This document shows positions 1 to 64,000 of a DNA stretch of 64,000 nucleotides, one piece after another. The position numbers were made by a program, and so were the translations under genes. A model generated the notes under the pieces. The model was not told where the DNA came from. It did no database searches and saw nothing but the letters and a program-made list of their open reading frames with translations. How positions within the stretch are numbered: the first letter of the stretch is position 1; every line of letters starts with the position of its first letter. Source of the stretch: Candidatus Woesearchaeota archaeon (GTDB lineage Archaea > Nanobdellota > Nanobdellia > SCGC-AAA011-G17 > GW2011-AR17); assembly GCA_964411565.1 (NCBI GenBank), contig CAYPLB010000001.1, positions 180,757-244,756 on the forward strand. The letters run 5' to 3'.

Positions 1-1092
1 AGTTTTTTTACCATTGTTTGGCTTTAATGTTTTAAATTTAAGAACTTCTTTTGCAAGTTCTTTGTATTTCATTTGCTTCGATAATTTTTCTAAAAGTTTT
101 TTGTATTCTATAGATTCTGGATATTGATTAGAAGATGTTCTTGGATATGATATGTAAGAATTTGTGTAAAGACTCTGTGCAATTTCTAGAGTTCTCTTTG
201 GAGAAATTCTGAATAATCTGTAAGCTTCAATCTGTAAAGCTGTTAAGTCAAATGGGAAAGGAGGTGCTTGTCTGAATTGTTTTTTTGTAATCTTGTCAAC
301 AATTGCTTTTTCACCTTTACACTTTTTTTGTATTTCTTCAACAACTTTTCTGTCCAAGAATTTTCCTTCTTTGTGCCAAGCATTAAGCTCTTTTGCAATC
401 AATTCTAGTTCCCAATAAGGTACTGCAACAAAAGCATCAATTTCTTTTTCTCTTTCTGAAAGAATTTTTAATGCTGGTCCTTGTACTCTTCCTGAACTTA
501 AAACTTTGAAACCACCAATTGCAGATTTTAATGATAAAGTTAAAGCTCTTGATAAGTTAATTCCGAATAACCAATCTAACTCATGTCTAGTTATTCCAGC
601 TTCAGCTTGTTTTAGATCAATAGTCTTCATTCTTTCATCAAAAGATTTTCTTAAGTCTTCTTTTGTTGTTGTTGAGAACTTCATTCTTTGAGCATTATCT
701 TTTTTACATGTGTGTTTTACTATGTTGAAACCTATTACTTCACCTTCTACATCATAGTCACAAGCTACTACAATGTCAGATGCACCCTTTGCTAATTTTT
801 TGATTAAATTAAGATAAGGTTTTGTGAATGAAGCTCCTTTACTAACTTCAAATGAAGCTTTCCATTCCATGCTGAAAACTGGATATTTCCATCCTTTTTT
901 ATCCTTTTCAGCAACTGTATAAAGGTGACCAACAGCACAAGCAATTACAATTGGATTTTTATTGTGAGTAAGTTCATAATAAGGAATTCTTCGCATATAT
1001 GTGAGTTTTTTTGCAGTTTTATCTGCTAAAGCTTCAGCCATTTTCTTTGCAGCAGATGGTTTTTCACAAATAATTAAGGTATATTTTGACAT
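1..1092 (-). CDS. topA: DNA topoisomerase I (type IA), 5' part; runs off window start
   Basis: Not in the ORF track. Manual minus-strand translation from ATG at 1092 gives MSKYTLIICEKPSAAKKMAEAL (TOPRIM start), then ACDYDVEGE, SSGRVQGPAL and AQSLY..YISYPRT motifs. Confidence 0.95.
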   Translation of the reverse strand, partial: MSKYTLIICEKPSAAKKMAEALADKTAKKLTYMRRIPYYELTHNKNPIVIACAVGHLYTVAEKDKKGWKYPVFSMEWKASFEVSKGASFTKPYLNLIKKLAKGASDIVVACDYDVEGEVIGFNIVKHTCKKDNAQRMKFSTTTKEDLRKSFDERMKTIDLKQAEAGITRHELDWLFGINLSRALTLSLKSAIGGFKVLSSGRVQGPALKILSEREKEIDAFVAVPYWELELIAKELNAWHKEGKFLDRKVVEEIQKKCKGEKAIVDKITKKQFRQAPPFPFDLTALQIEAYRLFRISPKRTLEIAQSLYTNSYISYPRTSSNQYPESIEYKKLLEKLSKQMKYKELAKEVLKFKTLKPNNGKKT

Positions 1093-1214
1093 GTTTTTTA
1101 TGAATCTGGGCCATTGTTTTTAAATGTTGTTGTTTTTTTTGCTATTTTTGATTATAATGGTTGTGTTGAGATTTTCAGGTAGATTTATATATCAAAGTAT
1201 AATTTTTTGAGTTT

Positions 1215-1529
1215 ATGGTTAGTATATTTGATGATGAAGAAGATAGTTTACATTATTGGCTATCTCCATTAGGATTTAAAGTATATACTACAGGAGTTTT
1301 TGCTGCTGGTGTAGTTGTAGGATTAGGTTTAAGTTTATTCAGTCACTGTAATTATGGGAGAATAGATAGTCAAAATAATAATTATAAAGGTGGTTCTGAA
1401 GAAATTACTGAAATAAGTGATAATATGGAAACTGGTTTAGAGGGAAAAATGGATAATTTTGAAAATTTTGTTGAAGGTGATTTGAGATTATGTATTAAAA
1501 TGGATCCCAAGTATGGTTGTGTAGAATAA
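1215..1529 (+). CDS. hypothetical membrane protein
   Basis: 104 aa ORF with one hydrophobic segment and a TATA-like box upstream; no recognisable family. Confidence 0.55.
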   Translation: MVSIFDDEEDSLHYWLSPLGFKVYTTGVFAAGVVVGLGLSLFSHCNYGRIDSQNNNYKGGSEEITEISDNMETGLEGKMDNFENFVEGDLRLCIKMDPKYGCVE

Positions 1530-1596
1530 AACTTAGTGATAAGGTGATATTTCTATGATAGAAAGCTTTAAAAAGAGGGAATTAGTTTTAGATGTT

Positions 1597-1872
1597 ATGA
1601 AAATTAATGTTCAAGAGAAAGAGAAGAATATTTTAAAGTTTGAGTTACCAGGTAGAAGTCATACTCTAGCAAATGTTATAACAAAAGAGCTTTGGAATGA
1701 TGGTGATGTTGAAGTTTCTGGGTATAATGTTGCTCATCCACAAACAGCTAGTGCAGTTGTTTATTTAGAAACTAAGAAAAAAGATGCTAAGAAAGTTCTA
1801 TTAGATACAATTAAAGCAATTAAGAAAAAGAATGATGAGTTTATGAAGAAAGGAAAAAAGTTAGTGAAGTAA
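1597..1872 (+). CDS. rpoL: RNA polymerase subunit L (Rpo11)
   Basis: G.SHTLAN...GYNVAHP motif; likely start MKINVQ at 1597. Confidence 0.9.
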   Translation: MKINVQEKEKNILKFELPGRSHTLANVITKELWNDGDVEVSGYNVAHPQTASAVVYLETKKKDAKKVLLDTIKAIKKKNDEFMKKGKKLVK

Positions 1873-1900
1873 AAGTTTTTAAAGTTCTATTTTTATTATA

Positions 1901-2509
1901 ATGGTTATGAGTAAATTGATGAGTCCTGAAGGGAAAAAAAGTTGTTGGAGGAAATTTAAATTTTATTCTAAGAAAATATATAGATTTATTTTTTATGATG
2001 ATTCTTTACTCTCGTGGATTATTAATATTATTCTTGCTTTTTTATTAGTTAAATTTTTAATTTATCCAGGTCTTGCTTTGGCTTTAGGTTCTGAATTACC
2101 TTTAGTTGCAGTTATTTCTGGAAGTATGCATCATGATGGATTAGATTATGAAGAATGGTGGGATGAAAATCAAGAATGGTATTTAGAGAATGATATTACA
2201 AGTGGAGAGTTTCAAAATTATAATTTTGTAAATGGTTTTAATAAAGGAGATGTAATGGTTTTAGGAGCCTATGATGATATTGAAGTAGGAGATGTTTTGG
2301 TGTATGCTTCTTCGGGACATCCGTATCCGATTATACATAGAGTTACTTATATAAATGAGGAAGATCTAACTTATGAGCTAAAAGGGGATAATAATGATGT
2401 TGCAGATCCTGATTTAGTTGAAAATGAGCAATTGATTGGAAAAGCATTATACCGAATACCTTATATAGGATGGGTTAAAATTTGGTTTTCAGAGTTATTA
2501 GGATTTTAG
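1901..2509 (+). CDS. sec11: signal peptidase I (S26/Sec11 type)
   Basis: VISGSM catalytic Ser, GD, PIIHRV, KGDNN and IPYIGWVK motifs. Confidence 0.9.
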   Translation: MVMSKLMSPEGKKSCWRKFKFYSKKIYRFIFYDDSLLSWIINIILAFLLVKFLIYPGLALALGSELPLVAVISGSMHHDGLDYEEWWDENQEWYLENDITSGEFQNYNFVNGFNKGDVMVLGAYDDIEVGDVLVYASSGHPYPIIHRVTYINEEDLTYELKGDNNDVADPDLVENEQLIGKALYRIPYIGWVKIWFSELLGF

Positions 2510-2522
2510 GAGGAAAAGAAAA

Positions 2523-2840
2523 ATGTTATTTTGTCCAGAATGTGGAAGAATTATGATGCCTAAAGAAGAAGGCAAAAAAAGAATGTTGGTTTGTAATTGT
2601 GGTTATACAAAAGTTGAAAGAGAAGATATTTTGATGAAAGAAAATGTTAGAGGCAAGAAAAAATTAGAAGTAATTGATGATAAGTCTAGGGAAGTAATGC
2701 CTAAAACAGAAGCAGAATGTCCAAAATGTGCTCATAAAGTTGCTTATTTCTGGTCACAACAGACTAGAGCAAGTGATGAAGCAGAAACACAATTTTTTGA
2801 GTGTGTAAAATGTAAGCATAGATGGAGAGCTTATGGTTAA
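2523..2840 (+). CDS. tfs: transcription factor S
   Basis: FCPECG N-terminal Zn ribbon; QTRASDEAET and C..C..RWR C-terminal ribbon. Confidence 0.95.
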   Translation: MLFCPECGRIMMPKEEGKKRMLVCNCGYTKVEREDILMKENVRGKKKLEVIDDKSREVMPKTEAECPKCAHKVAYFWSQQTRASDEAETQFFECVKCKHRWRAYG

Positions 2841-3249
2841 AAAAGAAAAGATAAAAGAAAAATTTACTTTAACTTTGTATTTTTTACTAGTTTTATTTTT
2901 TATTATTTATAGTGTTGCTAACTTTTTTGCGTATCTTAGAGGAAATGTACATCCTATTTTGAATTCAGTTATATTATTAGAAATGATAATCTTTACTTTA
3001 GGAATTGTCTTTTTGAGAATGGCTTTGTTAGGAGGAGTAGAGAAAAGAATTATGGATTTTTTTATTGGATTGTTTTTAGTGGCATTTGGGTTATTTCCTA
3101 TTATTGTGAGCCTAGGTCTGTTGAATTTTTTACCAATGAAGTTAGAAATGGAAGTTAGTGTTTTACTTTTGAACTTAGTATTATTTTTCTCTAGTGTATA
3201 TTTTGTAGTAGATATGTATTTTGGTAATTTTAAGAAAGAATATTCTTAA
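2833..3249 (+). CDS. hypothetical 4-TM membrane protein
   Basis: Four hydrophobic stretches; overlaps the end of tfs. Confidence 0.7.
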   Translation: MVKKEKIKEKFTLTLYFLLVLFFIIYSVANFFAYLRGNVHPILNSVILLEMIIFTLGIVFLRMALLGGVEKRIMDFFIGLFLVAFGLFPIIVSLGLLNFLPMKLEMEVSVLLLNLVLFFSSVYFVVDMYFGNFKKEYS

Positions 3250-3291
3250 GTATAGTAAAGTATAAATATAGATAGGTTAATTGTTTCAGGT

Positions 3292-4035
3292 ATGAGATTA
3301 ACACTGGGAGAACCAAGACTGCTTAAAGAAAGTATAAGCATTATTTCTGAATTAGTAAGCGAGGTTACATTAAAAATTGATAAAGATAAAATTGAGATTA
3401 TAGCAATAGATCCAGCAAGTGTAGCTATGATCGATTATAAGTTGCTTTCATCAGCTTTTACAGAGTTTGAAGTACCTGCTCCACAAGAGCTAGCTATTAA
3501 TTTAGATCATTTTAAACAAGTTTTGAGAAGATCAAAACCAACAGATACAATTACTTTAGAATTAGATGAAGAAAAGAATAGATTGAAGATTCTATTACAA
3601 GGTAATAATAAGAAAACTTTCAATTTGCCTTTGATTAATATTGAAGAAGGAGAACAACAATTGCCTAATTTAGATTTTAAAACAAAAGTTTCTTTAGCAT
3701 CAGATAGGTTTGATGAAACAGTAGAAGATATGAGTATTGTTTCTGAATCAGTTTCTTTACATGTTCAACCTGATAAATTTATTGTTAAAGCAGAATCAAA
3801 TTTGAAAGATGCTAATGTAGAAATTCCTGGGACCGAAGAGACAGTGATAATTTTAGATTCTGATGCAGTGTCATCAAAATATTCTATAGAATATTTGAAG
3901 AAAATTTCTAAAGCTTCAAAGTTGGCAGATTCAGTTTCTTTAGAATTTGCTAATGACTATCCGTTAAGAGCTGAGTATAAGCTGTTGGATAAGTTGAGAT
4001 TGAGTTTTATTCTTGCTCCTAGAGTAAGTAATTAA
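3292..4035 (+). CDS. pcn: PCNA sliding clamp
   Basis: AIDPASVAM, YSIEYL, DYPL and FILAPRV motifs; 247 aa. Confidence 0.97.
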   Translation: MRLTLGEPRLLKESISIISELVSEVTLKIDKDKIEIIAIDPASVAMIDYKLLSSAFTEFEVPAPQELAINLDHFKQVLRRSKPTDTITLELDEEKNRLKILLQGNNKKTFNLPLINIEEGEQQLPNLDFKTKVSLASDRFDETVEDMSIVSESVSLHVQPDKFIVKAESNLKDANVEIPGTEETVIILDSDAVSSKYSIEYLKKISKASKLADSVSLEFANDYPLRAEYKLLDKLRLSFILAPRVSN

Positions 4036-4084
4036 CTTTTTTTCTTTAACAAAGCTTAAAAATTCTTAATTTATTTTTATTGAG

Positions 4085-4693
4085 ATGAATATGAAAGAAA
4101 AGTATACAAAGTTCAAAAATAAAACTTTTGATGATCCTAGAGTCTTTGATGTTATTAGAGGAATTTTGTTAGGAGGATATAGGCATATGTTCTCTAGAGT
4201 TAAGAAATATAGTGAATATGAAGATGGTGATTCGGTTCTAGAAATTGGATGTGGTACTGGAATTTTTTCAAAGTTGTTTCCTAAAGGTTATTTTGGAGTT
4301 GATTATGCACCTGAATTTATTGAGTATGCAAAAGTAAAATATCCTCATCAAAGATTTATGTTAAAGTCTGCACAAGCTGTGGATTTTCCTAGACATAGTT
4401 TTGATAAAATATTGTTGTTGAATTTTATTCATTTCTTAAGTGATAAAGATTCTAAGGAATTGTTGGAGAAATGTTCAAAAATTGCGAAGAAGTCAGTGAT
4501 TATTATTGAACCTTTGAAAGATGAAAATTTGTTGACAAAATTCTTTTATTCGCAAAATAGAGGACATAATATTAAAACTCAAGAAGAATTGAGAAAAGTG
4601 GTTGGAGAAGAGTTTGATATAGAGAGAATGGAAGAATTTAATAGTGCTTTCTATAAGTTGCTTATTATAAAGGCAGTGCCCAAAGTTACATAA
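4085..4693 (+). CDS. class I SAM-dependent methyltransferase
   Basis: VLEIGCGTG motif I, GVD, FDKI. Confidence 0.85.
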   Translation: MNMKEKYTKFKNKTFDDPRVFDVIRGILLGGYRHMFSRVKKYSEYEDGDSVLEIGCGTGIFSKLFPKGYFGVDYAPEFIEYAKVKYPHQRFMLKSAQAVDFPRHSFDKILLLNFIHFLSDKDSKELLEKCSKIAKKSVIIIEPLKDENLLTKFFYSQNRGHNIKTQEELRKVVGEEFDIERMEEFNSAFYKLLIIKAVPKVT

Positions 4694-4695
4694 AG

Positions 4696-4703
4696 TTTAT
4701 AAA
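4696..4703 (+). promoter_or_regulatory. TATA box (TTTATAAA) of the sugar operon; example of a pattern seen throughout the window
   Basis: The same octamer lies 21-24 nt before starts at 4726, 13440, 18430, 28477, 38083, 40431 and 41493. Confidence 0.7.
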
Positions 4704-4725
4704 TTCACCAAAAGGATTTCTTCGT

Positions 4726-5712
4726 ATGGGATATGGGAGAGTATTTATAACAGGAGGAGCTGGATTTATAGGGAGTCATGTTGTTGAAAAGTTTCTAAAA
4801 GAAGGTTCTGAAGTTTCAGTTTTAGTTGAATATAATTCTAATCATAATATGGATTGTTTGAAATATTTGTCAGAAGAACATAAAAAAAGAATTAAGCTAG
4901 TTTTTGGAGATGTTAATAGCTATTCTTTTTTGAAAAATAAAATGAAAGATCATGATTTAGTTTTACATCTTGCATCCTTGATTTCAATTCCTTATTCTTA
5001 TGAAAATCCTGCAGCTTATTTTAGAACTAATGTTCAAGGAACATGTAATGTTTTGCAAGCAGCAATGGATTCAAATGTGAAAAGAGTTTTGCATACTTCA
5101 ACAAGTGAAGTTTATGGTACACCAATTACTGTGCCAATAAATGAAAAGTTTCCTTTGCAAGGACAGTCACCATATTCAGCAAGTAAAATTGGAGCTGATA
5201 AAGTTGCAGAAAGTTTTTTCTGTTCTTTTGGTTTGCCTGTAACAACAATTAGACCATTTAATACATATGGACCAAGACAATCAATGAGAGCAGTAATTCC
5301 GTCAATGATTATGCAAGCTCTTTATACAGGAAAAATTAATCATGGATATTTAGAACCTACAAGAGATTTTTCTTATGTAGAAGATATGGCTGAAGCCTTT
5401 TATCAAATTGCAAATTCAACAAATACTTATGGAGAAGTTTTGAATGTTGGAAATGGAAGTGAAGTGAGTATGAGAGAAGTTTTGCAAACTGTTCTACAAG
5501 AAGCAGGAAAGCCAGTTGAAGTTGTGCAAGATCCAGAAAGAATGAGACCTTCAAAAAGTGAGGTTATGAGGTTGTTAGCTGACACAAGAAAGGTAAAGGA
5601 ATTAGTTGGATGGGAGCCAAAAGTTTCATTTAATGAAGGAATTAGAAAAACAATTGAATGGTTTAAGAACAATAAAATAAATAATCATAATCTGAATATG
5701 TATCATAGATAA
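4726..5712 (+). CDS. NAD-dependent nucleotide-sugar 4,6-dehydratase (LegB-like extended SDR)
   Basis: TGGAGFIG, LISIPYSY, STSEVYG, YSASK and RPFNTYGPRQS motifs. Confidence 0.88.
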   Translation: MGYGRVFITGGAGFIGSHVVEKFLKEGSEVSVLVEYNSNHNMDCLKYLSEEHKKRIKLVFGDVNSYSFLKNKMKDHDLVLHLASLISIPYSYENPAAYFRTNVQGTCNVLQAAMDSNVKRVLHTSTSEVYGTPITVPINEKFPLQGQSPYSASKIGADKVAESFFCSFGLPVTTIRPFNTYGPRQSMRAVIPSMIMQALYTGKINHGYLEPTRDFSYVEDMAEAFYQIANSTNTYGEVLNVGNGSEVSMREVLQTVLQEAGKPVEVVQDPERMRPSKSEVMRLLADTRKVKELVGWEPKVSFNEGIRKTIEWFKNNKINNHNLNMYHR

Positions 5713-5713
5713 A

Positions 5714-6418
5714 ATGAAAGCAGTAATTATGGCAGGGGGATTGGGACAGAGGTTAAGACCTATTACAAAAGTAATTCCAAAACCATTGTTGCCATTAGGA
5801 GAACATTCCATTGTTGAAATTTTAATAAAATCTTTAGCTAAGGCAGGAGTAAGAGATGTTTATATTGCTACTAATTATAAAAGTGAATTGTTTTTTGAAT
5901 ACTTTTCAGAGCCTGAACAGTTTCCTGTAAATGTAAAAATTTCTAAAGAAGATAATCCTTTAGGGACAGCAGGACCGTTAAGTTTGTTGAAAGAAGAATT
6001 TAATGAACCATTTTTTGTTATGAATGGAGATATATTGACAAGTATGGATTTTGGAAAATTGTATGAAGATCATAAAAATAGTAGTGCTGCTTTAACAATT
6101 GTTACAAAAGAAATTGAAACACCATTGCAGTATGGAGTTGTTGTTTCATCTGGAGATAAAGTTTTGAGTTTAGAAGAAAAACCTAATATAAAGTCTGAAA
6201 TTAATGCAGGTATTTATGTTATATCACCAGAAATTTTAAAATTAATTCCTTTTAATGAATTTAAATTAATGACAGATGTTGTGAAAGAAGCTGTTGCTGC
6301 AGGTTTAGAAGTTAGAAAACATACCTTGATGGACTATTGGTTAGATATAGGACAAATGGAGAATTATAAAAAAGCTATGGGTGATGTTTCAAAAGGATTG
6401 CATAAATTTGTAAAATGA
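5714..6418 (+). CDS. sugar-phosphate nucleotidyltransferase
   Basis: MAGGLGQRLRP.T...PKPL, LGTAG, NGD and WLDIG motifs. Confidence 0.92.
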   Translation: MKAVIMAGGLGQRLRPITKVIPKPLLPLGEHSIVEILIKSLAKAGVRDVYIATNYKSELFFEYFSEPEQFPVNVKISKEDNPLGTAGPLSLLKEEFNEPFFVMNGDILTSMDFGKLYEDHKNSSAALTIVTKEIETPLQYGVVVSSGDKVLSLEEKPNIKSEINAGIYVISPEILKLIPFNEFKLMTDVVKEAVAAGLEVRKHTLMDYWLDIGQMENYKKAMGDVSKGLHKFVK

Positions 6419-7275
6419 AAATATTAGTTACTGGGGGTAAAGGATTTATTGGTAGAAATTTAGTTTCTTATCTAGTTAGTCGAGGCTATGATGTTTTAAT
6501 CCCTAGAAATATAATTGAAGGTTTTGATGTTACTAATGTAGGACATGTTAGAAATTTAGAAAAAGAAAGTTTTGATGCAATTGTACATTTAGCTTCTAAA
6601 GTTTCAATAGCAGATTCACTTAATGATCCTTTAAAATATTATAATGAAAATATAAAAGGTGTTTTGCAAATTTTGGATCTTGCTAGAAGGAAAAAAGTTA
6701 AAGTTGTTTTTCCAAGTAGTGCTTTGTATGGAAATATTGGAAAAAGTCCTTTGAAAGAAGAGTATGTAGTTGATCCTCCTAATCCTTATTCAATGAGTAA
6801 GTATATAGGTGAACAATTGTGTAAAAGTTATGCAAGAAATTATGGAGTAGAAGTTGTTGTATTGAGGTTGTTTAATGTTTATGGAGAAGGACAAAAGTAT
6901 GGAGTACTTCCGAGAATTTTGAGAGGGATTGAAGAAAATAAAATTGAGTTTAGATATGGAGTTTTGAGTAGAAGAGATTTTGTTTATATTAAAGATGTTG
7001 TTAGATCTTTTGAATTAGCTTTAGAATATAGTTTTGAAGGAAAAAATTTAACTTTTGATGTTTTTAATGTTGGAACAGGAAAAAGTAGTTCTGTTAAAGA
7101 ATTTTTAGAGTTTGTTTGTAAGTTAAAAGATGCAAAACCAGAAATGATTATTGGTGAAGAAGAACAAAAAGGAACAGTTAGTGATTCTTGTGCAGATGTT
7201 TCTAAAATTAGAAATTTTTTAGGTTGGGAAGCTAAGTATGATTTAGAAAGTGGTTTAGGAGATATGTTGAAATGA
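6415..7275 (+). CDS. NAD-dependent epimerase/dehydratase
   Basis: TGGKGFIG, YSMSK, RLFNVYG and RDFVY motifs. Confidence 0.9.
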   Translation: MKILVTGGKGFIGRNLVSYLVSRGYDVLIPRNIIEGFDVTNVGHVRNLEKESFDAIVHLASKVSIADSLNDPLKYYNENIKGVLQILDLARRKKVKVVFPSSALYGNIGKSPLKEEYVVDPPNPYSMSKYIGEQLCKSYARNYGVEVVVLRLFNVYGEGQKYGVLPRILRGIEENKIEFRYGVLSRRDFVYIKDVVRSFELALEYSFEGKNLTFDVFNVGTGKSSSVKEFLEFVCKLKDAKPEMIIGEEEQKGTVSDSCADVSKIRNFLGWEAKYDLESGLGDMLK

Positions 7276-7976
7276 TTAAGGATAGTATTACAATTCTTTT
7301 ACCTGTATATAATGAAGAGCAGAATGTTAGAAAAATGGTTAGAGAGTTAGATATAATACTTATTAACTTGTTTGAAAACTATGAAGTTTTAGTTGTTGAA
7401 AGTGGGAGTACTGATAATACTGCTAAAGTTTTAGAAGATTTGAAAAAAGAATTTAGTTGTTTGAAAGTAATTAATGAAGGAGCTAAGAAAGGTTTAGGAA
7501 GTGGAATTAATACTGGAATAAAAAATTGTGAGAGTGATATTGTCGTCTATATGGATTCAGATATCCCTTTTGATTTGAGAGTTTTGAATAAAGTTTTTCC
7601 TTTAGATGATGAAGTTGATGTTCTAGTAGGTTATAGAACTGGAACAAGAGAAACTTTTGCTAGATGGTTTTTTTCTAAAGGATATAATGTTTTAGTAAAA
7701 AATATTTTTGATATTAAAGTGAGAGATGTGAATTATTCTTTTAAAGTTTTAAGGAAAAAAGTTTATAAGAATTTGAATTTAGTTTCAAATGGGTGGTTTA
7801 TTGATGCAGAAATTTTAGCAAGAGTTACAAAAAGAAAATATAAAATTGCAGAAGTTGGAATACCATACAAACATAGAGAAAGTGGAGAATCTGTAGTAAG
7901 AATTAATCATAAACTAATTTTTAGAATGTTAAAAGAAATGTGGGATTACTATAAAGATGAAAAGACTAATAATTAA
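7272..7976 (+). CDS. GT2 glycosyltransferase (dolichol-phosphate glycosyltransferase-like)
   Basis: LPVYNEE, GSTDNT, DSD (DxD) and FIDAEIL motifs. Confidence 0.88.
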   Translation: MIKDSITILLPVYNEEQNVRKMVRELDIILINLFENYEVLVVESGSTDNTAKVLEDLKKEFSCLKVINEGAKKGLGSGINTGIKNCESDIVVYMDSDIPFDLRVLNKVFPLDDEVDVLVGYRTGTRETFARWFFSKGYNVLVKNIFDIKVRDVNYSFKVLRKKVYKNLNLVSNGWFIDAEILARVTKRKYKIAEVGIPYKHRESGESVVRINHKLIFRMLKEMWDYYKDEKTNN

Positions 7977-8748
7977 TGCTGATGATTTTGGAATTTCTAA
8001 AGAAGTTAATGAAGGAATTGTAAAAGGTTTTCAAGAAGGAATTATTACTAGTACAACAGTGATGGCAAATATGTCTGAATTTGAACAGGCTATGAAATTA
8101 GCAAAGAAGCATTCTGAATTAAGTGTTGGAGTTCATTTGAATATAATTGATGGAAAAGCTTTAGTTATGAAAGATAAATTATCGCAAAAGTTAGCTGTGA
8201 AAAGTATTTTAGGTTTAGTGAAAAAGAGAGAACTTGAAGAAGAACTAATGGCACAAGTAGAAAAAGTTTCTAAGTATATTGAGCCTAGTCATTTAGATGT
8301 ACATCAACATCAAGGAGTTTTTCCAAATATTAGAGAGGCTGTAGTTAATGTTGCAAAAGAAAATAATATTAAGAAAATAAGATTGCCTAGAGAAGAATCA
8401 AATTCTTTGAATAATTTTTCACAACTTTGGAAGAAAAAACTTATTGATTCTTTTATTCCTGAAACAAAAAAATTGTATGATAAAAATAAATTGAAGTATC
8501 CTGAACAGTTCTTTGGAATTCTTAGTACTGGAAGTTTTAATGTGAAACATTTAGAAAGTTTTTTGAAAAGATTAAAAGGCAATGGTGAGTTAATGGTGCA
8601 TCCAGGTTTTTATTCTGAAAAAAGTCCATTGAAAGGAGATTTTTTAGTTGAATCTAAACATATAGAATTAAATGCTTTAATTTCTGTAGAAGCAAAAGAA
8701 TTGTTAAGAAAATATAAAGTTAAGAAAATAAATTTTAGAGATCTTTAA
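7957..8748 (+). CDS. YdjC/ChbG family carbohydrate deacetylase
   Basis: LIINADDFG, GVHLN, HLDVHQH and ELMVHPG motifs. Confidence 0.9.
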   Translation: MKRLIINADDFGISKEVNEGIVKGFQEGIITSTTVMANMSEFEQAMKLAKKHSELSVGVHLNIIDGKALVMKDKLSQKLAVKSILGLVKKRELEEELMAQVEKVSKYIEPSHLDVHQHQGVFPNIREAVVNVAKENNIKKIRLPREESNSLNNFSQLWKKKLIDSFIPETKKLYDKNKLKYPEQFFGILSTGSFNVKHLESFLKRLKGNGELMVHPGFYSEKSPLKGDFLVESKHIELNALISVEAKELLRKYKVKKINFRDL

Positions 8749-9132
8749 TTATCTTCTTCTCCTTCTCCATTTGAAAGAGTATAAATAAATTCCAATGATT
8801 AAGATTATGAAAAATGCATATAAGTAATATCTAACATTACTTGTTTCTTCTTCAACTTCAGCTGCTAAAGATTTTGGAGCTTCGTTTGCTATCTGACAAA
8901 TTCCTTCTTCACATCCATTTACACATGGAAGAATTGTGTATGAAGCAACTTCATCAATGCTACAATAATATTCTTTTATGTTGTCACCTTCACAAGAATC
9001 TTGGTAAGTTTCACCATCAGAAGTTACACCACCAAAGTCATATTTGTTTTTACCATTGTCTGAATCAAAGCACTCAGCAGTAACTAGACCTGAAAGTAAA
9101 ATTAACATTATTAGTGCTGTAATTATTCGCAT
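8749..9132 (-). CDS. small membrane-anchored Cys-rich surface protein
   Basis: Signal peptide, CxDSD.G...DSC...EYYC...C..GC..G.C module, C-terminal TM and basic tail. Confidence 0.8.
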   Translation of the reverse strand: MRIITALIMLILLSGLVTAECFDSDNGKNKYDFGGVTSDGETYQDSCEGDNIKEYYCSIDEVASYTILPCVNGCEEGICQIANEAPKSLAAEVEEETSNVRYYLYAFFIILIIGIYLYSFKWRRRRR

Positions 9133-9269
9133 GGAGAAATTAAAAGAGATTTATGTTTATAAATTTATTTCTTTTTGAAAATCTTGGCTTTTATCTTGAT
9201 TTTTATTTGTAAAACAATTAAAAATAACAAAAGATTTAAAAGTATTGTTTCATATTTGATTAGTTAATT

Positions 9270-12200
9270 ATGATAATTAAAAGAGGTTTGTTGATTTTTG
9301 TAGTTCTATTTTTAGTAATTCCATTTGTTTTTGCTGCTAATGGATGTTGTGGAGAAACTGTTTCAGAAAATACTTGTGTTTATACTTCTGAAGAAAATTG
9401 TGATACTCCTTCATACTTTAATGAAAATGCACAATGTGAAGATACTAGTTTTTGTGGTGTTGGGTGTTGTGTTAAACCAGATGGTTTGTGTTCTGAAGGT
9501 GCTGGTGAATATTCTTGTGATGTTGTTGATGGTGAATGGACTGATGGAAGTTGTGATTCTTTAGATGCTTGTGAAAAAGTTTGTTGTGTTTATGGGGATT
9601 TTTATACATATAATACTGAAGGATATTGTGAAAATCTTTATGCACAATATGGAGGAGATATAGATTATTATGATGTGAACTCTGAAACCGAATGTTATGA
9701 AATGGAAAGACAAAGTAATCAAGGATGTTGTGTTACTGAAGATGGATGTAGTTATGTTAGTTTAGGTGAATGTGAAGTTGATGAAATTGATATGAGTACT
9801 GGATATGGTTTTTTTGAAAATGATTATTGTCATTATGTTGCAGGGGATTTGGAAGAAGGTGGATATGAAGCAGCAGCAATGTGTGATTGTGAATTAGATG
9901 AGGACTATTATGTTTGTGATAGTAGTGGACTGTATGTTTTAGAAGTTGATACTTGTGGTAATCAAGGAGATATTGTTGAAGAATGTAATTATCCAAGTTC
10001 AATTTGTTCAGAAAGTTCTGGTAAAGCAGAATGTATCTCAACAAGTTGTACAGAAACTTTTAGCTTTCCTGAAGATTCTGAATTTTCTAGATTTAATACT
10101 TACAAAGTTTATTATCAAGGTTTTGAATCTGAATTTGATTTTAAAGAAATTCAATTAGGGCAATCAAGAGAAAATGGAGAAACTTGGTGTATTTATGAAA
10201 GTCCAGTTGGAGGTTTTGCTGATAGAGTTGGAAGTAGACATTATGAGGCAATGTGTTATAATGGTGAAGAAATAATTAATCCATGTGGAGAAGCAAAAGA
10301 TAGAGATCAAGTTTGTGTTTCAAAATATGATAAGACTAATGAAGAATTTATTGGAGGTTGTGTTGATAATAATTATGATGACTACTATGGTGAAGATGCT
10401 ATAGTTGAAGGAATGGATACTTTAATTTATGTAGAACCTGTTAGTGAACCAGTTGAATTTGGAGCTGTTGAAGGAGAAGAAGGTGAAGTTGAAGAAGTTG
10501 ATGTTGATGATGAAGATTATGATCCTTTGTATTATCCTTATGGAGTTTCAACTGTTGCAACTTCTGGAAGTGACTACTGTTCTTTAGGAACTTTAGAATG
10601 TAATCTTTGGTATGCTGATAGATATGAAAGTTCTCCAGATACAGGTTGGGAACTTTATGGGAATGGAGTTTGTTTGAAACCTCATTTTGCTTTGACAGCA
10701 GCAGATTATTGTTCAGCAAGAGGAGATTGTGGTTTAGATTTAAATGTTATTGGAAAAAATGGTGGGACTAGTGGTTTTCAAATAACAAATTCAAGAGATA
10801 AAGTTGGTGATGCTTATGTAGGTTATGGATTTTTTGATAGAGATGATATTGGTTTTTTTACTTCTCCATTTATTAGTGATGTTTGGAGTGCAGTTTCTTC
10901 ATTATTGTTTGATAATGTACTTTTTGTTGGTGGTTGGGATGTTAACACAGGTGAATGGGATTGGATTTGGGAAAATCAAGTAGAAGTTTTTTATAATATT
11001 TTTGATATGTTTTTACCAGATCAGAATTCTGCTTCTACAACTCTTGTAAATTTGTTAATAAATTCAGAAATTGATGGTTCAGAAATTTTTGATGAAAAAG
11101 TTACTGATGAAAATTGTTTTGATATTGATGAAGCTCATGAAGGTGCATTTATGGAGCCAGATAAATGGGATTATTATTATCCAGTGTTTTTACAAGCTTT
11201 AGATTATAATACTTTTCAAAGAGGAAGTTTAGAAATAAATGATTTATATTGTAGGGAATACACTGCAGATAGTATTGAAGGATTATATTATTTAAGTAAA
11301 CAAGATTTTATGGGAGATTTGTTTGCAAGAAATTATATGGTAGGAAGATTCTTTTCATTTTATGATTTAGTTTTACACTCAACTTCATTTTTGCCAAGTG
11401 AAACTGAGTATGATGAAGTTTATGATATTATAGAAAGTGAAATTTGTAGAGATTCTGGACAAAGGTTTAGATCTTTATCTAGAGGTTTAGGTTTTAATAT
11501 TGAAACTGGTGAAGGAAATGCAAATTCTGAAATGCCTCAAAATGTTAGAGATTTAAATGTAGATTTATCTGTAGATAAAAATTATGGAGAACTAAATTTA
11601 GATCTATACACAAACTTTAGAAGTATTAAACCATGGTATGTTAGTAGTCAACATTTAGAATCTTCTTTGGAAGGAATATATAAAGTAGGTATGCCATTGA
11701 AGTCTTTAACATTTTATACAGGACAAATTGGTTGGTGTGGTGATAATAGTGAATTTGAAGCTGCTGGTGATGAAGGAAAAGAAATGGTTACAAAATCTTT
11801 TACCTGTGGTGCTTGGGAGCCTCCGGCTGGTGGTGATGATTGTCATCTTTGTGATACTTTAATGTCAGAGGGTGGTTTGGTTTATGATAAAGGTGATAAA
11901 GTTTATACTGGAACATTATGTAGTGAAGCTAGATGTGAAAGTTTAGGAGCAACTTGTGCATATATTGAAGAAAATAGAGAAGTTGCATTATATGATGAGT
12001 CAAGACCAAGTTGTATTGATGGAGGAGATTGTAGTCTTATACAGGCTCCAATTAGAAGTGCTGATTTAGAATTGTTAGATGAGCAAGGTTTTATGTATGA
12101 AGAAAGTGAGAATGGAACTAGATTAACAGATCTACCTGTAATGGAAACTTTTAAGTTTGCTTTGGAAGTTGATCCTGTTTCAAATTGTAAGTTTGTAAGT

Positions 12201-13292
12201 GAAGATGATCTTCCAGAAGATTGGACAACAAATCCTGATGCTGTAACTTATGAATCTTTAAGTTCAACAGTGCCATTAAGTGGTTATACAAATTATCATA
12301 ATTTTACTTGGCATGTAGATGAAGCAAATTATGTACAAAGGTTTTATGTGAGTTGTAAAAATTATTGTGGTGAAGAAAATTTAGATTTCTATTTAGTAGA
12401 ATTTGAAACTGGAGATGGTGAGAATATTAGTCCGCCAGTAATACAAACAACTTATCCTTTGGATGGAGAGTTAATACAATCTGATAGTGAAGAAGTTGAG
12501 TTGAAACTTTATTTGAATGAATATGCAGATTGTAGATATTCTGAGAATGCTTATACTGATTATGATTTAATGGAAAATGATTTTTTGTATTGTGATAATT
12601 CGTATAGTGGAGAAAGTTCAGGTTTAGGTTATCCAATTTGTTCAACTAATATTGATCTAAGTAATGGCTCTGCAAATCTTTATTTATTGTGTAAGGATAC
12701 AGAAGGGAATGCAATGACAGAACCACAATCTTGGGGAGTTTCAAAAACTGAGCCTTTGTTAATTTCACAAACAGCTCCATCAGGAGATTTATATTATAGT
12801 GAAGTGACTATGCAAATTTATACTACAAATGGAGGAGATAGTGGGAATTCTATTTGTTCGTTTAAAGAAGAAGGAAGTTCATATTATGTTGACATGGAAA
12901 ATTCTTATACTAATTATCATGAGCAAATTTTTACAGATTTAGCAGAAGGTAGTTATAGTTATTCAGTAAGTTGTGAAGATGAAGTTGGTAATGTTGTTGA
13001 AGGAACTGTGGAGTTTAATGTTGTTGTAGATAGAAGTGCATCAGAGATTAGTGGTTTGTATTATTTAGGAACTACATTATATATTATTACAGATGAAGCT
13101 GCAACTTGTCAATATGATGATGAAAGTTTTTCATATGGTTCTGGAACTGAAACTGCTGGTTCTGGAAGTACAGATCATACTATTGCTGTAGAAGATGGAG
13201 GGAATTATTATATTAATTGTGAAGATGAATTTGGTAATCAAATGGATGAAGTTGTGATCAATTTAGATTATTTTGTGTCTAATTCTATATAG
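9270..13292 (+). CDS. large secreted Cys-rich protein, paralog 1
   Basis: Signal peptide; N-terminal CC repeats; GETWC/VGSRHY, GDCG and CxAW.PP motifs shared with 14974 and 19259; C-terminal Ig-like repeats. Confidence 0.85.
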   Translation: MIIKRGLLIFVVLFLVIPFVFAANGCCGETVSENTCVYTSEENCDTPSYFNENAQCEDTSFCGVGCCVKPDGLCSEGAGEYSCDVVDGEWTDGSCDSLDACEKVCCVYGDFYTYNTEGYCENLYAQYGGDIDYYDVNSETECYEMERQSNQGCCVTEDGCSYVSLGECEVDEIDMSTGYGFFENDYCHYVAGDLEEGGYEAAAMCDCELDEDYYVCDSSGLYVLEVDTCGNQGDIVEECNYPSSICSESSGKAECISTSCTETFSFPEDSEFSRFNTYKVYYQGFESEFDFKEIQLGQSRENGETWCIYESPVGGFADRVGSRHYEAMCYNGEEIINPCGEAKDRDQVCVSKYDKTNEEFIGGCVDNNYDDYYGEDAIVEGMDTLIYVEPVSEPVEFGAVEGEEGEVEEVDVDDEDYDPLYYPYGVSTVATSGSDYCSLGTLECNLWYADRYESSPDTGWELYGNGVCLKPHFALTAADYCSARGDCGLDLNVIGKNGGTSGFQITNSRDKVGDAYVGYGFFDRDDIGFFTSPFISDVWSAVSSLLFDNVLFVGGWDVNTGEWDWIWENQVEVFYNIFDMFLPDQNSASTTLVNLLINSEIDGSEIFDEKVTDENCFDIDEAHEGAFMEPDKWDYYYPVFLQALDYNTFQRGSLEINDLYCREYTADSIEGLYYLSKQDFMGDLFARNYMVGRFFSFYDLVLHSTSFLPSETEYDEVYDIIESEICRDSGQRFRSLSRGLGFNIETGEGNANSEMPQNVRDLNVDLSVDKNYGELNLDLYTNFRSIKPWYVSSQHLESSLEGIYKVGMPLKSLTFYTGQIGWCGDNSEFEAAGDEGKEMVTKSFTCGAWEPPAGGDDCHLCDTLMSEGGLVYDKGDKVYTGTLCSEARCESLGATCAYIEENREVALYDESRPSCIDGGDCSLIQAPIRSADLELLDEQGFMYEESENGTRLTDLPVMETFKFALEVDPVSNCKFVSEDDLPEDWTTNPDAVTYESLSSTVPLSGYTNYHNFTWHVDEANYVQRFYVSCKNYCGEENLDFYLVEFETGDGENISPPVIQTTYPLDGELIQSDSEEVELKLYLNEYADCRYSENAYTDYDLMENDFLYCDNSYSGESSGLGYPICSTNIDLSNGSANLYLLCKDTEGNAMTEPQSWGVSKTEPLLISQTAPSGDLYYSEVTMQIYTTNGGDSGNSICSFKEEGSSYYVDMENSYTNYHEQIFTDLAEGSYSYSVSCEDEVGNVVEGTVEFNVVVDRSASEISGLYYLGTTLYIITDEAATCQYDDESFSYGSGTETAGSGSTDHTIAVEDGGNYYINCEDEFGNQMDEVVINLDYFVSNSI

Positions 13293-13439
13293 AGAACTTA
13301 CAATATTTTTTTAAGTTACTTAAATTAACTTATGAATATTCTCTAAGAGCTTCTAACTAATCAGAATATTATGTCGCTGTGAAGGTGAAAAGGTTTAAAC
13401 TATAATAATCTTTATAAATGTTTATTCTTTTAAGAGATT

Positions 13440-13898
13440 ATGGGGATTGTTGGAATTGAAAGATATGATGGTTCTCTTGACAATTTGTATCAAGGTTTAG
13501 GTATTCAAAAGGGATCTATTACAAGACAGTTAGACGAAGTTGATCCAAATACAAAAGTTCAAGAAGTTCTATCAAGAAATGAGATTTACCAAATTGAAAA
13601 AGCAATTAGTTTCAAGTTTTCTGATCTTCCAATGCCTATTGGATGGTTAAAACAAAAATCAGTTATTGCTGATTTTGCTCATTATGGAATTAAATATGTA
13701 GGGGAGTGTATGCCATATGATCAAAAAGTGGTATCAAAGTTAGCAGCAAAGTATGGTGCAGATAGATTGCTTCCTGTATCAGAATTTACTCTTAGCGGAA
13801 TAACAAAAATGAATGGAAGACCTTATCCAAATCCAAAAAGATCCACAATATTTTTTCAGTTACCTAAGTCAATTAATGAATATCCTTTGGGAGTTTAA
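13440..13898 (+). CDS. hypothetical protein
   Basis: 152 aa ORF with TATA box at 13411. Confidence 0.65.
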   Translation: MGIVGIERYDGSLDNLYQGLGIQKGSITRQLDEVDPNTKVQEVLSRNEIYQIEKAISFKFSDLPMPIGWLKQKSVIADFAHYGIKYVGECMPYDQKVVSKLAAKYGADRLLPVSEFTLSGITKMNGRPYPNPKRSTIFFQLPKSINEYPLGV

Positions 13899-14034
13899 AA
13901 ATAGAAAGTTTTAGGACTTGGTAGGATCTGATTGATAAATAATGAAATTTTCTAAGAATCAATTAATTTAGTATTAAATTCAATATAATTCTAAATGGAA
14001 AGCTTTTTAAACAATTGTTTATTATTTTAAACAT

Positions 14035-14559
14035 ATGTTTAATGAATTGGACATTTTAAAAATATTTTTTGAAGATCCTAATAGAGAGTTTAATGTTAGG
14101 GAAGCAGCAAGAGTTTTGAAAATTGCTCCAGCAACAGCTAGTAAGTTTTTGAAAAAGTTTGATAAAAAACGAATTCTTATTGGTAGAAAAGAAAGAATGT
14201 TGTTATTATACAAAGCAAATTTAGATAATGAATTATATAGAGATCTAAAAGTTTTTTATAATTTAAGAAAAATAAAAAGTTCTGGTTTTATTGAAGCTAT
14301 TGATAAATTTTATTTGAAACCCACAATTATATTTTTTGGATCTGCTTCTAAAGGATATGATGTTAAAGAAAGTGATTTTGATTTTATTATTATTAGTGAA
14401 AAAAAGAAAGATTTTCCTCATCAAAAGAAATTTGAAAAAAAGTTAATGAAAAATTTTCAGATTTTTGTTGTAAAGTCTATTAAAGGTTTAAGAAATGAAC
14501 ATCTTATGAATAATGTATTGAATGGAATTGTTATTCAAGGGAGGTTTGAATGGACTTAG
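14035..14559 (+). CDS. wHTH plus minimal nucleotidyltransferase (MNT) antitoxin-like protein
   Basis: N-terminal HTH (VREAARVLKIAPATAS) and FGS..KG.....SDFD motif. Confidence 0.85.
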   Translation: MFNELDILKIFFEDPNREFNVREAARVLKIAPATASKFLKKFDKKRILIGRKERMLLLYKANLDNELYRDLKVFYNLRKIKSSGFIEAIDKFYLKPTIIFFGSASKGYDVKESDFDFIIISEKKKDFPHQKKFEKKLMKNFQIFVVKSIKGLRNEHLMNNVLNGIVIQGRFEWT

Positions 14560-14969
14560 CTGATTGTGAAAAAAAAGGGTTTGTAAGAAAAGTAAGTAAA
14601 GATGAAGGTTTGGTAAAATCTTTAATTGAAATGTCGAAATTGAAAGAAAAAGTTGTTAAAGAGTCAAAGGTTAATGAAGAAAATATTTCTGTTTATGTTT
14701 CTTTAGCTTATGATTCTTTGAAAGAAATATTAGATTGTGTTTGTTTGATGAACGGGTATAAAGTAATGTCACATATTTGTGTTGGTGTTGTTTTGAAAAA
14801 TTTGTTTGAAGATTTTAATTTTGAAGATTTTGATAGAATGAGGTGGATTCGAAATAGTATCAATTATTATGGAGAACGAGTTGAATTTGATCAGGGAATG
14901 GAATTAATAAAAAATATTTTTAAAATGAAAAAGGAACTGTCTGAGAAGTTTCTTTTTAAAGATAAATAA
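14550..14969 (+). CDS. HEPN-domain toxin-like protein
   Basis: Overlaps the MNT gene; GYKV.SH and RNSINY (Rx4Y variant of the HEPN motif). Confidence 0.7.
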   Translation: MDLADCEKKGFVRKVSKDEGLVKSLIEMSKLKEKVVKESKVNEENISVYVSLAYDSLKEILDCVCLMNGYKVMSHICVGVVLKNLFEDFNFEDFDRMRWIRNSINYYGERVEFDQGMELIKNIFKMKKELSEKFLFKDK

Positions 14970-14973
14970 GGAA

Positions 14974-17900
14974 ATGTATTTAAATAAAATAAACATGAAA
15001 GAAAATATGCAAAAGAGGTTTGTGAAAGAGAAAGCTTTGCTTATGATATTTCTTATAGTAACTTTATCTTTTACAATTGCAAATTTTGAAGAAGTAAAAG
15101 CAGATGGAAATGTTTGTTGTGAATATACTAGTAGTGGAGATACTTGTGTTTATACTGATGAAGATAATTGTGATGGAGGAAATGCAGTAAGTACAAGTTG
15201 TGAACAAACTTCTTATTGTGAAGTTGGTGTTTGTGTTTCTAGTGAAGGTAAGTGTTCTGATGGGGTTGCAAAAACAACCTGTGAAAGTTTAGATTATGAA
15301 TGGCATGAAGGTTCAAGTTTGGATTATGATGTTTGTCAAAAAGAATGTTGTGTAATTGCTGAGTATCAGTGTTCTTATACAACAGAAGATCATTGTGGAT
15401 ATTTAATTGAAGATTTAGAAGATATAGAATTAGATTGGAGAGATGTAGATTCTGAAGCTGATTGTTCTAATATTTGTAGAAGTAGTGATAAAGGTTGTTG
15501 TGTAACAAGTGACTCTTGTAGTTATACAACTTATGGATTATGTGAAGATCCTGATATAGATTTGAATACAGGTACAGGTTTTTATGAAGAAGAATATTGT
15601 GCTGATTTAGGTGCATGTGCTTGTGTTTCACATGATACAAAAAGATGTGTAGATGAAGATGTTTATTGGTTTGATTCTTGTGGTAATCAAGAAGATGTAG
15701 CTGAGGATTGTGATTATCTTTCAAGCACTTGGTGTAATTATGATGAAGAAGAAGATGATTATATTTGTGATGATATAAATTGTGATGAAACTTTTGATGG
15801 AGTTTATACTATAGATGGTGTAGAAACTCAAAGAAACCCTCATGATGAAAGAATTGGTGGAGAAAGAGAACATGGAGAAAGTTGGTGTTTATATGAAAGC
15901 CCAGCTGGAGGATGGTTTGATAGGCCTGGTTCTCAACATTATAGAAGTTTTTGTTATTTTGGTGAGGAAATTATTGAACCTTGTGTAGATTATAGAGAAA
16001 GTGTTTGTATACAATATCCTTATACAACAACAAATAATTATACTTTAATGAATCCTTTTGAAGAATGGGGTTTAACTTTAGGGGATGATTATTCTAGTAC
16101 TATTTCTGAAGCTGGTTCAGCATGTATAGATAATGGTATATATCAAAATTTGATTAATGCAAATGTAACAACAGTTCCAAAAGGTAGTAGTTTGTCAAGT
16201 GAAAGTACCGATGAGGAAGGTACTTGTTCAAGTGGTAATCAGGAATGTCTTGTAACTTTTGGAAAAGATTCTAGATTTGGAGAGTGGCATTGTTATGATA
16301 ATTGTTATTGTTTAACTCCAGAATGGGCAGATCAAGCTGCAGGTTTTTGTGCAACTCAAGGAGATTGTGGAGCAAAATATAATTTAGCTGAAGAGTTTGT
16401 AGGAGATGGATTTTATATTACAAAGTCTCATGGTTATGCTGGTGGGTTTGATGATGATTCTGGAGAAGTTGAACATAATAAAACTTTGATCGGTTATGAT
16501 TTGAATTGTGTAGAAACTTGGTCAGTGCCTGGAGAAAATTCTGATCCTGAATGTACAAAATATTGTAAAGATGGAGAATCTGAAAATTGTTATTTTATTG
16601 ATGAAATGAGAGAAGAAGTTCAATTAGAATTGAAAGATGAGTATGGAGTATATGGTGGCTTAGTAGGTTTTTCACAGAGTATGGGTGAATATATAGCAAC
16701 TGAGCAAAGTCCAGGTTTGTCAACAGTTGGTGCTATTGCTATTGGAGCAGGTGCAGGTTTAGTTGCTGGTTTGGCTTTTTCAGCAGTAGCTGCAACAGTT
16801 GCTGTTGCTGCAGCTGGAGGAGGTTCAGTTTTAGTTGGAACTGGAACACTTTTTGCTGCGGGTATTTCCAATTTGATTCCTTATGTTGCTGGAGTTGGTT
16901 CTGTTCTTGGTCCAATTGGATGGGTTGTTGCTGGGGTTATTATTGTAATTGCTGTTATTGTAACATTAATTGTTGGTGGAGGTGAAGCGATTGAGATTAC
17001 AGTTTCTTCACATTGTGAAGCTTGGCAAGCACCAAGTGGTTTAGATTATTGTGAACTTTGTGATGTTGCTGTTTCAGATGGTGGTTTGGCTATTGATAAT
17101 AGTGAAGGAGATATTTTAAGAGGTTGGGAATGTACTGAGTATAAATGTAATAGTTTAGGTCAAACTTGTGAATATATTGAAGAAAATGTTGGAACTGAAA
17201 GAGCAATGTGTATTAGTGTTGCTACTAATGATGTGAACCATCCTGTAATTGAAGATGCTTATTTGTTAGGTAATTATAAGAATTTAGATGTGGAGTTTGT
17301 TAAAGATGATTATTTGAAAGTTAATGAAAAAATTGCACCTTATACTTTTTTTGAATTTGGAATTGAATTAGATGAAGTTGGTCAATGTAAAATTGAATAT
17401 GAAAGTTTACATGAGACTTATGAAGAAATGGATTTGTATTTTCCTGATTCATATTATGATTATGTTCATAATCAAAGTTGGATTTTAACTCCTAATGAGG
17501 TTTATAATTTTTACGTAAGGTGTCAAGATCATAATGCTAATTATAATATAGATGCATTTGTAATACAAGTTGAAACAACTGGAGGAGATGATATTACTCC
17601 ACCAAGTATAGATGCAACAAGTGTAAATAATGGAGCTTTTATTGCAAGTGGAGTTAATGAAACTGATGTAAGTTTATTTATGGACGAACCTGCAAATTGT
17701 AAGTGGTCGTTTAGTGATGCTGATTATAGTCTAATGGAATATTATATGAGTTGTTCTGGAATACCAGAAACTGCAAGTTCATTATTTGAAAATGAATGTA
17801 CTGCATTGTTGAATGTTTCATATGGAAATAATTATTATTTCTTTGCTTGTGAAGATGCAGCAGGAAATGCAAACACAGAAAATCATGCTTTTACTTTAGT

Positions 17901-18390
17901 AGGGACAGATCCTTTAGGTTTAGATTATGCTTCACCAAATGGAACTATATATTATGATTATACAACAATAAGTGCAGGAACTTCTGGAGGTGCTTATGGA
18001 GATGGAAAAGCTGTTTGTTCATATGATGGTATTGAATTTTTTACAACAAATACTTCAGTACATAGTCAAAATTTAGAAGATCTAGAAGCTGGAGATTATA
18101 ATTATAATATAGTTTGTAGTGATATTGCTGGTAATTCAAATTCAACAGAAATTAGTTTTACTATTGCTGTTGATAGTGATGCACCTGAATTAAGTGGTTT
18201 ATATTTAATTGATACAACTTTGTATTATGAATTAAATGAAGATGCTACATGTGAGTATTATTTTGAAGAATTTGATTATGGTGAAGGAACAAGTGTTGCA
18301 GGTTCATTTACATTAACGGAATTAAGTTCATATTATTTAATTTGTGAAGATGTATTTGGTAATCAAGGGGAGTTTGAAATTAGAGTTTAA
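14974..18390 (+). CDS. large secreted Cys-rich protein, paralog 2, with internal hydrophobic hairpin
   Basis: Same scaffold as paralogs 1 and 3; ~85 aa Gly/Ala/Val/Ile segment at ~16726-16983; true start may be 14995 or 15007. Confidence 0.85.
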   Translation: MYLNKINMKENMQKRFVKEKALLMIFLIVTLSFTIANFEEVKADGNVCCEYTSSGDTCVYTDEDNCDGGNAVSTSCEQTSYCEVGVCVSSEGKCSDGVAKTTCESLDYEWHEGSSLDYDVCQKECCVIAEYQCSYTTEDHCGYLIEDLEDIELDWRDVDSEADCSNICRSSDKGCCVTSDSCSYTTYGLCEDPDIDLNTGTGFYEEEYCADLGACACVSHDTKRCVDEDVYWFDSCGNQEDVAEDCDYLSSTWCNYDEEEDDYICDDINCDETFDGVYTIDGVETQRNPHDERIGGEREHGESWCLYESPAGGWFDRPGSQHYRSFCYFGEEIIEPCVDYRESVCIQYPYTTTNNYTLMNPFEEWGLTLGDDYSSTISEAGSACIDNGIYQNLINANVTTVPKGSSLSSESTDEEGTCSSGNQECLVTFGKDSRFGEWHCYDNCYCLTPEWADQAAGFCATQGDCGAKYNLAEEFVGDGFYITKSHGYAGGFDDDSGEVEHNKTLIGYDLNCVETWSVPGENSDPECTKYCKDGESENCYFIDEMREEVQLELKDEYGVYGGLVGFSQSMGEYIATEQSPGLSTVGAIAIGAGAGLVAGLAFSAVAATVAVAAAGGGSVLVGTGTLFAAGISNLIPYVAGVGSVLGPIGWVVAGVIIVIAVIVTLIVGGGEAIEITVSSHCEAWQAPSGLDYCELCDVAVSDGGLAIDNSEGDILRGWECTEYKCNSLGQTCEYIEENVGTERAMCISVATNDVNHPVIEDAYLLGNYKNLDVEFVKDDYLKVNEKIAPYTFFEFGIELDEVGQCKIEYESLHETYEEMDLYFPDSYYDYVHNQSWILTPNEVYNFYVRCQDHNANYNIDAFVIQVETTGGDDITPPSIDATSVNNGAFIASGVNETDVSLFMDEPANCKWSFSDADYSLMEYYMSCSGIPETASSLFENECTALLNVSYGNNYYFFACEDAAGNANTENHAFTLVGTDPLGLDYASPNGTIYYDYTTISAGTSGGAYGDGKAVCSYDGIEFFTTNTSVHSQNLEDLEAGDYNYNIVCSDIAGNSNSTEISFTIAVDSDAPELSGLYLIDTTLYYELNEDATCEYYFEEFDYGEGTSVAGSFTLTELSSYYLICEDVFGNQGEFEIRV

Positions 18391-18429
18391 CAAAAGCTTT
18401 ATAAATTTATAAGGGAGATATAAGGAGTA

Positions 18430-19191
18430 ATGAGAAAAAGAGGACAGTTAACTTTGTTTATAATTTTAGGTATTGTATTAATTGTGTTAATTGCTTTATA
18501 TTTTGTAGCAGTTAAAACTGAAATTATTCCACCATTGTTAACTCCTAGTGATGCTAATTCTGAAATGAATGAAATTGAAGAACATATTGAAGATTGTTTA
18601 AAAGCTGTTGGAATGAATTATCTTTATATCTTAGGACAGCAAGGTGGTTATTTGAATCCTGGTGAAGATACATATAGAATGTTTAATGATTCTATGATTA
18701 GTTATCTTTGTTGGAATCAAGAGAATAGTCCAACTTGTACAAATAGATTACTTACACTAAATAAAATGGAAGAACAGTTAGAAGATGCTGTTGATGATGC
18801 TTTGCAAACTTGTATTAATGTTTATGATTATAGTAAAGATGTTGAAGCTAATGATGATTGGGAATTAGATGTTACAATAAATTATTTTAATGTAGATTTT
18901 GATTTAAATTATCCTGTGTCTGTAGATAAAGGTGAAGATGATAGTGCGTCTGAAGATGAGTTTGGTTATGAAGCTGATGTGGCTCTTGGAGAAATTTATG
19001 AAGTTAGTCAAGATATTGTTAACCAACATGCTTCACTTGGAGACTTTGATCAGTTGTTGTATATGCTTTCAAAATTAAGTCGGTATACAATCTATAAAAA
19101 TAGACCTTATCCAGATGTTGTTTATCAAGTTAAGTTAAGAGAGAAAGCTTATGTGTTCCAGTTTGGAATTCAAGGTGAAGAAAATGTGTAA
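18430..19191 (+). CDS. class III signal peptide (pilin-like) protein
   Basis: MRKRG/QLTLFIILGIVL: basic residues, G/Q, then a hydrophobic helix. Confidence 0.8.
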   Translation: MRKRGQLTLFIILGIVLIVLIALYFVAVKTEIIPPLLTPSDANSEMNEIEEHIEDCLKAVGMNYLYILGQQGGYLNPGEDTYRMFNDSMISYLCWNQENSPTCTNRLLTLNKMEEQLEDAVDDALQTCINVYDYSKDVEANDDWELDVTINYFNVDFDLNYPVSVDKGEDDSASEDEFGYEADVALGEIYEVSQDIVNQHASLGDFDQLLYMLSKLSRYTIYKNRPYPDVVYQVKLREKAYVFQFGIQGEENV

Positions 19192-19258
19192 TATTATTTC
19201 TTATATACAAACTTTTATAAATCTATAAGTAATTAATTAATTAACGAGGGGTATTAAT

Positions 19259-22200
19259 TTGAAAAGAGGTTACTTTGTAATAGTTAGTGTAATAGTATTT
19301 ATGTTAATTTTAATTAGTGCAGTTAGTGCAATTGATTCTTGTTGTGAGTTAACAAATGATGGAGATTGGTGTGTTTATACTGATAGTGAAAATTGTGATT
19401 CAAGATATAAATCAACTTCTACAAGCTGTGAACAAACTTCTTATTGTGCCGTAGGTACTTGTTACTCCTCAGATACTGGTTCTTGTTATGAAAATACTCC
19501 TCGATCAACTTGTGAAGCAGAAGAAGGTACTACTTGGACAGATGTTGATGCAGATGAATTAGCACAATGTCAGAAAGGTTGTTGTACCATTGCAGATCAA
19601 GCTTTTTTTGTAACAGAAGTTAAGTGTAAAAGTGTAGGTTCACAATATGAAGATGCTGGAGTAGATTTTGATTCGAGTATTGAAACAGAATATGCTTGTT
19701 TGGAAAGTGTGAAAAATAAAAATTTAGGCTGTTGTGTTACAGATGAAGAATATACTTTTGTAACAAGAGAAGAATGTAGTGCATCAGAAGGTGAAGTTGG
19801 AACAAATTTTACAACAACAGGATTTCATGAAGATATGTTGTGTTCAAATGATTTGTTAAGTTCTGATTGTGCAAAACAACATCACACAGGATGTTATGAA
19901 GGAAAAGTTTATTGGTATGACTCTTGTGGTAATAGAGAAAATATTTATAGTTCTGATGAAAGAGGTTCGTATAATGATGGTTATATTTTAGATGAAATAG
20001 ATTCTTGTGAAGCTGATGGTCCACTTGATACAGATTGTGGAAATTGTGATTATGCAGATGGAATGATTTGTGGAACTGATACAGGTAAAGTTATGTCTGT
20101 TGGAGATTATACTTGTGTAGATTTGAATTGTTATGATACTTATGAAAATGATGCAAGTCCTTTGTCAGGTTATGATAAGTTGAATGGAGAAAGTTGGTGT
20201 GTTTTTGATTCAAGACCAGGAGAAGGTTTGGATACAGTTGGAAGTAGACACTATAGACATATTTGTATTAATGGTCAAGAAGTTGTAGAAAGTTGTGCAG
20301 ATTTTAGAGAAGAAATTTGTATCAGTGGAGTTTTGAATGAAGAAGTTTTAGGAACAATGGAAGCTTTAGGTTTAAGTGGAGATAAGGATTATGTAGAAGC
20401 TTCTTGTAGAGATAATAGACCTGAAACTTGTGTTGATTGTAACTCTGATGAATTAAGTTGGACACAAAAAACAGATTGTTGTTTAGATGAAGATTTAAGA
20501 GATTGTCATTATCTTCTCCCCCAGCTAACCAATATTGAAGAAGGTGATAGTGTTAGTAATGGGACTTGTGTTCCTCAAGTACCTCCAGGTTTACAATTTT
20601 GGAGTGAAGATGGTACTGAAGGAGATGCTTCAACATCTGAAGTTTGTAATGCTGCTTCAAGTGAATGTAAAGTTACTTATAGAATTGGTGGTTGGAAAAA
20701 AGTTTTAGGTGGGAAAACTAAACCAGATAATTGGGAATTAATTGAAGAAGGGCCTGATGGTTGTGCAAGTAAGGAATGGCTGATTAATCAAAATACTTTA
20801 TGTAGAACCTTAGGAGATTGTGGTGCTTATTTTAATTTTGCTGGAGAAGCAGGTATGGATGGTTTGGCAACAACACTTTATGATGAAGAATTTTTCTTTG
20901 AAGTTGAAGAATTGGAAGTAAGTGATTTAGGTGATACTGAATATTTGATGAATGTTAATGAATTAGATGAAGGAAAGTTTTGGGGTTTTAATAGTCCTCA
21001 GTTGTTAAAAAATCCTGCGACATATGTTGCAGCAGCTAGTTTTTTAGTCGGTGGAATTGCAGGTGTGTCTGCTTGTGATAATGCTGAAAAAGCTAATGAA
21101 GCAGTTGATGAAGCTGAGAAAGAATATAAGTCTGTAACTAGTGAAGATAATAAAGATGATAGTGATGATGGTGCTGATGGAGTTGATAAAGCTCCTGAAG
21201 TAATTTATTATGCTGGTGGAGGAGATTCACAAAGGACTGTTGCACAAGGGCAGAAGGCTTTAGATACTTTTAAAGGAATAAGTGAATTTAGTGATGGAGC
21301 TAAATGTTTTGTAGGTTCTGCTATTCCAATTTTAGGTTTATTTAAGAAAAATGAAGTTGATTATAGTGAGAAAGCTCAAAGTAAATTTAGAGAGACTGGA
21401 ACTGATGATATATTAGAATATGCAAGTTTAGCAAGTAAATATGCAGGAAAAGCTAAGACTGCTGGGACAGTTTCAAAAGTTGCAAATGTTGTAACAATAG
21501 TTGCTGTTGCTTATATTGCAGTTGAGTATGGTTTGGATAATGAAACGACAATAACTTATAATGTAGATTGTAATTTATGGCAAGCTCCAAATGGTGGAGA
21601 TAATTGTGAATTATGTAATAGTGGAGATACTCCTTGTTCAGAATATAAATGTAGATCTTTAGGAGCTTCATGTGATTTAGTTAATGTTGGTACTACAAAT
21701 GAAACTTGTGTTTCACAATTTGTAAATGATGTAAACTCTCCAGTTATTAGTGAACAAGAAGATTTGTTTGGAGATGAATATACTTTGAGAGTTTCAGAAG
21801 ATGAAAGTAATAAAGGTTTTGAAATAAATGAAAAAATACCTGCGTTTACAAATGTACAATTAGGTTTGACAACAGATGAACCTGCACAGTGTAAATATTC
21901 CTCAGATCCAAGTATGGAATTTGATAGTATGAATAGTTATTTTGGTTCAGAATTATATCTCTATAATCATAGTTTAATATTTTCTTTAGGAGATGAAGTT
22001 ACAGATGAAGAAATTATGGCATTGACTGAAGGAATTTATACTCTTTATGTAAGATGTTCAGATGCAAATGGTAATGCAAATGAAAGAGATTATTTTATTA
22101 GATTTACAGTCGATGATACTCCTGATTTAACTCCTCCAGAAATAATTTTTAGTTCCTTAGAATCTGGATCTTATATTCCATATGATGTTGAAGAAACAAC

Positions 22201-22987
22201 ATTTAGTATTTTTACTAATGAACCTGCAAGTTGTATGTGGAATAATAATGATACTAGTTATGAATTTATGAATGGAGAAATGGATTGTGCTAGTTCAGGA
22301 TTTGAACAAAGTTCAGAATATTATGGAACTTATGAATGTTCAACAACTTTAACAGGGGTTGGAGAAAATGAAATTAATAGATTCTATTTTAGATGTGCAG
22401 ACCAATCAGGAAATATTAATGATGATAGTTATGAGTTTACAACAAAACAAACTGAAGATCCTTTAGAAATTGTTGAAGTTGGACCTGAAGGAACTGTTGG
22501 ACAAGAAATTACTTTGGAAGTTGAAACTAATGATGGTGCAGAGAATGGTGAAGCAACTTGTAAATTTTATTCTGAAGATGTATCTTATGATTCAATGATT
22601 GAGTTTGTTGATACTAATGGAAGTGATCATAGTCAAAGTCTAGAATTAATTGAAGGAGAATATGAATATTATTTTGGATGTAGGGATATTGCAGGTAACT
22701 TAGCTTATAATAGTACAAGCTTTACTGTCGAGGTAGATAATAAAGGACCAGTTATAGAAGTTATTTATATAGATACTGCGTACTCTGTATTGTATATAGA
22801 AATGGATGAAGATTCAACTTGTGAATATGCAAGTGAAGTGTTTACTTATGGTGAAGGATCTTTAATGACAGGTGAAGAAAAAACTGGACATGAAGCAAGT
22901 TTAGAAAGTTTGTATTTCTATATTATTTGTGAAGATTTAATTGGTAATCAAGGAACTTATGAAGTAGATTTAACAGCATGGGTTTAG
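19259..22987 (+). CDS. large secreted Cys-rich protein, paralog 3
   Basis: Same scaffold (CCELT..GDWCVYT, GESWC, VGSRHYR, GDCG, CNLWQAP); TTG start with TATA box and GAGGGG upstream. Confidence 0.85.
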   Translation: MKRGYFVIVSVIVFMLILISAVSAIDSCCELTNDGDWCVYTDSENCDSRYKSTSTSCEQTSYCAVGTCYSSDTGSCYENTPRSTCEAEEGTTWTDVDADELAQCQKGCCTIADQAFFVTEVKCKSVGSQYEDAGVDFDSSIETEYACLESVKNKNLGCCVTDEEYTFVTREECSASEGEVGTNFTTTGFHEDMLCSNDLLSSDCAKQHHTGCYEGKVYWYDSCGNRENIYSSDERGSYNDGYILDEIDSCEADGPLDTDCGNCDYADGMICGTDTGKVMSVGDYTCVDLNCYDTYENDASPLSGYDKLNGESWCVFDSRPGEGLDTVGSRHYRHICINGQEVVESCADFREEICISGVLNEEVLGTMEALGLSGDKDYVEASCRDNRPETCVDCNSDELSWTQKTDCCLDEDLRDCHYLLPQLTNIEEGDSVSNGTCVPQVPPGLQFWSEDGTEGDASTSEVCNAASSECKVTYRIGGWKKVLGGKTKPDNWELIEEGPDGCASKEWLINQNTLCRTLGDCGAYFNFAGEAGMDGLATTLYDEEFFFEVEELEVSDLGDTEYLMNVNELDEGKFWGFNSPQLLKNPATYVAAASFLVGGIAGVSACDNAEKANEAVDEAEKEYKSVTSEDNKDDSDDGADGVDKAPEVIYYAGGGDSQRTVAQGQKALDTFKGISEFSDGAKCFVGSAIPILGLFKKNEVDYSEKAQSKFRETGTDDILEYASLASKYAGKAKTAGTVSKVANVVTIVAVAYIAVEYGLDNETTITYNVDCNLWQAPNGGDNCELCNSGDTPCSEYKCRSLGASCDLVNVGTTNETCVSQFVNDVNSPVISEQEDLFGDEYTLRVSEDESNKGFEINEKIPAFTNVQLGLTTDEPAQCKYSSDPSMEFDSMNSYFGSELYLYNHSLIFSLGDEVTDEEIMALTEGIYTLYVRCSDANGNANERDYFIRFTVDDTPDLTPPEIIFSSLESGSYIPYDVEETTFSIFTNEPASCMWNNNDTSYEFMNGEMDCASSGFEQSSEYYGTYECSTTLTGVGENEINRFYFRCADQSGNINDDSYEFTTKQTEDPLEIVEVGPEGTVGQEITLEVETNDGAENGEATCKFYSEDVSYDSMIEFVDTNGSDHSQSLELIEGEYEYYFGCRDIAGNLAYNSTSFTVEVDNKGPVIEVIYIDTAYSVLYIEMDEDSTCEYASEVFTYGEGSLMTGEEKTGHEASLESLYFYIICEDLIGNQGTYEVDLTAWV

Positions 22988-23041
22988 AGTTAATTGTTTT
23001 TTTGATAAAAGTTTTTAAATAAATATATCTTTATTATATTT

Positions 23042-26000
23042 ATGAAAAGGGGGAGTTTGGGTTTATTATTATTATTGTTAATCATTCTTAGTTGTGTAAA
23101 CTTTGTTTTTGCAGATTCAAATTCTTTAGATGCTACTGAATGGAGAATGTATGGAAGATATTTAAATAATACAAGATATACAACAAGCTCAGCTCCAGAA
23201 AATATTTCAGCTGCAACTATTATAACTAAAACTGCAGCAGATAATGTTTATGCTTCTCCAGCAGTTGTTGATGGTTATGTTTATGTTACTGATTATGATA
23301 CTTTATATAAATTAGATGCAGCGAATATTAGTATAGTTGATGATTCTAGGTCTATTACTTATGGAAGTACAGCATCATCACCTCTTATAGTTGGTGAAAG
23401 TGTTTATTTTTCATATAACACTGTAATATATCAATATAATAAATCTGATTTTACTCATTTAATTGGATCTGAAACTAGAACAAGAACAAGTACAGGAATA
23501 ATAGAATATAATGGAGCTATTTATTCTGGAGGTTGGAATGATAGAAATGTTTACCAATTAAATTCAACTGATATTGATAATGCAATTAATGTATATTATA
23601 ACCCTTATAGATGTTCAAATTTTCCTGCAATTTATGAAGATAAACTTTTTTTACAATGTAACCAATATACTTATGTGTTAAATGCTTCAGATGTTACTCA
23701 AGTTCTTCAAAGTAAATATATTAGTTCTGCTTTATTTGCAGGTCAAGCTGTTATGATTGCTGAAGGTAGTGTTTACCTTGCTTATGATGATGATACAATT
23801 TATCAAATGAATGTTTCAAATATTTCACATCAGATATCAAGTTTTACAGCAAGTGCTGCATTTGATGGTGGAATGGGGTATAGAGCAGGATTTATTTATG
23901 CAGGAAATAGGAATGATAGAATTTATCAATTAAATGCTTCTAATATTTCAATCCAATATGCTAATTATACAGCTGGAGGAGATGTTACATCAGCACCTGC
24001 ACTTACAGATCAATATCTTTTTATTGGTAGTTCTGATGAATATTTGTATCAATTAAATGTAAGTAATGTTTCAAAGTTAATTAATAGATATTTTACAGAT
24101 GCTGCAGTTTATGCTGCACCTGTTGTTGCTGATGGAGCAGTTTATGTAGGTACAGGTTATCCTTATAAATTTTATCAGTTTGGAATTCCAAATATTCCTT
24201 CAATTAATACAAATAGTCCTACAGATAATTTTGCTGCAGCTGCACCACCTGTAGATGTAAATTTTTCTTGTACTGCAACTGATGATAGTGGTCTAAGTAA
24301 TATTAGTTTTTTTCTTTCTGATGAAAATACTGAAAATCTTGCATTAAATCAAACAACTTTGTTAAGTGGAACAAGTAACACAACAACCTGGGTTGTTACT
24401 CTAAATGATGGAGTTTATTCTTGGACTTGTCAAGCAGGAGATAATGAAAATAACACTAAATTAGGAAGTACTAAAACAGTTAATGTTGATTCAGATCTTC
24501 CAACTTATACAATGAATTCTCCTGATGCTGATTGGGTTAATGATTCTTGGGATCCAATAAATGTAGTTTTTAATTGTTCAAGTACAGATAATGTTGGATT
24601 AAGTAATATCAGTTTATATTTAACTGATAGTACAAATAGTAGCTTTGCTGTTAATCAAACAACAACAGTTTCTGGAACTAGTGGAAGTGCAGAATGGGAA
24701 TTAGATTTGCCAAAAGGAAATTATACTTGGGCTTGTTTTACTACAGACTCTGTTAATAATATAAATAGAAGTGTGAATAGATCAATTACAGCAAATTATT
24801 CTGATACTGTTGTTCCAACTTTTTCTGATATTGCTAATATGACTATTATTCAAGGAAATAATGTTTCTCTTGATATTAATGCGACAGATGATTTTAGTTT
24901 TGCTTGTTTTTCTGTTAATGATACAACAAATTTCCAAATTGACTGTGATGGTTCTTTGTCAAATAAAACTTATTTAGATACAACTTTGTATAATCTTAAT
25001 ATTACAATTAATGATACTTATGGAAATCAAGTTTCAGATTTAATGTGGGTGAATATTACTCCAAGACCACAAATTGGTTTTTCTTTAGTGACACCTACAG
25101 GGAATATTAATGTTACTCAAAATACTACTTTTACAGTTACCGTTGAAGTTACTTGTTTGAACGCAGACTGTGGTGAAATAAATGTAAGTTTAGATCCAAA
25201 ACCAATAGGAGAAGAGGAAGAAGAAACGGCTTCAATATTGAGTTCTTTATCTTTGACAGATACAAAAAGTTTTGTTTATGATATTCAAGATGGATGTGAT
25301 ATTAGTGATGGACATGCTGATGTTTTTGATGGTGGACTTAGATTGTATATAGATAATTCAGAATACACAGGGACGAGAAGTTCAACAGAAGAATCCGGAA
25401 GAGAAGCTGTGTGTAATGGTCAAACAAAATCTTCTTTAAATGTTAGTAGAAAAGTTTTTGTTCCTTCAGATCAAAATTGGGCAAGATATTTAGATATTTT
25501 AGAAAATCCTACAGATAGTGAAATTTGTGTTGATGTAAAAGTTTATCAAAACATGGGTTCAGATGGATCTGATTTTATGAATACTTCTGATGGAGATACA
25601 ACTTGGGAAACTACTGATCATTGGATGATGTGGGATGATTCAAGTGCAAGTGCAGGAGATGATGCTGCAGGTTTTATTTATCAACAAGATGGATCAACAG
25701 AAGTTATAGATTCTTTGACACCAAGTACTGCGAGTGGTGGATATAATCAGTGGATTTGGGAAGAGGTTTGTATTGGGGCAGGTCAAACAGAAATATTAAT
25801 GTACTTTTTTACTCAATGGGATACAAGGGCACAATCTATTGCTGAAGCTGATGTTATTTATACTAACTATAATAATGATGTACATAAAGAAGGAATGAGT
25901 GATCTTGAAGTATCACAAATAGTAAATTGGCAAATGTCTGGAGTTAGCAAAAGTGGATTAATTTCGACGACAGTTGGAGATACACCTTTCTATACTACAA

Positions 26001-28438
26001 ATATAAATCCTTCAAATGTCACATTAAATGTAGGAGAATCAGCAACTATTTCATGGGTTGTAAATGCTACAGGTGATGCAAATGTTACTCATGTGTTTTT
26101 TGCATTTGCAAATAAAACTGCAGATATGACTGTAAGTAATATAACTGGACTTTGGAATGTTTCAGTTGTTAATGTTACTGTTGGTGATTTAACTGCTCCT
26201 GTAATTACAATTGAGTCTCCTTCAAATAATACTTTTACTACAGATACAAATATATTTGTAAATTATTCTGCTGTTGAAGCAGTGAATATTTCTTCTTGCT
26301 GGTATAGTAATGGTACTATGGAAGTAAATTACACATTAGATAATTGTGCAAATATTACTGATGTCACATGGAGTGAAGGAGAACATACTGTTAATATTTG
26401 GGTGAATGATACTTCTGATAATTTAGATAATTCAAGAGTTACTTTTACAATTGATACAATTTATCCAACAATAAATATTAGTTCTCCAGAAAATAATTCT
26501 TTGAGTGGGAATTCTACAACAAATATTATCTATTCAGTTTCAGATACAAACCTAGATTCTTGTTGGTATAGTAATGATAGTTTAGGTGTTAATTATACTA
26601 TAACAAGTTGTGCAAATATTTCTGATGTAACTTGGATTGAAGGAAATAGGAATGTTACAGTTTGGGTAAATGATAGTGCTGGTAATGAAAATAAATCTTC
26701 AATAATTTTTTCAATTGATATTACAAAACCTTCAATTAATATTAGTATTCCTGTAAATAATTCTAATACTACTAATCAAAATTTAGATGTTATCTATAGT
26801 GTGTCAGATTTGAATTTAGATTCTTGTTGGTATAGTAATGATACAATGAGTGTTAATTATAGTCTTGAGTCTTGTGCAAATATTACTAATCTAATTTGGA
26901 ATGTTGGAAATCATAACTTAACTGTTTGGGTGAATGATACTGTGAATAATGTGAATAGTAGTTTAATTGTATTTGAAATCTTAGCAGATTTGGATAATGA
27001 TGGTTTTTTAGATGATATTGATCCTTTAAGGTATAATGAAACAAATGTTACTAAATCTGGAATTACTTTGTTGAATATTACTGTAGGGGGAAATAGAACA
27101 AATGAAACTTATTCTGGTTCACATGTTGTAAAATTTTATGATGAAAATACTTTAATGATAAATTTTAGTCATAACTTTAGTAGTAATAATCTTGATTTAA
27201 GCAAAGTTACTATTGATAAAACAGATACAAGTTTAATTGTAAATCTTTCAGGGCAATTACAAGGTAATAAAACTTTATTTATTAATGATAATAATTTTGC
27301 TAGTTTGTGTGTGAAAGATGGTGAAGTATCTTCAATAAGTGAAGTTAGCTCTGGATGTAATGAAGCAAATGAGACTGATTTAACAAATTGTTTAGGTGGA
27401 AGTTTATCTAGTAACGGTATTGAATGTGTTGATGAAGGAAATATAATTAAAATTAGTAATTTAATGTATTCAGCTATTAGAGGAACTCAAGCTTCTTCAG
27501 ACTCTTCTAGTTCAAGTACTAGTGGAGGAGGAGGAAGTAGTAGTTTTATTAGTTTAAGTCAAACTTGTAGTCTCGAGAGTGATTGTGAAGATAATGAAAT
27601 TTGTTTAGATGAAAAATGTGTTCAAGTTGATTGTAAGTTAGATGAAGACTGTAGGGAAAAACAATATTGTTTTGGAAATGAATGTTATGATTATGAATGT
27701 TATAGTAATACTGATTGTAATTTAGAGGAAGGAGAAAGTTGTAGAGAAAATATATGTGTTAAATTATTTGATATAGTTATTGAAAGTTTTAATTCCTCTG
27801 TGAATGTTGGAGATTTTTTCCATTTTACTTATTTCTTAAAAGGGATGGCTGATATTAGTGATGATGTAGAAATAGAATTTTGGATATCTGATAATGGGAC
27901 AATTTTGAGTGAAGGAAAAGATACAATTTATGTAGGGAGTTTTGAGGAAATTACAAATGAAGGAGAACTTTTATTACCAACAACTTTAGAATCTGGAGTT
28001 TATTTATTTTATATCAAAGTTAGGTACTTAGACTATAGTGCTGATTCCTATAGAACTATTGAAATAGATGTTAAAGATGATGGAACTGTTGAAATTATAG
28101 AGGTTGAAGAAAAAGAAGATAGTTCTGTTTTAGGCTTTGTTGTTTTAGGGTTTTTATTGATGTTAGTAGTTTTCTTCTATAAATTAAATGATAGTAGGGA
28201 TACTTTGTATGAAGAATTAGAAAGACAAAAAATCTTGATTAAAAAATTAAGAAAAGAGAGATTTAAGAAAAAAGAATTGAAAAAGAAAAAGAAGAAGAAA
28301 AAGAAAATTAAAGGGGCTATTATTTCAAAGAAAGAGATGTTAAAAGACTCTACTAAAATTAAAACTGATGAAGGAAGATTGCTGATAAAAGGGTTACTAA
28401 AAAAAGTCTTAGAGAAAAAAAATAATGATAAAAAGTAA
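23042..28438 (+). CDS. giant membrane-anchored adhesin-like protein (PQQ-type beta-propeller plus Ig-like repeats)
   Basis: Signal peptide, WRMYG and SPAV.DG.VY PQQ-like repeats, three SCWYSN/VWVND repeats, many NxS/T sequons, Ser/Gly linker, Cys-rich module, TM and poly-Lys tail. Confidence 0.85.
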   Translation: MKRGSLGLLLLLLIILSCVNFVFADSNSLDATEWRMYGRYLNNTRYTTSSAPENISAATIITKTAADNVYASPAVVDGYVYVTDYDTLYKLDAANISIVDDSRSITYGSTASSPLIVGESVYFSYNTVIYQYNKSDFTHLIGSETRTRTSTGIIEYNGAIYSGGWNDRNVYQLNSTDIDNAINVYYNPYRCSNFPAIYEDKLFLQCNQYTYVLNASDVTQVLQSKYISSALFAGQAVMIAEGSVYLAYDDDTIYQMNVSNISHQISSFTASAAFDGGMGYRAGFIYAGNRNDRIYQLNASNISIQYANYTAGGDVTSAPALTDQYLFIGSSDEYLYQLNVSNVSKLINRYFTDAAVYAAPVVADGAVYVGTGYPYKFYQFGIPNIPSINTNSPTDNFAAAAPPVDVNFSCTATDDSGLSNISFFLSDENTENLALNQTTLLSGTSNTTTWVVTLNDGVYSWTCQAGDNENNTKLGSTKTVNVDSDLPTYTMNSPDADWVNDSWDPINVVFNCSSTDNVGLSNISLYLTDSTNSSFAVNQTTTVSGTSGSAEWELDLPKGNYTWACFTTDSVNNINRSVNRSITANYSDTVVPTFSDIANMTIIQGNNVSLDINATDDFSFACFSVNDTTNFQIDCDGSLSNKTYLDTTLYNLNITINDTYGNQVSDLMWVNITPRPQIGFSLVTPTGNINVTQNTTFTVTVEVTCLNADCGEINVSLDPKPIGEEEEETASILSSLSLTDTKSFVYDIQDGCDISDGHADVFDGGLRLYIDNSEYTGTRSSTEESGREAVCNGQTKSSLNVSRKVFVPSDQNWARYLDILENPTDSEICVDVKVYQNMGSDGSDFMNTSDGDTTWETTDHWMMWDDSSASAGDDAAGFIYQQDGSTEVIDSLTPSTASGGYNQWIWEEVCIGAGQTEILMYFFTQWDTRAQSIAEADVIYTNYNNDVHKEGMSDLEVSQIVNWQMSGVSKSGLISTTVGDTPFYTTNINPSNVTLNVGESATISWVVNATGDANVTHVFFAFANKTADMTVSNITGLWNVSVVNVTVGDLTAPVITIESPSNNTFTTDTNIFVNYSAVEAVNISSCWYSNGTMEVNYTLDNCANITDVTWSEGEHTVNIWVNDTSDNLDNSRVTFTIDTIYPTINISSPENNSLSGNSTTNIIYSVSDTNLDSCWYSNDSLGVNYTITSCANISDVTWIEGNRNVTVWVNDSAGNENKSSIIFSIDITKPSINISIPVNNSNTTNQNLDVIYSVSDLNLDSCWYSNDTMSVNYSLESCANITNLIWNVGNHNLTVWVNDTVNNVNSSLIVFEILADLDNDGFLDDIDPLRYNETNVTKSGITLLNITVGGNRTNETYSGSHVVKFYDENTLMINFSHNFSSNNLDLSKVTIDKTDTSLIVNLSGQLQGNKTLFINDNNFASLCVKDGEVSSISEVSSGCNEANETDLTNCLGGSLSSNGIECVDEGNIIKISNLMYSAIRGTQASSDSSSSSTSGGGGSSSFISLSQTCSLESDCEDNEICLDEKCVQVDCKLDEDCREKQYCFGNECYDYECYSNTDCNLEEGESCRENICVKLFDIVIESFNSSVNVGDFFHFTYFLKGMADISDDVEIEFWISDNGTILSEGKDTIYVGSFEEITNEGELLLPTTLESGVYLFYIKVRYLDYSADSYRTIEIDVKDDGTVEIIEVEEKEDSSVLGFVVLGFLLMLVVFFYKLNDSRDTLYEELERQKILIKKLRKERFKKKELKKKKKKKKKIKGAIISKKEMLKDSTKIKTDEGRLLIKGLLKKVLEKKNNDKK

Positions 28439-28476
28439 GAGTTAATTTTATAAAGTTTCTTTGGTTGTTTATATTT

Positions 28477-28971
28477 ATGAAAAGAGGTCAGATTCTAGGT
28501 GTTCCTTTAGTGTTATTGTTTGCATTAATTGTTGGTGCTTTAATTTTAGCTTATGGAGCAAAAGTTGCAATTGATTTGGTTAATGAAGCAGATTATATTG
28601 ATTTTTTGGATAGTATGTCAGATTTAGAAAATAATATACAAACATTTTCTCATTATGATGAAGGTTCTTCAAAAGTTTATGATATAGATTTACCTACTGA
28701 TGTTGAAGCAGTTTGTTTTTATAATGATGGGAAGGATTTTGATTGTACTCTTGATGGTGAAATCTGTGATGAAATTTTAGAAGGGACTTTAGATCTATTG
28801 GTTGAGAGTAATTTTAATGTCTATGTTTATCCAAATAATGCTTTTGATCAGACAAGATTAAATATAGAAGATTTTGAAACTGAAGCAGGAAATCCTGAGT
28901 GTATATCAAATGGACATTCATTATTAATAACTGCTTACAGTGATTATGTAGGATTAACTTATTATGAATAA
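28477..28971 (+). CDS. class III signal peptide (pilin-like) protein
   Basis: MKRG/QILGVPLVLLFALIVG; TATA box 22 nt upstream supports the 28477 start. Confidence 0.78.
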   Translation: MKRGQILGVPLVLLFALIVGALILAYGAKVAIDLVNEADYIDFLDSMSDLENNIQTFSHYDEGSSKVYDIDLPTDVEAVCFYNDGKDFDCTLDGEICDEILEGTLDLLVESNFNVYVYPNNAFDQTRLNIEDFETEAGNPECISNGHSLLITAYSDYVGLTYYE

Positions 28972-29962
28972 AAAAGCACAAATGTCCTCACCATTTAGTT
29001 ATATTTTTGCTTTAATAATTGGGGGAATAGTGTTTATGTTTTTAATTGGTTTTGCTTACAAATTTATTGCTTTGTCTGGTGCATTAGGAGCAGCTGAAAC
29101 TGTTTCAGCTTTGAATGATGAGTTTGCAGCTTTTTCTGTTTCTGAGTCAGCAGAGAAAGTAATTAATTATGGAAGTAGTTTTGATTTTACAGTCTTTGAA
29201 GGAGAGTTAAGAAGTGGTGGGCAAAGTAAAAGTATAGATCATATTATTTTTTCTCCTTATGAAATTCAAGGGAAAGATTTGTATGCAGCAACGCGTTCTT
29301 TAGAATTGCCATATAGAGTTGGAAATTTATTTTATTTGTCAGATGGAAGTGTTGTTTATATTTTAGTTTATGATTCAAATTCTGAGGAAGTAGTTGAAGA
29401 ATTAATTGATTCTTATTCTGCAATTCCTAGTAATTTTCCTAGAGAAGCTTTTTCAATTACACAAGTTTCTTCTAACATAGGAGAACTTAGTCAGTTAACA
29501 GCATCATATAGTCAAGTTAGGTTTGTATTCTTTACATCTTATGATAATGTTCTTGATGATATCCAAAGTAATTTTGAAAATTATGAAATTTTAAAAGTTG
29601 AATCTTCTGATGAAGAATATCTTTATGGACAAGTTGAATATTCTGATGGTGAAGAAGTTGTTTATTTAGGATATCCTTTGTTGATAGGTGCAATTATTTC
29701 TTATGGTGCTACAGGTTATGAATATAATTTTGATTTAGTTATGGAAAAGTTGTCGTCAATAACTAATGTTTATTATGATAAATCTAAATTTGTTTCTGCA
29801 AGAAAACCAGAGTGTGATTATAATTCTATCAAAACAACTTTGAATAATTATAAATCTTTAACAAATCAAGATGAAGTTTCATATAGTAGTTATGCTACAA
29901 AAATTGAACAAGTTGAAAATGCTAATGATGGTTTAGGAGGTGATTGTCCTGAAGTTTTCTAA
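28964..29962 (+). CDS. class III signal peptide (pilin-like) protein
   Basis: MNKKA/QMSSPFSYIFALIIG. Confidence 0.78.
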   Translation: MNKKAQMSSPFSYIFALIIGGIVFMFLIGFAYKFIALSGALGAAETVSALNDEFAAFSVSESAEKVINYGSSFDFTVFEGELRSGGQSKSIDHIIFSPYEIQGKDLYAATRSLELPYRVGNLFYLSDGSVVYILVYDSNSEEVVEELIDSYSAIPSNFPREAFSITQVSSNIGELSQLTASYSQVRFVFFTSYDNVLDDIQSNFENYEILKVESSDEEYLYGQVEYSDGEEVVYLGYPLLIGAIISYGATGYEYNFDLVMEKLSSITNVYYDKSKFVSARKPECDYNSIKTTLNNYKSLTNQDEVSYSSYATKIEQVENANDGLGGDCPEVF

Positions 29963-30452
29963 AGGTCAAATACAAATGATGGAAACACTGATGGTTGCAG
30001 TAGTTTTTATGGTTGTATTAATTGTAGCTTTAGCATTTTATTTTAAGTTCTCATTAGAAAGTATGGAAGAAAGTGGACAAGAAGCTTGTTTAGTTTCAAA
30101 TACTGTGTTGTTGGCATCAGTAAGTTCAATGGCAGAGATACAATGTAGTATCGATGGGAAAACTGAAAATTGTATTGATACTTCAAAATTAATTGTATTT
30201 GATCCAGGTAGAACTTATGGAAGTATGTTTACAACAAACTGTAACCAAAGAGTTTATTTTGAACAAGTATATCCAGAACCGGAAAATGGAACTTGTGATC
30301 AAAATAATTATCCTGATTGTACACAATTTGTGTTTTATGATCCTGATGTAAGTTATAGCTCAACAATCAAAATATCTACACCAACAAGTTTATATTTTCC
30401 GTTAACAGAGGAATATAAATTTGGAAAGTTAGTGATAGAGGTGCTTTTATGA
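29940..30452 (+). CDS. class III signal peptide (pilin-like) protein
   Basis: SKG/QIQMMETLMVAVVF followed by a Cys-containing globular domain. Confidence 0.75.
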   Translation: MIVLKFSKGQIQMMETLMVAVVFMVVLIVALAFYFKFSLESMEESGQEACLVSNTVLLASVSSMAEIQCSIDGKTENCIDTSKLIVFDPGRTYGSMFTTNCNQRVYFEQVYPEPENGTCDQNNYPDCTQFVFYDPDVSYSSTIKISTPTSLYFPLTEEYKFGKLVIEVLL

Positions 30453-30871
30453 AAAAAGGACAAATGGAAATAATAGGTTTTATGGTAATTATTCTTTTGC
30501 TATTGTTTAGTTTAATCTTTTACTTTAAGTTTGCATCAAATGATTCAAGTGATTTATTGCAAGAGGCTGAAGAAAATTTAGAAGTTTCAAATTTAATTGA
30601 TGCAATAAAAATGTATACAGTATGTGAAGATACTCAAATGAATGATGTGATTAAATCATGTATAGATGGTGGGAATGAATGTGATGAAGATTCTTGTGGA
30701 ATTGTTGAAAGAGAAGTCCAACAAATTGTTTCTTTAAATGGTTGGGAGAATGATTCATATATGTTTTATATAGGAGAAGTATTATATTCTCAAGGGACTT
30801 GTAAAGGTAATACTTTTGTAGATGATTACATAACTAATGGTGAAACAGTAAGATTAGTTTATTGTTACTGA
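30449..30871 (+). CDS. class III signal peptide (pilin-like) protein
   Basis: MKKG/QMEIIGFMVIILLL. Confidence 0.8.
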   Translation: MKKGQMEIIGFMVIILLLLFSLIFYFKFASNDSSDLLQEAEENLEVSNLIDAIKMYTVCEDTQMNDVIKSCIDGGNECDEDSCGIVEREVQQIVSLNGWENDSYMFYIGEVLYSQGTCKGNTFVDDYITNGETVRLVYCY

Positions 30872-31050
30872 TAAGTTAAATCATAAATTTCTCTTAATTC
30901 TTTAAAATTATTTACTCTAGGTTATTATTTTTTGTTTTCTAAACTAGTAGTAAATATCTATTTTCTTGATTTGTCGTCTATAAGTTGAATTAAGCCTTAA
31001 CTCTTGAGAATTTTAAGGATTTAGTGTTAGTTTATATTGTCAAATGTATA

Positions 31051-31145
31051 AAGGTTTATAAGGAGTTTTTATTTGTTTATGGTTAACTGTGTTTATACTT
31101 CCTAGTTTAGGAAGAGGGAGTAGTTTATTTTTTACACAGGAGGTG
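31051..31145 (+). promoter_or_regulatory. S-layer promoter, 5' UTR hairpin and Shine-Dalgarno site
   Basis: AAGGTTTATAA at 31051; hairpin CTTCCTA-gtt-TAGGAAG at 31098-31114; AGGAGGTG at 31138-31145. Confidence 0.65.
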
Positions 31146-31154
31146 TTGTATAAC

Positions 31155-33503
31155 ATGAAAAAAGATTTTTTAAGAAAGACCATCAAAAAGATGGCAGCGA
31201 TTGGTACTGGTGTTGCAATGGTAGGTGCGACATTAACAGGGGCAATGGCTTTGGACTTAGCAGATTACCCATCTCCTTATGTTGTTGATGGTGTTTATGA
31301 CGACACAACAGCATTTGTTGTTGGTGATCAAGCGTCCGCAGCTGATTCTTTAGGAGTAGCTGATGTAGTTAGTGGCTTACAATTTGAATCAAAAGTGGCT
31401 ACTAGTGAAGCAGGAACTACAGTTTCAGTTGAAGGTGGTAAGACAGAAAAAGTACCTCTAGGTTCTGGTTTGACAGCGTCTTCGTTGTTTGACACAACTT
31501 TGCAGGATGATGATGTTTCCAGTTTCTGGGATGGAGAAATTACTTTCCAAGGATCTAGTTATGATACATCAGAAGAGTTGCAAATGGAAACAACAACAGA
31601 CCCAGTTATGGCAACAAGTCTAACAAGTTCTGAAGATGATTACAAGACAGATGTTTATATGGAAGTTGTAGCAAGAGATGTAATTAAGTTTGCATATAAG
31701 TTTGATGAAACTATCAACCTAACTTCTGCTTCAACAACACAGCCTCTGACACTAGATTTCTTAGGTAATACTTTGAAAATCACAACAGTACCTCTTGCTG
31801 GAACTCAGTTTACAGCTTATGTTGGTGAAGAACACTATTTATCTGTAGATGAAACTGCTGAAGTTGAAGTTGATGGTGTAATGAGAACTGTAACTTTAAC
31901 AGATGTATCTAGTTCTTCAGCTGTAGTAGATGTAGATGGTGTGAGTGAAATTATTTCTGATGACTCAACTGAAACTGTTAATGGTGTAGAAATTACTGTT
32001 GACGAAGTTTTTAGTCGAACTGAAAGAGATGAATCCTCAGCAAACCTGATCATTGGTAAAGAATCTTCTGAAACATATAAAGATGGAGATGCTTACATCG
32101 GTGAAGACAAAGATGATCCAAATTGGGTATGGGATATTGCAGGACTTGAAACACAAGGTACAAGTCAAACTTTTAGAGTTGAAAACGATTTCTTGTATAA
32201 TGACTTAAATGATGGTGGACCAGCTATTGGAGACTGTATTGAATTACCAAATGCTTATGTTGAAATTTGTGTAGACAGTTTAACAGTTGCTGATGCAGAC
32301 TATGCAGTTTATACAATGGAATTTGATTCCTCAACAGACTTTACAGATGCTGGTTTGAACACTACATATAGTGCAGTACCTTCTATCTATTGGCACACAA
32401 GTGTTGATGAAGGATTCGACTTGCAAGCATACACAACTGGTGGAGCTGCATATGCAAACGAAACAGCTGCAAAGAAGACCAAAGAAGTTTGGCTATACAA
32501 GAGATCTGACACTGGTGGTGGAGGTTTAATCAACGGATCCGATACTAACAAAGGAGAAGGTTTTGAGTCTGACTGGTTAGCAGTTCTGTATAAAGATGCT
32601 GGAACATCTAAAATTAAGTTATTTGGATATATTGCAACAAACGCATCTACAGAAATTGTAAGAATTAACTATGGAAACACAAAAGATACAAATCTTGTAT
32701 TGAAAACATCAACAGGTTATGCAACTGACTTTGGTGAGCAAGGATTAAACTTTACCTTGGAAATCAAAGGAGATTCAACAACTGACCTAGCAAATGATGT
32801 GGACGATATGGTATTCTTCTGGGGTCTTGATGTAGACAATGGTTCTATTGATAGTCTTGGTGCAACAGCATCTAGTGAAGAAGCTCTTGAAATCAAGTGG
32901 GGTGGATCAAACACAACTCTTGGTACAAAAGATGAAGACCATAGAACAAGATACGGTATCGTTTTGGAAAATCCAAAGTCAAATGGTGCAAGTGATCAGA
33001 TCGAGATGAAGATTCCTCAAGATCAGGTAATGGCAAATGTTGTTATCAAGGGAAGTTCAACAACTGTAACTAGTGGTTCATCAAGTTACACCTCTCAGGA
33101 AATTTCTCCTGTGACTAAGTTAGCTTCAGAAATTAGTTCTGCAAGTACATATAACTTAATCATTGTAGGTGGACCTTGTGCAAACGACTTAGTTGAAGAT
33201 GTGTTTGATCTGACTTGTGATGGTTGGGACCTTGAAGAAGGAGAAGCTATGCTAAAGTTAGTTGAAAATGGTGACAATGTAGCTCTATTAGTTGCAGGTA
33301 CTGTAGCTGATGATACAAGAAGAGCAGCAAAGGCACTAGCTGGATACTCAATGTATGACTTGTCTGGAGCTGAGGTAAAAGTAAGTGGAACAAGTGTTGA
33401 CGATGTAAATGTTGGCACATTAGATGTTGCTGAAGCTGAAGAAGAAGTAGCTGAAGAAGAAGCAGCAGAAGAAACCACTGAAGAAGAAACCACAGAGGAA
33501 TAA
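31155..33503 (+). CDS. major S-layer protein
   Basis: IKKMAAIGTGVAMVGATL signal, DLADYPSPYV, VVG..A.AAD and C-terminal NLIIVGGPCAN...LLVAG..A.DTR; strong SD site; more C-ending codons than neighbouring genes. Confidence 0.9.
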   Translation: MKKDFLRKTIKKMAAIGTGVAMVGATLTGAMALDLADYPSPYVVDGVYDDTTAFVVGDQASAADSLGVADVVSGLQFESKVATSEAGTTVSVEGGKTEKVPLGSGLTASSLFDTTLQDDDVSSFWDGEITFQGSSYDTSEELQMETTTDPVMATSLTSSEDDYKTDVYMEVVARDVIKFAYKFDETINLTSASTTQPLTLDFLGNTLKITTVPLAGTQFTAYVGEEHYLSVDETAEVEVDGVMRTVTLTDVSSSSAVVDVDGVSEIISDDSTETVNGVEITVDEVFSRTERDESSANLIIGKESSETYKDGDAYIGEDKDDPNWVWDIAGLETQGTSQTFRVENDFLYNDLNDGGPAIGDCIELPNAYVEICVDSLTVADADYAVYTMEFDSSTDFTDAGLNTTYSAVPSIYWHTSVDEGFDLQAYTTGGAAYANETAAKKTKEVWLYKRSDTGGGGLINGSDTNKGEGFESDWLAVLYKDAGTSKIKLFGYIATNASTEIVRINYGNTKDTNLVLKTSTGYATDFGEQGLNFTLEIKGDSTTDLANDVDDMVFFWGLDVDNGSIDSLGATASSEEALEIKWGGSNTTLGTKDEDHRTRYGIVLENPKSNGASDQIEMKIPQDQVMANVVIKGSSTTVTSGSSSYTSQEISPVTKLASEISSASTYNLIIVGGPCANDLVEDVFDLTCDGWDLEEGEAMLKLVENGDNVALLVAGTVADDTRRAAKALAGYSMYDLSGAEVKVSGTSVDDVNVGTLDVAEAEEEVAEEEAAEETTEEETTEE

Positions 33504-33504
33504 A

Positions 33505-33540
33505 TAAGGCGAAAGCCTTAATTTTTTATTTTTTTTTTAG
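33505..33540 (+). terminator. hairpin plus T-tract terminator
   Basis: TAAGGC-GAAA-GCCTTA followed by a long T run immediately after the S-layer stop codon. Confidence 0.8.
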
Positions 33541-33575
33541 AAATTTTTTTAAGTAAAGGAATATTCTTAGTTAAA

Positions 33576-34154
33576 ATGAAAAGATCATATCATAAAATAA
33601 ATAAAGTAGCTTTTTATAAAAATAAAAAGTTTTTTACAATACTTATGGGATTATTTTTGATTATGTTAATGGCCTTAGGTGCTGTCAATGTAGGTATGAA
33701 TAATGATGATGATAAAGTTGAATATAATGGTTTAGAGTTTGTTGAAACAGATGGAGGATGGAGAGCTAATTTAGAAGATGAAAGTGAAATTTATTTGATC
33801 TTTAATCCTGGAGAATTAGAAATTGAAGAAGAATTTTCAGTAAGTTTTAGTTCATTATTGAATTCAGAGAAAGTATATTTTAGTTATGATCCTTCAAAAG
33901 AATCTCAATATGCTATGTATGATTTAAGTAGAAATTTTAATTTTAATAAAATAGTTTATTCCTGTTATGAGGACAGTGATTTATGTACAGAAATGCCTTT
34001 AAAAACCTGTGATGATGCAAGTCTTGATGTTGGAGTTGTTATTTTTAAAGTGGGTGAAGAGAATAAAGTAAGTTTTGAAGATAATTGTTTAAGTATAGAG
34101 GGGAAAAGTTTATTAAATGTAGTAGATAAACTGATTTTAGATTATTATGGTTAA
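33576..34154 (+). CDS. membrane-anchored hypothetical protein (paralog of the next gene)
   Basis: N-terminal TM; PLKTCDD...KV...NC..I.G motif. Confidence 0.75.
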   Translation: MKRSYHKINKVAFYKNKKFFTILMGLFLIMLMALGAVNVGMNNDDDKVEYNGLEFVETDGGWRANLEDESEIYLIFNPGELEIEEEFSVSFSSLLNSEKVYFSYDPSKESQYAMYDLSRNFNFNKIVYSCYEDSDLCTEMPLKTCDDASLDVGVVIFKVGEENKVSFEDNCLSIEGKSLLNVVDKLILDYYG

Positions 34155-34764
34155 GAAAAAAGATAATATGGGGATTGTTTTAGGAGTACTAATTGGGATT
34201 TTATTACTTTCTATGATTTATGTTTTTACAATGGATGATGGTGTTGCTGAAGATATTTATAAGTATACAAATGGGAATACTGTTTTTGAAGTTTACAAAT
34301 ATAGTGATACTGAAACTTATATTACAATGTTGACTGGAGCTTATGAAGAAGAATATACTTTAGGATTAAGGACAGATCCTTTGTCTTTAGAAGATATTCC
34401 TGTTACTGGAACTTTGCATACTAGAATTTATAATGATGAAATAGTTTATGTAACAATTGATCCTTATGCAAATTTAACTGGACAAACTGTTATTGCTGCT
34501 TTAGAAGTTGACAAAGTAATTGATAATGAATATTTATATCAAGTGCCTGTTGTAAGTGCAATGACAAGAGAATATGGAGATTATCCAGTTAAGACTTGTG
34601 ATGATGGTACTGATACAGAAACTATTGTTTATCTTACTCTAGGAGATGAAACTAAAGTTTATACTTATAATAATTGTATTATTATTATGGGTACAGATGA
34701 AGGTGAAATTATCAGAGCAGCAGATAGAATGGTTTATACTTTATTAGGTATTATGCAACAATGA
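34147..34764 (+). CDS. membrane-anchored hypothetical protein
   Basis: N-terminal TM; PVKTCDD...KV...NC..I.G motif. Confidence 0.75.
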   Translation: MVKKKDNMGIVLGVLIGILLLSMIYVFTMDDGVAEDIYKYTNGNTVFEVYKYSDTETYITMLTGAYEEEYTLGLRTDPLSLEDIPVTGTLHTRIYNDEIVYVTIDPYANLTGQTVIAALEVDKVIDNEYLYQVPVVSAMTREYGDYPVKTCDDGTDTETIVYLTLGDETKVYTYNNCIIIMGTDEGEIIRAADRMVYTLLGIMQQ

Positions 34765-35351
34765 GTGAACATTACTATACTAAGGAACCTGTAAGTTCTT
34801 TTAATCTTAGGAGAGTTAAGTTTATTATTAATGGAATGGAGTATGAATTTTATACAGCAAGTGGAATTTTTTCTAACTCTAAGTTAGATTTTGGAACTAG
34901 AGTTTTAATTGAAAATATGAAAGTAAAAGAAGAAGATGATGTTCTAGATCTTGGTTGTGGTTTAGGAGTTGTTGGAAGAGTTGTTGCAAATGTGACTAAA
35001 GGAAAAGTTGTTCTAGTTGATATTAATAAGAGAGCTGTGAAACTTTCTAAAATGAATACTAAAGGTTTGAAAAATGTAGAAGTTTATCAAGGAGATAAGT
35101 ATGAAGCTGTTGAAGGAAAAAAGTTTGATGTTATTCTTTTGAACCCTCCACAAACAGCAGGAAAAAAAGTTTGTATGGATATGATAAAAAAAGCTTTAGA
35201 TCATTTGAAAAAAGGAGGAAGTTTGCAAATTGTTGCTCGACATAATAAAGGTGGAGAAACTTTGAGTAAATATATGGTTGAAATTTTTGGTAATATGGAA
35301 ACTTTAGTTAAAGAAGGTGGATATAGAGTTTATATGTCAGTTAAGGAATAA
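34761..35351 (+). CDS. RsmC-like small methyltransferase
   Basis: HYY, G.FS...LD.GT, LDLGCG.G and NPP motifs. Confidence 0.88.
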   Translation: MSEHYYTKEPVSSFNLRRVKFIINGMEYEFYTASGIFSNSKLDFGTRVLIENMKVKEEDDVLDLGCGLGVVGRVVANVTKGKVVLVDINKRAVKLSKMNTKGLKNVEVYQGDKYEAVEGKKFDVILLNPPQTAGKKVCMDMIKKALDHLKKGGSLQIVARHNKGGETLSKYMVEIFGNMETLVKEGGYRVYMSVKE

Positions 35352-35356
35352 GTTTT

Positions 35357-35869
35357 TTAATTTAATATTTGATCAATTGTTTCTAATGTCTGTTCTGAAG
35401 GTTGATCTAATTGAACATATTCTCTTAAGTCAAATTCTAAAGGTTTAAATGGGAAGAATTCTGTTTCTTTATTCTCAAAATAATGGAAGGATCTTACAAG
35501 TAATCCTTGTTCTTTTAAGTAATGAGTAATAGAAGAGAATCTATTCCATAATTGTTGTTCATGATTTGGATGTAAAGTTGTATATCCTTTTGGAATGTGA
35601 AGAAAATTTATTGGTCTTTCTTTAACTCTATTAATAACTGGAAGATCTTCAGCAAAATAAGTATGTCTTAAGCATTCATTATTACCCATTAAAAGATAGT
35701 TCCAAGTTAGAGTATGTTGAGTTGGATCTAATTTATGAAGAGGATGTTCTTGAGTTAAAACAAGATAACAAGTTGTTATTCTTCTAGACGGTGCCCAAAG
35801 ACCAATTTCTTGTTGTTTTGAGGGAAAATTTGCTAATTTCTTTGTTTCCCAAGCTTCTTTAAATTCCAT
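35357..35869 (-). CDS. hypothetical protein
   Basis: 170 aa ORF filling the intergenic gap. Confidence 0.65.
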   Translation of the reverse strand: MEFKEAWETKKLANFPSKQQEIGLWAPSRRITTCYLVLTQEHPLHKLDPTQHTLTWNYLLMGNNECLRHTYFAEDLPVINRVKERPINFLHIPKGYTTLHPNHEQQLWNRFSSITHYLKEQGLLVRSFHYFENKETEFFPFKPLEFDLREYVQLDQPSEQTLETIDQILN

Positions 35870-35905
35870 ACTAATATTGAGAATAAAATAATCCTATTTA
35901 AATCT

Positions 35906-36778
35906 TTATGCAGAGATTTTTTGTTTTATTTTAGCTAATAAATTGTTTCTTCCTTTTTTAGAAGTACTTGTAAATTTACTAACATATGTTCTTAGTTGAG
36001 AAATGTTTAGTCTTTTTCTATTATAATCAATTAATCTAGAATTTAATTCTATCCATTTTGCTAACTCTGATTGAAGAGGGTTTCTTATTTCTGGATAAGA
36101 TTTTTTTACTTCCATAATTAAAGTTGAAAGCTCTGATGTTTTTGTTTCTATGCTTTTATGTGATGCTTTAATTTGAGCTGGAAGAGTAGAACTAGTGTTT
36201 TGTCTTGTTTTTGTTCTAAGTTCTAAAAGAAGTTTGTTTAATTCAATTATTGTATTTTTTGTTTCAAATAATTTTGTTTTTGCTACATTCATTCTATCGA
36301 AAGTTTCTCCTTGAAGAATTGATGTTTTTGTTTCTATTGCAAGATTTGAAACTTGAGATGCGTTAATCCATCCGCCTCTTTTATGAATTGCTTTTTCTAT
36401 TTTATTCTTTAATCTTTCTTCAAAAGTTTTAATTGTATTTTTATTTAGGTCACTATAAAAATTACTTTCTTTAAGAAAATTAATAGCTGAAATTGTATCA
36501 TAATATTTTTTGTTAAAAGAAGAAGTATTGAATGGAGTTCTTTTAATAACTACTTTAATATCTCCAAGAGTTAAGTCTTTGCCTTTTTCTTTAATCATTA
36601 ATCTTGCTATTGCTATGAAACGTTTTCTAAATTCAGTTTCATATCTTTTTGTGTAACCATTTGCATTTAATGGTAATTTTTTGAATTTTTTGGGATTTTC
36701 AAGAATGTATTTCCAAGCTTCTACAGCATTATATTTATCTTGAAGTAACCAACTAAAAAAATCTGAAATCCATCCCAT
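35906..36778 (-). CDS. hypothetical basic helical protein with amphipathic N-terminus
   Basis: 290 aa; begins MGWISDFFSWLL; coiled-coil-like C-terminal half. Confidence 0.7.
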   Translation of the reverse strand: MGWISDFFSWLLQDKYNAVEAWKYILENPKKFKKLPLNANGYTKRYETEFRKRFIAIARLMIKEKGKDLTLGDIKVVIKRTPFNTSSFNKKYYDTISAINFLKESNFYSDLNKNTIKTFEERLKNKIEKAIHKRGGWINASQVSNLAIETKTSILQGETFDRMNVAKTKLFETKNTIIELNKLLLELRTKTRQNTSSTLPAQIKASHKSIETKTSELSTLIMEVKKSYPEIRNPLQSELAKWIELNSRLIDYNRKRLNISQLRTYVSKFTSTSKKGRNNLLAKIKQKISA

Positions 36779-36883
36779 ATTTACTATTGAAGGATTTTCT
36801 TTTTAAATACTTTTTGTAGAGTATATTTTTATAGAATCAATTTTGGATAAGTTTTTAAAGTAAAGATTGTTTTGTGAGGGTAT

Positions 36884-36966
36884 GCCGAGATCGCATAATC
36901 TGGTATTGCGCAGGCCTTGAGAGCCTGTTTCCTTTGGATATCTGGGTTCGAATCCCAGTCTCGGCG
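36884..36966 (+). tRNA. tRNA-Ser(TGA)
   Basis: Acceptor GCCGAGA/TCTCGGC, anticodon arm CAGGC-ctTGAga-GCCTG, long variable arm, GGTTCGAATCC. Confidence 0.95.
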
Positions 36967-37022
36967 TATTAATTTTATTTTTTTGAAAAGTTTTAAAAAG
37001 TGAAAGGCTTTGTATAATAGTT

Positions 37023-38045
37023 ATGAAGTTGTTAAAAGAGTTGACAGAAATTAATGGGGTTAGTGGGAATGAAAGTAAGATTAGAAAGTTTATTCTGAAA
37101 GAAATAAAAAAATATGTGAAAAATGTTAAAGTGGATAAGTATGGGAACATAGTTGCACATAAAAAAGGTAAAGGTGCAAAGGTAATGCTTGCTGCTCATA
37201 TGGATGAAATTGGTTTTATGGTTAAAAGTATTTCAAGTAATGGAAATATAAATATTTCTGCAGTTGGAGGAATTGAAGCTTTAGCTTATATTGGGCAAAA
37301 AGCAAATATTTCAGTTAAAGGTGGACTTACTGGAGTTGTTACTTTAGCTGGTATTAATGATGATGAAGAAACTGAAGAAGTTCCAGAAGTTGCTGATTTG
37401 ATGTTAGTTACTGGATTGACAAAAAAAGAATTACAAAAGAAAGGTGTTGAAATTGGAACTTTTATTGAACCTGTACATGAAACTTATGTTTTAGGAAAAA
37501 AAGGAATTATTTGTGGGAAAGCTTTGGATGATAGAATAGGTTGTTTTATTTTATTAGAACTGGCAAGAAAATTGCAAAAAAGTAAAGGAAATATTTATTA
37601 TGTGTTTACTGTGCAAGAAGAAATTGGTTTGTATGGTTCAAAAACTTCTGTGAGTTCAATTAATCCTGATTGGGCAGTTGCTATTGATGTGACTAATGCA
37701 GATGATTCTGATGAACATAGTCATAATGTTACTAAGAGAATTGGTGGAGGTCCTTGTGTTGTTATTAAAGATGCAGAAATGATTTCTAATCTTTGTTTGG
37801 ATAAAGAAATTAAGAAGATTGCTAAAAAGAAAAGAATAAAAATTCAGTTAGATGTTAGTGATTTTGGAACAACAGATGCATTGAGTATTTCTATTTCTAA
37901 AGGTGGAATCCCGACGGCAATTGTAGGTGTTGCTGTGAGAAATTTGCATACTAGTTATGGTGTTTCTAGTATTGATGATATTAATAAAACTGTTAAAATT
38001 CTTGAAATTTTGATGAAGAATCCTCCTATGACTTGTATTGATTAA
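37023..38045 (+). CDS. M42 family aminopeptidase (TET-like)
   Basis: AAHMDEIG, KALDDRIG, QEEIG, AIDV, GTTDA and RNLH motifs. Confidence 0.93.
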   Translation: MKLLKELTEINGVSGNESKIRKFILKEIKKYVKNVKVDKYGNIVAHKKGKGAKVMLAAHMDEIGFMVKSISSNGNINISAVGGIEALAYIGQKANISVKGGLTGVVTLAGINDDEETEEVPEVADLMLVTGLTKKELQKKGVEIGTFIEPVHETYVLGKKGIICGKALDDRIGCFILLELARKLQKSKGNIYYVFTVQEEIGLYGSKTSVSSINPDWAVAIDVTNADDSDEHSHNVTKRIGGGPCVVIKDAEMISNLCLDKEIKKIAKKKRIKIQLDVSDFGTTDALSISISKGGIPTAIVGVAVRNLHTSYGVSSIDDINKTVKILEILMKNPPMTCID

Positions 38046-38082
38046 CATAATTTTTATAAAGAGTAGATTTTTTGTTTTCTTT

Positions 38083-38532
38083 ATGGGATTTGTTTTTTAT
38101 ATCACAGAATCAAGATTAGAAGAAGTAGTTTATATTAATAGAAATATTCCTGAATTTGAAACTGATGAAAATCTATTAGATGTGAATTTTTTTAAAGAAA
38201 GAATTGGAGATAAAGATCATTCAATTTTAGTTGCTTATGTTGGACATATTCCTGCAGGTTATGTTGTTTCTTATGAGCTTGAGGATAATTCTTTGTATTG
38301 TTGGATGGCTGGAGTTGTACCTGGTTTTAGAAGAGGTGGAGCTTTAAGTGAATTAATGGAAAAACAATTTGAATGGGCTAGTGTGTATGAATATGATAAA
38401 GTTAAAATTAAAACTAGAAATGAAAGAAGAGAAATGTTAAGATATTTGGTGAAAAATGGTTTTATGATTGTTGGTGTTGAAGAAAGAGATAATGTTGAAA
38501 AGAATAGAATAATGTTAGAAAAAGTTGTTTAG
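38083..38532 (+). CDS. GNAT family acetyltransferase
   Basis: YCWMAGVVPGFRRGG acetyl-CoA motif; TATA box supports the 38083 start. Confidence 0.85.
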   Translation: MGFVFYITESRLEEVVYINRNIPEFETDENLLDVNFFKERIGDKDHSILVAYVGHIPAGYVVSYELEDNSLYCWMAGVVPGFRRGGALSELMEKQFEWASVYEYDKVKIKTRNERREMLRYLVKNGFMIVGVEERDNVEKNRIMLEKVV

Positions 38533-38574
38533 ATCTGCATAATTCTTATAAATTGTTTTTTTTCTTGTTTGTTT

Positions 38575-39729
38575 ATGAAAATAGCTATGGTTAATACTTT
38601 TTATCTACCTACAGTTGGTGGTGTAGAAAAAGTAATGGAAGAATTAGCTCTAAGGTATATTGAGAAAGGACATGAAGTTGATGTTTATTGTGCTGATACT
38701 GATAAGTATAAGAGGTTGGAGAATAAGTATGAAAATATTGATGAGGTTAATGTTTATAGGTCAAGATATTTTTTGAAGTTGTCGTTGAATACTTATATTT
38801 TTCCAGGTTTTATTTTAGATCTTTTGTTTAAGGATTATGATGTAGTTCATACGCATAGATCTGCACATGATTTTATGATGTTTGCAGGTTTGATTGCTTT
38901 CTTTAGAGGGAAAGTTCATATTAATACTACTCATTGTCCATGGACAGATAAGTTTAGGCCTTGGACAGTTCGTTTACCCTTGTTTTTTACAGATAGAATT
39001 TTTAACCATATTAGTTTCTTTTTTGTAGATAAAGTTGTTGCAATTACTCCTTGGGAAATTCCAATTTTGAAGAAGTGGGTTAGTAAGAGAAAAATTAATG
39101 TTATTAGAAATGGTACAGATAAAGTTTTGTTTGAAAGAATTAAGAATAATCAGTTTAAGAAGAAACATGGAGTCAAAGATAAATTGGTTTTGTTCTTTGG
39201 TCGTTTGCATCCTACAAAAGCTCCACATGTTTTAGCAGAAGTAGCTAAAGAAGTTGTTAGTCAAAGAAAAGATATTGATTTTATTTTTGTTGGACCAGAT
39301 GAAGGTGAAATGGATAGAGTTAAAAGGATTGTGAAAGGTGAAAAAAGGATTAAAGTATTAGGTCCTTTGTTTGGTAAAAAAAATATTGCTGAAATGTATC
39401 AAGGCTCTGATGTTTATGTTTTGCCATCTTATAGAGAAGGATTACCTTTGACAATTTTTGAAGCAATGGCGTCTGGATTACCTATTGTTGCAACGCCTTG
39501 TAATGGAATACCTTTTGAAATGGATGATAATGTTAATGGGTTTTTAGTTGAGTTTGGGAATAAGAAATTGTTGAAAGAGAAAATCTTGAAAGTTTTAGAT
39601 GATAAGAAATTAGCTAAGAAATTTAGTGAGAATAATTTAAAGAAAGCGGAAGCTTATACTTGGGATGCAATTGCTGAAGAAACTTTGGAATTGTATGAAG
39701 AGTGTATTAAGAGGAAGAAGTTGTTTTAG
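38575..39729 (+). CDS. GT4 glycosyltransferase
   Basis: P.VGGVE, FFGRL and PSYREGLPLTIFEAMASG motifs. Confidence 0.92.
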   Translation: MKIAMVNTFYLPTVGGVEKVMEELALRYIEKGHEVDVYCADTDKYKRLENKYENIDEVNVYRSRYFLKLSLNTYIFPGFILDLLFKDYDVVHTHRSAHDFMMFAGLIAFFRGKVHINTTHCPWTDKFRPWTVRLPLFFTDRIFNHISFFFVDKVVAITPWEIPILKKWVSKRKINVIRNGTDKVLFERIKNNQFKKKHGVKDKLVLFFGRLHPTKAPHVLAEVAKEVVSQRKDIDFIFVGPDEGEMDRVKRIVKGEKRIKVLGPLFGKKNIAEMYQGSDVYVLPSYREGLPLTIFEAMASGLPIVATPCNGIPFEMDDNVNGFLVEFGNKKLLKEKILKVLDDKKLAKKFSENNLKKAEAYTWDAIAEETLELYEECIKRKKLF

Positions 39730-39821
39730 GATAATTTAGATGATTATAATTTAGTAATTTTACAAAGATAGTTATCTTTCAGATAGAAAAATATATAAAT
39801 CCATTTTCTTGGAATTATTCT

Positions 39822-40325
39822 ATGGGATGGTTAGAAGATTTATGGAATTATTTTTTTGGTGAAGAGGATTCAGGGTTAAATGTTTATGCAGATATTCGTG
39901 AGGGTTCGTCCTATCGTAGAACTAAAAATCAAGTTGTTACTATTTCTAATTTAAAACCTGATTTTTTTAAAAGTATATATTCTTCATATGAAACTAGATA
40001 CGGAAAAATAGTATATACATATGATCAACAAGCTCAGAGATTATATATTGCAGCTGAATATGCTGGAAGATATGCTGGGAGTAATGTTATTTATTCTTTA
40101 ACTTCTGATGCAGGGATTGAAAATGGAAGAGAATTTAGGCTTATAAGGAAAGAAAAGAGGGATAGAATTCTTTCTGTTTCATATTCTTGGCCATTAAATT
40201 CTAAACCCTTAGATGTTGCTTTAACCATGGCTGAGCCCAATAAAAGTCTTACTGTAGGAAATAGAAATAAAAATGTTGTTATTATCCAATTTACTTTTCT
40301 AAAGAAGGGTTATAGAGATGAATAA
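39822..40325 (+). CDS. hypothetical protein with amphipathic N-terminus
   Basis: Begins MGWLEDLWNYFFG. Confidence 0.65.
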   Translation: MGWLEDLWNYFFGEEDSGLNVYADIREGSSYRRTKNQVVTISNLKPDFFKSIYSSYETRYGKIVYTYDQQAQRLYIAAEYAGRYAGSNVIYSLTSDAGIENGREFRLIRKEKRDRILSVSYSWPLNSKPLDVALTMAEPNKSLTVGNRNKNVVIIQFTFLKKGYRDE

Positions 40326-40430
40326 CTTATTTTTGAGTTAAATATAGTTTTATAGATTAAGGATTATTTTTAAATTTTATGAAATTTTTAAACCATTTAA
40401 TTTATAAATAAGAAGTTTTTTTCTTTTTTT

Positions 40431-41162
40431 ATGGAATTTGATCCAAATTCACTTGAAAGTCAAAATTATTTTGTAAAAAGTAGTCTAAATGGTGGAAAAA
40501 ATTGGAATGAAAGAGAATCTACTCTTGTTGAACTGCAAGAGTTTAAGTTTCCATTGCTTGTTGCTGAGTTAAAAGTTGCTCCTGAAGGTAATATATTGTC
40601 AACTTATAGATTATATAATCAGTTATTAGAAGATAAAGTACAAGTTGCTTTACAGTGTCAGGTTTTTAGAGGTAAAAAATTTCTTGTAAAGAGTTATGAA
40701 AAAGAACTTGAAAAGAAAGGACAGAAACCAGCTATACATGCAGATAGAGAATTTTTTGATCTTATTTTTTCAGGATATTTAACTTCTTTAGATCAGTTAG
40801 ATGTAGATTCTAGAAAATTATTTGATGAATATTTGCCTTATTATATTAACATGGCACCAGGTTTTTCAGAGTTAAATGTGATATGTAATTCTGAACAATT
40901 AAAAGAAAGATATTCTGAAATTAGAATTGTTAGTCTTGAAGAACAGGAAGAAAGGAAAAGAAGAAGATATGCTTTTCTTAACGCTCTTATGGAAAAAGAT
41001 ACGAAATCTTTAGGAAGTTTATTGTTAGATAATGTAATGGAAAGTAATATTTTAAATGATGAACAAAAGAAGGGAGTTAAAAAAAGTGATTTTGCTGAAA
41101 AGGTTGCAGGGGCAGTGTTGTTAGCAACTGAAATTGAAGGTGATAATAATGAAGAACATTAA
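40431..41162 (+). CDS. hypothetical protein
   Basis: 243 aa; TATA box at 40401. Confidence 0.7.
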   Translation: MEFDPNSLESQNYFVKSSLNGGKNWNERESTLVELQEFKFPLLVAELKVAPEGNILSTYRLYNQLLEDKVQVALQCQVFRGKKFLVKSYEKELEKKGQKPAIHADREFFDLIFSGYLTSLDQLDVDSRKLFDEYLPYYINMAPGFSELNVICNSEQLKERYSEIRIVSLEEQEERKRRRYAFLNALMEKDTKSLGSLLLDNVMESNILNDEQKKGVKKSDFAEKVAGAVLLATEIEGDNNEEH

Positions 41163-41184
41163 TTTTTGATTATATATGTATAGA

Positions 41185-41197
41185 ATGCGCGAGCCGG
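41185..41197 (-). repeat. att-like copy of the tRNA-Gly 3' end (13 bp)
   Basis: ATGCGCGAGCCGG is identical to 45174-45186. Confidence 0.8.
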
Positions 41198-41492
41198 AAA
41201 CAAGGTCTCTACTCAGGTTTTCTTCCATGAGTTAAACTGTTAATACAATGATGTCTAAGGTAAAGTTGTATTTAAGATTTTGGTGTAATAGTTTATCTTG
41301 CGCGCTTTGTGCCTCTTTCTTACAGTATTTAGCGCATTTTGAGATTTATTTTCTCTTATTTTACTTATCTTTCTTAATCCTTCCAAATTTGGCGGAATTA
41401 CATCTTATTATATTTACGCATTTTGTGTATAGTCTTATAGTTTTATAGCGCATTTAGTAAACTTTATAAATACTTAGTCCTTTTAAAAGAGT

Positions 41493-42557
41493 ATGAAATC
41501 AGTAGATTTTAGGAAATATTCCAAATCAAAAACAGATCAGGCAGGAGTTGTTCTATGTAGTGAAAGCTCTACTGTTGATGAAAGAAATAAATCTTTGAAA
41601 ATTTTGAGTAATTGGAGAGGCTTACATAGTTATCCTATGGATGTTTTTAAACAAAGGTTAAAGAGAGTTTCAGAAAAAATTGATTCTAATGCGTTACCTT
41701 CTCAAAGGTTGAAAAGAGTTCCTTCAATACTTAAGAAATTAAAAAGAAAGTATGATGGTAAAAAGGCTACAATGAAGCTTACACAGATGCAAGATATTGC
41801 AGGGTGTAGAGTTGTGATGTCTAATGTGAGATTAGTTAGACAACTTTATGAAGAACAATATTCTAATGGTTTTTTGAAGCATAAGAAAGTTAATGAAAAA
41901 GATTATATTACTTACCCTAAGGAAGATGGTTATAGAAGTATTCATTTAGTTTATAAATATTATAGTGATAAAGGTAGACAAATGTATAATGGTCTTTTAG
42001 TTGAAGTACAAATTAGGTCTAAGTTGCAACACATTTGGGCAACTGCCGTTGAAACTGCTGGATTTTTTACTGGGCAAGCTATTAAATCTAATGAAGGTGA
42101 AGAAGAGTGGAAAGAGTTTTTTAAGTTAGTTAGTTCTGCTTTTGCAAGATTAGAAAAATGTCCACAAGTTCCTGAAACTCCTAGGGATGAGAAAGAACTT
42201 TATTTAGCTATTAAAGAGAAAGAAAAAAAGTTAGATGTTATTAATAAGATGAAGAAGTGGACTAAGGCGATTAAAGTTTTAGATTATGTTAAGAAGAAAA
42301 AGAATGCTTATTTTTTCTTGTTGGAGTTAGATACGATTCAGGAAAAGTTGTTAGTTACTTCGTTTACAAAAAGGCAAGAAGAAAAAGCTATTGAAGCTTA
42401 TGCTAAAGCAGAGAAGAAAATTTATGCAAAGAAAGAGTATGATGCTGTTTTAGTTGGGGCTGATAGTAATGTTGATTTGAAGAAAGCTTATCCTAATTAT
42501 TTTTTAGATACAAGAGAGTTTATTAAGTATTTGGAGAAGGTGTTGGGGAAGTATTGA
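41493..42557 (+). CDS. RelA/SpoT domain (small alarmone synthetase-like) protein
   Basis: RLK...SI..K, QDIAGCR, DYI..PK.DGYRSIH and VEVQIRS.LQH.WA motifs. Confidence 0.92.
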   Translation: MKSVDFRKYSKSKTDQAGVVLCSESSTVDERNKSLKILSNWRGLHSYPMDVFKQRLKRVSEKIDSNALPSQRLKRVPSILKKLKRKYDGKKATMKLTQMQDIAGCRVVMSNVRLVRQLYEEQYSNGFLKHKKVNEKDYITYPKEDGYRSIHLVYKYYSDKGRQMYNGLLVEVQIRSKLQHIWATAVETAGFFTGQAIKSNEGEEEWKEFFKLVSSAFARLEKCPQVPETPRDEKELYLAIKEKEKKLDVINKMKKWTKAIKVLDYVKKKKNAYFFLLELDTIQEKLLVTSFTKRQEEKAIEAYAKAEKKIYAKKEYDAVLVGADSNVDLKKAYPNYFLDTREFIKYLEKVLGKY

Positions 42558-42563
42558 ATAAGT

Positions 42564-42575
42564 ATGCGCGAGCCG
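42564..42575 (-). repeat. att-like copy of the tRNA-Gly 3' end (12 bp)
   Basis: ATGCGCGAGCCG is identical to 45174-45185. Confidence 0.8.
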
Positions 42576-42753
42576 TTCAAGAATGCTCTGTGTAGATGCT
42601 CTGATATATAGGCTCTAAACAATTTGTTTTTTGTTTAGTTTATAGAGGGTGAGGAAGTTTATATTGTTTTTGGTTGTTTAGTTTATTGTGGAAAAGTTTA
42701 AATAGTTTATTTTATTATGTAATTTTAGGCGTTAAGCCAAGAGAGGTGATGAT

Positions 42754-44730
42754 ATGAAAAAAATAATAATTGGACTAATATTAGTTTTAGCTTTTTCTTT
42801 TACAATGGTAAGTGCAGAAGATTATGACTTTTGTAATTATCCTGAGCCATTTGTAACTGATGGAGTTTATGATGAGAGTAATTTACTAGTAGTTGGAGAT
42901 TCTGCTCCTGCTTCAGACACATTAGCAATGGTTGATGTATCTACATCTTTACAATATTTAGGAAGTTATGAATCTGGATCTATTGTTGTTAACGGAGGAG
43001 TTACTGAGCAAGTTTTAATTGGTGGTGCGTTAGGTGATTTTTTTGATACAGAATTACAAGATGATGATATTGTAACTTTACAAGATGGAGAGATCTCTTT
43101 TTTAAGTACAGATTATGAGATTTATGAGGAATTACGATTGTCTGAGACTAGCCCAAGTATAATTTCCAATTTAGGTGCAGAAGATACTTCTGAAGTTTAT
43201 ATAGATGTACAGAATGTGGGTGACATTAGTCTTTACTATATCTTTGAAGACTCTATTGATTTAAGTACAGTCACTTCTAGCAACCCTTTAACACTAGATT
43301 TTTGTAATTATAATTTAGAAATTAATTCAATTGACTCTGATACTAGTTTTTCAGGATATGTTGGAAAATACTACTATTTACAAGTTGATGAAAGTGTAGA
43401 TATTAATGGAGTTACTGTAACTTTAACTGAGGTAAGTTCTTCAAGTGCAATTGTTGATGTTGATGGAACTACCGAGATTATTACAACTTCAACTCCTGAG
43501 GAAGTAAATGGTCTTAAAATTACTGTTGATGAAGTTTATAGTAGGACAGAAAGAGAAGATTCTTCTGCGAATTTAATAATTAGTGAATATTCTTTACAAA
43601 GTTTTGAAGATGGTGATGTTTTCTTTTCAGAAGATTCGGGTGATCTTGAATGGATTTGGAATTTGGATTCTTTAACTTCTGTAGGAACAAATCAAATCTT
43701 TGGAATGGAAAATAATTTTATTCATGATGACTATTCTGATACAGGTGTAGCTCAAGAAGGTGGATGTATATCTCTACCAAATAGTTATTTAGAAATTTGT
43801 TTAGATTCTTTAACTTCTACTGATGGAACTTCGGATTATACTCATGCAAATGTGATTATTCAAGGAGAGGAAACTGTAGTTTCAAGTGAAACAACAACTT
43901 ATACTGTAGGTACTCCAGAAACTGCATTGGCTTCAGAAGTTTTAAACCCAGAAGATTATAATTTATTTGTATTTGGAAATCCTTGTAATAATGACTTAGT
44001 TGAAGATCTTTTTGGATATACTTGTAGCGGTTGGAGTTTGGCTGATGGTGAGAGTAAATTAGAAGTTATTGAAAATGGTGAGAATTATGCTGTATTAATT
44101 GCTGGAACAACAGATGATGATACAAGATATGCTGCACAAGTTTTATCTAATTATGAGGATTATGAATTGTGTGGTTCTGAGGTTTTAATTGGAGCAACTA
44201 GTTATGAAGATATTGTTGCAAGTTCTGTTTGTGAATGTGAAGAAGTAGAATGTTCTGATAACGAAGATTGTGCTTCAGATGAAGCTTGTAGTAGTGATGG
44301 TGAGTGTATTACTTGTACTGAATCTGATAGTGGATTAGATCCAACTGTAAAAGGAACTGCTGATGGGATTTGGTTAACTACAGGAGAATATCAATCTGGA
44401 GAAGACTATTGTGATGTAAATGATAGAAATAAAGTCTGGGAATATTATTGTAGAACTGGTGAAGGAAGTGATCAACCTGATGATAATACTTTTTTGTATT
44501 ACAGGGCAACTGAATGTGATTCTGGTGAAAGTTGTTATAAGGGAGCTTGTATTCCAAGGTCTTGGATCAGAAGGGCTTTAATGAGTGCTCCTGGACTAGA
44601 GGGGTCATTTAGTTGGCTGTATTGGATATTAGGAGGAATTGCTATTCTTTTAGTTATTGGAGGACTAGTATTCTATTTTACAAAAAGTAAACCCAAACCT
44701 AAAAAAAGAACTAAGAAGAAAAAGAAATAA
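42754..44730 (+). CDS. S-layer paralog with Cys-rich module and C-terminal membrane anchor
   Basis: Long stretches align with 31155 (VTLT.VSSSSA.VDVDG...VDEV.SRTER..SSANLII); TM followed by a Lys tail. Confidence 0.85.
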   Translation: MKKIIIGLILVLAFSFTMVSAEDYDFCNYPEPFVTDGVYDESNLLVVGDSAPASDTLAMVDVSTSLQYLGSYESGSIVVNGGVTEQVLIGGALGDFFDTELQDDDIVTLQDGEISFLSTDYEIYEELRLSETSPSIISNLGAEDTSEVYIDVQNVGDISLYYIFEDSIDLSTVTSSNPLTLDFCNYNLEINSIDSDTSFSGYVGKYYYLQVDESVDINGVTVTLTEVSSSSAIVDVDGTTEIITTSTPEEVNGLKITVDEVYSRTEREDSSANLIISEYSLQSFEDGDVFFSEDSGDLEWIWNLDSLTSVGTNQIFGMENNFIHDDYSDTGVAQEGGCISLPNSYLEICLDSLTSTDGTSDYTHANVIIQGEETVVSSETTTYTVGTPETALASEVLNPEDYNLFVFGNPCNNDLVEDLFGYTCSGWSLADGESKLEVIENGENYAVLIAGTTDDDTRYAAQVLSNYEDYELCGSEVLIGATSYEDIVASSVCECEEVECSDNEDCASDEACSSDGECITCTESDSGLDPTVKGTADGIWLTTGEYQSGEDYCDVNDRNKVWEYYCRTGEGSDQPDDNTFLYYRATECDSGESCYKGACIPRSWIRRALMSAPGLEGSFSWLYWILGGIAILLVIGGLVFYFTKSKPKPKKRTKKKKK

Positions 44731-44795
44731 ATTCTTTTTTACTTTTCTATTTATTTCCATATGGACACCATATAATATACTATTATATATTAGGG

Positions 44796-45059
44796 GTGAC
44801 AAAAGATCTTGATTCTTTAGAATTCTTTGTCCGTAAGGCTCGTATCTCAAGAATTGCAAATGGACAAGATATATTTCCTTACGCTACTCCTTTTGGTGAA
44901 GTTTATCATGATTTAACTCATAGAGATTATAGACAAGAAGATCCAGAGAGATTTAGAGATTTATTTATTCAAAAATTAAAAACTGATTCTGATGTTTTTA
45001 AAAGATTTAGAAAAGAACTAATATCTTGGCATTCTTTTTGGAAAAAGAAAGATCTGTAA
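44796..45059 (+). CDS. hypothetical protein
   Basis: 87 aa ORF with GTG start. Confidence 0.45.
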   Translation: MTKDLDSLEFFVRKARISRIANGQDIFPYATPFGEVYHDLTHRDYRQEDPERFRDLFIQKLKTDSDVFKRFRKELISWHSFWKKKDL

Positions 45060-45174
45060 TTTTATCATTATGATCTTTAGGGAATTAACATTAAAGACTG
45101 ATGACGCCACTCTTTTACATAGAAGTCCATTAAAAATCTATGTATAACAACTGCGCATCAGACTGTAGTTATCA

Positions 45175-45246
45175 TGCGCGAGCCGGGATTTGAACCCGGA
45201 TCTCTAGCTTGGAAGGCTAGAATACTAGCCATTATACTACTCACGC
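45175..45246 (-). tRNA. tRNA-Gly(TCC)
   Basis: Minus strand GCGTGAG...CTAGC-ctTCCaa-GCTAG...GGTTCAAATCC...CTCGCGC-A; TATA box 25 nt upstream. Confidence 0.95.
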
Positions 45247-45327
45247 GTATGGAATGAAGAAAATTTACTGCTTTATAAAACTTTTTCTCCCAAAGATTTA
45301 TTAAATTAGAAGACTAGAGTATAGATA

Positions 45328-45894
45328 ATGAAATTGGAGATAAAAAGAGATTTGCTTAAAGTACTTGAAAAAGTAGTTCCAGCTTTGAGATCTGAAGATT
45401 CTAGAGAATTAAAATGGTTAAGTAATAATACAATACATAATGCTGGAATATTTCAGGATAAAGATTCTATTACTTTAGCAGTTATTTTATATTCTTTATC
45501 AAAAATATTTGAAAGGCCAAGATTATATGATCAACCTATTTTACAAGAAATGAAAAAGGATGTTCTTCAAAGTTTAAATTATGCTAGAACTAATTTGAAA
45601 AGAAATGAAGATAAACAATTTAGATTAGAAATAAAAAAAGTTTTGAAAAGAATAAGTATGTTTGAGAAAAAAATTGGAAAATATATTACTGAAGTTTTAA
45701 GACAAGCAAGGATTAAGAAAGGTGGAAGAATTTATGAACATGGTTTGTCTATTGGTTTGTCAGCACAGTTAATGGGAATTTCTAAATGGGAGTTAATGGA
45801 TTATTTAGGGGCAACAAAAGTTAGTGATATTTCTGATGAAATCACTTTAATGAAAGTTAGGTTGGATAATGCAAGGAGGATGTTCAATTTATGA
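45328..45894 (+). CDS. hypothetical protein with C-terminal UPF0175-like HTH (antitoxin-like)
   Basis: GLSIGLSAQLMGISKWELMDYL; overlaps the PIN gene. Confidence 0.65.
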   Translation: MKLEIKRDLLKVLEKVVPALRSEDSRELKWLSNNTIHNAGIFQDKDSITLAVILYSLSKIFERPRLYDQPILQEMKKDVLQSLNYARTNLKRNEDKQFRLEIKKVLKRISMFEKKIGKYITEVLRQARIKKGGRIYEHGLSIGLSAQLMGISKWELMDYLGATKVSDISDEITLMKVRLDNARRMFNL

Positions 45895-46565
45895 AATATT
45901 TAGTTTTTGATTCTAGTAGTTTGATAACTTTAGCTATGAATAATTTGATATGGGTTTTGGAACCTTTAAAGAAAAAATATAAGGGAGATTTTTGTATTTC
46001 TACTTCTGTTAGGAATGAAATTTTGGATACTCCTTTGAAAGGTAAAAAGTTTAAACTTGAAGCAATGCAGTTGAGAACCGAAGTAAAAAAAGGAATTATT
46101 TGTCTAAAAGAAGATGTTAAGAAGGAAGAGTTGTTGAAAGTTCAGAGGCTAGTAAATAATATTTTTAAAGCAAGAGGAAGATCATTAAAAGTTTTACACG
46201 AAGGGGAAATTGATGCTTTGTTTTTAACAAAAAAATTGAATGCAGATGCTTTAGTAATTGATGAAAGAAGTACAAGAATGTTAATAGAAGATCCGAGAAG
46301 TTTGGCAAAAGTTTTGCAAAGTAAAATGCATACTCCTGTAAAAATTAATGAGAAAGCTTTGAAAGAATTTCAAGAATTGTTTAAAGGATTGAAAATTATT
46401 AGGTCTGTTGAATTAGGGGTAGTTGCTTATGAGTTAGGTTTGTTTGATAAGTATGCAGTTAATGGTTTGAAGAAGGATGTTCTTGATGGTGTTCTTTGGG
46501 CTTTGAAGCTAAGAGGTTGTTCAATTTCTAATAAAGAAATAGAAGAAATAGTTAGGTCTGAATAA
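45891..46565 (+). CDS. PIN-domain protein
   Basis: VFDSSSLI, V.NE, LHEGEIDAL and LVIDER acidic PIN motifs. Confidence 0.8.
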   Translation: MKYLVFDSSSLITLAMNNLIWVLEPLKKKYKGDFCISTSVRNEILDTPLKGKKFKLEAMQLRTEVKKGIICLKEDVKKEELLKVQRLVNNIFKARGRSLKVLHEGEIDALFLTKKLNADALVIDERSTRMLIEDPRSLAKVLQSKMHTPVKINEKALKEFQELFKGLKIIRSVELGVVAYELGLFDKYAVNGLKKDVLDGVLWALKLRGCSISNKEIEEIVRSE

Positions 46566-46705
46566 TTTGTTTCTCAATAGTTGTAAATATTATTTGTTTT
46601 TTGGTATCACATTAAAGTGAGTATTTATCGTCGAGGAGACCACAAGATTTATATAAGCTCAATTTAAGGAAATATACATAAAAACTCAGTGGGGGAATTA
46701 AAAAA

Positions 46706-48082
46706 ATGATGAAAAATATTAAAATGTTAGGCCTTGTTCTAATTATATTAGTAGGTCTATTAGGACTTAGTGCTTTTGCAAGTGCTGATAGCGATCTTTA
46801 CGAAATTGGTATGGTAGAGGTTGATGGAGTAGTTGTGTTTGTAGAAGGATATGATGAACTTATACCAGTAGAAGTTAGTTTAGATGATAGTTTTGAAGTA
46901 GAGGTATATGTTTATGGAACAGGTGAAGATGCTTGTGATGAAGATGAAGATAATTGTGAAGTTGAAGTAAAAGTTAAAGCTTGGATTGGTGGATATGAAT
47001 ATGATGATATTGAAGCAACAAGTAGTACTTTTGATATTGAACCTGATGTAGGTTATACAAAGAAATTAACTATTGAACTGCCAAGTGATATGGAAGTTGA
47101 AGATGATAATGATTATACTTTGTATGTAGAAGTTTATGATAATGAAGATGAAGAAAGAGTTAGTGGTAATTTGTATCTAGAAAGACCAAGACATTCTTTA
47201 GATATTCAAGATGTTCTATTTGATAGTACTGTTTCTGCAGGAGATAGTGTAAATGTTGAAGTTAGAGTAGAAAATCTTGGTGAAGAGAAAGAAGATGATG
47301 TTAAGGTTGAAGTTAGCTTAGTAGATGCTAATGGTGATGAAGTTGAAAGTGATGTTGATTATATTGATGAATTAGCTGCTTTTGAAGAAGATAATGAAGA
47401 TGAAGAAAGTTCTGACTCAGTAGATCTGTTATTAAATTTAGATGATTGTCTTGAAGATGGGAATTATGAATTAGTTGTTACTGTGAGCTATGATAGAGGT
47501 CATGAAGAAATTGAAGAAGTTTATGATGTTTCTGTAAGTGATAATGATGAGTGTAGTGAAAGTAACACAGAGGAGAGTACTGAAAGTGAATCTGAAGGTG
47601 GAGTTACTGTGAGTTTAAGTTCAAATTCTTTAGAAGTTGTTGCTGGTGAAACAAATAGTTTTGTACTAACTTTTGTAAATACAGGATCTAATACTGAAAC
47701 ATTTTCTGTAACAGTTAGTGGTGAAGAACAATGGGCTTCAAGTAATGTTGATCCAAGTGTTGTAATGGTTAGTTCAGGGGAACTAGAAGATGTTACTGTT
47801 TCAATTACACCAGATAGTGATGCTGCAGGAGATCATGATTTTACTGTTAATATCTTAGATAGTAATGGTAATTTGGTTCAGGAAGTGTCAATGAGTGTTG
47901 ATGTTGGTGAAGCTGCAAGTAGTAGTGTTTTAGGTAATACTGGCTCTGCATTGAAAGTGGCATTTATTGTGTTGATTGTTTTAATTATTATTGTTGGTCT
48001 TATTATTGCTTTTAGAAGACTGAATGATGATGATGAAGATGATGATCCTCTAGAGCCAAAAGATGGACAGACTTATTACTAA
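46706..48082 (+). CDS. acidic membrane-anchored surface protein with CARDB/Ig-like domains
   Basis: Signal peptide, V.V.VENLG, F.NTG...ETF motifs, C-terminal TM and a ...QTYY end. Confidence 0.8.
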   Translation: MMKNIKMLGLVLIILVGLLGLSAFASADSDLYEIGMVEVDGVVVFVEGYDELIPVEVSLDDSFEVEVYVYGTGEDACDEDEDNCEVEVKVKAWIGGYEYDDIEATSSTFDIEPDVGYTKKLTIELPSDMEVEDDNDYTLYVEVYDNEDEERVSGNLYLERPRHSLDIQDVLFDSTVSAGDSVNVEVRVENLGEEKEDDVKVEVSLVDANGDEVESDVDYIDELAAFEEDNEDEESSDSVDLLLNLDDCLEDGNYELVVTVSYDRGHEEIEEVYDVSVSDNDECSESNTEESTESESEGGVTVSLSSNSLEVVAGETNSFVLTFVNTGSNTETFSVTVSGEEQWASSNVDPSVVMVSSGELEDVTVSITPDSDAAGDHDFTVNILDSNGNLVQEVSMSVDVGEAASSSVLGNTGSALKVAFIVLIVLIIIVGLIIAFRRLNDDDEDDDPLEPKDGQTYY

Positions 48083-48115
48083 AACTTTTTAAATTATTTT
48101 TTCTTTCTTATTTTT

Positions 48116-49054
48116 ATGAAAACTTTAATTACTGTTCCAGGATATTTTGATGAAGATTCTAGAAAGATCTTTCAAGAGTTAGGAGAAGTAGATATTATTG
48201 AACATTCTAGAGATTTAAGAGAGTCGGTTTTGAATATTGTTGAAGAGTATGATATTCTTGCTGTTAAAGTTGATTTTAAAGTGGATAAGGAGATTTTGGA
48301 TAAAGCTAGTAATTTGAAAGTTATTGCTTCTGCAAGTACAGCAGTTGATCATATTGATTTAGATTATGCTAAAGAAAAAGGAGTTGAAGTTATTTTTTTG
48401 AAAGGAGTGAATACTGTAGCAACTGCTGAATATGTTTTTGCTTTGTTATTTAGTTTGTATAGGAGAGTTTATCCTGCACAAAATTCTTTGTTGCAAGGGA
48501 GATGGGATAGAGTTAGTTATATTGGAGATAATTTTAGTGAGAAAGTTATTGGTGTTGTAGGTTTAGGAAAAATTGGAAGGCATGTTGCAAAGATTGCAAA
48601 TGGGTTTGGAATGAAAGTTGTTGCTTTTGATCCTTATTTGTCTGAAAGTGTGTTTAGAGAAAATAATGTTGAGAAAAAAGAATTAGATGATTTGTTGAAT
48701 GTTTCTGATGTTGTGACATTGCATACTTTTTTGAATGATGAAACTAAAAAAATGTTTGATATGAGTAAGTTTAAACTTATGAAAGAAAAGGCTGTTTTGA
48801 TTAATTGTTCAAGAGGGGAAGTTGTTAATGATGAAGATTTAATCAAAGCTTTGAGAGAAAAAGTTATTGCTGGAGCAGCTTTAGATGTTTTTGATCAAGA
48901 ACCTTTAGAAGAAAATCATGTTTTAATGAAAAATGCAAAAGTTATGAAGAATTTAGTAATAAGTCCACATTTAGCAGGTTCAACTAGAGAATCTGTAAAT
49001 GAGTCTGGAAAGTATGTTGCTGAGAAGACGAAAGCTTTTTTAATGAGTTCTTAA
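48116..49054 (+). CDS. D-isomer-specific 2-hydroxyacid dehydrogenase (SerA-like)
   Basis: GVVGLGKIG, INCSRG, AALDVF..EP and SPHLAGST motifs. Confidence 0.92.
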   Translation: MKTLITVPGYFDEDSRKIFQELGEVDIIEHSRDLRESVLNIVEEYDILAVKVDFKVDKEILDKASNLKVIASASTAVDHIDLDYAKEKGVEVIFLKGVNTVATAEYVFALLFSLYRRVYPAQNSLLQGRWDRVSYIGDNFSEKVIGVVGLGKIGRHVAKIANGFGMKVVAFDPYLSESVFRENNVEKKELDDLLNVSDVVTLHTFLNDETKKMFDMSKFKLMKEKAVLINCSRGEVVNDEDLIKALREKVIAGAALDVFDQEPLEENHVLMKNAKVMKNLVISPHLAGSTRESVNESGKYVAEKTKAFLMSS

Positions 49055-49065
49055 AAATTTAAGTT

Positions 49066-49695
49066 ATGAATGAAGAAAAATTAGCAGCAAATCGTTTTAA
49101 TAGAGGCTGTTCTTACTTAAAAATGTCTGGATCAGTATTATGGCCTATATCAAATTTTTTGTCTAATGAAGCACAGGTTCTTTCTTTTGATAAAGAAAAA
49201 AGAAGGCCAAGTGATCTTGAAGGTTTTGTTTATTTTAGAGATTCTTATGAACAGGAATTAAAGGCTTGTTTTACTGATTTAGCTTTAGCAGTTAGAAATA
49301 TGGTGCCTAAATTAAAAGGAGAGTTGTTTGATGATGAATCTTATGTGTTTTCTCAAAGACAGGCACATTTAGCAATGATGTTAGGTATAAGGCAAAGAAG
49401 AGAAGTTAAGAAAGATGATTTAATTTATAGGTTTGAAGAAAGATTTTATTTTGTTGAAGATAATTTAAGTAAAGATGATGGATATAGCTTAGTTAGAAAG
49501 AGTTTGTATAATATTTATGGTTCTGTTTTGGAAACTTTAGAAGGGAATAATGGTGTAAGTATAGATTTGTGGGATGTTACAAGGAAAGTTGACAAACAAT
49601 TACTAACTGGATTAGTTGTTTATCTAAGAGCTGATGACATTTTGAAAGATTTCGAAGATAGATTAAAAAGAGAAGATTATAGGGTTAAGTTTTAG
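49066..49695 (+). CDS. hypothetical protein
   Basis: 209 aa ORF. Confidence 0.6.
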   Translation: MNEEKLAANRFNRGCSYLKMSGSVLWPISNFLSNEAQVLSFDKEKRRPSDLEGFVYFRDSYEQELKACFTDLALAVRNMVPKLKGELFDDESYVFSQRQAHLAMMLGIRQRREVKKDDLIYRFEERFYFVEDNLSKDDGYSLVRKSLYNIYGSVLETLEGNNGVSIDLWDVTRKVDKQLLTGLVVYLRADDILKDFEDRLKREDYRVKF

Positions 49696-50656
49696 TTTTC
49701 CAAAAAGTTTCAATCTCATCAATTCTCCATCTTGGATTGATGTCAATTTTTTTTTGTTCTCTTTTATTTTCTAAAAATCCTTGGTAAGCAATCATTGCAC
49801 CTTGGTCACCAGCATATTCTAAAGAAACTGTATAAGATTTTGCTCCTCGAGCTTTGCACATTTCATGTAACATTTCTGAGAATCTTTTGTTTGCTGCAAC
49901 TCCACCAATTAATAGAACTTCATTTTTTTCACAATGTGCTAATGCTCTTTCTGTAACTTCAATTAACATTGCAAAACAAGTTTCTTGTAAAGAAAAACAA
50001 ATATCTTCTTTAGATTCTCCTTTGTTGTATAAGTTGATCGCTTTTGTTATAATTCCAGAGAAATCAACATCCATTCCTTTTACTTTATATGGTAAATCAA
50101 TTAATTTTCCTTTCTTTGCAAGTTGTTCAACTTTTGGTCCCCCAGGAAAACCTAACCCAATCTTTCTAGCAAATTTATCTAAAGCATTTCCTATAGCAAT
50201 TGATAAAGCTTCACCAAAAACTCTATATCTGTCACCCTCGTGTGCAATAACTTGTGTGTTTGCTCCTGAACAAAATAAGAAAATAGGGTCAGTTGCTTTT
50301 GTTGTGTTTAAACCAATTTCTAAGTGAGCAAGGATGTGATTTACTCCAATTAATTTTATGTTGTATTCCTTTGAAAGTTCTAAAGCAAAATCTCTTCCAA
50401 CTAATAATGCAGGTGCCATACCAGGACCTTCAGAATAAGAAATTAAATCAATGTCTTTCATAGAAAGTTTAGATTCTTGTAAAGCCTTCTTTAGAAGTTT
50501 ATTTTTCACTTCATTATGATGATCTGCGAGTTCGTTTGGAATCATTCCACCTTCTTCAGTTGTGAATGTGTCTTTAACATTAGTTAGTATTTTGTTGTTG
50601 TTTGTTATTCCTATTCCAAATGTATGAGCAGTTGACTCTATTCCTAAAACTTTCAT
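49685..50656 (-). CDS. kae1: KEOPS t6A synthase Kae1 (not fused to Bud32)
   Basis: GIESTAHT, VNH..AH, SGANTQ, GN.LDKFAR and GGVAAN motifs. Confidence 0.95.
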   Translation of the reverse strand: MKVLGIESTAHTFGIGITNNNKILTNVKDTFTTEEGGMIPNELADHHNEVKNKLLKKALQESKLSMKDIDLISYSEGPGMAPALLVGRDFALELSKEYNIKLIGVNHILAHLEIGLNTTKATDPIFLFCSGANTQVIAHEGDRYRVFGEALSIAIGNALDKFARKIGLGFPGGPKVEQLAKKGKLIDLPYKVKGMDVDFSGIITKAINLYNKGESKEDICFSLQETCFAMLIEVTERALAHCEKNEVLLIGGVAANKRFSEMLHEMCKARGAKSYTVSLEYAGDQGAMIAYQGFLENKREQKKIDINPRWRIDEIETFWKTKT

Positions 50657-50688
50657 TAGAAAAAGAAACTAAGTTTTGTTTTTAAAGT

Positions 50689-52104
50689 TTACTCTGAAAG
50701 TTTTTCACCTCTAGATTGACTTTCTATCCAACCTGAAGGAGTTATTTCAATGAACTCAGCATTTTCTTGCATTTCTTTTATATTCTTTGCTCCACAATAA
50801 CTAATTCCACTTCTTAAACCTTTTATTAAACTTTCAATTACTCCAGAAACTGGGCCTCTGTAGTCAACTAATATTGCTACACCTTCAACAAAAACATTAA
50901 TGTTTCTTTTATACTCTTTATTTTCTAATTTTTCTCTTCGTTCATGATTACTATCATAAGATGCAGATCCCATATATCTTTTGAATCTTTTTCCATTTTT
51001 CATTACTATTCTTCCAGGAGTTTCTTTTGTACCTGCAAAAAAAGAACCTGAAAAAACGGAATCTGCACCAGCAGCAATAGCTTTTGAAAGATCTCCGGGA
51101 TATTTTGCACCTCCATCAGCACAAACTGGAATGTTATGTTCTTTAGCAACTCTAACAACATCCATTATTGCAGTTAATTGAGGAATACCTGAACCTGAAA
51201 TTATTCTTGTTGTACAAACTGGGGAAGGACCAATACCAACTTTTAATCCGTCAGCACCAGCCTCAATCAAATCTTTTGCAGCTTCAGCAGTAGCTATGTT
51301 ACCTGTCATTAAGTCAATGCTAAAGTTTTGTTTAATTTCTCTTATTCTTTGAATTGCTAAATTTGAATGACAATGTGCTATGTCTAAAATAATTACATCA
51401 GCTCCTGCTTGAGCTAAAGCTGAAACTCTTTCTAATGTATCTTTAACTCCAACTGCAGCACCAACTCTTAAACTGCCTTTTAAATCTCTATTAGCATTTG
51501 GCCATCTTTCTAAAGTTTCAATATCAGTAGTTGTGATCAACCCTGCTAACCTTTCATTTTCAGTTAATATTAATTTTTCAATTCTATTCTTTTGTAATAT
51601 TGTTTTTGCTTCTTCTAAAGAAATGCCTTTTGGAGCTGTTATTAGTTTTTCTTTTGGAGTCATAATCTCTGAAATTTTTGTTGAATCTTCACTAAAAAGA
51701 TAATCTCTTCTTGTAAGAATTCCTCCTAGCTCATCACCTTGTAATACAATTAGACTAGTAACTCCAAATCTTTTCATGATCTCTTTTGCTTCTTTTAGAG
51801 AATAATAACTTTGAATTGTAAGAGGTTTTTCAATAATGTAAGAAGTACTTTTTTTAACCTTTTTTATCTCTTCAACTTGGTCTTGGATAGTTGAGAATTG
51901 GTGAATAACACCTAAACCTCCTTCTCTAGCCATAGCAATAGCCATTTTGTGTTCAGTAACTGTAGCCATATTGGAACTAATTAGTGGAATGTTTAAAGAG
52001 ACGTTTCTTGTGAATAAAGTTTTTATATTAGCTTCTTTTCTAGAATTTAAGGAAGTTCTCTTAGGAATTAATAGGACATCATTGTATGTTAATCCCTTTT
52101 TCAT
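50689..52104 (-). CDS. guaB: IMP dehydrogenase / GMP reductase family protein with CBS pair
   Basis: LTYNDVLLIP, GGLGVIH, GNIAT, KVGIGP..VCTTR, ADGG and VEGV motifs. Confidence 0.85.
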   Translation of the reverse strand: MKKGLTYNDVLLIPKRTSLNSRKEANIKTLFTRNVSLNIPLISSNMATVTEHKMAIAMAREGGLGVIHQFSTIQDQVEEIKKVKKSTSYIIEKPLTIQSYYSLKEAKEIMKRFGVTSLIVLQGDELGGILTRRDYLFSEDSTKISEIMTPKEKLITAPKGISLEEAKTILQKNRIEKLILTENERLAGLITTTDIETLERWPNANRDLKGSLRVGAAVGVKDTLERVSALAQAGADVIILDIAHCHSNLAIQRIREIKQNFSIDLMTGNIATAEAAKDLIEAGADGLKVGIGPSPVCTTRIISGSGIPQLTAIMDVVRVAKEHNIPVCADGGAKYPGDLSKAIAAGADSVFSGSFFAGTKETPGRIVMKNGKRFKRYMGSASYDSNHERREKLENKEYKRNINVFVEGVAILVDYRGPVSGVIESLIKGLRSGISYCGAKNIKEMQENAEFIEITPSGWIESQSRGEKLSE

Positions 52105-52187
52105 GACTAATTTTTAAGGAAATTGTCTAATTTATATATATTTATGAATTAGAGTAGTTTTAAATATCTGTAAAATATAATAGTATT

Positions 52188-52595
52188 ATGCCACAAGAAT
52201 TTTCAGTTGGAGCTGTAATTTATAATGGGAATGAGTTTTTGTTAGTGAAATATATACCTGGACATTGGGGTTTAGTTAAAGGTAAGCTTGAAGAAGGTGA
52301 AAGTAAAGAAGAAACTCTTAGAAGAGAATTATTTGAAGAGACTGGAATTAAAGGAGTATTTTTAGCAAAAGATTTTAGTGTTAGTGAAAAATATTTTTTT
52401 AAGAGAAAAGTTGGAACGGTGTATAAAGAAGTTGAATATTTGTTAGGTGAAGTGCAAGAAAAAGAAGTTAAATTGTCAAAAGAACATGTGGATTTTAAGT
52501 GGTTAAGGTTTGAAGAAGCTATGGCATTAATTACGTTTAAGTCTACAAAGAATGTTTTTAAAGAAGCTAATGATTATTTGAAATTACATGGTTAA
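52188..52595 (+). CDS. NUDIX hydrolase (Ap4A hydrolase-like)
   Basis: KG..E.GE...ETLRRELFEETG Nudix box; LSKEH. Confidence 0.9.
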   Translation: MPQEFSVGAVIYNGNEFLLVKYIPGHWGLVKGKLEEGESKEETLRRELFEETGIKGVFLAKDFSVSEKYFFKRKVGTVYKEVEYLLGEVQEKEVKLSKEHVDFKWLRFEEAMALITFKSTKNVFKEANDYLKLHG

Positions 52596-52597
52596 GT

Positions 52598-53236
52598 TTA
52601 AGCTGCTGCTTCTTCAAGAATATAAGTTGTTTCTGCTTCAATCTTTTTTGAATCTTTAACTAATTCTTTTAATTTCTTTATTGTTTTATCTGGAATTTCT
52701 GATTTTGGTGCAATTTTAATAATTTCTTCAGCAGCATCATGAATTGTTGATAAGTTACGAATTATATTTTTTATGTTAACATTTTTTGTAATTATAGGCT
52801 CTTTAGGGAGATCTAATTTTGGATGTGGTACTTTGTCTTTTATTGCTATTAGTTTGTCATTCATACCTAAAACTCCTGACATAATTTTTTTTCTGTTGTA
52901 TTTGCTAAGCATTTCATTAAAATTTGTAATTAGTGTTTTAATTTCATTTGCTGTCTCTTGGTCATCTAAACTAAGAAATAAATCTTCAGCTTTGTCTAGG
53001 ATTTCAATTGATTCATGTATGGTAACTCTGATAATATTATCTTCATAAGGTTTTTTGTTTTCTTGACTTAGAAGGAGATACCAATCTTTTATTGTCCTGT
53101 GAAGTTTCATGTAAATTTGAGTTTCATTAGTATATCTTTCTTTATTTTTTTCTTTAGGAGGAGGTAAAGTTTCAGAACTCCTTGTGTTAAAAAAAGTGTC
53201 TGTTATTTTTGTAAATAAATCTGCAAATGTTGACAT
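52598..53236 (-). CDS. hypothetical helical protein
   Basis: 212 aa; amphipathic N-terminus MSTFADLFTKITDTFF. Confidence 0.65.
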   Translation of the reverse strand: MSTFADLFTKITDTFFNTRSSETLPPPKEKNKERYTNETQIYMKLHRTIKDWYLLLSQENKKPYEDNIIRVTIHESIEILDKAEDLFLSLDDQETANEIKTLITNFNEMLSKYNRKKIMSGVLGMNDKLIAIKDKVPHPKLDLPKEPIITKNVNIKNIIRNLSTIHDAAEEIIKIAPKSEIPDKTIKKLKELVKDSKKIEAETTYILEEAAA

Positions 53237-53269
53237 GATGTTAAATAGGAGAAGTTTATTTAAATAATT

Positions 53270-54460
53270 TTAGGCTTTTGTCACAATCTCAACAACATCT
53301 CTATTTTTTAAAATATGATCTTTACCAACAGTTCTTTTTGTTTTGACATCTATAGCTCTAATGAAACCTTTTCCAATGTCAGTATGTAATCTAAAAGCGA
53401 AATCTAAAGCTGTAGATCCATTTTTTAGTAAAAAACAATCAGGAAGGACATTTCCATCTTTATCTTCAAGCTTATTTACACCACCAGGGAAAATTGCTAT
53501 CCTATCTAAAATTTCAAATACAACTTTGTCAATAGTATCTTGAATCCCTGTTGATCCAAATTTATTAATTACATTGTTTTGTATGAAATCAATTGCTTGT
53601 TTTTGTTTTTCTGATAAATCTCCTTTTATTTTTATATCTTTTTCACCAGGAATGTAATCAATTAATTCTTTTTTTGCAGCTTCTCTTAATGCTAATTCTG
53701 ATTCTGCAGAACAAGGAATTATTGTGTAATTTGGAAATTGTTCTTTTAATTTTTTTAAATTTGATTCACCAGAAGATACATCTACTTTGTTTGCAGCAAT
53801 AATCATAGGTTTTGTTTTTTCTCTTAATTTAGTGGTTAGTTTTTGAATTTGTTCTTCAGACCATTCTTCTAGGTTTGAAGGAAAACTTAATTCTTGCAAA
53901 GTTGATTTTGCAATATCTTCAGTAACTCTTAACCCTGAAAGTTGTTTAGCTATTGCTTTGTAAGATTCTAAATTTTCTTGTTTTGTTTGTCTTGCAAATT
54001 TTTCCCAACCTTTTCTAATTATTCTTAAGTACCATAAGTCTAGTTCATGTTCTAAAAATTTTATGTCATTAGCTGGATCGTAAGATCCTGGATCAACAGG
54101 CTCTCCCTTTTCATTAGTTGAACCTGAAACATCAATTACATGAATTAAGGCATTTGCTTGGTTAAGATCATCTAAAAATTGATTTCCCATTCCAGCACCT
54201 TCGCTTGCACCAGGAACTAAACCTGCAACATCTAATAAGTCAATTGGAACAAATCTTTTGTGATTAAGACAATAACCCATTCTAGGATTACATTGAGTTT
54301 CAAATTCTTTATCAACACAGTCAACTTTTACATAACCAACAGCATGATTTGGTTTGATAGTTGTAAATGGATAATTAGCTGTTTCAACTTCTGCTAAAGT
54401 TGAAGCCTTGAAAAAAGTTGATTTTCCTGTACTGGGTTTTCCTACAACGCCGATTAACAT
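53270..54460 (-). CDS. ychF: YchF/Obg family ATPase with TGS domain
   Basis: GKPSTGKST, YPFTTI, DVAGLV and NKVD motifs; C-terminal TGS domain. Confidence 0.93.
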   Translation of the reverse strand: MLIGVVGKPSTGKSTFFKASTLAEVETANYPFTTIKPNHAVGYVKVDCVDKEFETQCNPRMGYCLNHKRFVPIDLLDVAGLVPGASEGAGMGNQFLDDLNQANALIHVIDVSGSTNEKGEPVDPGSYDPANDIKFLEHELDLWYLRIIRKGWEKFARQTKQENLESYKAIAKQLSGLRVTEDIAKSTLQELSFPSNLEEWSEEQIQKLTTKLREKTKPMIIAANKVDVSSGESNLKKLKEQFPNYTIIPCSAESELALREAAKKELIDYIPGEKDIKIKGDLSEKQKQAIDFIQNNVINKFGSTGIQDTIDKVVFEILDRIAIFPGGVNKLEDKDGNVLPDCFLLKNGSTALDFAFRLHTDIGKGFIRAIDVKTKRTVGKDHILKNRDVVEIVTKA

Positions 54461-54498
54461 CTTTTTTTAGTTTAAGTTAAAGTTTAAATAAATTGTTA

Positions 54499-54708
54499 TT
54501 AAGTTTTTATTTTATAAGGAATTAGAAATGGATCTTCATATACCTTATCATCAGTTTTTGTGATAATGTTGTATTTAAGTAGATATTCTCATGAAGGAGT
54601 TAATTTTTCACAGGGAACATCCAGTCTAACTGAAAGTTGGACTGAATCAAGAGAGCCACTTAGCATATAATCGATAATTTCTTTTGTGTATTCTGGTAAT
54701 TGATCCAT
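54499..54708 (-). pseudogene. small ORF with an in-frame TGA (possible wHTH remnant)
   Basis: MDQLPEYTKEIIDYML...KLTPS*EYLLKYNII...KIKT*; TGA at 54589-54591. Confidence 0.35.
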
Positions 54709-54850
54709 AAGTTCATTTTATTTTTTAGATTATTTAAATTTATTTGTTTTCAGTTGTAATCTTTTTTATTTTATGAAGCAAAGGTTTATAAATGGTAAAA
54801 TTTCTTTTTATAAGAAATAGTTCAGTTGAATTATTTAATTAGGAGTAAAA

Positions 54851-55168
54851 ATGAAAGGAAAAGTAAAATTTTTTAGTGGTAGTAAAGGATATGGTTTTAT
54901 TACCGGAGACGATGGAAAAGACTATTTTGTACATATATCAGCAATCCCAGAAGGATTAAGATTGTACGAAGGTGATGATGTAAGTTTTGATGTAGCTGAA
55001 ACAGAAAGAGGAATGCAAGCTCAGAATGTTCAGAAGGTTGAAGGTGGAAGCGAAGAAGCTCCTGCTGAAGAAGCACCTGCTGAAGAAGCACCTGCTGAGG
55101 AAGCTCCTGCTGAAGAAGCACCTGCTGAAGAATCTGAAGAAAAAACTGAAGAAGAATCTGCAGAATAA
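54851..55168 (+). CDS. cold-shock domain protein with acidic repeat tail
   Basis: GKVKFF...KGYGFI...DYFVH RNP motifs; AGGAG SD site. Confidence 0.93.
55052..55132 (+). repeat. 15-bp tandem coding repeat (EEAPA x5)
   Basis: Repeated units of the form gaagaagc[ta]cctgct. Confidence 0.9.
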
Positions 55169-55249
55169 ATTTAGTAAATTTCTTATATTTTTATTTTTTT
55201 ATTTTTATGCGAAAGTCTTTTAAATCTATAATTAATCTTTGATTCTATT

Positions 55250-55357
55250 GGCCCCGTGGCTTAGCCTGGTTATAGCGCCTGTCTTATATGACATCTATTC
55301 ATTTTGAATGGAATCTAAGCTAGCAGGAGGTCGTGAGTTCAAATCTCGCCGGGGCCA
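55250..55357 (+). tRNA. tRNA-Ile(TAT) with a 33-nt intron at position 37/38 (55289-55321)
   Basis: Acceptor GGCCCCG/CGGGGCC; anticodon stem CCTGT/GCAGG; canonical BHB with CTTA/TAAG helix and 3-nt bulges; GTTCAAATC. Confidence 0.9.
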
Positions 55358-55370
55358 TTTTATGATAAAT

Positions 55371-55856
55371 ATGGAAGTTTTAAAAAAATTTAAACCTCAA
55401 ATTGTTACTTTTGTGATTTCTAAAGGTAATGATGGAAAAATTTCTGGAATGGTAGCAGATTGGATAAGTCAAGTGTCTCATGACCCTCCTTTATTTATGG
55501 TTGCATTAAAGAAAAAAGGATATACTCAGAATTTAATTAGAGAATCAAAAGAGTTTATAATAGCAGTAGCAAATAAAGATTTAGAAAAAGCTATTGGAAT
55601 CTTTGGATATGTATCAGGAAAAAATGTTGATAAATTTGAAAAGACTGGTTTGAAATTAATAGATTCTAAAAAAATAAATGTACCTAGTTTGAAAGATGCA
55701 ACAATGAATTTAGAGTGTAAATTAGAAAAAGAAGTTGATGCCGGTGATCATTATATTTTTATTGGAAAAGTTTTGAATGGAAATTATGATGATAATAAAA
55801 AATTTTTAGTTAATTTAGGTTGGAAAGGAAAAATTAGAGTTTTTGAAGAAATTTAA
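55371..55856 (+). CDS. flavin reductase-like FMN-binding protein
   Basis: S..PP, SG...DKF, LEC and GDH motifs; start moved downstream of the tRNA. Confidence 0.88.
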   Translation: MEVLKKFKPQIVTFVISKGNDGKISGMVADWISQVSHDPPLFMVALKKKGYTQNLIRESKEFIIAVANKDLEKAIGIFGYVSGKNVDKFEKTGLKLIDSKKINVPSLKDATMNLECKLEKEVDAGDHYIFIGKVLNGNYDDNKKFLVNLGWKGKIRVFEEI

Positions 55857-55901
55857 TTTTGAGTAAGCTTTATATATTTTATAATATAGTTATTGTTTAA
55901 G

Positions 55902-57737
55902 ATGGTATTTGTAAAAAGAGGTTTGGTAATATTTTTAATTTTATTGTTAGGCATAAGTTTTGTATCTGCTGAAGTTTGGCAGGAACAAGAATCTGGAACA
56001 ACTTTAGATCTGTATACAGTTCATTTTGCAGATGAAAATGAAGGTTGGGCTGCAGGAGGAGATGCATTTGGAAATAATGTAATTCTTCATACTATAGATG
56101 GTGGAGAAGAATGGACTCCACAAACAAGTCCAAATGATATGGGGGTTTATGGTATTTGTTTCTGGGAAAATGATTATGGTTTTGCTGTTGGTTCTGATAA
56201 TGTTGTTCTTTATACTAGAGATGGTGGAGAAGAATGGTTAGAGTTAACAATTCTTGATGCAATATCTTTTTGGGATGTAGATTGTGTTGGGGAAGGTGAA
56301 GCTTATGCAGCAGGTGATGGTGATTTTCCAGCAATTAGGTTATTTGATGAAGGATGGACAACTTTGTTTGTAGATGAAACTTATAGTTTGAAAGGAGTTG
56401 ATTTTATTGAAGATGGACATGGTTACTTTGTTGGTGATAATGGTGCTGTTTTTAAAGTTGATAGTGATGCTGATTTTGATCTAAGAGCAGAAGAAGTAGC
56501 AACTATTGTAAGAAGTGGTATTGGGATTGGTTTAAATGATGTACACTGTTTAGATATGGAAACTTGTAAAGTTGTAGGAAGTGGACAATATGTTTATACT
56601 GGACCAACTGAATCAGGATCTTTTTGGACTTCTGAAGAAGCAGGTACAATAGTATCTGGTTTTTGGGGAGTGCATTATCTTAGTGAAGATCTAGGATGGG
56701 TTTCTGGACAAAATAGTATAAGACATATTGAAGATGGTGAATGGGTAAATGATGTAGCGAATATTGGAGGCTCAGAAAGTTCGTTTATCTCAGCTGCTAA
56801 TATGATGAAAGATATTACTTTTGTGGGTAATGTTGGATATGCTGTAGGAGATAGTGGAGTTATCTTGAAGTATACACCAGAATGTGCAGAAGTGGAAGAA
56901 CCTGTGTGTGAAGAAGGAGAAATGTTATTGGAGTTTAGAGATGAAGATGGTTGTATAGAAACATATGCTTGTGTAGAAGGTGAAGAAGAAGATACTTGTG
57001 AAGAGATTGAAGAGATAGAGTGTGAAGAAGATGAAGTGTTGTTAGAGTTCTATGAAGATGATTGTTTAGTTGAGTATGCATGTGCACCAACAGCTGAAGA
57101 GGAAGATGAGTGTCCTGAAGTTGATGAATTTGAGTGTGATGAAGGAGATACATTAATTGAGTATACAGATGAAAATGATTGTGTTATTGGATATCTTTGT
57201 CAGATAAATCCAGAACCTTATGTGGTTTATACAGTGGATGATGATGATGAAGAAATGACTTGTCAGGAGCAATATAGAGAATGTTTAGAAATGTATCCAT
57301 ATAATCATGCATATTGTGATGGAACATATGAGTTCTGTGATGGTTTAGATGAAGTTTTAGATGAATTCTTAACAAAAGGTGGATAAGAAGCAGCAATTTA
57401 TGCTTTAGTTGAAGAATCTTTTAGTGGAGGAGGAGCATCTGAGTATCTTGAAGGAGCAAATGTAAATGTCTATATTGAGCAGAAAGATGGAACTCAACTA
57501 ATTATGGGTATTAAAATTAGTGAAGAAGGTGAGTATAGTATTGGTGATGAAGCAATAGAAAAAGCAACTTATTCTGTGTATATTACAGAGGATGCGATAA
57601 ATGAGTTTTCAAGTTCAGAAGATTTTGTTAAAACTCTAAAAGCGCAATTGAAAAGTGATGGAGTAGAAGTTAAAGCAAGTGGTTTTATGCCTAAGATAAA
57701 GTTGACAGTGATTAAGCTTTATTTATTCTTTGCTTAA
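55902..57737 (+). pseudogene. secreted YCF48/BNR beta-propeller protein with acidic Cys repeats, interrupted by an in-frame TAA at 57384-57386
   Basis: T.DGGEEW repeats; the frame continues without stops from 57387 into ORF 57504-57737. Confidence 0.7.
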
Positions 57738-58060
57738 TTTTTTTTTAATTTTTTGAACAGATCTAAAGCACCAATTGTAACACCCATAATTCCAGGAAAA
57801 GAAGCATTAGCTCCAACAAGATGTAAGTTTTCTATAGGAGTTTTACTTGTAATTCTATTATAATTAATATTTTTTGGAGTTAATCTGCATCCATAAACAT
57901 TACCTTTTGGGATATTTAGTATTTTTTCCATGTCCACAGGGGTATGAATTATTTTTTTATCAATATGTTTTCTAATAGAAGGTAAATAGTTTTTTTCAAC
58001 AATGTCGATAATAATGTCATATGTTTCTTTTACTTTTTTGTTATATTCTTTTTTATTTGA
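57734..58060 (-). pseudogene. C-terminal remnant of a phytoene-desaturase-like FAD oxidoreductase
   Basis: LPSIRKHI...TP.D......GNVYG...TPIENL.LVG....PG; no N-terminal part is present. Confidence 0.65.
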
Positions 58061-58086
58061 CTGGTTAAACTTTTCCCTTTGTTTAA

Positions 58087-59334
58087 CTATTTTCTTTTTG
58101 TTTCTTGAATATATTGATTAAATTTCTTTTCGTTTTTTTGTCTCATTTTCATGAAGATCAGAATAAAAATACCTAGTAGAATTATTATCATTATTATACC
58201 AATTACAGTTGTACCTGACATACCTTCTTCTTGTGTAGGATAATTTAATTGGGATTCATCTAATACTATAGGGTCTTGTGTTTCTACAACTTCTTCTTCT
58301 TCAACTATCTCTTCTTCTTCTTCTCCCTCAATTGTGATTTCTATTTCTAAGCTAGCAGAATATAATTCATTTGAAAGAATTAATTCACCAGAGTAAACTC
58401 CTGGCTCAGAAGATTTATTCTTATTTGCCCAAATATATTGAGATTGTGTTTCTCCAGCTTTTATTTCTTCAATAGAGGTTATATTTAACTCTAAGACTTC
58501 ATCTAAATTTCCAGTAAGAGAAAATTCTAAGTTGTAAATACTCTCATTCAAATTATTAATAAAATTTAAGTAACCCTCAAAAGATTCTTCTGGAGTTAAA
58601 GGAATTTCAGCTTTATCTTTTGTTGTAATAAAACTTAATGCTTCTGTGACTTCTTCTTCTACTATTTCTTCTTCAATTGTAATGTTTGTTTCAGTAATGT
58701 TAGTTTCTTCTATAGTTTCATTAATAATTTCTTCTTGAGCAAGTTCTCCAGAAAATATTATAGGGATTGAGTAAGTTCCTGAACCATAAGATAAAGTGAT
58801 TTCAGAGTCTGAACTTATACTTGAATAAGTGTAATCTGAATAAAGGTTTCTTGTTTCTTCATAAGTCATTGATAATGCACTTTTTCTTGGAGAAATTTCT
58901 GAATCTGTAGATGAAATTTGTACAGTAATTGGTTCTCCTGAATTAGTTAGTTCTAGTTTGAATGATTCTTCATTTTCATCAAGAACTATTATTCCTGGTT
59001 TTACTTGTAAAGCAAAATCTGTTGAAGAAACTGTAAAATTTGCAACCATAGATTTAACAATAAGTTTGTAATCTCCAAGTAAATCTGAGTTAAGATTAAA
59101 ATAAATTAAATATTGGTCTTCTCTAAATTCTGAGATTAAGGGTGTGATGGAAACTAAGTTGGATGAATTGTCCATAAGAGAAATTTGTGATGTTGAAATA
59201 GAAGTATTTGTAACAAAAGCTTGTAATGTTTCACCAGCATTGTATTCAGTATCTAATAAAGTTAATTCCTCAGCAGAAACTATATTGATTAGTAATATAC
59301 AAAAAAAAATAGTAATAAGAGTTTTTTTTATCAT
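58087..59334 (-). CDS. acidic membrane-anchored surface protein
   Basis: Signal peptide, beta-rich body, C-terminal TM. Confidence 0.8.
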   Translation of the reverse strand: MIKKTLITIFFCILLINIVSAEELTLLDTEYNAGETLQAFVTNTSISTSQISLMDNSSNLVSITPLISEFREDQYLIYFNLNSDLLGDYKLIVKSMVANFTVSSTDFALQVKPGIIVLDENEESFKLELTNSGEPITVQISSTDSEISPRKSALSMTYEETRNLYSDYTYSSISSDSEITLSYGSGTYSIPIIFSGELAQEEIINETIEETNITETNITIEEEIVEEEVTEALSFITTKDKAEIPLTPEESFEGYLNFINNLNESIYNLEFSLTGNLDEVLELNITSIEEIKAGETQSQYIWANKNKSSEPGVYSGELILSNELYSASLEIEITIEGEEEEEIVEEEEVVETQDPIVLDESQLNYPTQEEGMSGTTVIGIIMIIILLGIFILIFMKMRQKNEKKFNQYIQETKRK

Positions 59335-61037
59335 TATCTTCTTATTGCACCTGGTTGTTGAGGTTGCATTGGTCTTTGTTGAGGCTGTCCCTGTACTTTT
59401 GATGAAAAAGGTTTGTAAGGTTGTTGAGGTGCTCCTGGACTTGCAGGTGGTTTTCCTCCTCCTTTAAATTTAGCTATTATTTCATCAAGATAACCTTTTG
59501 AGTATGCAAAGTATCCTCCACCACCAAGGCCTCCTAATATTAATATGAATAAAATTATTAAAATAAGTCCTGAACCACCTTCATCAGGTTCTTCGTAAAC
59601 ATAAGTATCTTCAATTTCTTCTTCTTCCTCTTCTTCTACAACTTCTTCTTCTCCACCACAATCATCTGTACAGTCACCAGAGTCGCTTTCATAATAGTCA
59701 CAAACTCCATCTCCACAAGAACAATCTGAAGGACAGTTGTAAGAATTTTCATCCCAATCTGGATATTCACAAGTAGTATCATAGTTACATTCGCTTTCAA
59801 TACAAACAGTATCTAAACAAACTTCTCCAGAATCACAATCATCATCAGTTGAACAAGTTCCTGTACTAGTAACAACCTCTTCTTCCTCTTCAGGTTCTTC
59901 ATCATCTACAATTTCATATTCAGTTACAGTAACATCTTCTTCTGAGAAAGCACCATATAAAGCCATTGATGTATCTTCAATATTTTCAACCCAATTACCA
60001 TCATCATTTTGTTCGTCTCTTAGGAAAGATTTTGCATTTTCAACTTCTTCTTCATATTCTGTTGAATCACTTAATGCAAGAACTGCAAGACCAGTTGTAA
60101 AAACATTTCTATCAAAACTTCCATCACTCTTTTGTAGTCCGACAATGTCTGATAAATAAGTTTCATCTGAAGTTATTAAATATAATAAAGCTGCTTCTTC
60201 AGCAGAAGTTGAGTCATAAGATTCCTTTAAGTAAATTAATGTGTTAACGTCACTAGTAATAGTCTTTAATGCCCAACCAGCCCATAAAGAAGCTTCTTGG
60301 TTACAAGTACTACCTGATGATTTTCCAAAACAACCATTGTTAACTTGGAAGTCAGCAGTGTCAGAGTTTTCATTTGCTATTATGTAATATGTTGAATCTG
60401 ATTTGTAAACTAAGGAAAGAACAACACTTCCTTCTAAAGAACTACAATCTACATCAAGTGTAATTCCAGGATTCGTTGAAATAAGATTTTTTTGAACACA
60501 TTCATCAAGGTCTAAGAAATTTGAATCATCACAACCTGGGAAAGAACCTTCTTCTACTTCAATTTCAGTTTCTTTAAGTTCTTCATCAAGGGTATAAGAA
60601 ATTGTACATGTTCCTGTTGAAGATGTAACAACTTCTAAATACCAATTACCTGCAGAATCAGAATCATCTAATGAAGATAAAAACCAAGAATCCCATGCAT
60701 CAAAATATGTTTCATCTTGTAATTCATTGTATGCTAAAACTGCAGCAGCAGTATCTTTTGTTGAACATGAGGATGAAGGAATACAAGAATAAGTTTCATC
60801 CATTTGAGAAATTAACCAGGATTCTGATAAAGAAGTATCATAACCAGCATCATCTAAAGCTAATATAGCCATAGTAGTAGAAAAAGTGTCGCTATTAAAA
60901 CTTCCATCACTACTAATTTGTGTAGATAACCAATCATATCCATCTTGTGCTGAAAAATTAGCAGATGCATTTACCGAAAAAGAAAGTATGACCAAAAATA
61001 ATAATATTAAAGTTCCTCTTTTTAATGTTCCTCTCAT
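59334..61037 (-). CDS. surface protein with prenyltransferase/squalene-cyclase-like repeats
   Basis: Q.SDGSF twice and QNDDGNW; signal peptide, Cys-rich stalk, TM and Pro/Gln tail. Confidence 0.75.
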   Translation of the reverse strand: MRGTLKRGTLILLFLVILSFSVNASANFSAQDGYDWLSTQISSDGSFNSDTFSTTMAILALDDAGYDTSLSESWLISQMDETYSCIPSSSCSTKDTAAAVLAYNELQDETYFDAWDSWFLSSLDDSDSAGNWYLEVVTSSTGTCTISYTLDEELKETEIEVEEGSFPGCDDSNFLDLDECVQKNLISTNPGITLDVDCSSLEGSVVLSLVYKSDSTYYIIANENSDTADFQVNNGCFGKSSGSTCNQEASLWAGWALKTITSDVNTLIYLKESYDSTSAEEAALLYLITSDETYLSDIVGLQKSDGSFDRNVFTTGLAVLALSDSTEYEEEVENAKSFLRDEQNDDGNWVENIEDTSMALYGAFSEEDVTVTEYEIVDDEEPEEEEEVVTSTGTCSTDDDCDSGEVCLDTVCIESECNYDTTCEYPDWDENSYNCPSDCSCGDGVCDYYESDSGDCTDDCGGEEEVVEEEEEEEIEDTYVYEEPDEGGSGLILIILFILILGGLGGGGYFAYSKGYLDEIIAKFKGGGKPPASPGAPQQPYKPFSSKVQGQPQQRPMQPQQPGAIRR

Positions 61038-61099
61038 GAATATCCCCTTTTTAATTAATTATAAAATAAGAGGTATCTTTGTTTTATAAAGATTTCTTT

Positions 61100-61333
61100 T
61101 TACAAGCTATCTTTTGCTTTTTCTATAAGAGGTAAAATTGCTTGAACTTCTTCTTTTGAAAGTCTTCCAAGTTTTGTAAATGAAAATTCTCCTGAAGCTT
61201 TTCTGTTTTCTCTTGAGATCTGAAGTTTTGGTGTTCCTTCATTATATGAAAATACACTTACTGTTATTTTTGTTGTGTCAAACTCTGCAGATTCTGTATA
61301 TATCTGCTTATCTAAACTTTTGTCGAATGGCAT
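61100..61333 (-). CDS. PC4/YdbC-like small ssDNA-binding protein
   Basis: SYNEGTPKLQISR...KLGRLS.EE pattern. Confidence 0.6.
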   Translation of the reverse strand: MPFDKSLDKQIYTESAEFDTTKITVSVFSYNEGTPKLQISRENRKASGEFSFTKLGRLSKEEVQAILPLIEKAKDSL

Positions 61334-61433
61334 GATTAATTGTTTTATTTTTCTTTTTAAAAAGTTTTTGTTAGTATATATAAGTGAATGGTTAAAAGTA
61401 TATTTTATAAATTAGCTTTTTTTCTTTAGGTTA

Positions 61434-61976
61434 ATGGAATTATTTGCTAAAGGTAAGAGATCTGAAGTTTATAGAGATGGAGATGTAATAATTAAAATTG
61501 AGAGAGAAGATATTCAAGCTGTTGAAAGAATTAGAAATGAAGCAAAGTGGCTGAAAATATTAAATAGATATAATATTGGTCCAAAGTTTATCAAAAGAGT
61601 TGATAAAAAATTGTATATGGAGTTTATTGATGGGGAAAAAATTTTGGATTATTCTAAAAATGCTTCAAAAAAAGATTTGAAAAAAGTTTTGTTAGATTTG
61701 TTGGATCAGTGTAGAACTTTAGATAAATTAAAAGTGAATAAATATGAAATGCATAAACCATTGAAACATGTTTTAGTTAGAAATGGAAAAGTTGTTATGA
61801 TAGATTTTGAAAGATGTAAAAATGTTTTGAAACCAAAAAATGTAACTCAAGTTTCTCAGTTTTTAGCTCGATATTTTAAAATTTCTGGAATTTTAGAGAA
61901 AGCAAAGAAATATAAAGAGACATTTAGTGAAAATGAATACAAGGAAGTAAGAAAATGCTTGACCAACACTTTATGA
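61434..61976 (+). CDS. archaeal RIO-like Ser/Thr kinase (COG2112-like)
   Basis: KG.RSEVY, IKI, NEA, MEFIDG, IDFE and NVTQ motifs. Confidence 0.75.
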   Translation: MELFAKGKRSEVYRDGDVIIKIEREDIQAVERIRNEAKWLKILNRYNIGPKFIKRVDKKLYMEFIDGEKILDYSKNASKKDLKKVLLDLLDQCRTLDKLKVNKYEMHKPLKHVLVRNGKVVMIDFERCKNVLKPKNVTQVSQFLARYFKISGILEKAKKYKETFSENEYKEVRKCLTNTL

Positions 61977-62680
61977 TCGATAGAAATATTCTAGTTAGAA
62001 TAGTGAGTATTGCAGATTTGAATAAAGAGGATGTTGTTTTAGAAATTGGTGGAGGGAAAGGAGCTTTAACAGAGTATTTAGGAAAGATTGCAAAGAAGGT
62101 TTATGTTATTGAAAAAGATTCTTCATTGTTTGATTTTTTAGAGGGTAAATTTGCTAATTTTAGTCATATCTATTTTTGTCTAGGTAATGCAATGGAAGTT
62201 GATTTTCCTAAATACAACAAATGTGTTTCGAATTTACCTTATACTTTATGTGAACCTTTATTGTGGAGATTTACTAGAGAAAATTTTGAAAGTTTAGTTT
62301 TTGTTGTTCCTAAGAAATTTACTGGTTTGTTAACAGGAGTAGTTGAATCAAGACTTAAGTTGTTAGTTGATGCTTTCTATGATTTAGAAATTTTGGATGA
62401 TGTTCCACCTGAAGCTTTTGATCCTCAACCAAGAGTAATGTCCTCAATAATTAGATTGAAACCAAAAAAAGGTAATTTGTTTTTGAGAGAATTTTTTAAG
62501 CAATATGATAAGAAAACAAAAAATGCTTTGAGGGAAATTTTGATGAAGAGTGGAATGACTAAACAAGAATCTATTAAACAAGTTAGCTTGTCAATACCTC
62601 TAAAAATACAAGAGAAAAATATTGTTAATTTGAGTTTAGAGGAAATTAAAGAAGTAATTAAGGGTTTCGTTGGAGAGTAA
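61955..62680 (+). CDS. rsmA: 16S rRNA adenine dimethyltransferase
   Basis: QHF, VLEIG.G.G.LT, SNLPY and F.P.P.V.S motifs. Confidence 0.92.
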   Translation: MLDQHFMIDRNILVRIVSIADLNKEDVVLEIGGGKGALTEYLGKIAKKVYVIEKDSSLFDFLEGKFANFSHIYFCLGNAMEVDFPKYNKCVSNLPYTLCEPLLWRFTRENFESLVFVVPKKFTGLLTGVVESRLKLLVDAFYDLEILDDVPPEAFDPQPRVMSSIIRLKPKKGNLFLREFFKQYDKKTKNALREILMKSGMTKQESIKQVSLSIPLKIQEKNIVNLSLEEIKEVIKGFVGE

Positions 62681-62691
62681 GTTTTATAACT

Positions 62692-63027
62692 TTGAGTTAT
62701 TTGTATTGTAATGTGAAAAGAAATAAAACTAAAGAAAAAAAGATTGTTAGGGAAAGAATTAAAATTTTATTTAGTGAAGCTTCTAAAATATTTTCTAAAA
62801 ATAAAGAGAGGGCAAATAGATATGTTCACATTGCTAGAAAGTTAGCAATGAAAGTTAATCTAAGTATGCCTAAAGTTTTTAGAAGACAATATTGTAAACA
62901 TTGTTATTCTTATTTGAAACCTGGAGTTAATTCTACTGTGAGAATTAGGGATAGTAAAGTAATAATCTATTGTAAAGAATGTAAAAAATATACTAGGATT
63001 GTTCTATCCAAAAACTCTAGAAAATAA
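62692..63027 (+). CDS. rnp4: RNase P protein component 4 (Rpp21)
   Basis: ERI..L, RYV..A, CKHC...PG and CKEC motifs. Confidence 0.9.
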   Translation: MSYLYCNVKRNKTKEKKIVRERIKILFSEASKIFSKNKERANRYVHIARKLAMKVNLSMPKVFRRQYCKHCYSYLKPGVNSTVRIRDSKVIIYCKECKKYTRIVLSKNSRK

Positions 63028-63456
63028 ACTTTTTTTCTTTTTTTTGAAAGGAGTAGGAACTAATTCTTTGTAAATTAAAAACCAGTGTCTTTGTACAAAT
63101 TCTCTCTCTCTAACTAACCAATGGCCAAAGCCTCGCTTTTTCATTTCTCTTGTAACAACTCCACCTGCATGTGGATGTTTGTATCTTTGTTGATGAGGAG
63201 ATTGAAAACCATGCATGTAATGAATTAATTCGTGAGCTATTGTTGTATCAATAATATATTCAGGAACTTTTTCATTTGCAAATAAACCATTAATAACAAT
63301 TTCAGAACTTTTATCTTTGTTCATTTTGATATGACCAAATTTATTTTTCCATCTACCTTTGAAATAAATATGAACTTTGTTCTTTCTCTCTAAATCTGGA
63401 AAAAGTAGTTCCCAAATGTGTTCTAATCTTTGTCCTAACCAAATGTTATCTCGCAT
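63004..63456 (-). CDS. SprT-like zinc metalloprotease
   Basis: HELIH motif with a downstream His (PHAGG). Confidence 0.75.
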   Translation of the reverse strand: MRDNIWLGQRLEHIWELLFPDLERKNKVHIYFKGRWKNKFGHIKMNKDKSSEIVINGLFANEKVPEYIIDTTIAHELIHYMHGFQSPHQQRYKHPHAGGVVTREMKKRGFGHWLVREREFVQRHWFLIYKELVPTPFKKKKKSLFSRVFG

Positions 63457-63507
63457 AGAAGTTTCTAGAGAGTAATAGGTTTATAATAATTTTGTAAAAA
63501 AAAGAAT

Positions 63508-63705
63508 TTATCCTTTCTTGAATCTTGCAATTTCATCAAGTAAGTCAACGTGTCCCATGAATTGAGCTCTGCAACAATATCTTTCTAAACCTAAATCATC
63601 CATAACATCTTTTTTGGATTCACCTTTAGCTACTCTTTCATTACATTCTTCCCATAAATGTGCAATGGGTTTGTTACAGCTCATACATCTTATTGGAATT
63701 ATCAT
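63508..63705 (-). CDS. rpoN: RNA polymerase subunit N (Rpo10)
   Basis: MIIPIRC.SC...RYCCR. Confidence 0.96.
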   Translation of the reverse strand: MIIPIRCMSCNKPIAHLWEECNERVAKGESKKDVMDDLGLERYCCRAQFMGHVDLLDEIARFKKG

Positions 63706-63709
63706 TTTT

Positions 63710-64000
63710 CTATCTGTAGGATTTTTGCCTCTTTGCTCTTGGCTTTGAGTCGTTTGGTTTAGAAGGTTCGGTTCTTCTTACGTCGGAAACTAAAAGATGT
63801 CTGTCATATTCTAATAAAATTTTCTTTAGACCTTTTGGATCATATTCAGCTAATGCTTTACCTACAACTAATCTTGCAGCTTCAGCTTGTGAATGCCATC
63901 CTCCACCTTTTACAGTAATATTAATGTCAATTTTTTTTGTTAATTTTTGAGCAAGAACTAAAGGCTCCATAATCATAAGTCTTGCCATTTTTGGATTGTA
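63710..64000 (-). CDS. rps9: 30S ribosomal protein S9, 3' part
   Basis: V.GGG..SQA.A.R, YDR.LLV.D.R and QKSYR end. Confidence 0.95.
   Translation of the reverse strand, partial: YNPKMARLMIMEPLVLAQKLTKKIDINITVKGGGWHSQAEAARLVVGKALAEYDPKGLKKILLEYDRHLLVSDVRRTEPSKPNDSKPRAKRQKSYR

Follow-up and report, generated by a model that had tools for sequence, protein, structure and literature searches.

Giant Cys-rich proteins and pilin-like genes in a candidate type IV filament module of a woesearchaeal archaeon

The giant Cys-rich proteins A, E and G, the pilin-like protein F and the I-J-K-L operon of a Candidatus Woesearchaeota genome are best read, with moderate confidence, as an accessory or tip module of the lineage's type IV filament. 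This reading is ranked first because the core module is syntenic, F is fused to a giant protein in related orders, and the genome encodes pilus machinery in trans. These genes are the apparent core of a longer block, which comparative genomics of the sequences divides into modules.

The window is a stretch of 64,000 nucleotides from a tiny marine DPANN archaeon. Naive ORF calling fills positions 9270-34764 with 15 ORFs, all on the plus strand (Table 1); transmembrane (TM) segments were assigned from hydropathy alone. The preliminary description of this DNA had reported a co-oriented block of about 25 kb with three giant Cys-rich paralogs, a pilin-type gene between the second and third, four overlapping pilin-type genes, a propeller/Ig protein and an S-layer gene. 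All of these are present, and the overlaps in I-J-K-L are 8, 23 and 4 nt. The block is also nearly all exported, as had been stated, the exceptions being B and the MNT/HEPN-like pair C/D. The proposal of a single host-contact apparatus is supported in part: synteny, fusion and machinery in trans favour one putative apparatus of the giants, F and I-J-K-L, but not the inclusion of H, the S-layer gene or N/O.

Table 1. Genes of the block and pilus machinery genes found elsewhere in the genome
Gene	Position	Strand	Description
A	9270-13292	+	Giant Cys-rich paralog 1, 1340 aa, 62 Cys; carries a Sec-type signal peptide and lacks an internal TM hairpin
B	13440-13898	+	Cytoplasmic protein; insert, not in module
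C	14035-14559	+	Nucleotidyltransferase (MNT), PF01909 and PF18765 matches; insert, not in module
D	14550-14969	+	Small HEPN-like partner of C; insert, not in module
E	14974-18390	+	Giant Cys-rich paralog 2, 1138 aa, 62 Cys; AF2 model
F	18430-19191	+	MRKRG/Q class-III-type N-terminus and 220-aa globular domain with 4 invariant Cys
G	19259-22987	+	Giant Cys-rich paralog 3, 1242 aa, 62 Cys; two weak TM segments around a charged loop
H	23042-28438	+	PQQ-like propeller/Ig surface protein, 1798 aa; C-terminal TM segment
I	28465-28971	+	Minor-pilin-like, MKRG/Q; likely true start ATG at 28477
J	28964-29962	+	Minor-pilin-like, KKA/Q, 332 aa, biggest of the set
K	29940-30452	+	Minor-pilin-like, SKG/QIQMME, invariant Glu; GTG start
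L	30449-30871	+	Minor-pilin-like, KKG/QME, invariant Q and E; 6 Cys
M	31089-33503	+	S-layer protein, PF05124 S_layer_C (53 bits, cut-off 23.9); likely start ATG at 31155
N	33576-34154	+	Paralog of O; N-terminal TM segment and ectodomain
O	34147-34764	+	Paralog of N; N-terminal TM segment and ectodomain
A24 peptidase	C11:9497-10321		PF01478 and PF06847
T2SSE ATPase	C1:84616-85827
T2SSF (TadC) platform	C2:86019-87461

A, E and G are 27-36% identical in their N- and C-terminal halves alike (E-values 1e-37 to 5e-75). Cys makes up 4.6-5.4% of their residues, against a mean of 1.3% across the 1008 ORFs of the genome. An alignment of 50 sequences has 37 fully invariant Cys columns and another 13 with conservation of 90% or higher. 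From N- to C-terminus, E (AF2 model, pLDDT 79.2) has CC-repeat modules, a conserved core, a Gly/Ala-rich hydrophobic segment (approximately residues 580-679), a Cys knot and four Ig/FnIII-like domains (residues 753-1138). Four such domains in tandem form the C-terminal half of the giants, an adhesin-like arrangement. E and G bear their own hydrophobic hairpin, and so could remain in the membrane instead of riding a filament. Orthologs of A are present in genomes G013 and G021. The giant, F and I-L families reach no curated-family cut-off and have no significant match to a solved structure, with the exception of one Ig-like domain match in G.

In F, I, J, K and L alike, [KR][GA] is followed by Q and a hydrophobic stretch roughly 20-30 residues long. 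An N-terminal hydrophobic region occurs in 205 of the 1008 ORFs that reach 100 aa; in 42 of them [KR][GA] comes immediately ahead of this region, and in nine Q is next. Five of these nine lie within 12.4 kb of the 1.007-Mb genome, where about 0.1 would be expected. The sequence MKRG by itself is not diagnostic, since it also opens 15 or more ordinary Sec-type signal peptides, those of A, G and H among them. Orthologs retain the motif: in the alignments from the order, Q6 of F, the Glu of K and the Q and E of L are present in every row, and the I-L ORFs at loci of other orders show these motifs again in their opening residues. J is a distant paralog of I across the first ~77 residues (hhalign probability 95%). 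Pfam and NCBIfam searches gave nothing significant for F or I-L, and D has no family match. The fold of the F domain has no clear solved relative, the top Foldseek match being at an E-value of 4e-3, and its structural matches to type IV pilins or pseudopilins reach Z 3.3-3.8 only (7 of 50 VIA rows). F is likely an adaptor or pilin-like module serving the downstream giant protein.

Within the order, matches to the E family occur in 36 of 41 genomes, from which 11 loci were taken for their long contigs. All 11 have two to four giants plus F, and in eight of them an F-type gene either overlaps a giant gene or precedes one by at most 60 nt. The core module is syntenic in all nine informative loci, those in which the contig continues downstream: J and K are found in 9/9, and I and L in 8/9 by BLAST, with G029 having unmatched pilin-like ORFs where I and L are expected. 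G025, a genome in a single contig, has an interleaved arrangement, F-giant-I-J-giant-MNT-HEPN-K-L. Linkage at this level may partly be plain collinearity, since synteny reaches into the housekeeping flanks (a methyltransferase downstream and, in four loci, one common conserved ORF upstream).

Conservation of the gene neighbourhood, which the preliminary description had named as a check on its proposal, is found at both the order and the class level, with the pilin-like and giant Cys-rich genes as the conserved unit. Of 201 genomes across the class, 178 have a K-profile match, mostly a single copy, and 191 have an F-profile match. At 12 loci of other orders, selected for long contigs, I-J-K-L is always collinear and directly follows a giant Cys-rich ORF (884-2243 aa, 20-178 Cys). 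The E/G profile matches the giant adjacent to I in five of these loci and a second upstream giant in one more, and an F-like gene precedes the giant in four. Small pilin-like ORFs of about 80-120 aa follow L in nine; most have six Cys, and many have a KAQGLSLN-like start.

In sister orders, F and a giant occur as a single polypeptide. Each of the 10 long F-bearing ORFs examined consists of a class III helix, the F domain, a G-like core and a G-like C-terminus, and has a single TM segment, which is N-terminal. Among the best 150 F-family representatives, 49 are long forms (at least 850 aa, 36-53 Cys) and 137 have [KR][GAS]Q within the first 40 residues. The AF2 model of the N-terminal half of one fusion has a pLDDT of 81.9 and a pTM of 0.75. 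The fusion is Rosetta-stone support for an F-giant unit. F paralogs also lie directly upstream of other giant Cys-rich genes, with a 4-nt overlap, at C7:31837-36089 and C1:70804-79328, and F-giant pairs recur three times in this genome.

The window encodes no A24 peptidase, T2SSE ATPase or T2SSF platform, as had been noted at the outset, and a search of the genome located all three outside it (Table 1). Neither the ATPase gene nor the platform gene is linked to the module, and the same holds in 3/3 other-order genomes in which a platform gene was found. Type IV filament (T4F) genes of Nanobdellati are scattered according to a 2026 survey, which counts 1990 Nanobdellati genomes encoding Epd-like (system 1) pilins (PMC13705601). 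A cluster at 41-46.6 kb of contig C3 contains homologs of the small pilins and of the genes distal to L in other orders.

The remaining genes of the block are neighbours of the module rather than parts of it. The N-terminus of H is a PQQ-like beta-propeller (PF13570 E-value 3.7e-17, below the model cut-off; PQQ_2 27.5 bits, cut-off 27.6), and the protein also has weak Ig-like matches. H has no match at any of the 11 related loci; it is a lineage-specific insertion and probably an independent adhesin. A C/D-type pair occupies different locus positions in G024 and G025. M has a Sec signal and an acidic C-terminus, lacks a TM anchor, and resembles Methanococcales-type S-layer proteins, a likeness that concerns this gene alone. 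RNA-library contigs span 31085-33478, and M alone among the genes of the stretch has almost its full length covered. M adjoins the module in 9/9 loci of the order; it is considered a neighbour and not a member because this adjacency is limited to the order (0/12 M-profile matches at other-order loci), a gap of 218-284 nt precedes it, and its RNA-contig coverage is distinct. N/O is a separate module from the pilin/giant core. This tandem pair is found in 188/201 genomes, is linked to an ABC transporter in other genomes, and here overlaps a methyltransferase gene at 34761-35351.

The bacterial type IVa proteins FimU-PilVWXE and PilY1 of P. aeruginosa and M. xanthus form a priming and tip complex that presents an adhesin. 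Similarly, the module has an overlapping operon of four to five pilin-like genes beside a large Sec-exported non-pilin surface protein, with the ATPase, platform and peptidase supplied from other loci and the major pilin separately encoded; filament priming and an adhesin at the tip would be the expected role here. No sequence or fold homology was found between the two systems. PilY1 has a vWA domain and a beta-propeller; the large protein of the present module is instead an Ig-array protein rich in disulfides, which can carry its own TM hairpin and, in sister orders, is fused to a pilin-like module. The present system also differs in being archaeal and in having Q at position +1 of the signal.

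The Epd pilus of Methanococcus maripaludis, a T4F system 1 with the peptidase EppA and minor pilins EpdA-D, has KG/Q-type signals, requires several minor pilins for piliation, and has its major pilin encoded apart (PMC13705601, PMC3875500). The module resembles it in its signal type, its several minor-pilin-like genes and its separately encoded candidate major pilins. Most Nanobdellati pilins were assigned to system 1 by the 2026 survey, which describes that system with two T2SSF genes (PMC13705601). Unlike Epd, the module has no PF04021 or PF07790 match (none in the genome at E <= 1), and one T2SSF gene was found in the genome; neither a giant Cys-rich partner nor an F-type domain features in the Epd accounts drawn on here. 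The fusions of the sister orders resemble modular pilins, in which a pilin-type N-terminus carries a large functional ectodomain, as in S. sanguinis PilB (PMC8179133, PMC5207764). The large minor pilins of the CofB/TcpB type are similar in this respect. The fusions are far bigger (~850-1350 aa), Cys-rich and built of Ig arrays, and in this genome both halves are separate genes.

Several other explanations can be set against the filament module. The proteins could instead form a membrane-anchored envelope complex, which we consider rather unlikely, in which the class-III-like N-termini do no more than anchor the proteins or make up a stalk, either a short pseudopilus or bindosome-like. Such a stalk would hold the giants in or through the S-layer, as an envelope scaffold linked to the S-layer gene in this order. 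The hairpins of E and G, the adjacency of the anchorless M at 9/9 loci of the order, and the unlinked ATPase and platform genes are consistent with this, and the near-universal, mostly single-copy K fits a housekeeping envelope part. Archaeal class III signal peptides are also known on non-filament proteins such as substrate-binding proteins (PMC13705601). However, the M profile matches at none of the 12 other-order loci, where small major-pilin-like genes come after L in nine, the fused forms have the N-terminal helix alone, and A has no hairpin.

It is more doubtful still that the genes are neighbours without a common machine, the giants being independent Sec-exported adhesins or wall proteins and the pilin-like genes serving an unrelated pilus, with the adjacency explained by inherited gene order and joint regulation of envelope genes. 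The fusion of F to a giant core in all 10 long ORFs examined, the share of long forms in the F family, the interleaving in G025, the three F-giant pairs, and the giant ORF immediately ahead of I in 12/12 other-order loci whose flanks otherwise differ all argue against it, although the housekeeping flanks are syntenic within the order, 14 ORFs of the genome have at least 30 Cys, most of them away from pilin-like genes, and the giants beside I-L in other orders span more than one family. Delivery of the giants at a pilus tip as envelope-breaching or fusogenic effectors that open a host envelope, beyond adhesion, seems very improbable. The hydrophobic segment of E, ~95 residues between ectodomains, would suit such a role, but it is missing in A and all 10 fusions and different in G. 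For the core, VIA ranks highest a match to 51 residues of archaeal Fusexin1 (Z 5.9, rmsd 2.2), a score within the chance range for that length according to the tool's note. An F-paired 2179-aa giant (C1:72789-79328) has a C-terminal Peptidase_M15_4 cell-wall hydrolase domain above the cut-off (E-value 7.4e-17), whereas no enzyme or fusogen domain is recognisable in A, E or G.

For the favoured accessory or tip module, we propose that F, I, J, K and L are class-III-signal proteins cleaved by the single A24 prepilin peptidase of the genome and loaded by the ATPase and TadC platform encoded elsewhere. Priming and capping the filament would fall to I-L, as it does to the set of four core minor pilins in bacterial type IV pili. 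The filament itself would be made of small Cys-containing major pilins, encoded here on contig C3 and in other orders right after L. F may couple the giant Sec-exported, disulfide-rich Ig-domain protein to the I-L complex, a role that one modular-pilin polypeptide would fill in sister orders. This would place the giant outside the S-layer, where it would act as an adhesin, and the three divergent paralogs may confer different binding specificities. The pilin-giant pairing, conserved across the class, probably forms an adhesive pilus tip with which this archaeon grips other cells.

The block at 9270-34764 is filled by 15 plus-strand ORFs, and it holds what the preliminary description had reported: three giant Cys-rich paralogs (A, E and G), five genes with a [KR][GA]/Q motif (F and the operon I-J-K-L), a propeller/Ig protein (H) and an S-layer gene (M). 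The core of the block, which comprises the giants, F and I-L, is probably a type IV filament accessory or tip module made of families that go unrecognized by the curated models for pilins and for protein families. The source genome is 1.007 Mb in 19 contigs and 100% complete by marker genes, and the window is its stretch C1:180757-244756. Close homologs are named Woesearchaeota, Nanoarchaeota or Nanoarchaeia, and the DNA is present in marine and seawater metagenomes from two studies. ORFs and TM segments were called with simple scripts. Positions of features are collected in the table.

F, I, J, K and L each have [KR][GA] followed by Q and a long hydrophobic helix in a motif and hydropathy scan, and by these criteria all five carry a class III-type leader, i.e. 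a short basic leader ending in G/A, a hydrophobic helix of ~20 residues and no SPase-I-type site. The motif is kept in the orthologs, and the genes I-L overlap successively by 8, 23 and 4 nt. The whole genome has 1008 ORFs that are at least 100 aa long. An N-terminal hydrophobic region was seen in 205, and in 42 of them it is immediately preceded by [KR][GA]; Q is at +1 in just nine of the 42, and five of the nine lie inside one 12.4-kb stretch of the block. The remaining four include three relatives of F or of the pilin cluster and a 388-aa gene located 2.2 kb from the prepilin peptidase gene. In this organism the ordinary Sec signal is MKRG followed by L/V/I/Y/S/F and ending in a ...SA or ...FA site, and it is carried by A, G and H. 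K[RK]G alone, the usual Sec n-region here, was therefore rejected as a class III marker, and the earlier insistence on Q was right, since the Sec signals of A, G and H begin likewise. In public annotation, K and many of its relatives have lengths of 153-160 aa, and the K of the window is itself stored as 158 aa, which would place its start ~12 codons downstream and lose the conserved SKG/QIQ leader; the K orthologs have ATG at the upstream position. Truncation of this kind would conceal such pilins from signal-based screens.

Gene neighborhood, which the preliminary description proposed as a check, is conserved. Eleven loci from the order of the source genome were fetched, chosen for long contigs, and the giants and F are present in all 11; F lies at most 60 nt upstream of a giant gene or overlaps one in 8/11, with insertions between them in the other three. 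Two of the contigs stop right after the G-type gene, and the other nine continue from the giants to I-J-K-L and then to the S-layer gene, with J, K and M matching in 9/9, I and L in 8/9 by BLAST (G029 has unmatched pilin-like ORFs in those positions), and the paralogous pair N and O next in 8/9 (on a separate contig in G038); these related genomes are non-independent samples, and within the family the synteny counts are inflated by general collinearity. The single contig of G025, from another family, reads F-giant-I-J-giant-MNT-HEPN-K-L-Slayer-N-O, so the two gene sets are interleaved there and not just adjacent. In 16 more genomes of the order, the K match lies on the same contig as the best F match, at a distance of 5-21 kb; many other assemblies break between the two. 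Of 41 related genomes, 36 have the E family, for the most part in 2-4 tandem copies.

The linkage extends to other orders of the class. From the phylum, 201 genomes were sampled, each belonging to the same class or to a closer group. Of these, the F profile matches 191 (1-14 copies per genome), the K profile 178 (mostly one copy) and the N/O profile 188 (mostly an adjacent pair). In 12/12 loci around K from other orders, likewise chosen for long contigs, I-J-K-L are collinear, and immediately before them stands an ORF of 884-2243 aa that has 20-178 Cys. The E/G profile matches this adjacent giant ORF in 5/12 loci and a second upstream giant in a sixth, and an F-like gene of 390-502 aa lies ahead of the giant in 4/12. 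Linkage to candidate major pilins is also seen, as L is followed in 9/12 loci by one to four small ORFs of ~80-120 aa and then by further pilin-like genes; most of the small ORFs have 6 Cys, and many begin like 'KAQGLSLNTIVIAALAL'. The small-pilin profile finds a gene and its neighbor on contig C3 of the source genome, in a cluster at 41-46.6 kb where several genes, including one conserved adjacent pair, match the L-distal genes of the other orders. The simplest reading of these gene orders is that one ancestral pilin locus was split in this order, the S-layer gene having replaced the distal half beside L. Genes with '...VVSLPSKW...'-type N-termini recur in the vicinity of the TadC gene and of an F paralog, and also within the pilin loci of other orders.

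F matches 8482 proteins at E <= 0.001 in a profile search of 1.84 billion cluster representatives. Among the best 150 of these, 137 have [KR][GAS]Q near the start, 90 are shorter than 300 aa and 49 are at least 850 aa long with 36-53 Cys. Outside the order, many of the matches form the first part of open frames 900-1300 aa long, and 10/10 long ORFs that were fetched consist of a class III helix, the F domain, a region matching G at ~300-540 and a region matching G at ~771-1060, with a single N-terminal TM segment and no hairpin. The first 560 residues of one such ORF gave a confident AF2 model (pLDDT 81.9, pTM 0.75), in which block means across the F domain are 83-98. In the source genome, F paralogs on contig C7 and at 70.8-79.3 kb of contig C1 overlap the starts of giant Cys-rich genes by 4 nt. 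The 1146-aa partner on C7 has no detectable similarity to A, E or G. The 2179-aa partner on C1 ends in a Peptidase_M15_4 (VanY-type cell-wall peptidase) domain (E 7.4e-17), which hints at a murein-bearing partner or prey.

The giants A, E and G are paralogs with 27-36% identity across both halves, and each contains 62 Cys, where the genome mean is 1.3% Cys. An alignment of 50 sequences has 37 invariant Cys columns and another 13 that are at least 90% conserved. The AF2 model of E (pLDDT 79.2) begins with an N-terminal region of small Cys-rich modules, followed by a core; the hydrophobic stretch at aa ~577-668 is disordered and leads into a C-terminal half. Tandem Ig/FnIII chains are the sole PDB matches of E, with Foldseek E-values down to 5e-12 and VIA Z 8-9.7, and they cover residues 753-1138, so that the N-terminal CC-repeat region and the core are barely tested by this search. 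Big_13, an Ig-like domain in G, is the sole Pfam family to reach its cut-off in A, E or G. In place of the hydrophobic stretch of E, G has two weak TM segments that flank a charged loop; A and the 10 fused relatives all lack the stretch. Genome-wide, 14 ORFs have at least 30 Cys, most of them with a hydrophobic signal-like N-terminus, and the highest count is 163. Giant surface proteins rich in disulfides are a general feature of this 1-Mb genome.

Curated models give almost no handle on the module. PF07790, PF04021 and the NCBIfam prepilin models have no match at E <= 1 in the genome except K against NF007660 (E 0.0028, 18 bits, with a cut-off of 86), and such N-terminal models are diagnostic aids for other lineages rather than a definition of class III substrates. 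No significant Pfam or NCBIfam match was obtained for F, I-L, N, O or the cytoplasmic protein B, and PDB sequence profiles of K, L and J gave no match at E < 0.01; K weakly retrieved three pilin N-terminal helices at E 0.29-1.1. An ESM Atlas search with F returned only unnamed Nanobdellota clusters. The F+core model has no Foldseek match at E <= 1e-3 and a best VIA-wide row of Z 5.9, and for the F domain pilins or pseudopilins make up 7 of 50 VIA rows, at Z 3.3-3.8. We claim no new fold; the alignments behind the structure models are shallow (50-51 rows). By hhalign, I and J are alike over their first ~77 residues (probability 95%), as are K and L over ~41 residues (84%). For mature I+J+K+L, with an alignment supplied for every chain and L taken as partner, complex prediction scored 0.62, 0.63 and 0.62, and replacing the partner gave 0.00 and 0.00. 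Replacing J (chain 2) still gave 0.47, so the score is not specific to J, and the prediction is counted neither way on binding.

Several neighbors within the block appear, from gene distribution, not to be part of the module. H, the propeller/Ig protein, whose C-terminus carries a TM segment, is unmatched in all 11 order loci; it was rejected as a conserved part and is lineage-specific. M is an S-layer protein with a signal peptide (PF05124, 53 bits against a cut-off of 23.9) whose orthologs are adjacent in 9/9 loci, but it sits behind a gap of 218-284 nt and is adjacent in this order only, S-layer, N and O matches all being absent from the 12 loci around K in other orders. Contigs from two RNA-library runs, of the same study as the possible source sample, fall only on M (31085-33478) and on 156 nt of E; they place M in RNA libraries and are uninformative on operons, expression levels and the other genes, and missing cover of the pilin-like genes is no sign that they are silent. 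Two further S-layer copies are encoded on the same contig, the nearer with a hydrophobic C-terminal tail that shows as a weak T4SS_pilin/TM-like match at aa 625-663.

The insert B, C and D is cytoplasmic. C is an MNT-type nucleotidyltransferase (PF01909 and PF18765), and D, which overlaps it by 10 nt, matches no HEPN model at E <= 0.1. The MNT/HEPN-like pair also occurs in the G024 and G025 loci (L012, L017), with position and orientation differing each time, and C-like genes occur in G032 and G037. The pair may be a mobile addiction module that favors this region. N and O are paralogs, each with an N-terminal TM segment, and O overlaps a downstream putative methyltransferase gene (34761-35351). 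In other orders N/O lie tens to hundreds of kb from K, beside putative MacB/FtsX-type ABC transporter genes in at least 4/10 loci (by N-terminal sequence only) and beside an ORF with an N-terminus like that of the putative methyltransferase in 4/10; N/O were accordingly rejected as S-layer anchors of this block.

Positions of features in the window and on contigs (C) of the source genome or fetched loci (L)
Feature	Position	Strand	Remarks
F-like class III protein (662 aa) with secreted giant (2179 aa, 55 Cys)	C1:70804-79328 (L030:7805-16329)		outside window; 4-nt overlap
Third F paralog (271 aa) overlapping secreted protein (1146 aa, 58 Cys)	C7:31837-36089 (L029)		outside window
Gly/Ala-rich hydrophobic stretch of E, ~95 residues	window 16711-17010 (E residues ~580-679)	+	between ectodomain halves; low model confidence
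K start	window 29940-29975
MNT/HEPN-like pair	window 14035-14969
N/O	window 33576-35351 (with the putative methyltransferase gene); L053-L062
Second S-layer paralog	window 42736-44730	+	M-family profile E 1.8e-134
Third S-layer copy	C1:52227-54059		more distant
Small-pilin profile match	C3:44373-44747		E 1.5e-10
2309-aa protein, 163 Cys	C3:96428-103357
'...VVSLPSKW...'-type genes	C2:81006-81890; C6:38097-39053; L045:5774-6622; L049:14701-15606
A24 prepilin peptidase	C11:9497-10321		single copy; PF01478 and PF06847
T2SSE ATPase	C1:84616-85827
Second ATPase, PilT-like with KH domain			in source genome
T2SSF platform gene	C2:86019-87461		one match

The machinery was expected to act in trans, and an A24 peptidase, an ATPase and a platform gene are indeed all present elsewhere in the genome. 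The ATPase gene is on a different contig from the T2SSF gene, the 414-aa ORF adjoining the latter has no family match, and linkage of ATPase or platform to the pilin-type module was not found. A platform gene was found in 3/5 genomes of other orders and is far from K in all three, which agrees with the scattering of pilins in Nanobdellati genomes described in PMC13705601. No description of the cluster or of the F-giant fusion was found in the literature, and S10 Fig and S4-S5 Tables of that paper, which list Nanobdellati T4F genes, may already name some of the genes of the module.

Two known systems resemble parts of this arrangement. Archaeal T4F system 1 (Epd-like) shares with it the Q at +1 of the pilin signals, which is the preference of EppA, and a dedicated A24 peptidase. 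That system is described with two TadC-like platform genes and the ATPase; here one T2SSF match was found, and the ATPase is on another contig. The likeness to the bacterial minor-pilin and PilY1 complex is that a four-gene minor-pilin-like operon lies beside a large exported non-pilin protein, as also in the 12 loci of other orders. PilY1 has vWA and beta-propeller domains, whereas A, E and G show Ig/FnIII arrays only, and H, which has a PQQ-like propeller as PilY1 has a beta-propeller, is not conserved. In sequence-family, PDB-profile and fold searches, neither PilY1 nor the pilin families of bacteria and archaea could be shown to be homologous. The module would thus work like a PilY1-type tip complex without being a member of that kind, its arrangement and likely roles being those of bacterial minor pilins with PilY1. 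The fused F-giant form also matches the idea of a modular pilin.

On the most likely reading, I-L would act as a conserved set of core minor pilins, F would be a pilin-like module belonging to the giant protein, and the giants would be cargo or adhesin. The minor-pilin or tip complex of the preliminary description is partly supported, by the conserved I-L/F/giant unit, the fusion and the presence of the machinery genes; H, the S-layer gene and N/O drop out as components. A bolder reading makes the module a device for opening the host envelope, in which a tip of I-L and F presents giants that breach or fuse with the envelope and start cytoplasmic bridges, which are seen in DPANN symbioses. Among these giants, E has the Gly/Ala-rich segment, which would be fusion-peptide-like, and the F-paired 2179-aa paralog has a peptidoglycan hydrolase domain. 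We consider this reading very improbable.

It is still an open question how DPANN archaea locate their hosts and keep hold of them, and to our knowledge almost nothing is known for Woesearchaeota-type lineages, which are without cultures. The analysis defines a concrete class-wide gene set: four mostly single-copy minor-pilin-like proteins, the F adaptor domain, which is found in ~8,500 cluster representatives, and the giant Cys-rich proteins paired with them. Except for a single Ig-like match in G, this set lies below every curated cut-off, and current pilin models miss it. Archaea thereby gain a candidate for what the minor-pilin/PilY1 tip complex is in bacteria, and one that also exists naturally as a fusion, and the identity of the DPANN pilus tip and of the protein that touches the host become directly testable questions. 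If the module is only an envelope scaffold, it would still be a new conserved component of the DPANN cell surface.

Follow-up and report, generated by a model that had tools for sequence, protein, structure and literature searches.

Three neighbouring cysteine-rich proteins of a Woesearchaeota archaeon as probable envelope paralogs built of two exported units and a fast-evolving, co-inherited seam

The window analysed here, a stretch of 64,000 nucleotides of contig CAYPLB010000001.1 (assembly GCA_964411565.1) from a Candidatus Woesearchaeota archaeon, contains three neighbouring genes for large cysteine-rich proteins, which we call paralogs A, B and C (P0001, P0002 and P0003; Table 1). P0002 and P0003 align to P0001 with 35% and 29% identity, respectively, and pairwise BLAST among the three yields E-values as low as 1e-75, so their likeness is not a product of chance. 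The motifs that a sequence-only reading of this DNA had listed are all present, one copy each per protein and in the order claimed: D[ST]CGN, GE[ST]WC, GS[RQ]HY, GDCG, Cx[AL]W[EQ][AP]P.G, C.LC, C..LG..C and a last C.D..GNQ. The CC...C.YT module, searched with a strict pattern, occurs twice in P0001, three times in P0002 and once in P0003. The N-termini of A and C begin with KRG and a hydrophobic stretch, yet close with a signal peptidase I site of Ala-x-Ala-like type. At the other end, the Ig-like character of the C-terminal part holds, with Pfam Big_13 above its cut-off of 27 bits in P0003 (30.8 bits; P0001 and P0002 remain under it at 18.9 and 21.5) and residues ~750-1138 of the P0002 model matching tandem Ig/FN3 structures in a fold search (VIA Z 8.0-9.6), and hydropathy agrees that none of the three proteins has a C-terminal hydrophobic segment that could serve as an anchor. 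No named family had been recognised and the profile scans bear this out: Big_13 was the only hit of the Pfam scan of the whole proteins, in which DUF2341 found no match, their N- and C-cores match no Pfam or NCBIfam model, the NCBIfam scan of the whole proteins and a PDB sequence-profile search (E < 0.1) gave no match, and all database relatives are annotated as 'hypothetical'. Neither Pfam nor NCBIfam names or models the family, and a full-text literature search found no published account of it.

Table 1. Coordinates in the window of the three paralogs, of their central features and of the neighbouring genes
Feature	Position (nt)	Position (aa)	Strand	Description
Paralog A (P0001)	9270-13292		+	ORF 1340 aa, 62 Cys
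A hypervariable zone	10260-11879	~331-870	+	Compared with same-genus ortholog
A insert	10734-11804	489-845	+	357 aa, aromatic-rich, 4 Cys
Paralog B (P0002)	14974-18390		+	ORF 1138 aa, 62 Cys
B hypervariable zone	15964-17043	~331-690	+	Compared with same-genus ortholog
B insert	16372-17013	467-680	+	214 aa; ~110 aa putative exported linker with 4 Cys, then hydrophobic block
B hydrophobic block	16711-17010	580-679	+	Predicted membrane hairpin; uncharged, Gly/Ala-rich
Substitution cluster in B seam	16789-16860	606-629 (codons)	+	8 substitutions, 6 amino-acid changes
Pilin-like gene between B and C	18430-19191		+	253 aa; class-III (prepilin-like) MRKRGQ, then hydrophobic stretch
Paralog C (P0003)	19259-22987		+	ORF 1242 aa, TTG start, 62 Cys
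C insert	20825-21568	523-770	+	248 aa; GDCG-CxxW interval
C first hydrophobic segment	21017-21079	587-607	+	Gly/Ala-rich, moderate, Kyte-Doolittle 1.60
C most variable part	21059-21418	~601-720	+	Charged loop between hydrophobic segments
C second hydrophobic segment	21461-21538	735-760	+	Kyte-Doolittle 1.83; ends ~10 aa before CNLWQAP
Four pilin-like genes	28465-30871		+	168, 332, 170 and 140 aa; K/R-G/A-Q motif, then hydrophobic N-terminus
S-layer-like protein, cluster end	31089-33503		+	804 aa; Pfam S_layer_C 53 bits (cut-off 23.9)

Members of the family are present in 37 of 41 related genomes, mostly as two to four tandem copies, and distant forms occur in further orders of this class. Of the three types, C gives the highest BLAST scores across the genomes of the order that were examined. 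The source genome, which is about 1.0 Mb in size and 100% complete by markers, holds three family copies only. In an IQ-TREE tree of 46 full-length members, computed from 862 scaffold columns, every window copy falls among orthologs of other genomes (support 100/100 for A, 100/97 for B1 and 100/99 for C), and clade A is the sister of B1 (100/99). Judging from this tree, A, B and C are ancient paralogs, each with orthologs in other genomes. The gene order [A]-B-pilin-like-C-pilin-like recurs in the compared loci, beside an S-layer gene, and the 253-aa pilin-like protein has 18 homologs at the same position, which in many relatives is the B-C interval. Pilin-like genes start at 18430, 28465, 28964, 29940 and 30449, confirming a cluster with class-III signals around the family genes, and the 170-aa product shows a weak prepilin-type NCBIfam match (E 0.0028). 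A prepilin peptidase and T2SSE-type ATPases are encoded elsewhere in the source genome.

The interval between GDCG and CxxW, previously delimited as an insert with bounds that proved exact in the three proteins, shows the lowest conservation of the whole family alignment and varies in length between 133 and 399 aa among the 46 members. Identity within it falls to 4-38% in 8 of 8 ortholog pairs, and same-genus orthologs differ here with a dN/dS of 0.3-2.0, while their flanks stay at 0.05-0.46. When each protein is set against its same-genus ortholog, the variable zone of A has an identity of 0.19-0.64 and a dN/dS of 0.30-1.74 (flanks 0.75-0.93 and 0.07-0.46), that of B an identity of 0.27-0.48 and a dN/dS of 0.66-1.99 (flanks 0.83-0.95 and 0.07-0.30), and the C loop an identity of 0.40-0.53 and a dN/dS of 0.41-0.72. 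These comparisons place the beginning of the variable zone of A and B near aa 331-340, upstream of GDCG, which had been overlooked. Seawater-metagenome contigs are identical to the window except for 8 differences, all of them within 72 nt of the B seam (one of the 8 at an A, one at a T).

The earlier statement that the inserts cannot be aligned was correct, as BLAST between inserts (match threshold E <= 1e-3) found nothing for A against B1 or C, and profile-profile comparison of A with B1, B2 or C gave a 0.1% probability. Matches were frequent within clades (A-A 7/15, B1-B1 15/21, B2-B2 24/105, C-C 36/153) and were found in only 5 of the 741 cross-clade pairs (B1-B2 3/105 and B2-C 2/270, with A-B1 0/42, A-B2 0/90, A-C 0/108 and B1-C 0/126). 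Trees of the N-half and the C-half, built separately, recover the same clades A, B1 and C. At clade level the inserts are congruent with the scaffold, both by BLAST and by the half-trees, the outcome named beforehand as counting against swappable inserts. What stands of the sequence-only reading is a fixed frame with a differing, fast-evolving centre; the swappable payload, cassette-like as in polymorphic toxins, is not supported, because insert similarity tracks the scaffold clades.

The three centres differ in kind. P0001 is laid out as signal peptide, N-unit, non-hydrophobic central domain and C-unit with an Ig-like array, and its hydropathy profile contains no membrane segment besides the signal peptide, the insert reaching a maximum 19-residue Kyte-Doolittle value of 1.34. 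Sequence searches recognise the A insert in clade A only (of 1.84 billion representatives it matches two, itself and a single other member of the family, and none outside the family), and its AF2 model is unusable (pLDDT 38.8). By its sequence, the A insert is a clade-specific domain with no predicted membrane segment. The B insert is predicted to be mainly a helical hairpin of strong hydrophobicity that lies immediately before CxxW: the block of ~100 aa reaches a Kyte-Doolittle value of 3.02 and stops just short of CEAWQAP, and the AF2 model of P0002 (mean pLDDT 80.1) has helices at 582-611 and 646-667 of low confidence, in a stretch at pLDDT < 50, the last helix being followed by the small residues 'GGGE'. 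This block and the two hydrophobic segments within the P0003 insert had both been missed before. In C, two weaker hydrophobic helices appear to surround a variable loop, and a hairpin is here weakly indicated, since half of the C members listed remain under 1.6 (8 of 16 reach it). The 17 K+R of the window C loop, against 2 in the preceding stretch, fit a cytoplasmic loop, although the loop is also very acidic (26 D+E); the C loops of relatives hold a LysM domain in 1 of 18 (33.1 bits, cut-off 20.9) and, in three, repeats rich in Cys (10-14 Cys), modules typical of exported proteins, which argues for a loop outside the cell.

The top 19-residue Kyte-Doolittle window is 1.99-3.39 in 22 of 22 B-clade members and 0.66-1.38 in 6 of 6 A members, B-type hydrophobic stretches comprising 40-100 uncharged residues with values of 2.0-3.4. 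Both boundary motifs occur in 141 database relatives; a window of at least 1.6 is present in 109 of them and, in 103 of these, lies within ~63 aa of CxxW. Five relatives of other orders have instead a Cys-free linker of 99-109 aa without a membrane segment. A split of the gene just past GDCG, seen in four relatives (G070, G140, G120 and G098), gives an N-half without an anchor and a C-half with its own signal peptide that keeps the hydrophobic helices before CxxW. A mid-chain hairpin between exported disulfide-rich parts is indicated in B by a strong block with predicted helices, is borderline by hydropathy in C and is missing in A, the membrane reading being drawn from hydropathy, a crude predictor, together with the low-confidence AF2 helices.

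We consider it fairly probable that A, B and C are old paralogs of an unnamed Cys-rich envelope family, consisting of two exported units and a co-inherited seam that acts as a hairpin anchor in B. The family would belong to Woesearchaeales-type DPANN archaea and to a cluster with pilin-like genes next to an S-layer gene. Its exported N-unit would comprise the CC..C.YT modules and the DSCGN/GESWC/GSRHY/GDCG core, its exported C-unit the CxxWxxP/C.LC/C..LG..C core and four Ig-like domains, and the so-called insert would be the seam between them and not a payload. In B, the hairpin may cross the membrane of the cell itself two or four times, leaving both disulfide-rich halves outside and tethering the protein from its middle. 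In C, two weaker Gly/Ala-rich hydrophobic helices would bracket the variable loop, as candidates only for membrane spanning. A would be a duplicate of the B lineage in which the hairpin was replaced by a clade-specific domain of ~230-360 aa; having no membrane segment, and so no anchor, it would have to be secreted or held by a partner. The seam would diverge fastest because constraint is weakest there, and would be inherited along with its scaffold, with no exchange between scaffolds. Instead of mere relaxation, the windows with dN/dS > 1 in A and B could be the mark of diversifying selection acting where the protein is exposed and functional. Gene context points to a putative surface or host-contact role for the family. 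An elaboration that we regard as unlikely would make A, B and C subunits of one heteromeric surface apparatus of these episymbiotic archaea, mounted with pilin-like proteins. B would be the anchor; the centres of A and C would face the host as specificity elements, perhaps also active on membranes, that keep pace with its surfaces through positive selection. The A centre would then be a soluble domain, and C would offer Gly-rich helices with loops accepting modules such as LysM.

Some viral glycoprotein precursors yield two subunits when cut by signal peptidase, and the present proteins could be polyprotein precursors of this sort, the first helix stopping transfer of the N-unit and the last serving the C-unit as a signal peptide within the chain, behind which the enzyme would cut. 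The natural split forms, whose C-half begins with its own signal peptide, and the 'GGGE' after the last P0002 helix speak for such a cut. We nevertheless find this doubtful: cleavage is hypothetical, the seam is not hydrophobic in A or in the relatives from distant orders, and the C-half of the split forms has further hydrophobic helices besides its signal peptide before CxxW, which suggests that the hairpin is retained as an anchor and not merely as a signal. Quite improbable, in our view, is a host-directed design in which the centre is the distal working end of the protein, its Gly/Ala-rich helices entering or fusing the host membrane while variable loops or domains recognise the host under diversifying selection. 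It would agree with the dN/dS windows of 1.0-2.0 in A and B, with the moderate hydrophobicity and Gly-richness of the C-type segments, with the LysM glycan-binding module in one C loop and with the genome size of about 1.0 Mb, as such small-genome organisms are described, in the part of the literature available, as depending on cell contact with hosts. However, the B-type helices resemble ordinary stop-transfer spans that the cell's own translocon could integrate, relaxed constraint explains a dN/dS near 1 equally well, and PDB and viral fold searches, whose lists were filled by Ig-like matches and barely covered the N-unit, showed no likeness to known fusogens.

That recombination exchanges a payload or specificity domain among conserved frames, in the manner of polymorphic toxins or variable adhesins, is very improbable and, at clade level, largely refuted. 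Such exchange could account for a centre that is non-alignable across paralogs and variable in length, for the sharp drop in identity even within a genus with dN/dS windows of at least 1, for the differing extra modules in C-type loops of different genomes and for the strain-level substitution cluster in the B seam. Yet cross-clade similarity is nearly lacking, and entirely so for A; the two half-trees agree; and dS rises only moderately in the B seam (0.49-0.84 against 0.29-0.93 in the flanks), unlike the import of a distant allele. Pfam detected one domain above cut-off in the 46 inserts (the LysM of a relative's C copy), leaving 45 with none, and no toxin domain in any; the A insert occurs in no protein outside the family among the representatives searched; and DNA repeats among the three genes are confined to conserved scaffold motifs, with no insert donor copy in the window and no further family copy in the source genome. 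Diversification by DGR retroelement mutagenesis, a mechanism common in DPANN archaea that local hypervariability and a tight substitution cluster might recall, has practically no chance of being correct and is rejected, as the marker-complete source genome has no RVT_1 reverse transcriptase, the window has no template-like repeat of any insert, and the clustered substitutions are not adenine-specific.

Returning to the two-unit envelope protein that we favour, its anatomy is now testable: two exported units, naturally split in some relatives and otherwise joined by a seam, which would be a hairpin in B and a soluble domain in A and is no more than a linker in members from distant orders; the more exotic idea of cassette swapping is removed by the present analysis. 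Polymorphic toxin systems (Rhs/CDI-type), like this family, set a non-alignable region with sharp limits into a conserved frame. Unlike in those toxins, the variable part is here internal, has no toxin domain, is not exchanged and in B is largely a predicted membrane hairpin, and the downstream ORFs are pilin-like genes or a nucleotidyltransferase pair, with no evident immunity genes. Viral glycoprotein precursors also have an internal hydrophobic hairpin, and share with the present proteins two ectodomains joined by hydrophobic helices and split versions with a downstream signal peptide; the likeness seen is one of layout, and this is a cellular archaeal family with vertical inheritance. With fibrillar or Ig-array adhesins (Big_13-type) it shares a C-terminal array of four Ig/FN3-like domains, although the array makes up just the final third of the chain, Big_13 stays under its cut-off in P0001 and P0002, and neither a terminal anchor to cell wall or membrane nor an adhesive tip domain could be recognised. 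Archaeal type IV pilus loci, according to the available part of one account (Makarova et al. 2016, PMC4858521), encode large signal-peptide proteins that are putative adhesins or minor pilins. As described there, these are, like the present proteins, large, exported, often rich in conserved Cys and encoded among pilin-like genes, sometimes near S-layer-like genes, and in both cases function is inferred from context; unlike them, the present family has no DUF2341 or PilY-like domain, its cores are family-specific, and its anchor, where present, is a mid-chain hairpin. The term 'DPANN' does not occur in the available part of that account (PMC4858521), and the attachment of DPANN archaea to other cells is described, in the part of the literature available, as still poorly understood. 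Its spread, its pilin and S-layer context and its unnamed status make this family a concrete candidate for the apparatus that these archaea use at the cell surface or in contact with hosts.

The observation made from the sequence alone, that paralogs A, B and C (P0001, P0002 and P0003) hold a variable region within a shared cysteine-rich scaffold, is confirmed. Each of the motifs described, from the D[ST]CGN, GE[ST]WC, GS[RQ]HY and GDCG of the N-terminal core to the CxxWxxP, C.LC and C..LG..C of the C-terminal core, occurs once and in the same order in all three proteins, which contain exactly 62 cysteines each; identity to P0001 is 35% for P0002 and 29% for P0003. The insert, or seam, between GDCG and CxxW has exactly the proposed bounds and is indeed not alignable across the paralogs, either by BLAST or by profile-profile comparison, in which A against the B subclades (B1, B2) or C reached a probability of 0.1%; the similarity of B1 to B2 and of C to B2 is limited to the first 23-40 columns past GDCG. 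None of the proteins has a hydrophobic segment at its C-terminus, as the absence of an anchor there had implied. Hydrophobic sequence within the chain had gone unmentioned: P0002 has about 100 uncharged Gly/Ala/Val/Ile residues (aa 580-679, Kyte-Doolittle up to 3.02) ending just before CEAWQAP, and P0003 has two segments (aa 587-607 and 735-760). P0001 has none (top 19-residue window 1.34).

Table. Paralogs A to C and other features of the window
Feature	Position (nt)	Strand	Size	Description
Small secreted protein	8749-9132	-	127 aa	divergent; upstream of paralog A
P0001 (A)	9270-13292	+	1340 aa	ORF; insert 10734-11804 (357 aa)
ORF	13440-13898	+	152 aa	between A and the nucleotidyltransferase pair
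Nucleotidyltransferase	14035-14559	+		Polbeta/NTP_transf_2; weak MntA-like match; overlaps its partner
Partner of nucleotidyltransferase	14550-14969	+	139 aa	pair lies between A and B
P0002 (B)	14974-18390	+	1138 aa	ORF; insert 16372-17013 (214 aa)
Pilin-like gene			253 aa	between B and C; K/R-G/A-Q N-terminus, then hydrophobic stretch
P0003 (C)	19259-22987	+	1242 aa	ORF; insert 20825-21568 (248 aa)
P0004	23042-28438	+	1798 aa	signal peptide; weak beta-propeller (BamB/PQQ-like) and Ig-like matches; three ~264-nt tandem repeats (26259-26979); Cys-rich DUF7107-like stretch; one membrane helix and Lys-rich tail at C-terminus
Four pilin-like genes	28465-30871			K/R-G/A-Q N-terminus, then hydrophobic stretch
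S_layer_C protein	31089-33503			after the pilin-like genes
Secreted Cys- and Glu-rich protein	55893-57386	+		three 114-nt tandem repeats (56883-57180)

No named family had been recognised, and database searches bear this out. Big_13 is the sole Pfam domain seen, passing its cut-off in P0003 only, an NCBIfam scan of the paralogs gave no match, and the best match of a sequence-profile search of the PDB had E 0.25. With P0002 as the query of a word-indexed search, 350 proteins reached E <= 0.001, with no functional name among the 120 listed; in the ESM Atlas the N-unit, the part preceding the seam, matched only unnamed archaeal clusters (0.88-0.89), and the A insert gave no usable match. Members are present in 37 of 41 related genomes (28 of the 29 that are at least 90% complete), usually as 2-4 tandem copies; the window's own genome has these three and no others. 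Across the phylum, 98 of 151 sampled genomes match the family profile (threshold 1e-10), with full-length matches in the window's order and one further family (f43) and with matches in other orders covering the two cores or the Ig-like repeats alone. A full-text literature search of main texts found no paper on the family. We conclude that the finding is real and that it concerns an undescribed family, widespread in the window's order.

The window has a G+C content of about 30% and encodes the archaeal markers PCNA, RNA polymerase subunit L and a TFS-type zinc ribbon; the genome comprises 1.0 Mb in 19 contigs and is 100% complete by marker genes. Because the named relatives of its proteins are from Nanoarchaeota or Woesearchaeota archaeon, the organism can be placed among the DPANN archaea. 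Marine and seawater metagenomes of two studies contain nearly identical DNA, and no RNA run was found among the public runs listed with matching DNA. Among contigs joined at 80% likeness, joints and loose ends had short sides of 20-55 letters, and both were taken as other organisms or paralogs. GC skew is strongly positive (0.2-0.5) over about the first 50 kb of the window and falls to around zero or below in the bins at 50-52 kb and 58-60 kb, whose genes are on the minus strand.

The history of the scaffold was reconstructed from 46 full-length members, taken from the window and 20 loci, using IQ-TREE on the 862 scaffold columns that remain once the insert columns are taken out. Clades A (6 rows, support 100/100), B1 (7 rows, 100/97) and C (18 rows, 100/99) each fall on one side of a branch, with A and B1 as sister groups (13 rows, 100/99), and the same groups emerge from FastTree and from a quick IQ-TREE run. 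The closest sequence to each window copy is an ortholog from a different genome rather than a neighbouring copy (scaffold-column identity 85% for A, 59% for B and 87% for C), and a recurrent locus order, [A]-B(-B')-pilin-like-C-pilin-like-pilin-like, is found; clade A was seen in six genomes only, all of the window's family. The motifs that flank the seam are nearly invariant, GDCG in 45 of the 46 members (GNCG in one) and C-x-x-W in 44 (one with Y, one gapped in the alignment).

The sequence-only reading had proposed a cassette-like payload or specificity domain swapped within a fixed frame, and had suggested that insert and scaffold histories be compared for recombination. The two proved congruent by clade. 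Insert BLAST matches at E <= 1e-3 occurred within clades (7 of 15 A-A pairs, 15 of 21 B1-B1, 24 of 105 B2-B2 and 36 of 153 C-C) and very seldom across them (A-B1 0/42, A-B2 0/90, A-C 0/108, B1-C 0/126, B1-B2 3/105, B2-C 2/270), and separate trees of the N- and C-halves each recovered A, B1 and C with the minimum of label changes. Since insert similarity tracks the scaffold clades and the half-trees agree on them, a cassette or payload reading is not supported, and the three genes are to be regarded as paralogs rather than as frames with swapped cassettes. The related protein P0006 was considered as a possible mosaic, being 60% identical to P0002 over aa 1-568 (N-terminal alignment) versus 84% over aa 627-1138, and was rejected as a recombinant because flanks of about 90% identity surround a hypervariable centre.

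The seam is instead the place where these proteins change fastest. Between the window's genome and G002, a genome of the same genus, compared in 60-codon windows, the flanks of A have identities of 0.75-0.93 (dN/dS 0.07-0.46), those of B 0.83-0.95 (0.07-0.30) and those of C 0.70-0.95 (0.05-0.60); the corresponding central values, which are rough owing to alignment gaps, are 0.19-0.64 (0.30-1.74) for A at aa ~331-870, 0.27-0.48 (0.66-1.99) for B at aa ~331-690 and 0.40-0.53 (0.41-0.72) for C at aa ~601-720. The variable zone in A and B thus begins about 130-150 residues upstream of GDCG. In all eight further ortholog pairs identity falls to 4-38% at or near the seam, which is also where column conservation among the 46 members is lowest. 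The only moderately higher dS in the centre of B (0.49-0.84) argues against import of a distant allele. Seawater contigs from a second study differ from the window solely by eight substitutions at 16789-16860 (P0002 codons 606-629), six of them changing the amino acid, conservatively (A/T, A/G, A/V, G/A, S/A, L/I). Two alleles of this stretch co-occur in seawater metagenomes: the eight substitutions are shared by contigs of runs X5 and X7, and the X6 contig matches the window. A DGR-type retroelement mechanism is excluded as far as tested, because the substitution spectrum is not adenine-specific, the genome lacks a reverse transcriptase and no repeat resembling a template was found within the window.

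Four genomes (G070, G140, G098 and G120) have the gene split at the seam. In G070 (locus L045) a 625-aa N-half ends in TAA 30 aa past GDCG, and the next codon is the ATG of an 815-aa C-half with, in order, its own signal peptide, a Cys-rich and Pro/Ser/Thr-rich stretch, hydrophobic helices and CxxW. The arrangement is the same in G140 (L047) and G098 (L046), where a pilin-like gene lies upstream and the split ORFs, read in different frames, share 20-32 nt; G120 (L044) has a split pair plus a fused copy. The hydrophobic helices stay with the C-unit. Short relatives from other orders (n=5; 1123-1196 aa, 44-47 Cys) have a Cys-free seam of 99-109 aa with a top hydrophobic window of 0.75-1.24. The split and short forms together indicate that the frame consists of two independently exportable units, and the best reading of the whole is a hypervariable seam that joins two exported units.

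The character of the seam differs by clade. In A the top hydrophobic window is 0.66-1.38 in all six members. An exhaustive search of 1.84 billion representatives with the P0001 insert returned its own fragment and one 1300-aa family member (E 7e-6), and none of 2528 candidates in a word-indexed search reached E <= 0.001; a further search found about a dozen clade-A proteins whose inserts are connected by chains of significant matches and have common motifs such as SIKPW and GLGxN, the nine with recognisable bounds having top 19-residue windows of -0.08 to 1.34. These searches and the low hydropathy point to a clade-specific domain without a membrane segment, not a mobile module, and the A seam is best read as a derived soluble domain. 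An AF2 model of P0001 aa 440-900 from a 15-row clade-A alignment was unusable (pLDDT 38.8).

In each of the 22 B-clade members the top hydrophobic window, at 1.99-3.39, comes directly ahead of CxxW, and the 16 of 18 C members that were scored range from 1.25 to 3.17 (8/16 at least 1.6). Among 141 database relatives with both boundary motifs, the window is below 1.0 in only 7 and at least 1.6 in 109, of which 92 reach at least 2.0; in 103 of these 109 its distance from CxxW is no more than about 63 aa. The AF2 model of P0002 (63-row alignment, mean pLDDT 80.1, pTM 0.60, scaffold 80-93) predicts helices at 582-611 and 646-667, with pLDDT below 50 at residues 578-646, and four beta-rich domains from about 750 on. 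In searches with the full model (Foldseek against the PDB and against viral models, and VIA-align wide) Ig/FN3 matches on ~750-1138 fill the lists, so that they confirm an Ig/FN3-like tail only and are silent on the N-unit, the cores and the seam. For B we favour as best reading a seam that forms a predicted mid-chain membrane anchor.

In the window's C copy the loop between the two segments has 17 K+R (the stretch before it has 2), which would fit a cytoplasmic loop, though it is also acidic (26 D+E). The loops of C-type relatives carry Cys-rich repeats with 10 (G020), 12 (G013) or 14 cysteines (G024, whose C ortholog has two 6-Cys repeats there), that of G013 also has a LysM domain (L021:13635-14831, the clade C insert; 33.1 bits, cut-off 20.9, E 5e-8), and in some C seams the number of hydrophobic stretches is three or four. 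LysM and Cys-rich modules are typical of exported proteins. For the topology of C the two lines diverge: the charge of the loop would place it in the cytoplasm, the modules in its relatives outside the cell. What stands of the variable-insert proposal is that the C loop accepts inserted modules, the C seam being best read as a module-tolerant region; the swapped payload does not.

Several neighbouring genes deserve mention. The overlapping nucleotidyltransferase pair is toxin-antitoxin-like, and homologous pairs adjoin family genes in G002, G011, G024 and G025. The 152-aa ORF has no Pfam or NCBIfam match, and homologs were found in none of the 20 fetched loci. The 127-aa secreted protein is conserved in the corresponding position of G002, G011 and G020 (50-81% identity). 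P0004 lies between paralog C and the pilin-like genes, and in G002 a pilin-like gene directly follows C. The signal-peptide DNA of the Cys- and Glu-rich protein shares 74% identity with that of P0001 (repeat family D16).

The N-terminus and hydrophobic stretch shared by the five pilin-like neighbours form the archaeal prepilin pattern, and other parts of the genome code for a prepilin peptidase and T2SSE-type ATPases. From this gene context of pilin-like and S-layer proteins, the paralogs may act at the cell surface or in host contact, a role in keeping with passages of Makarova et al. (2016, PMC4858521) that propose an adhesin or minor-pilin function for large signal-peptide proteins of archaeal pilus loci.
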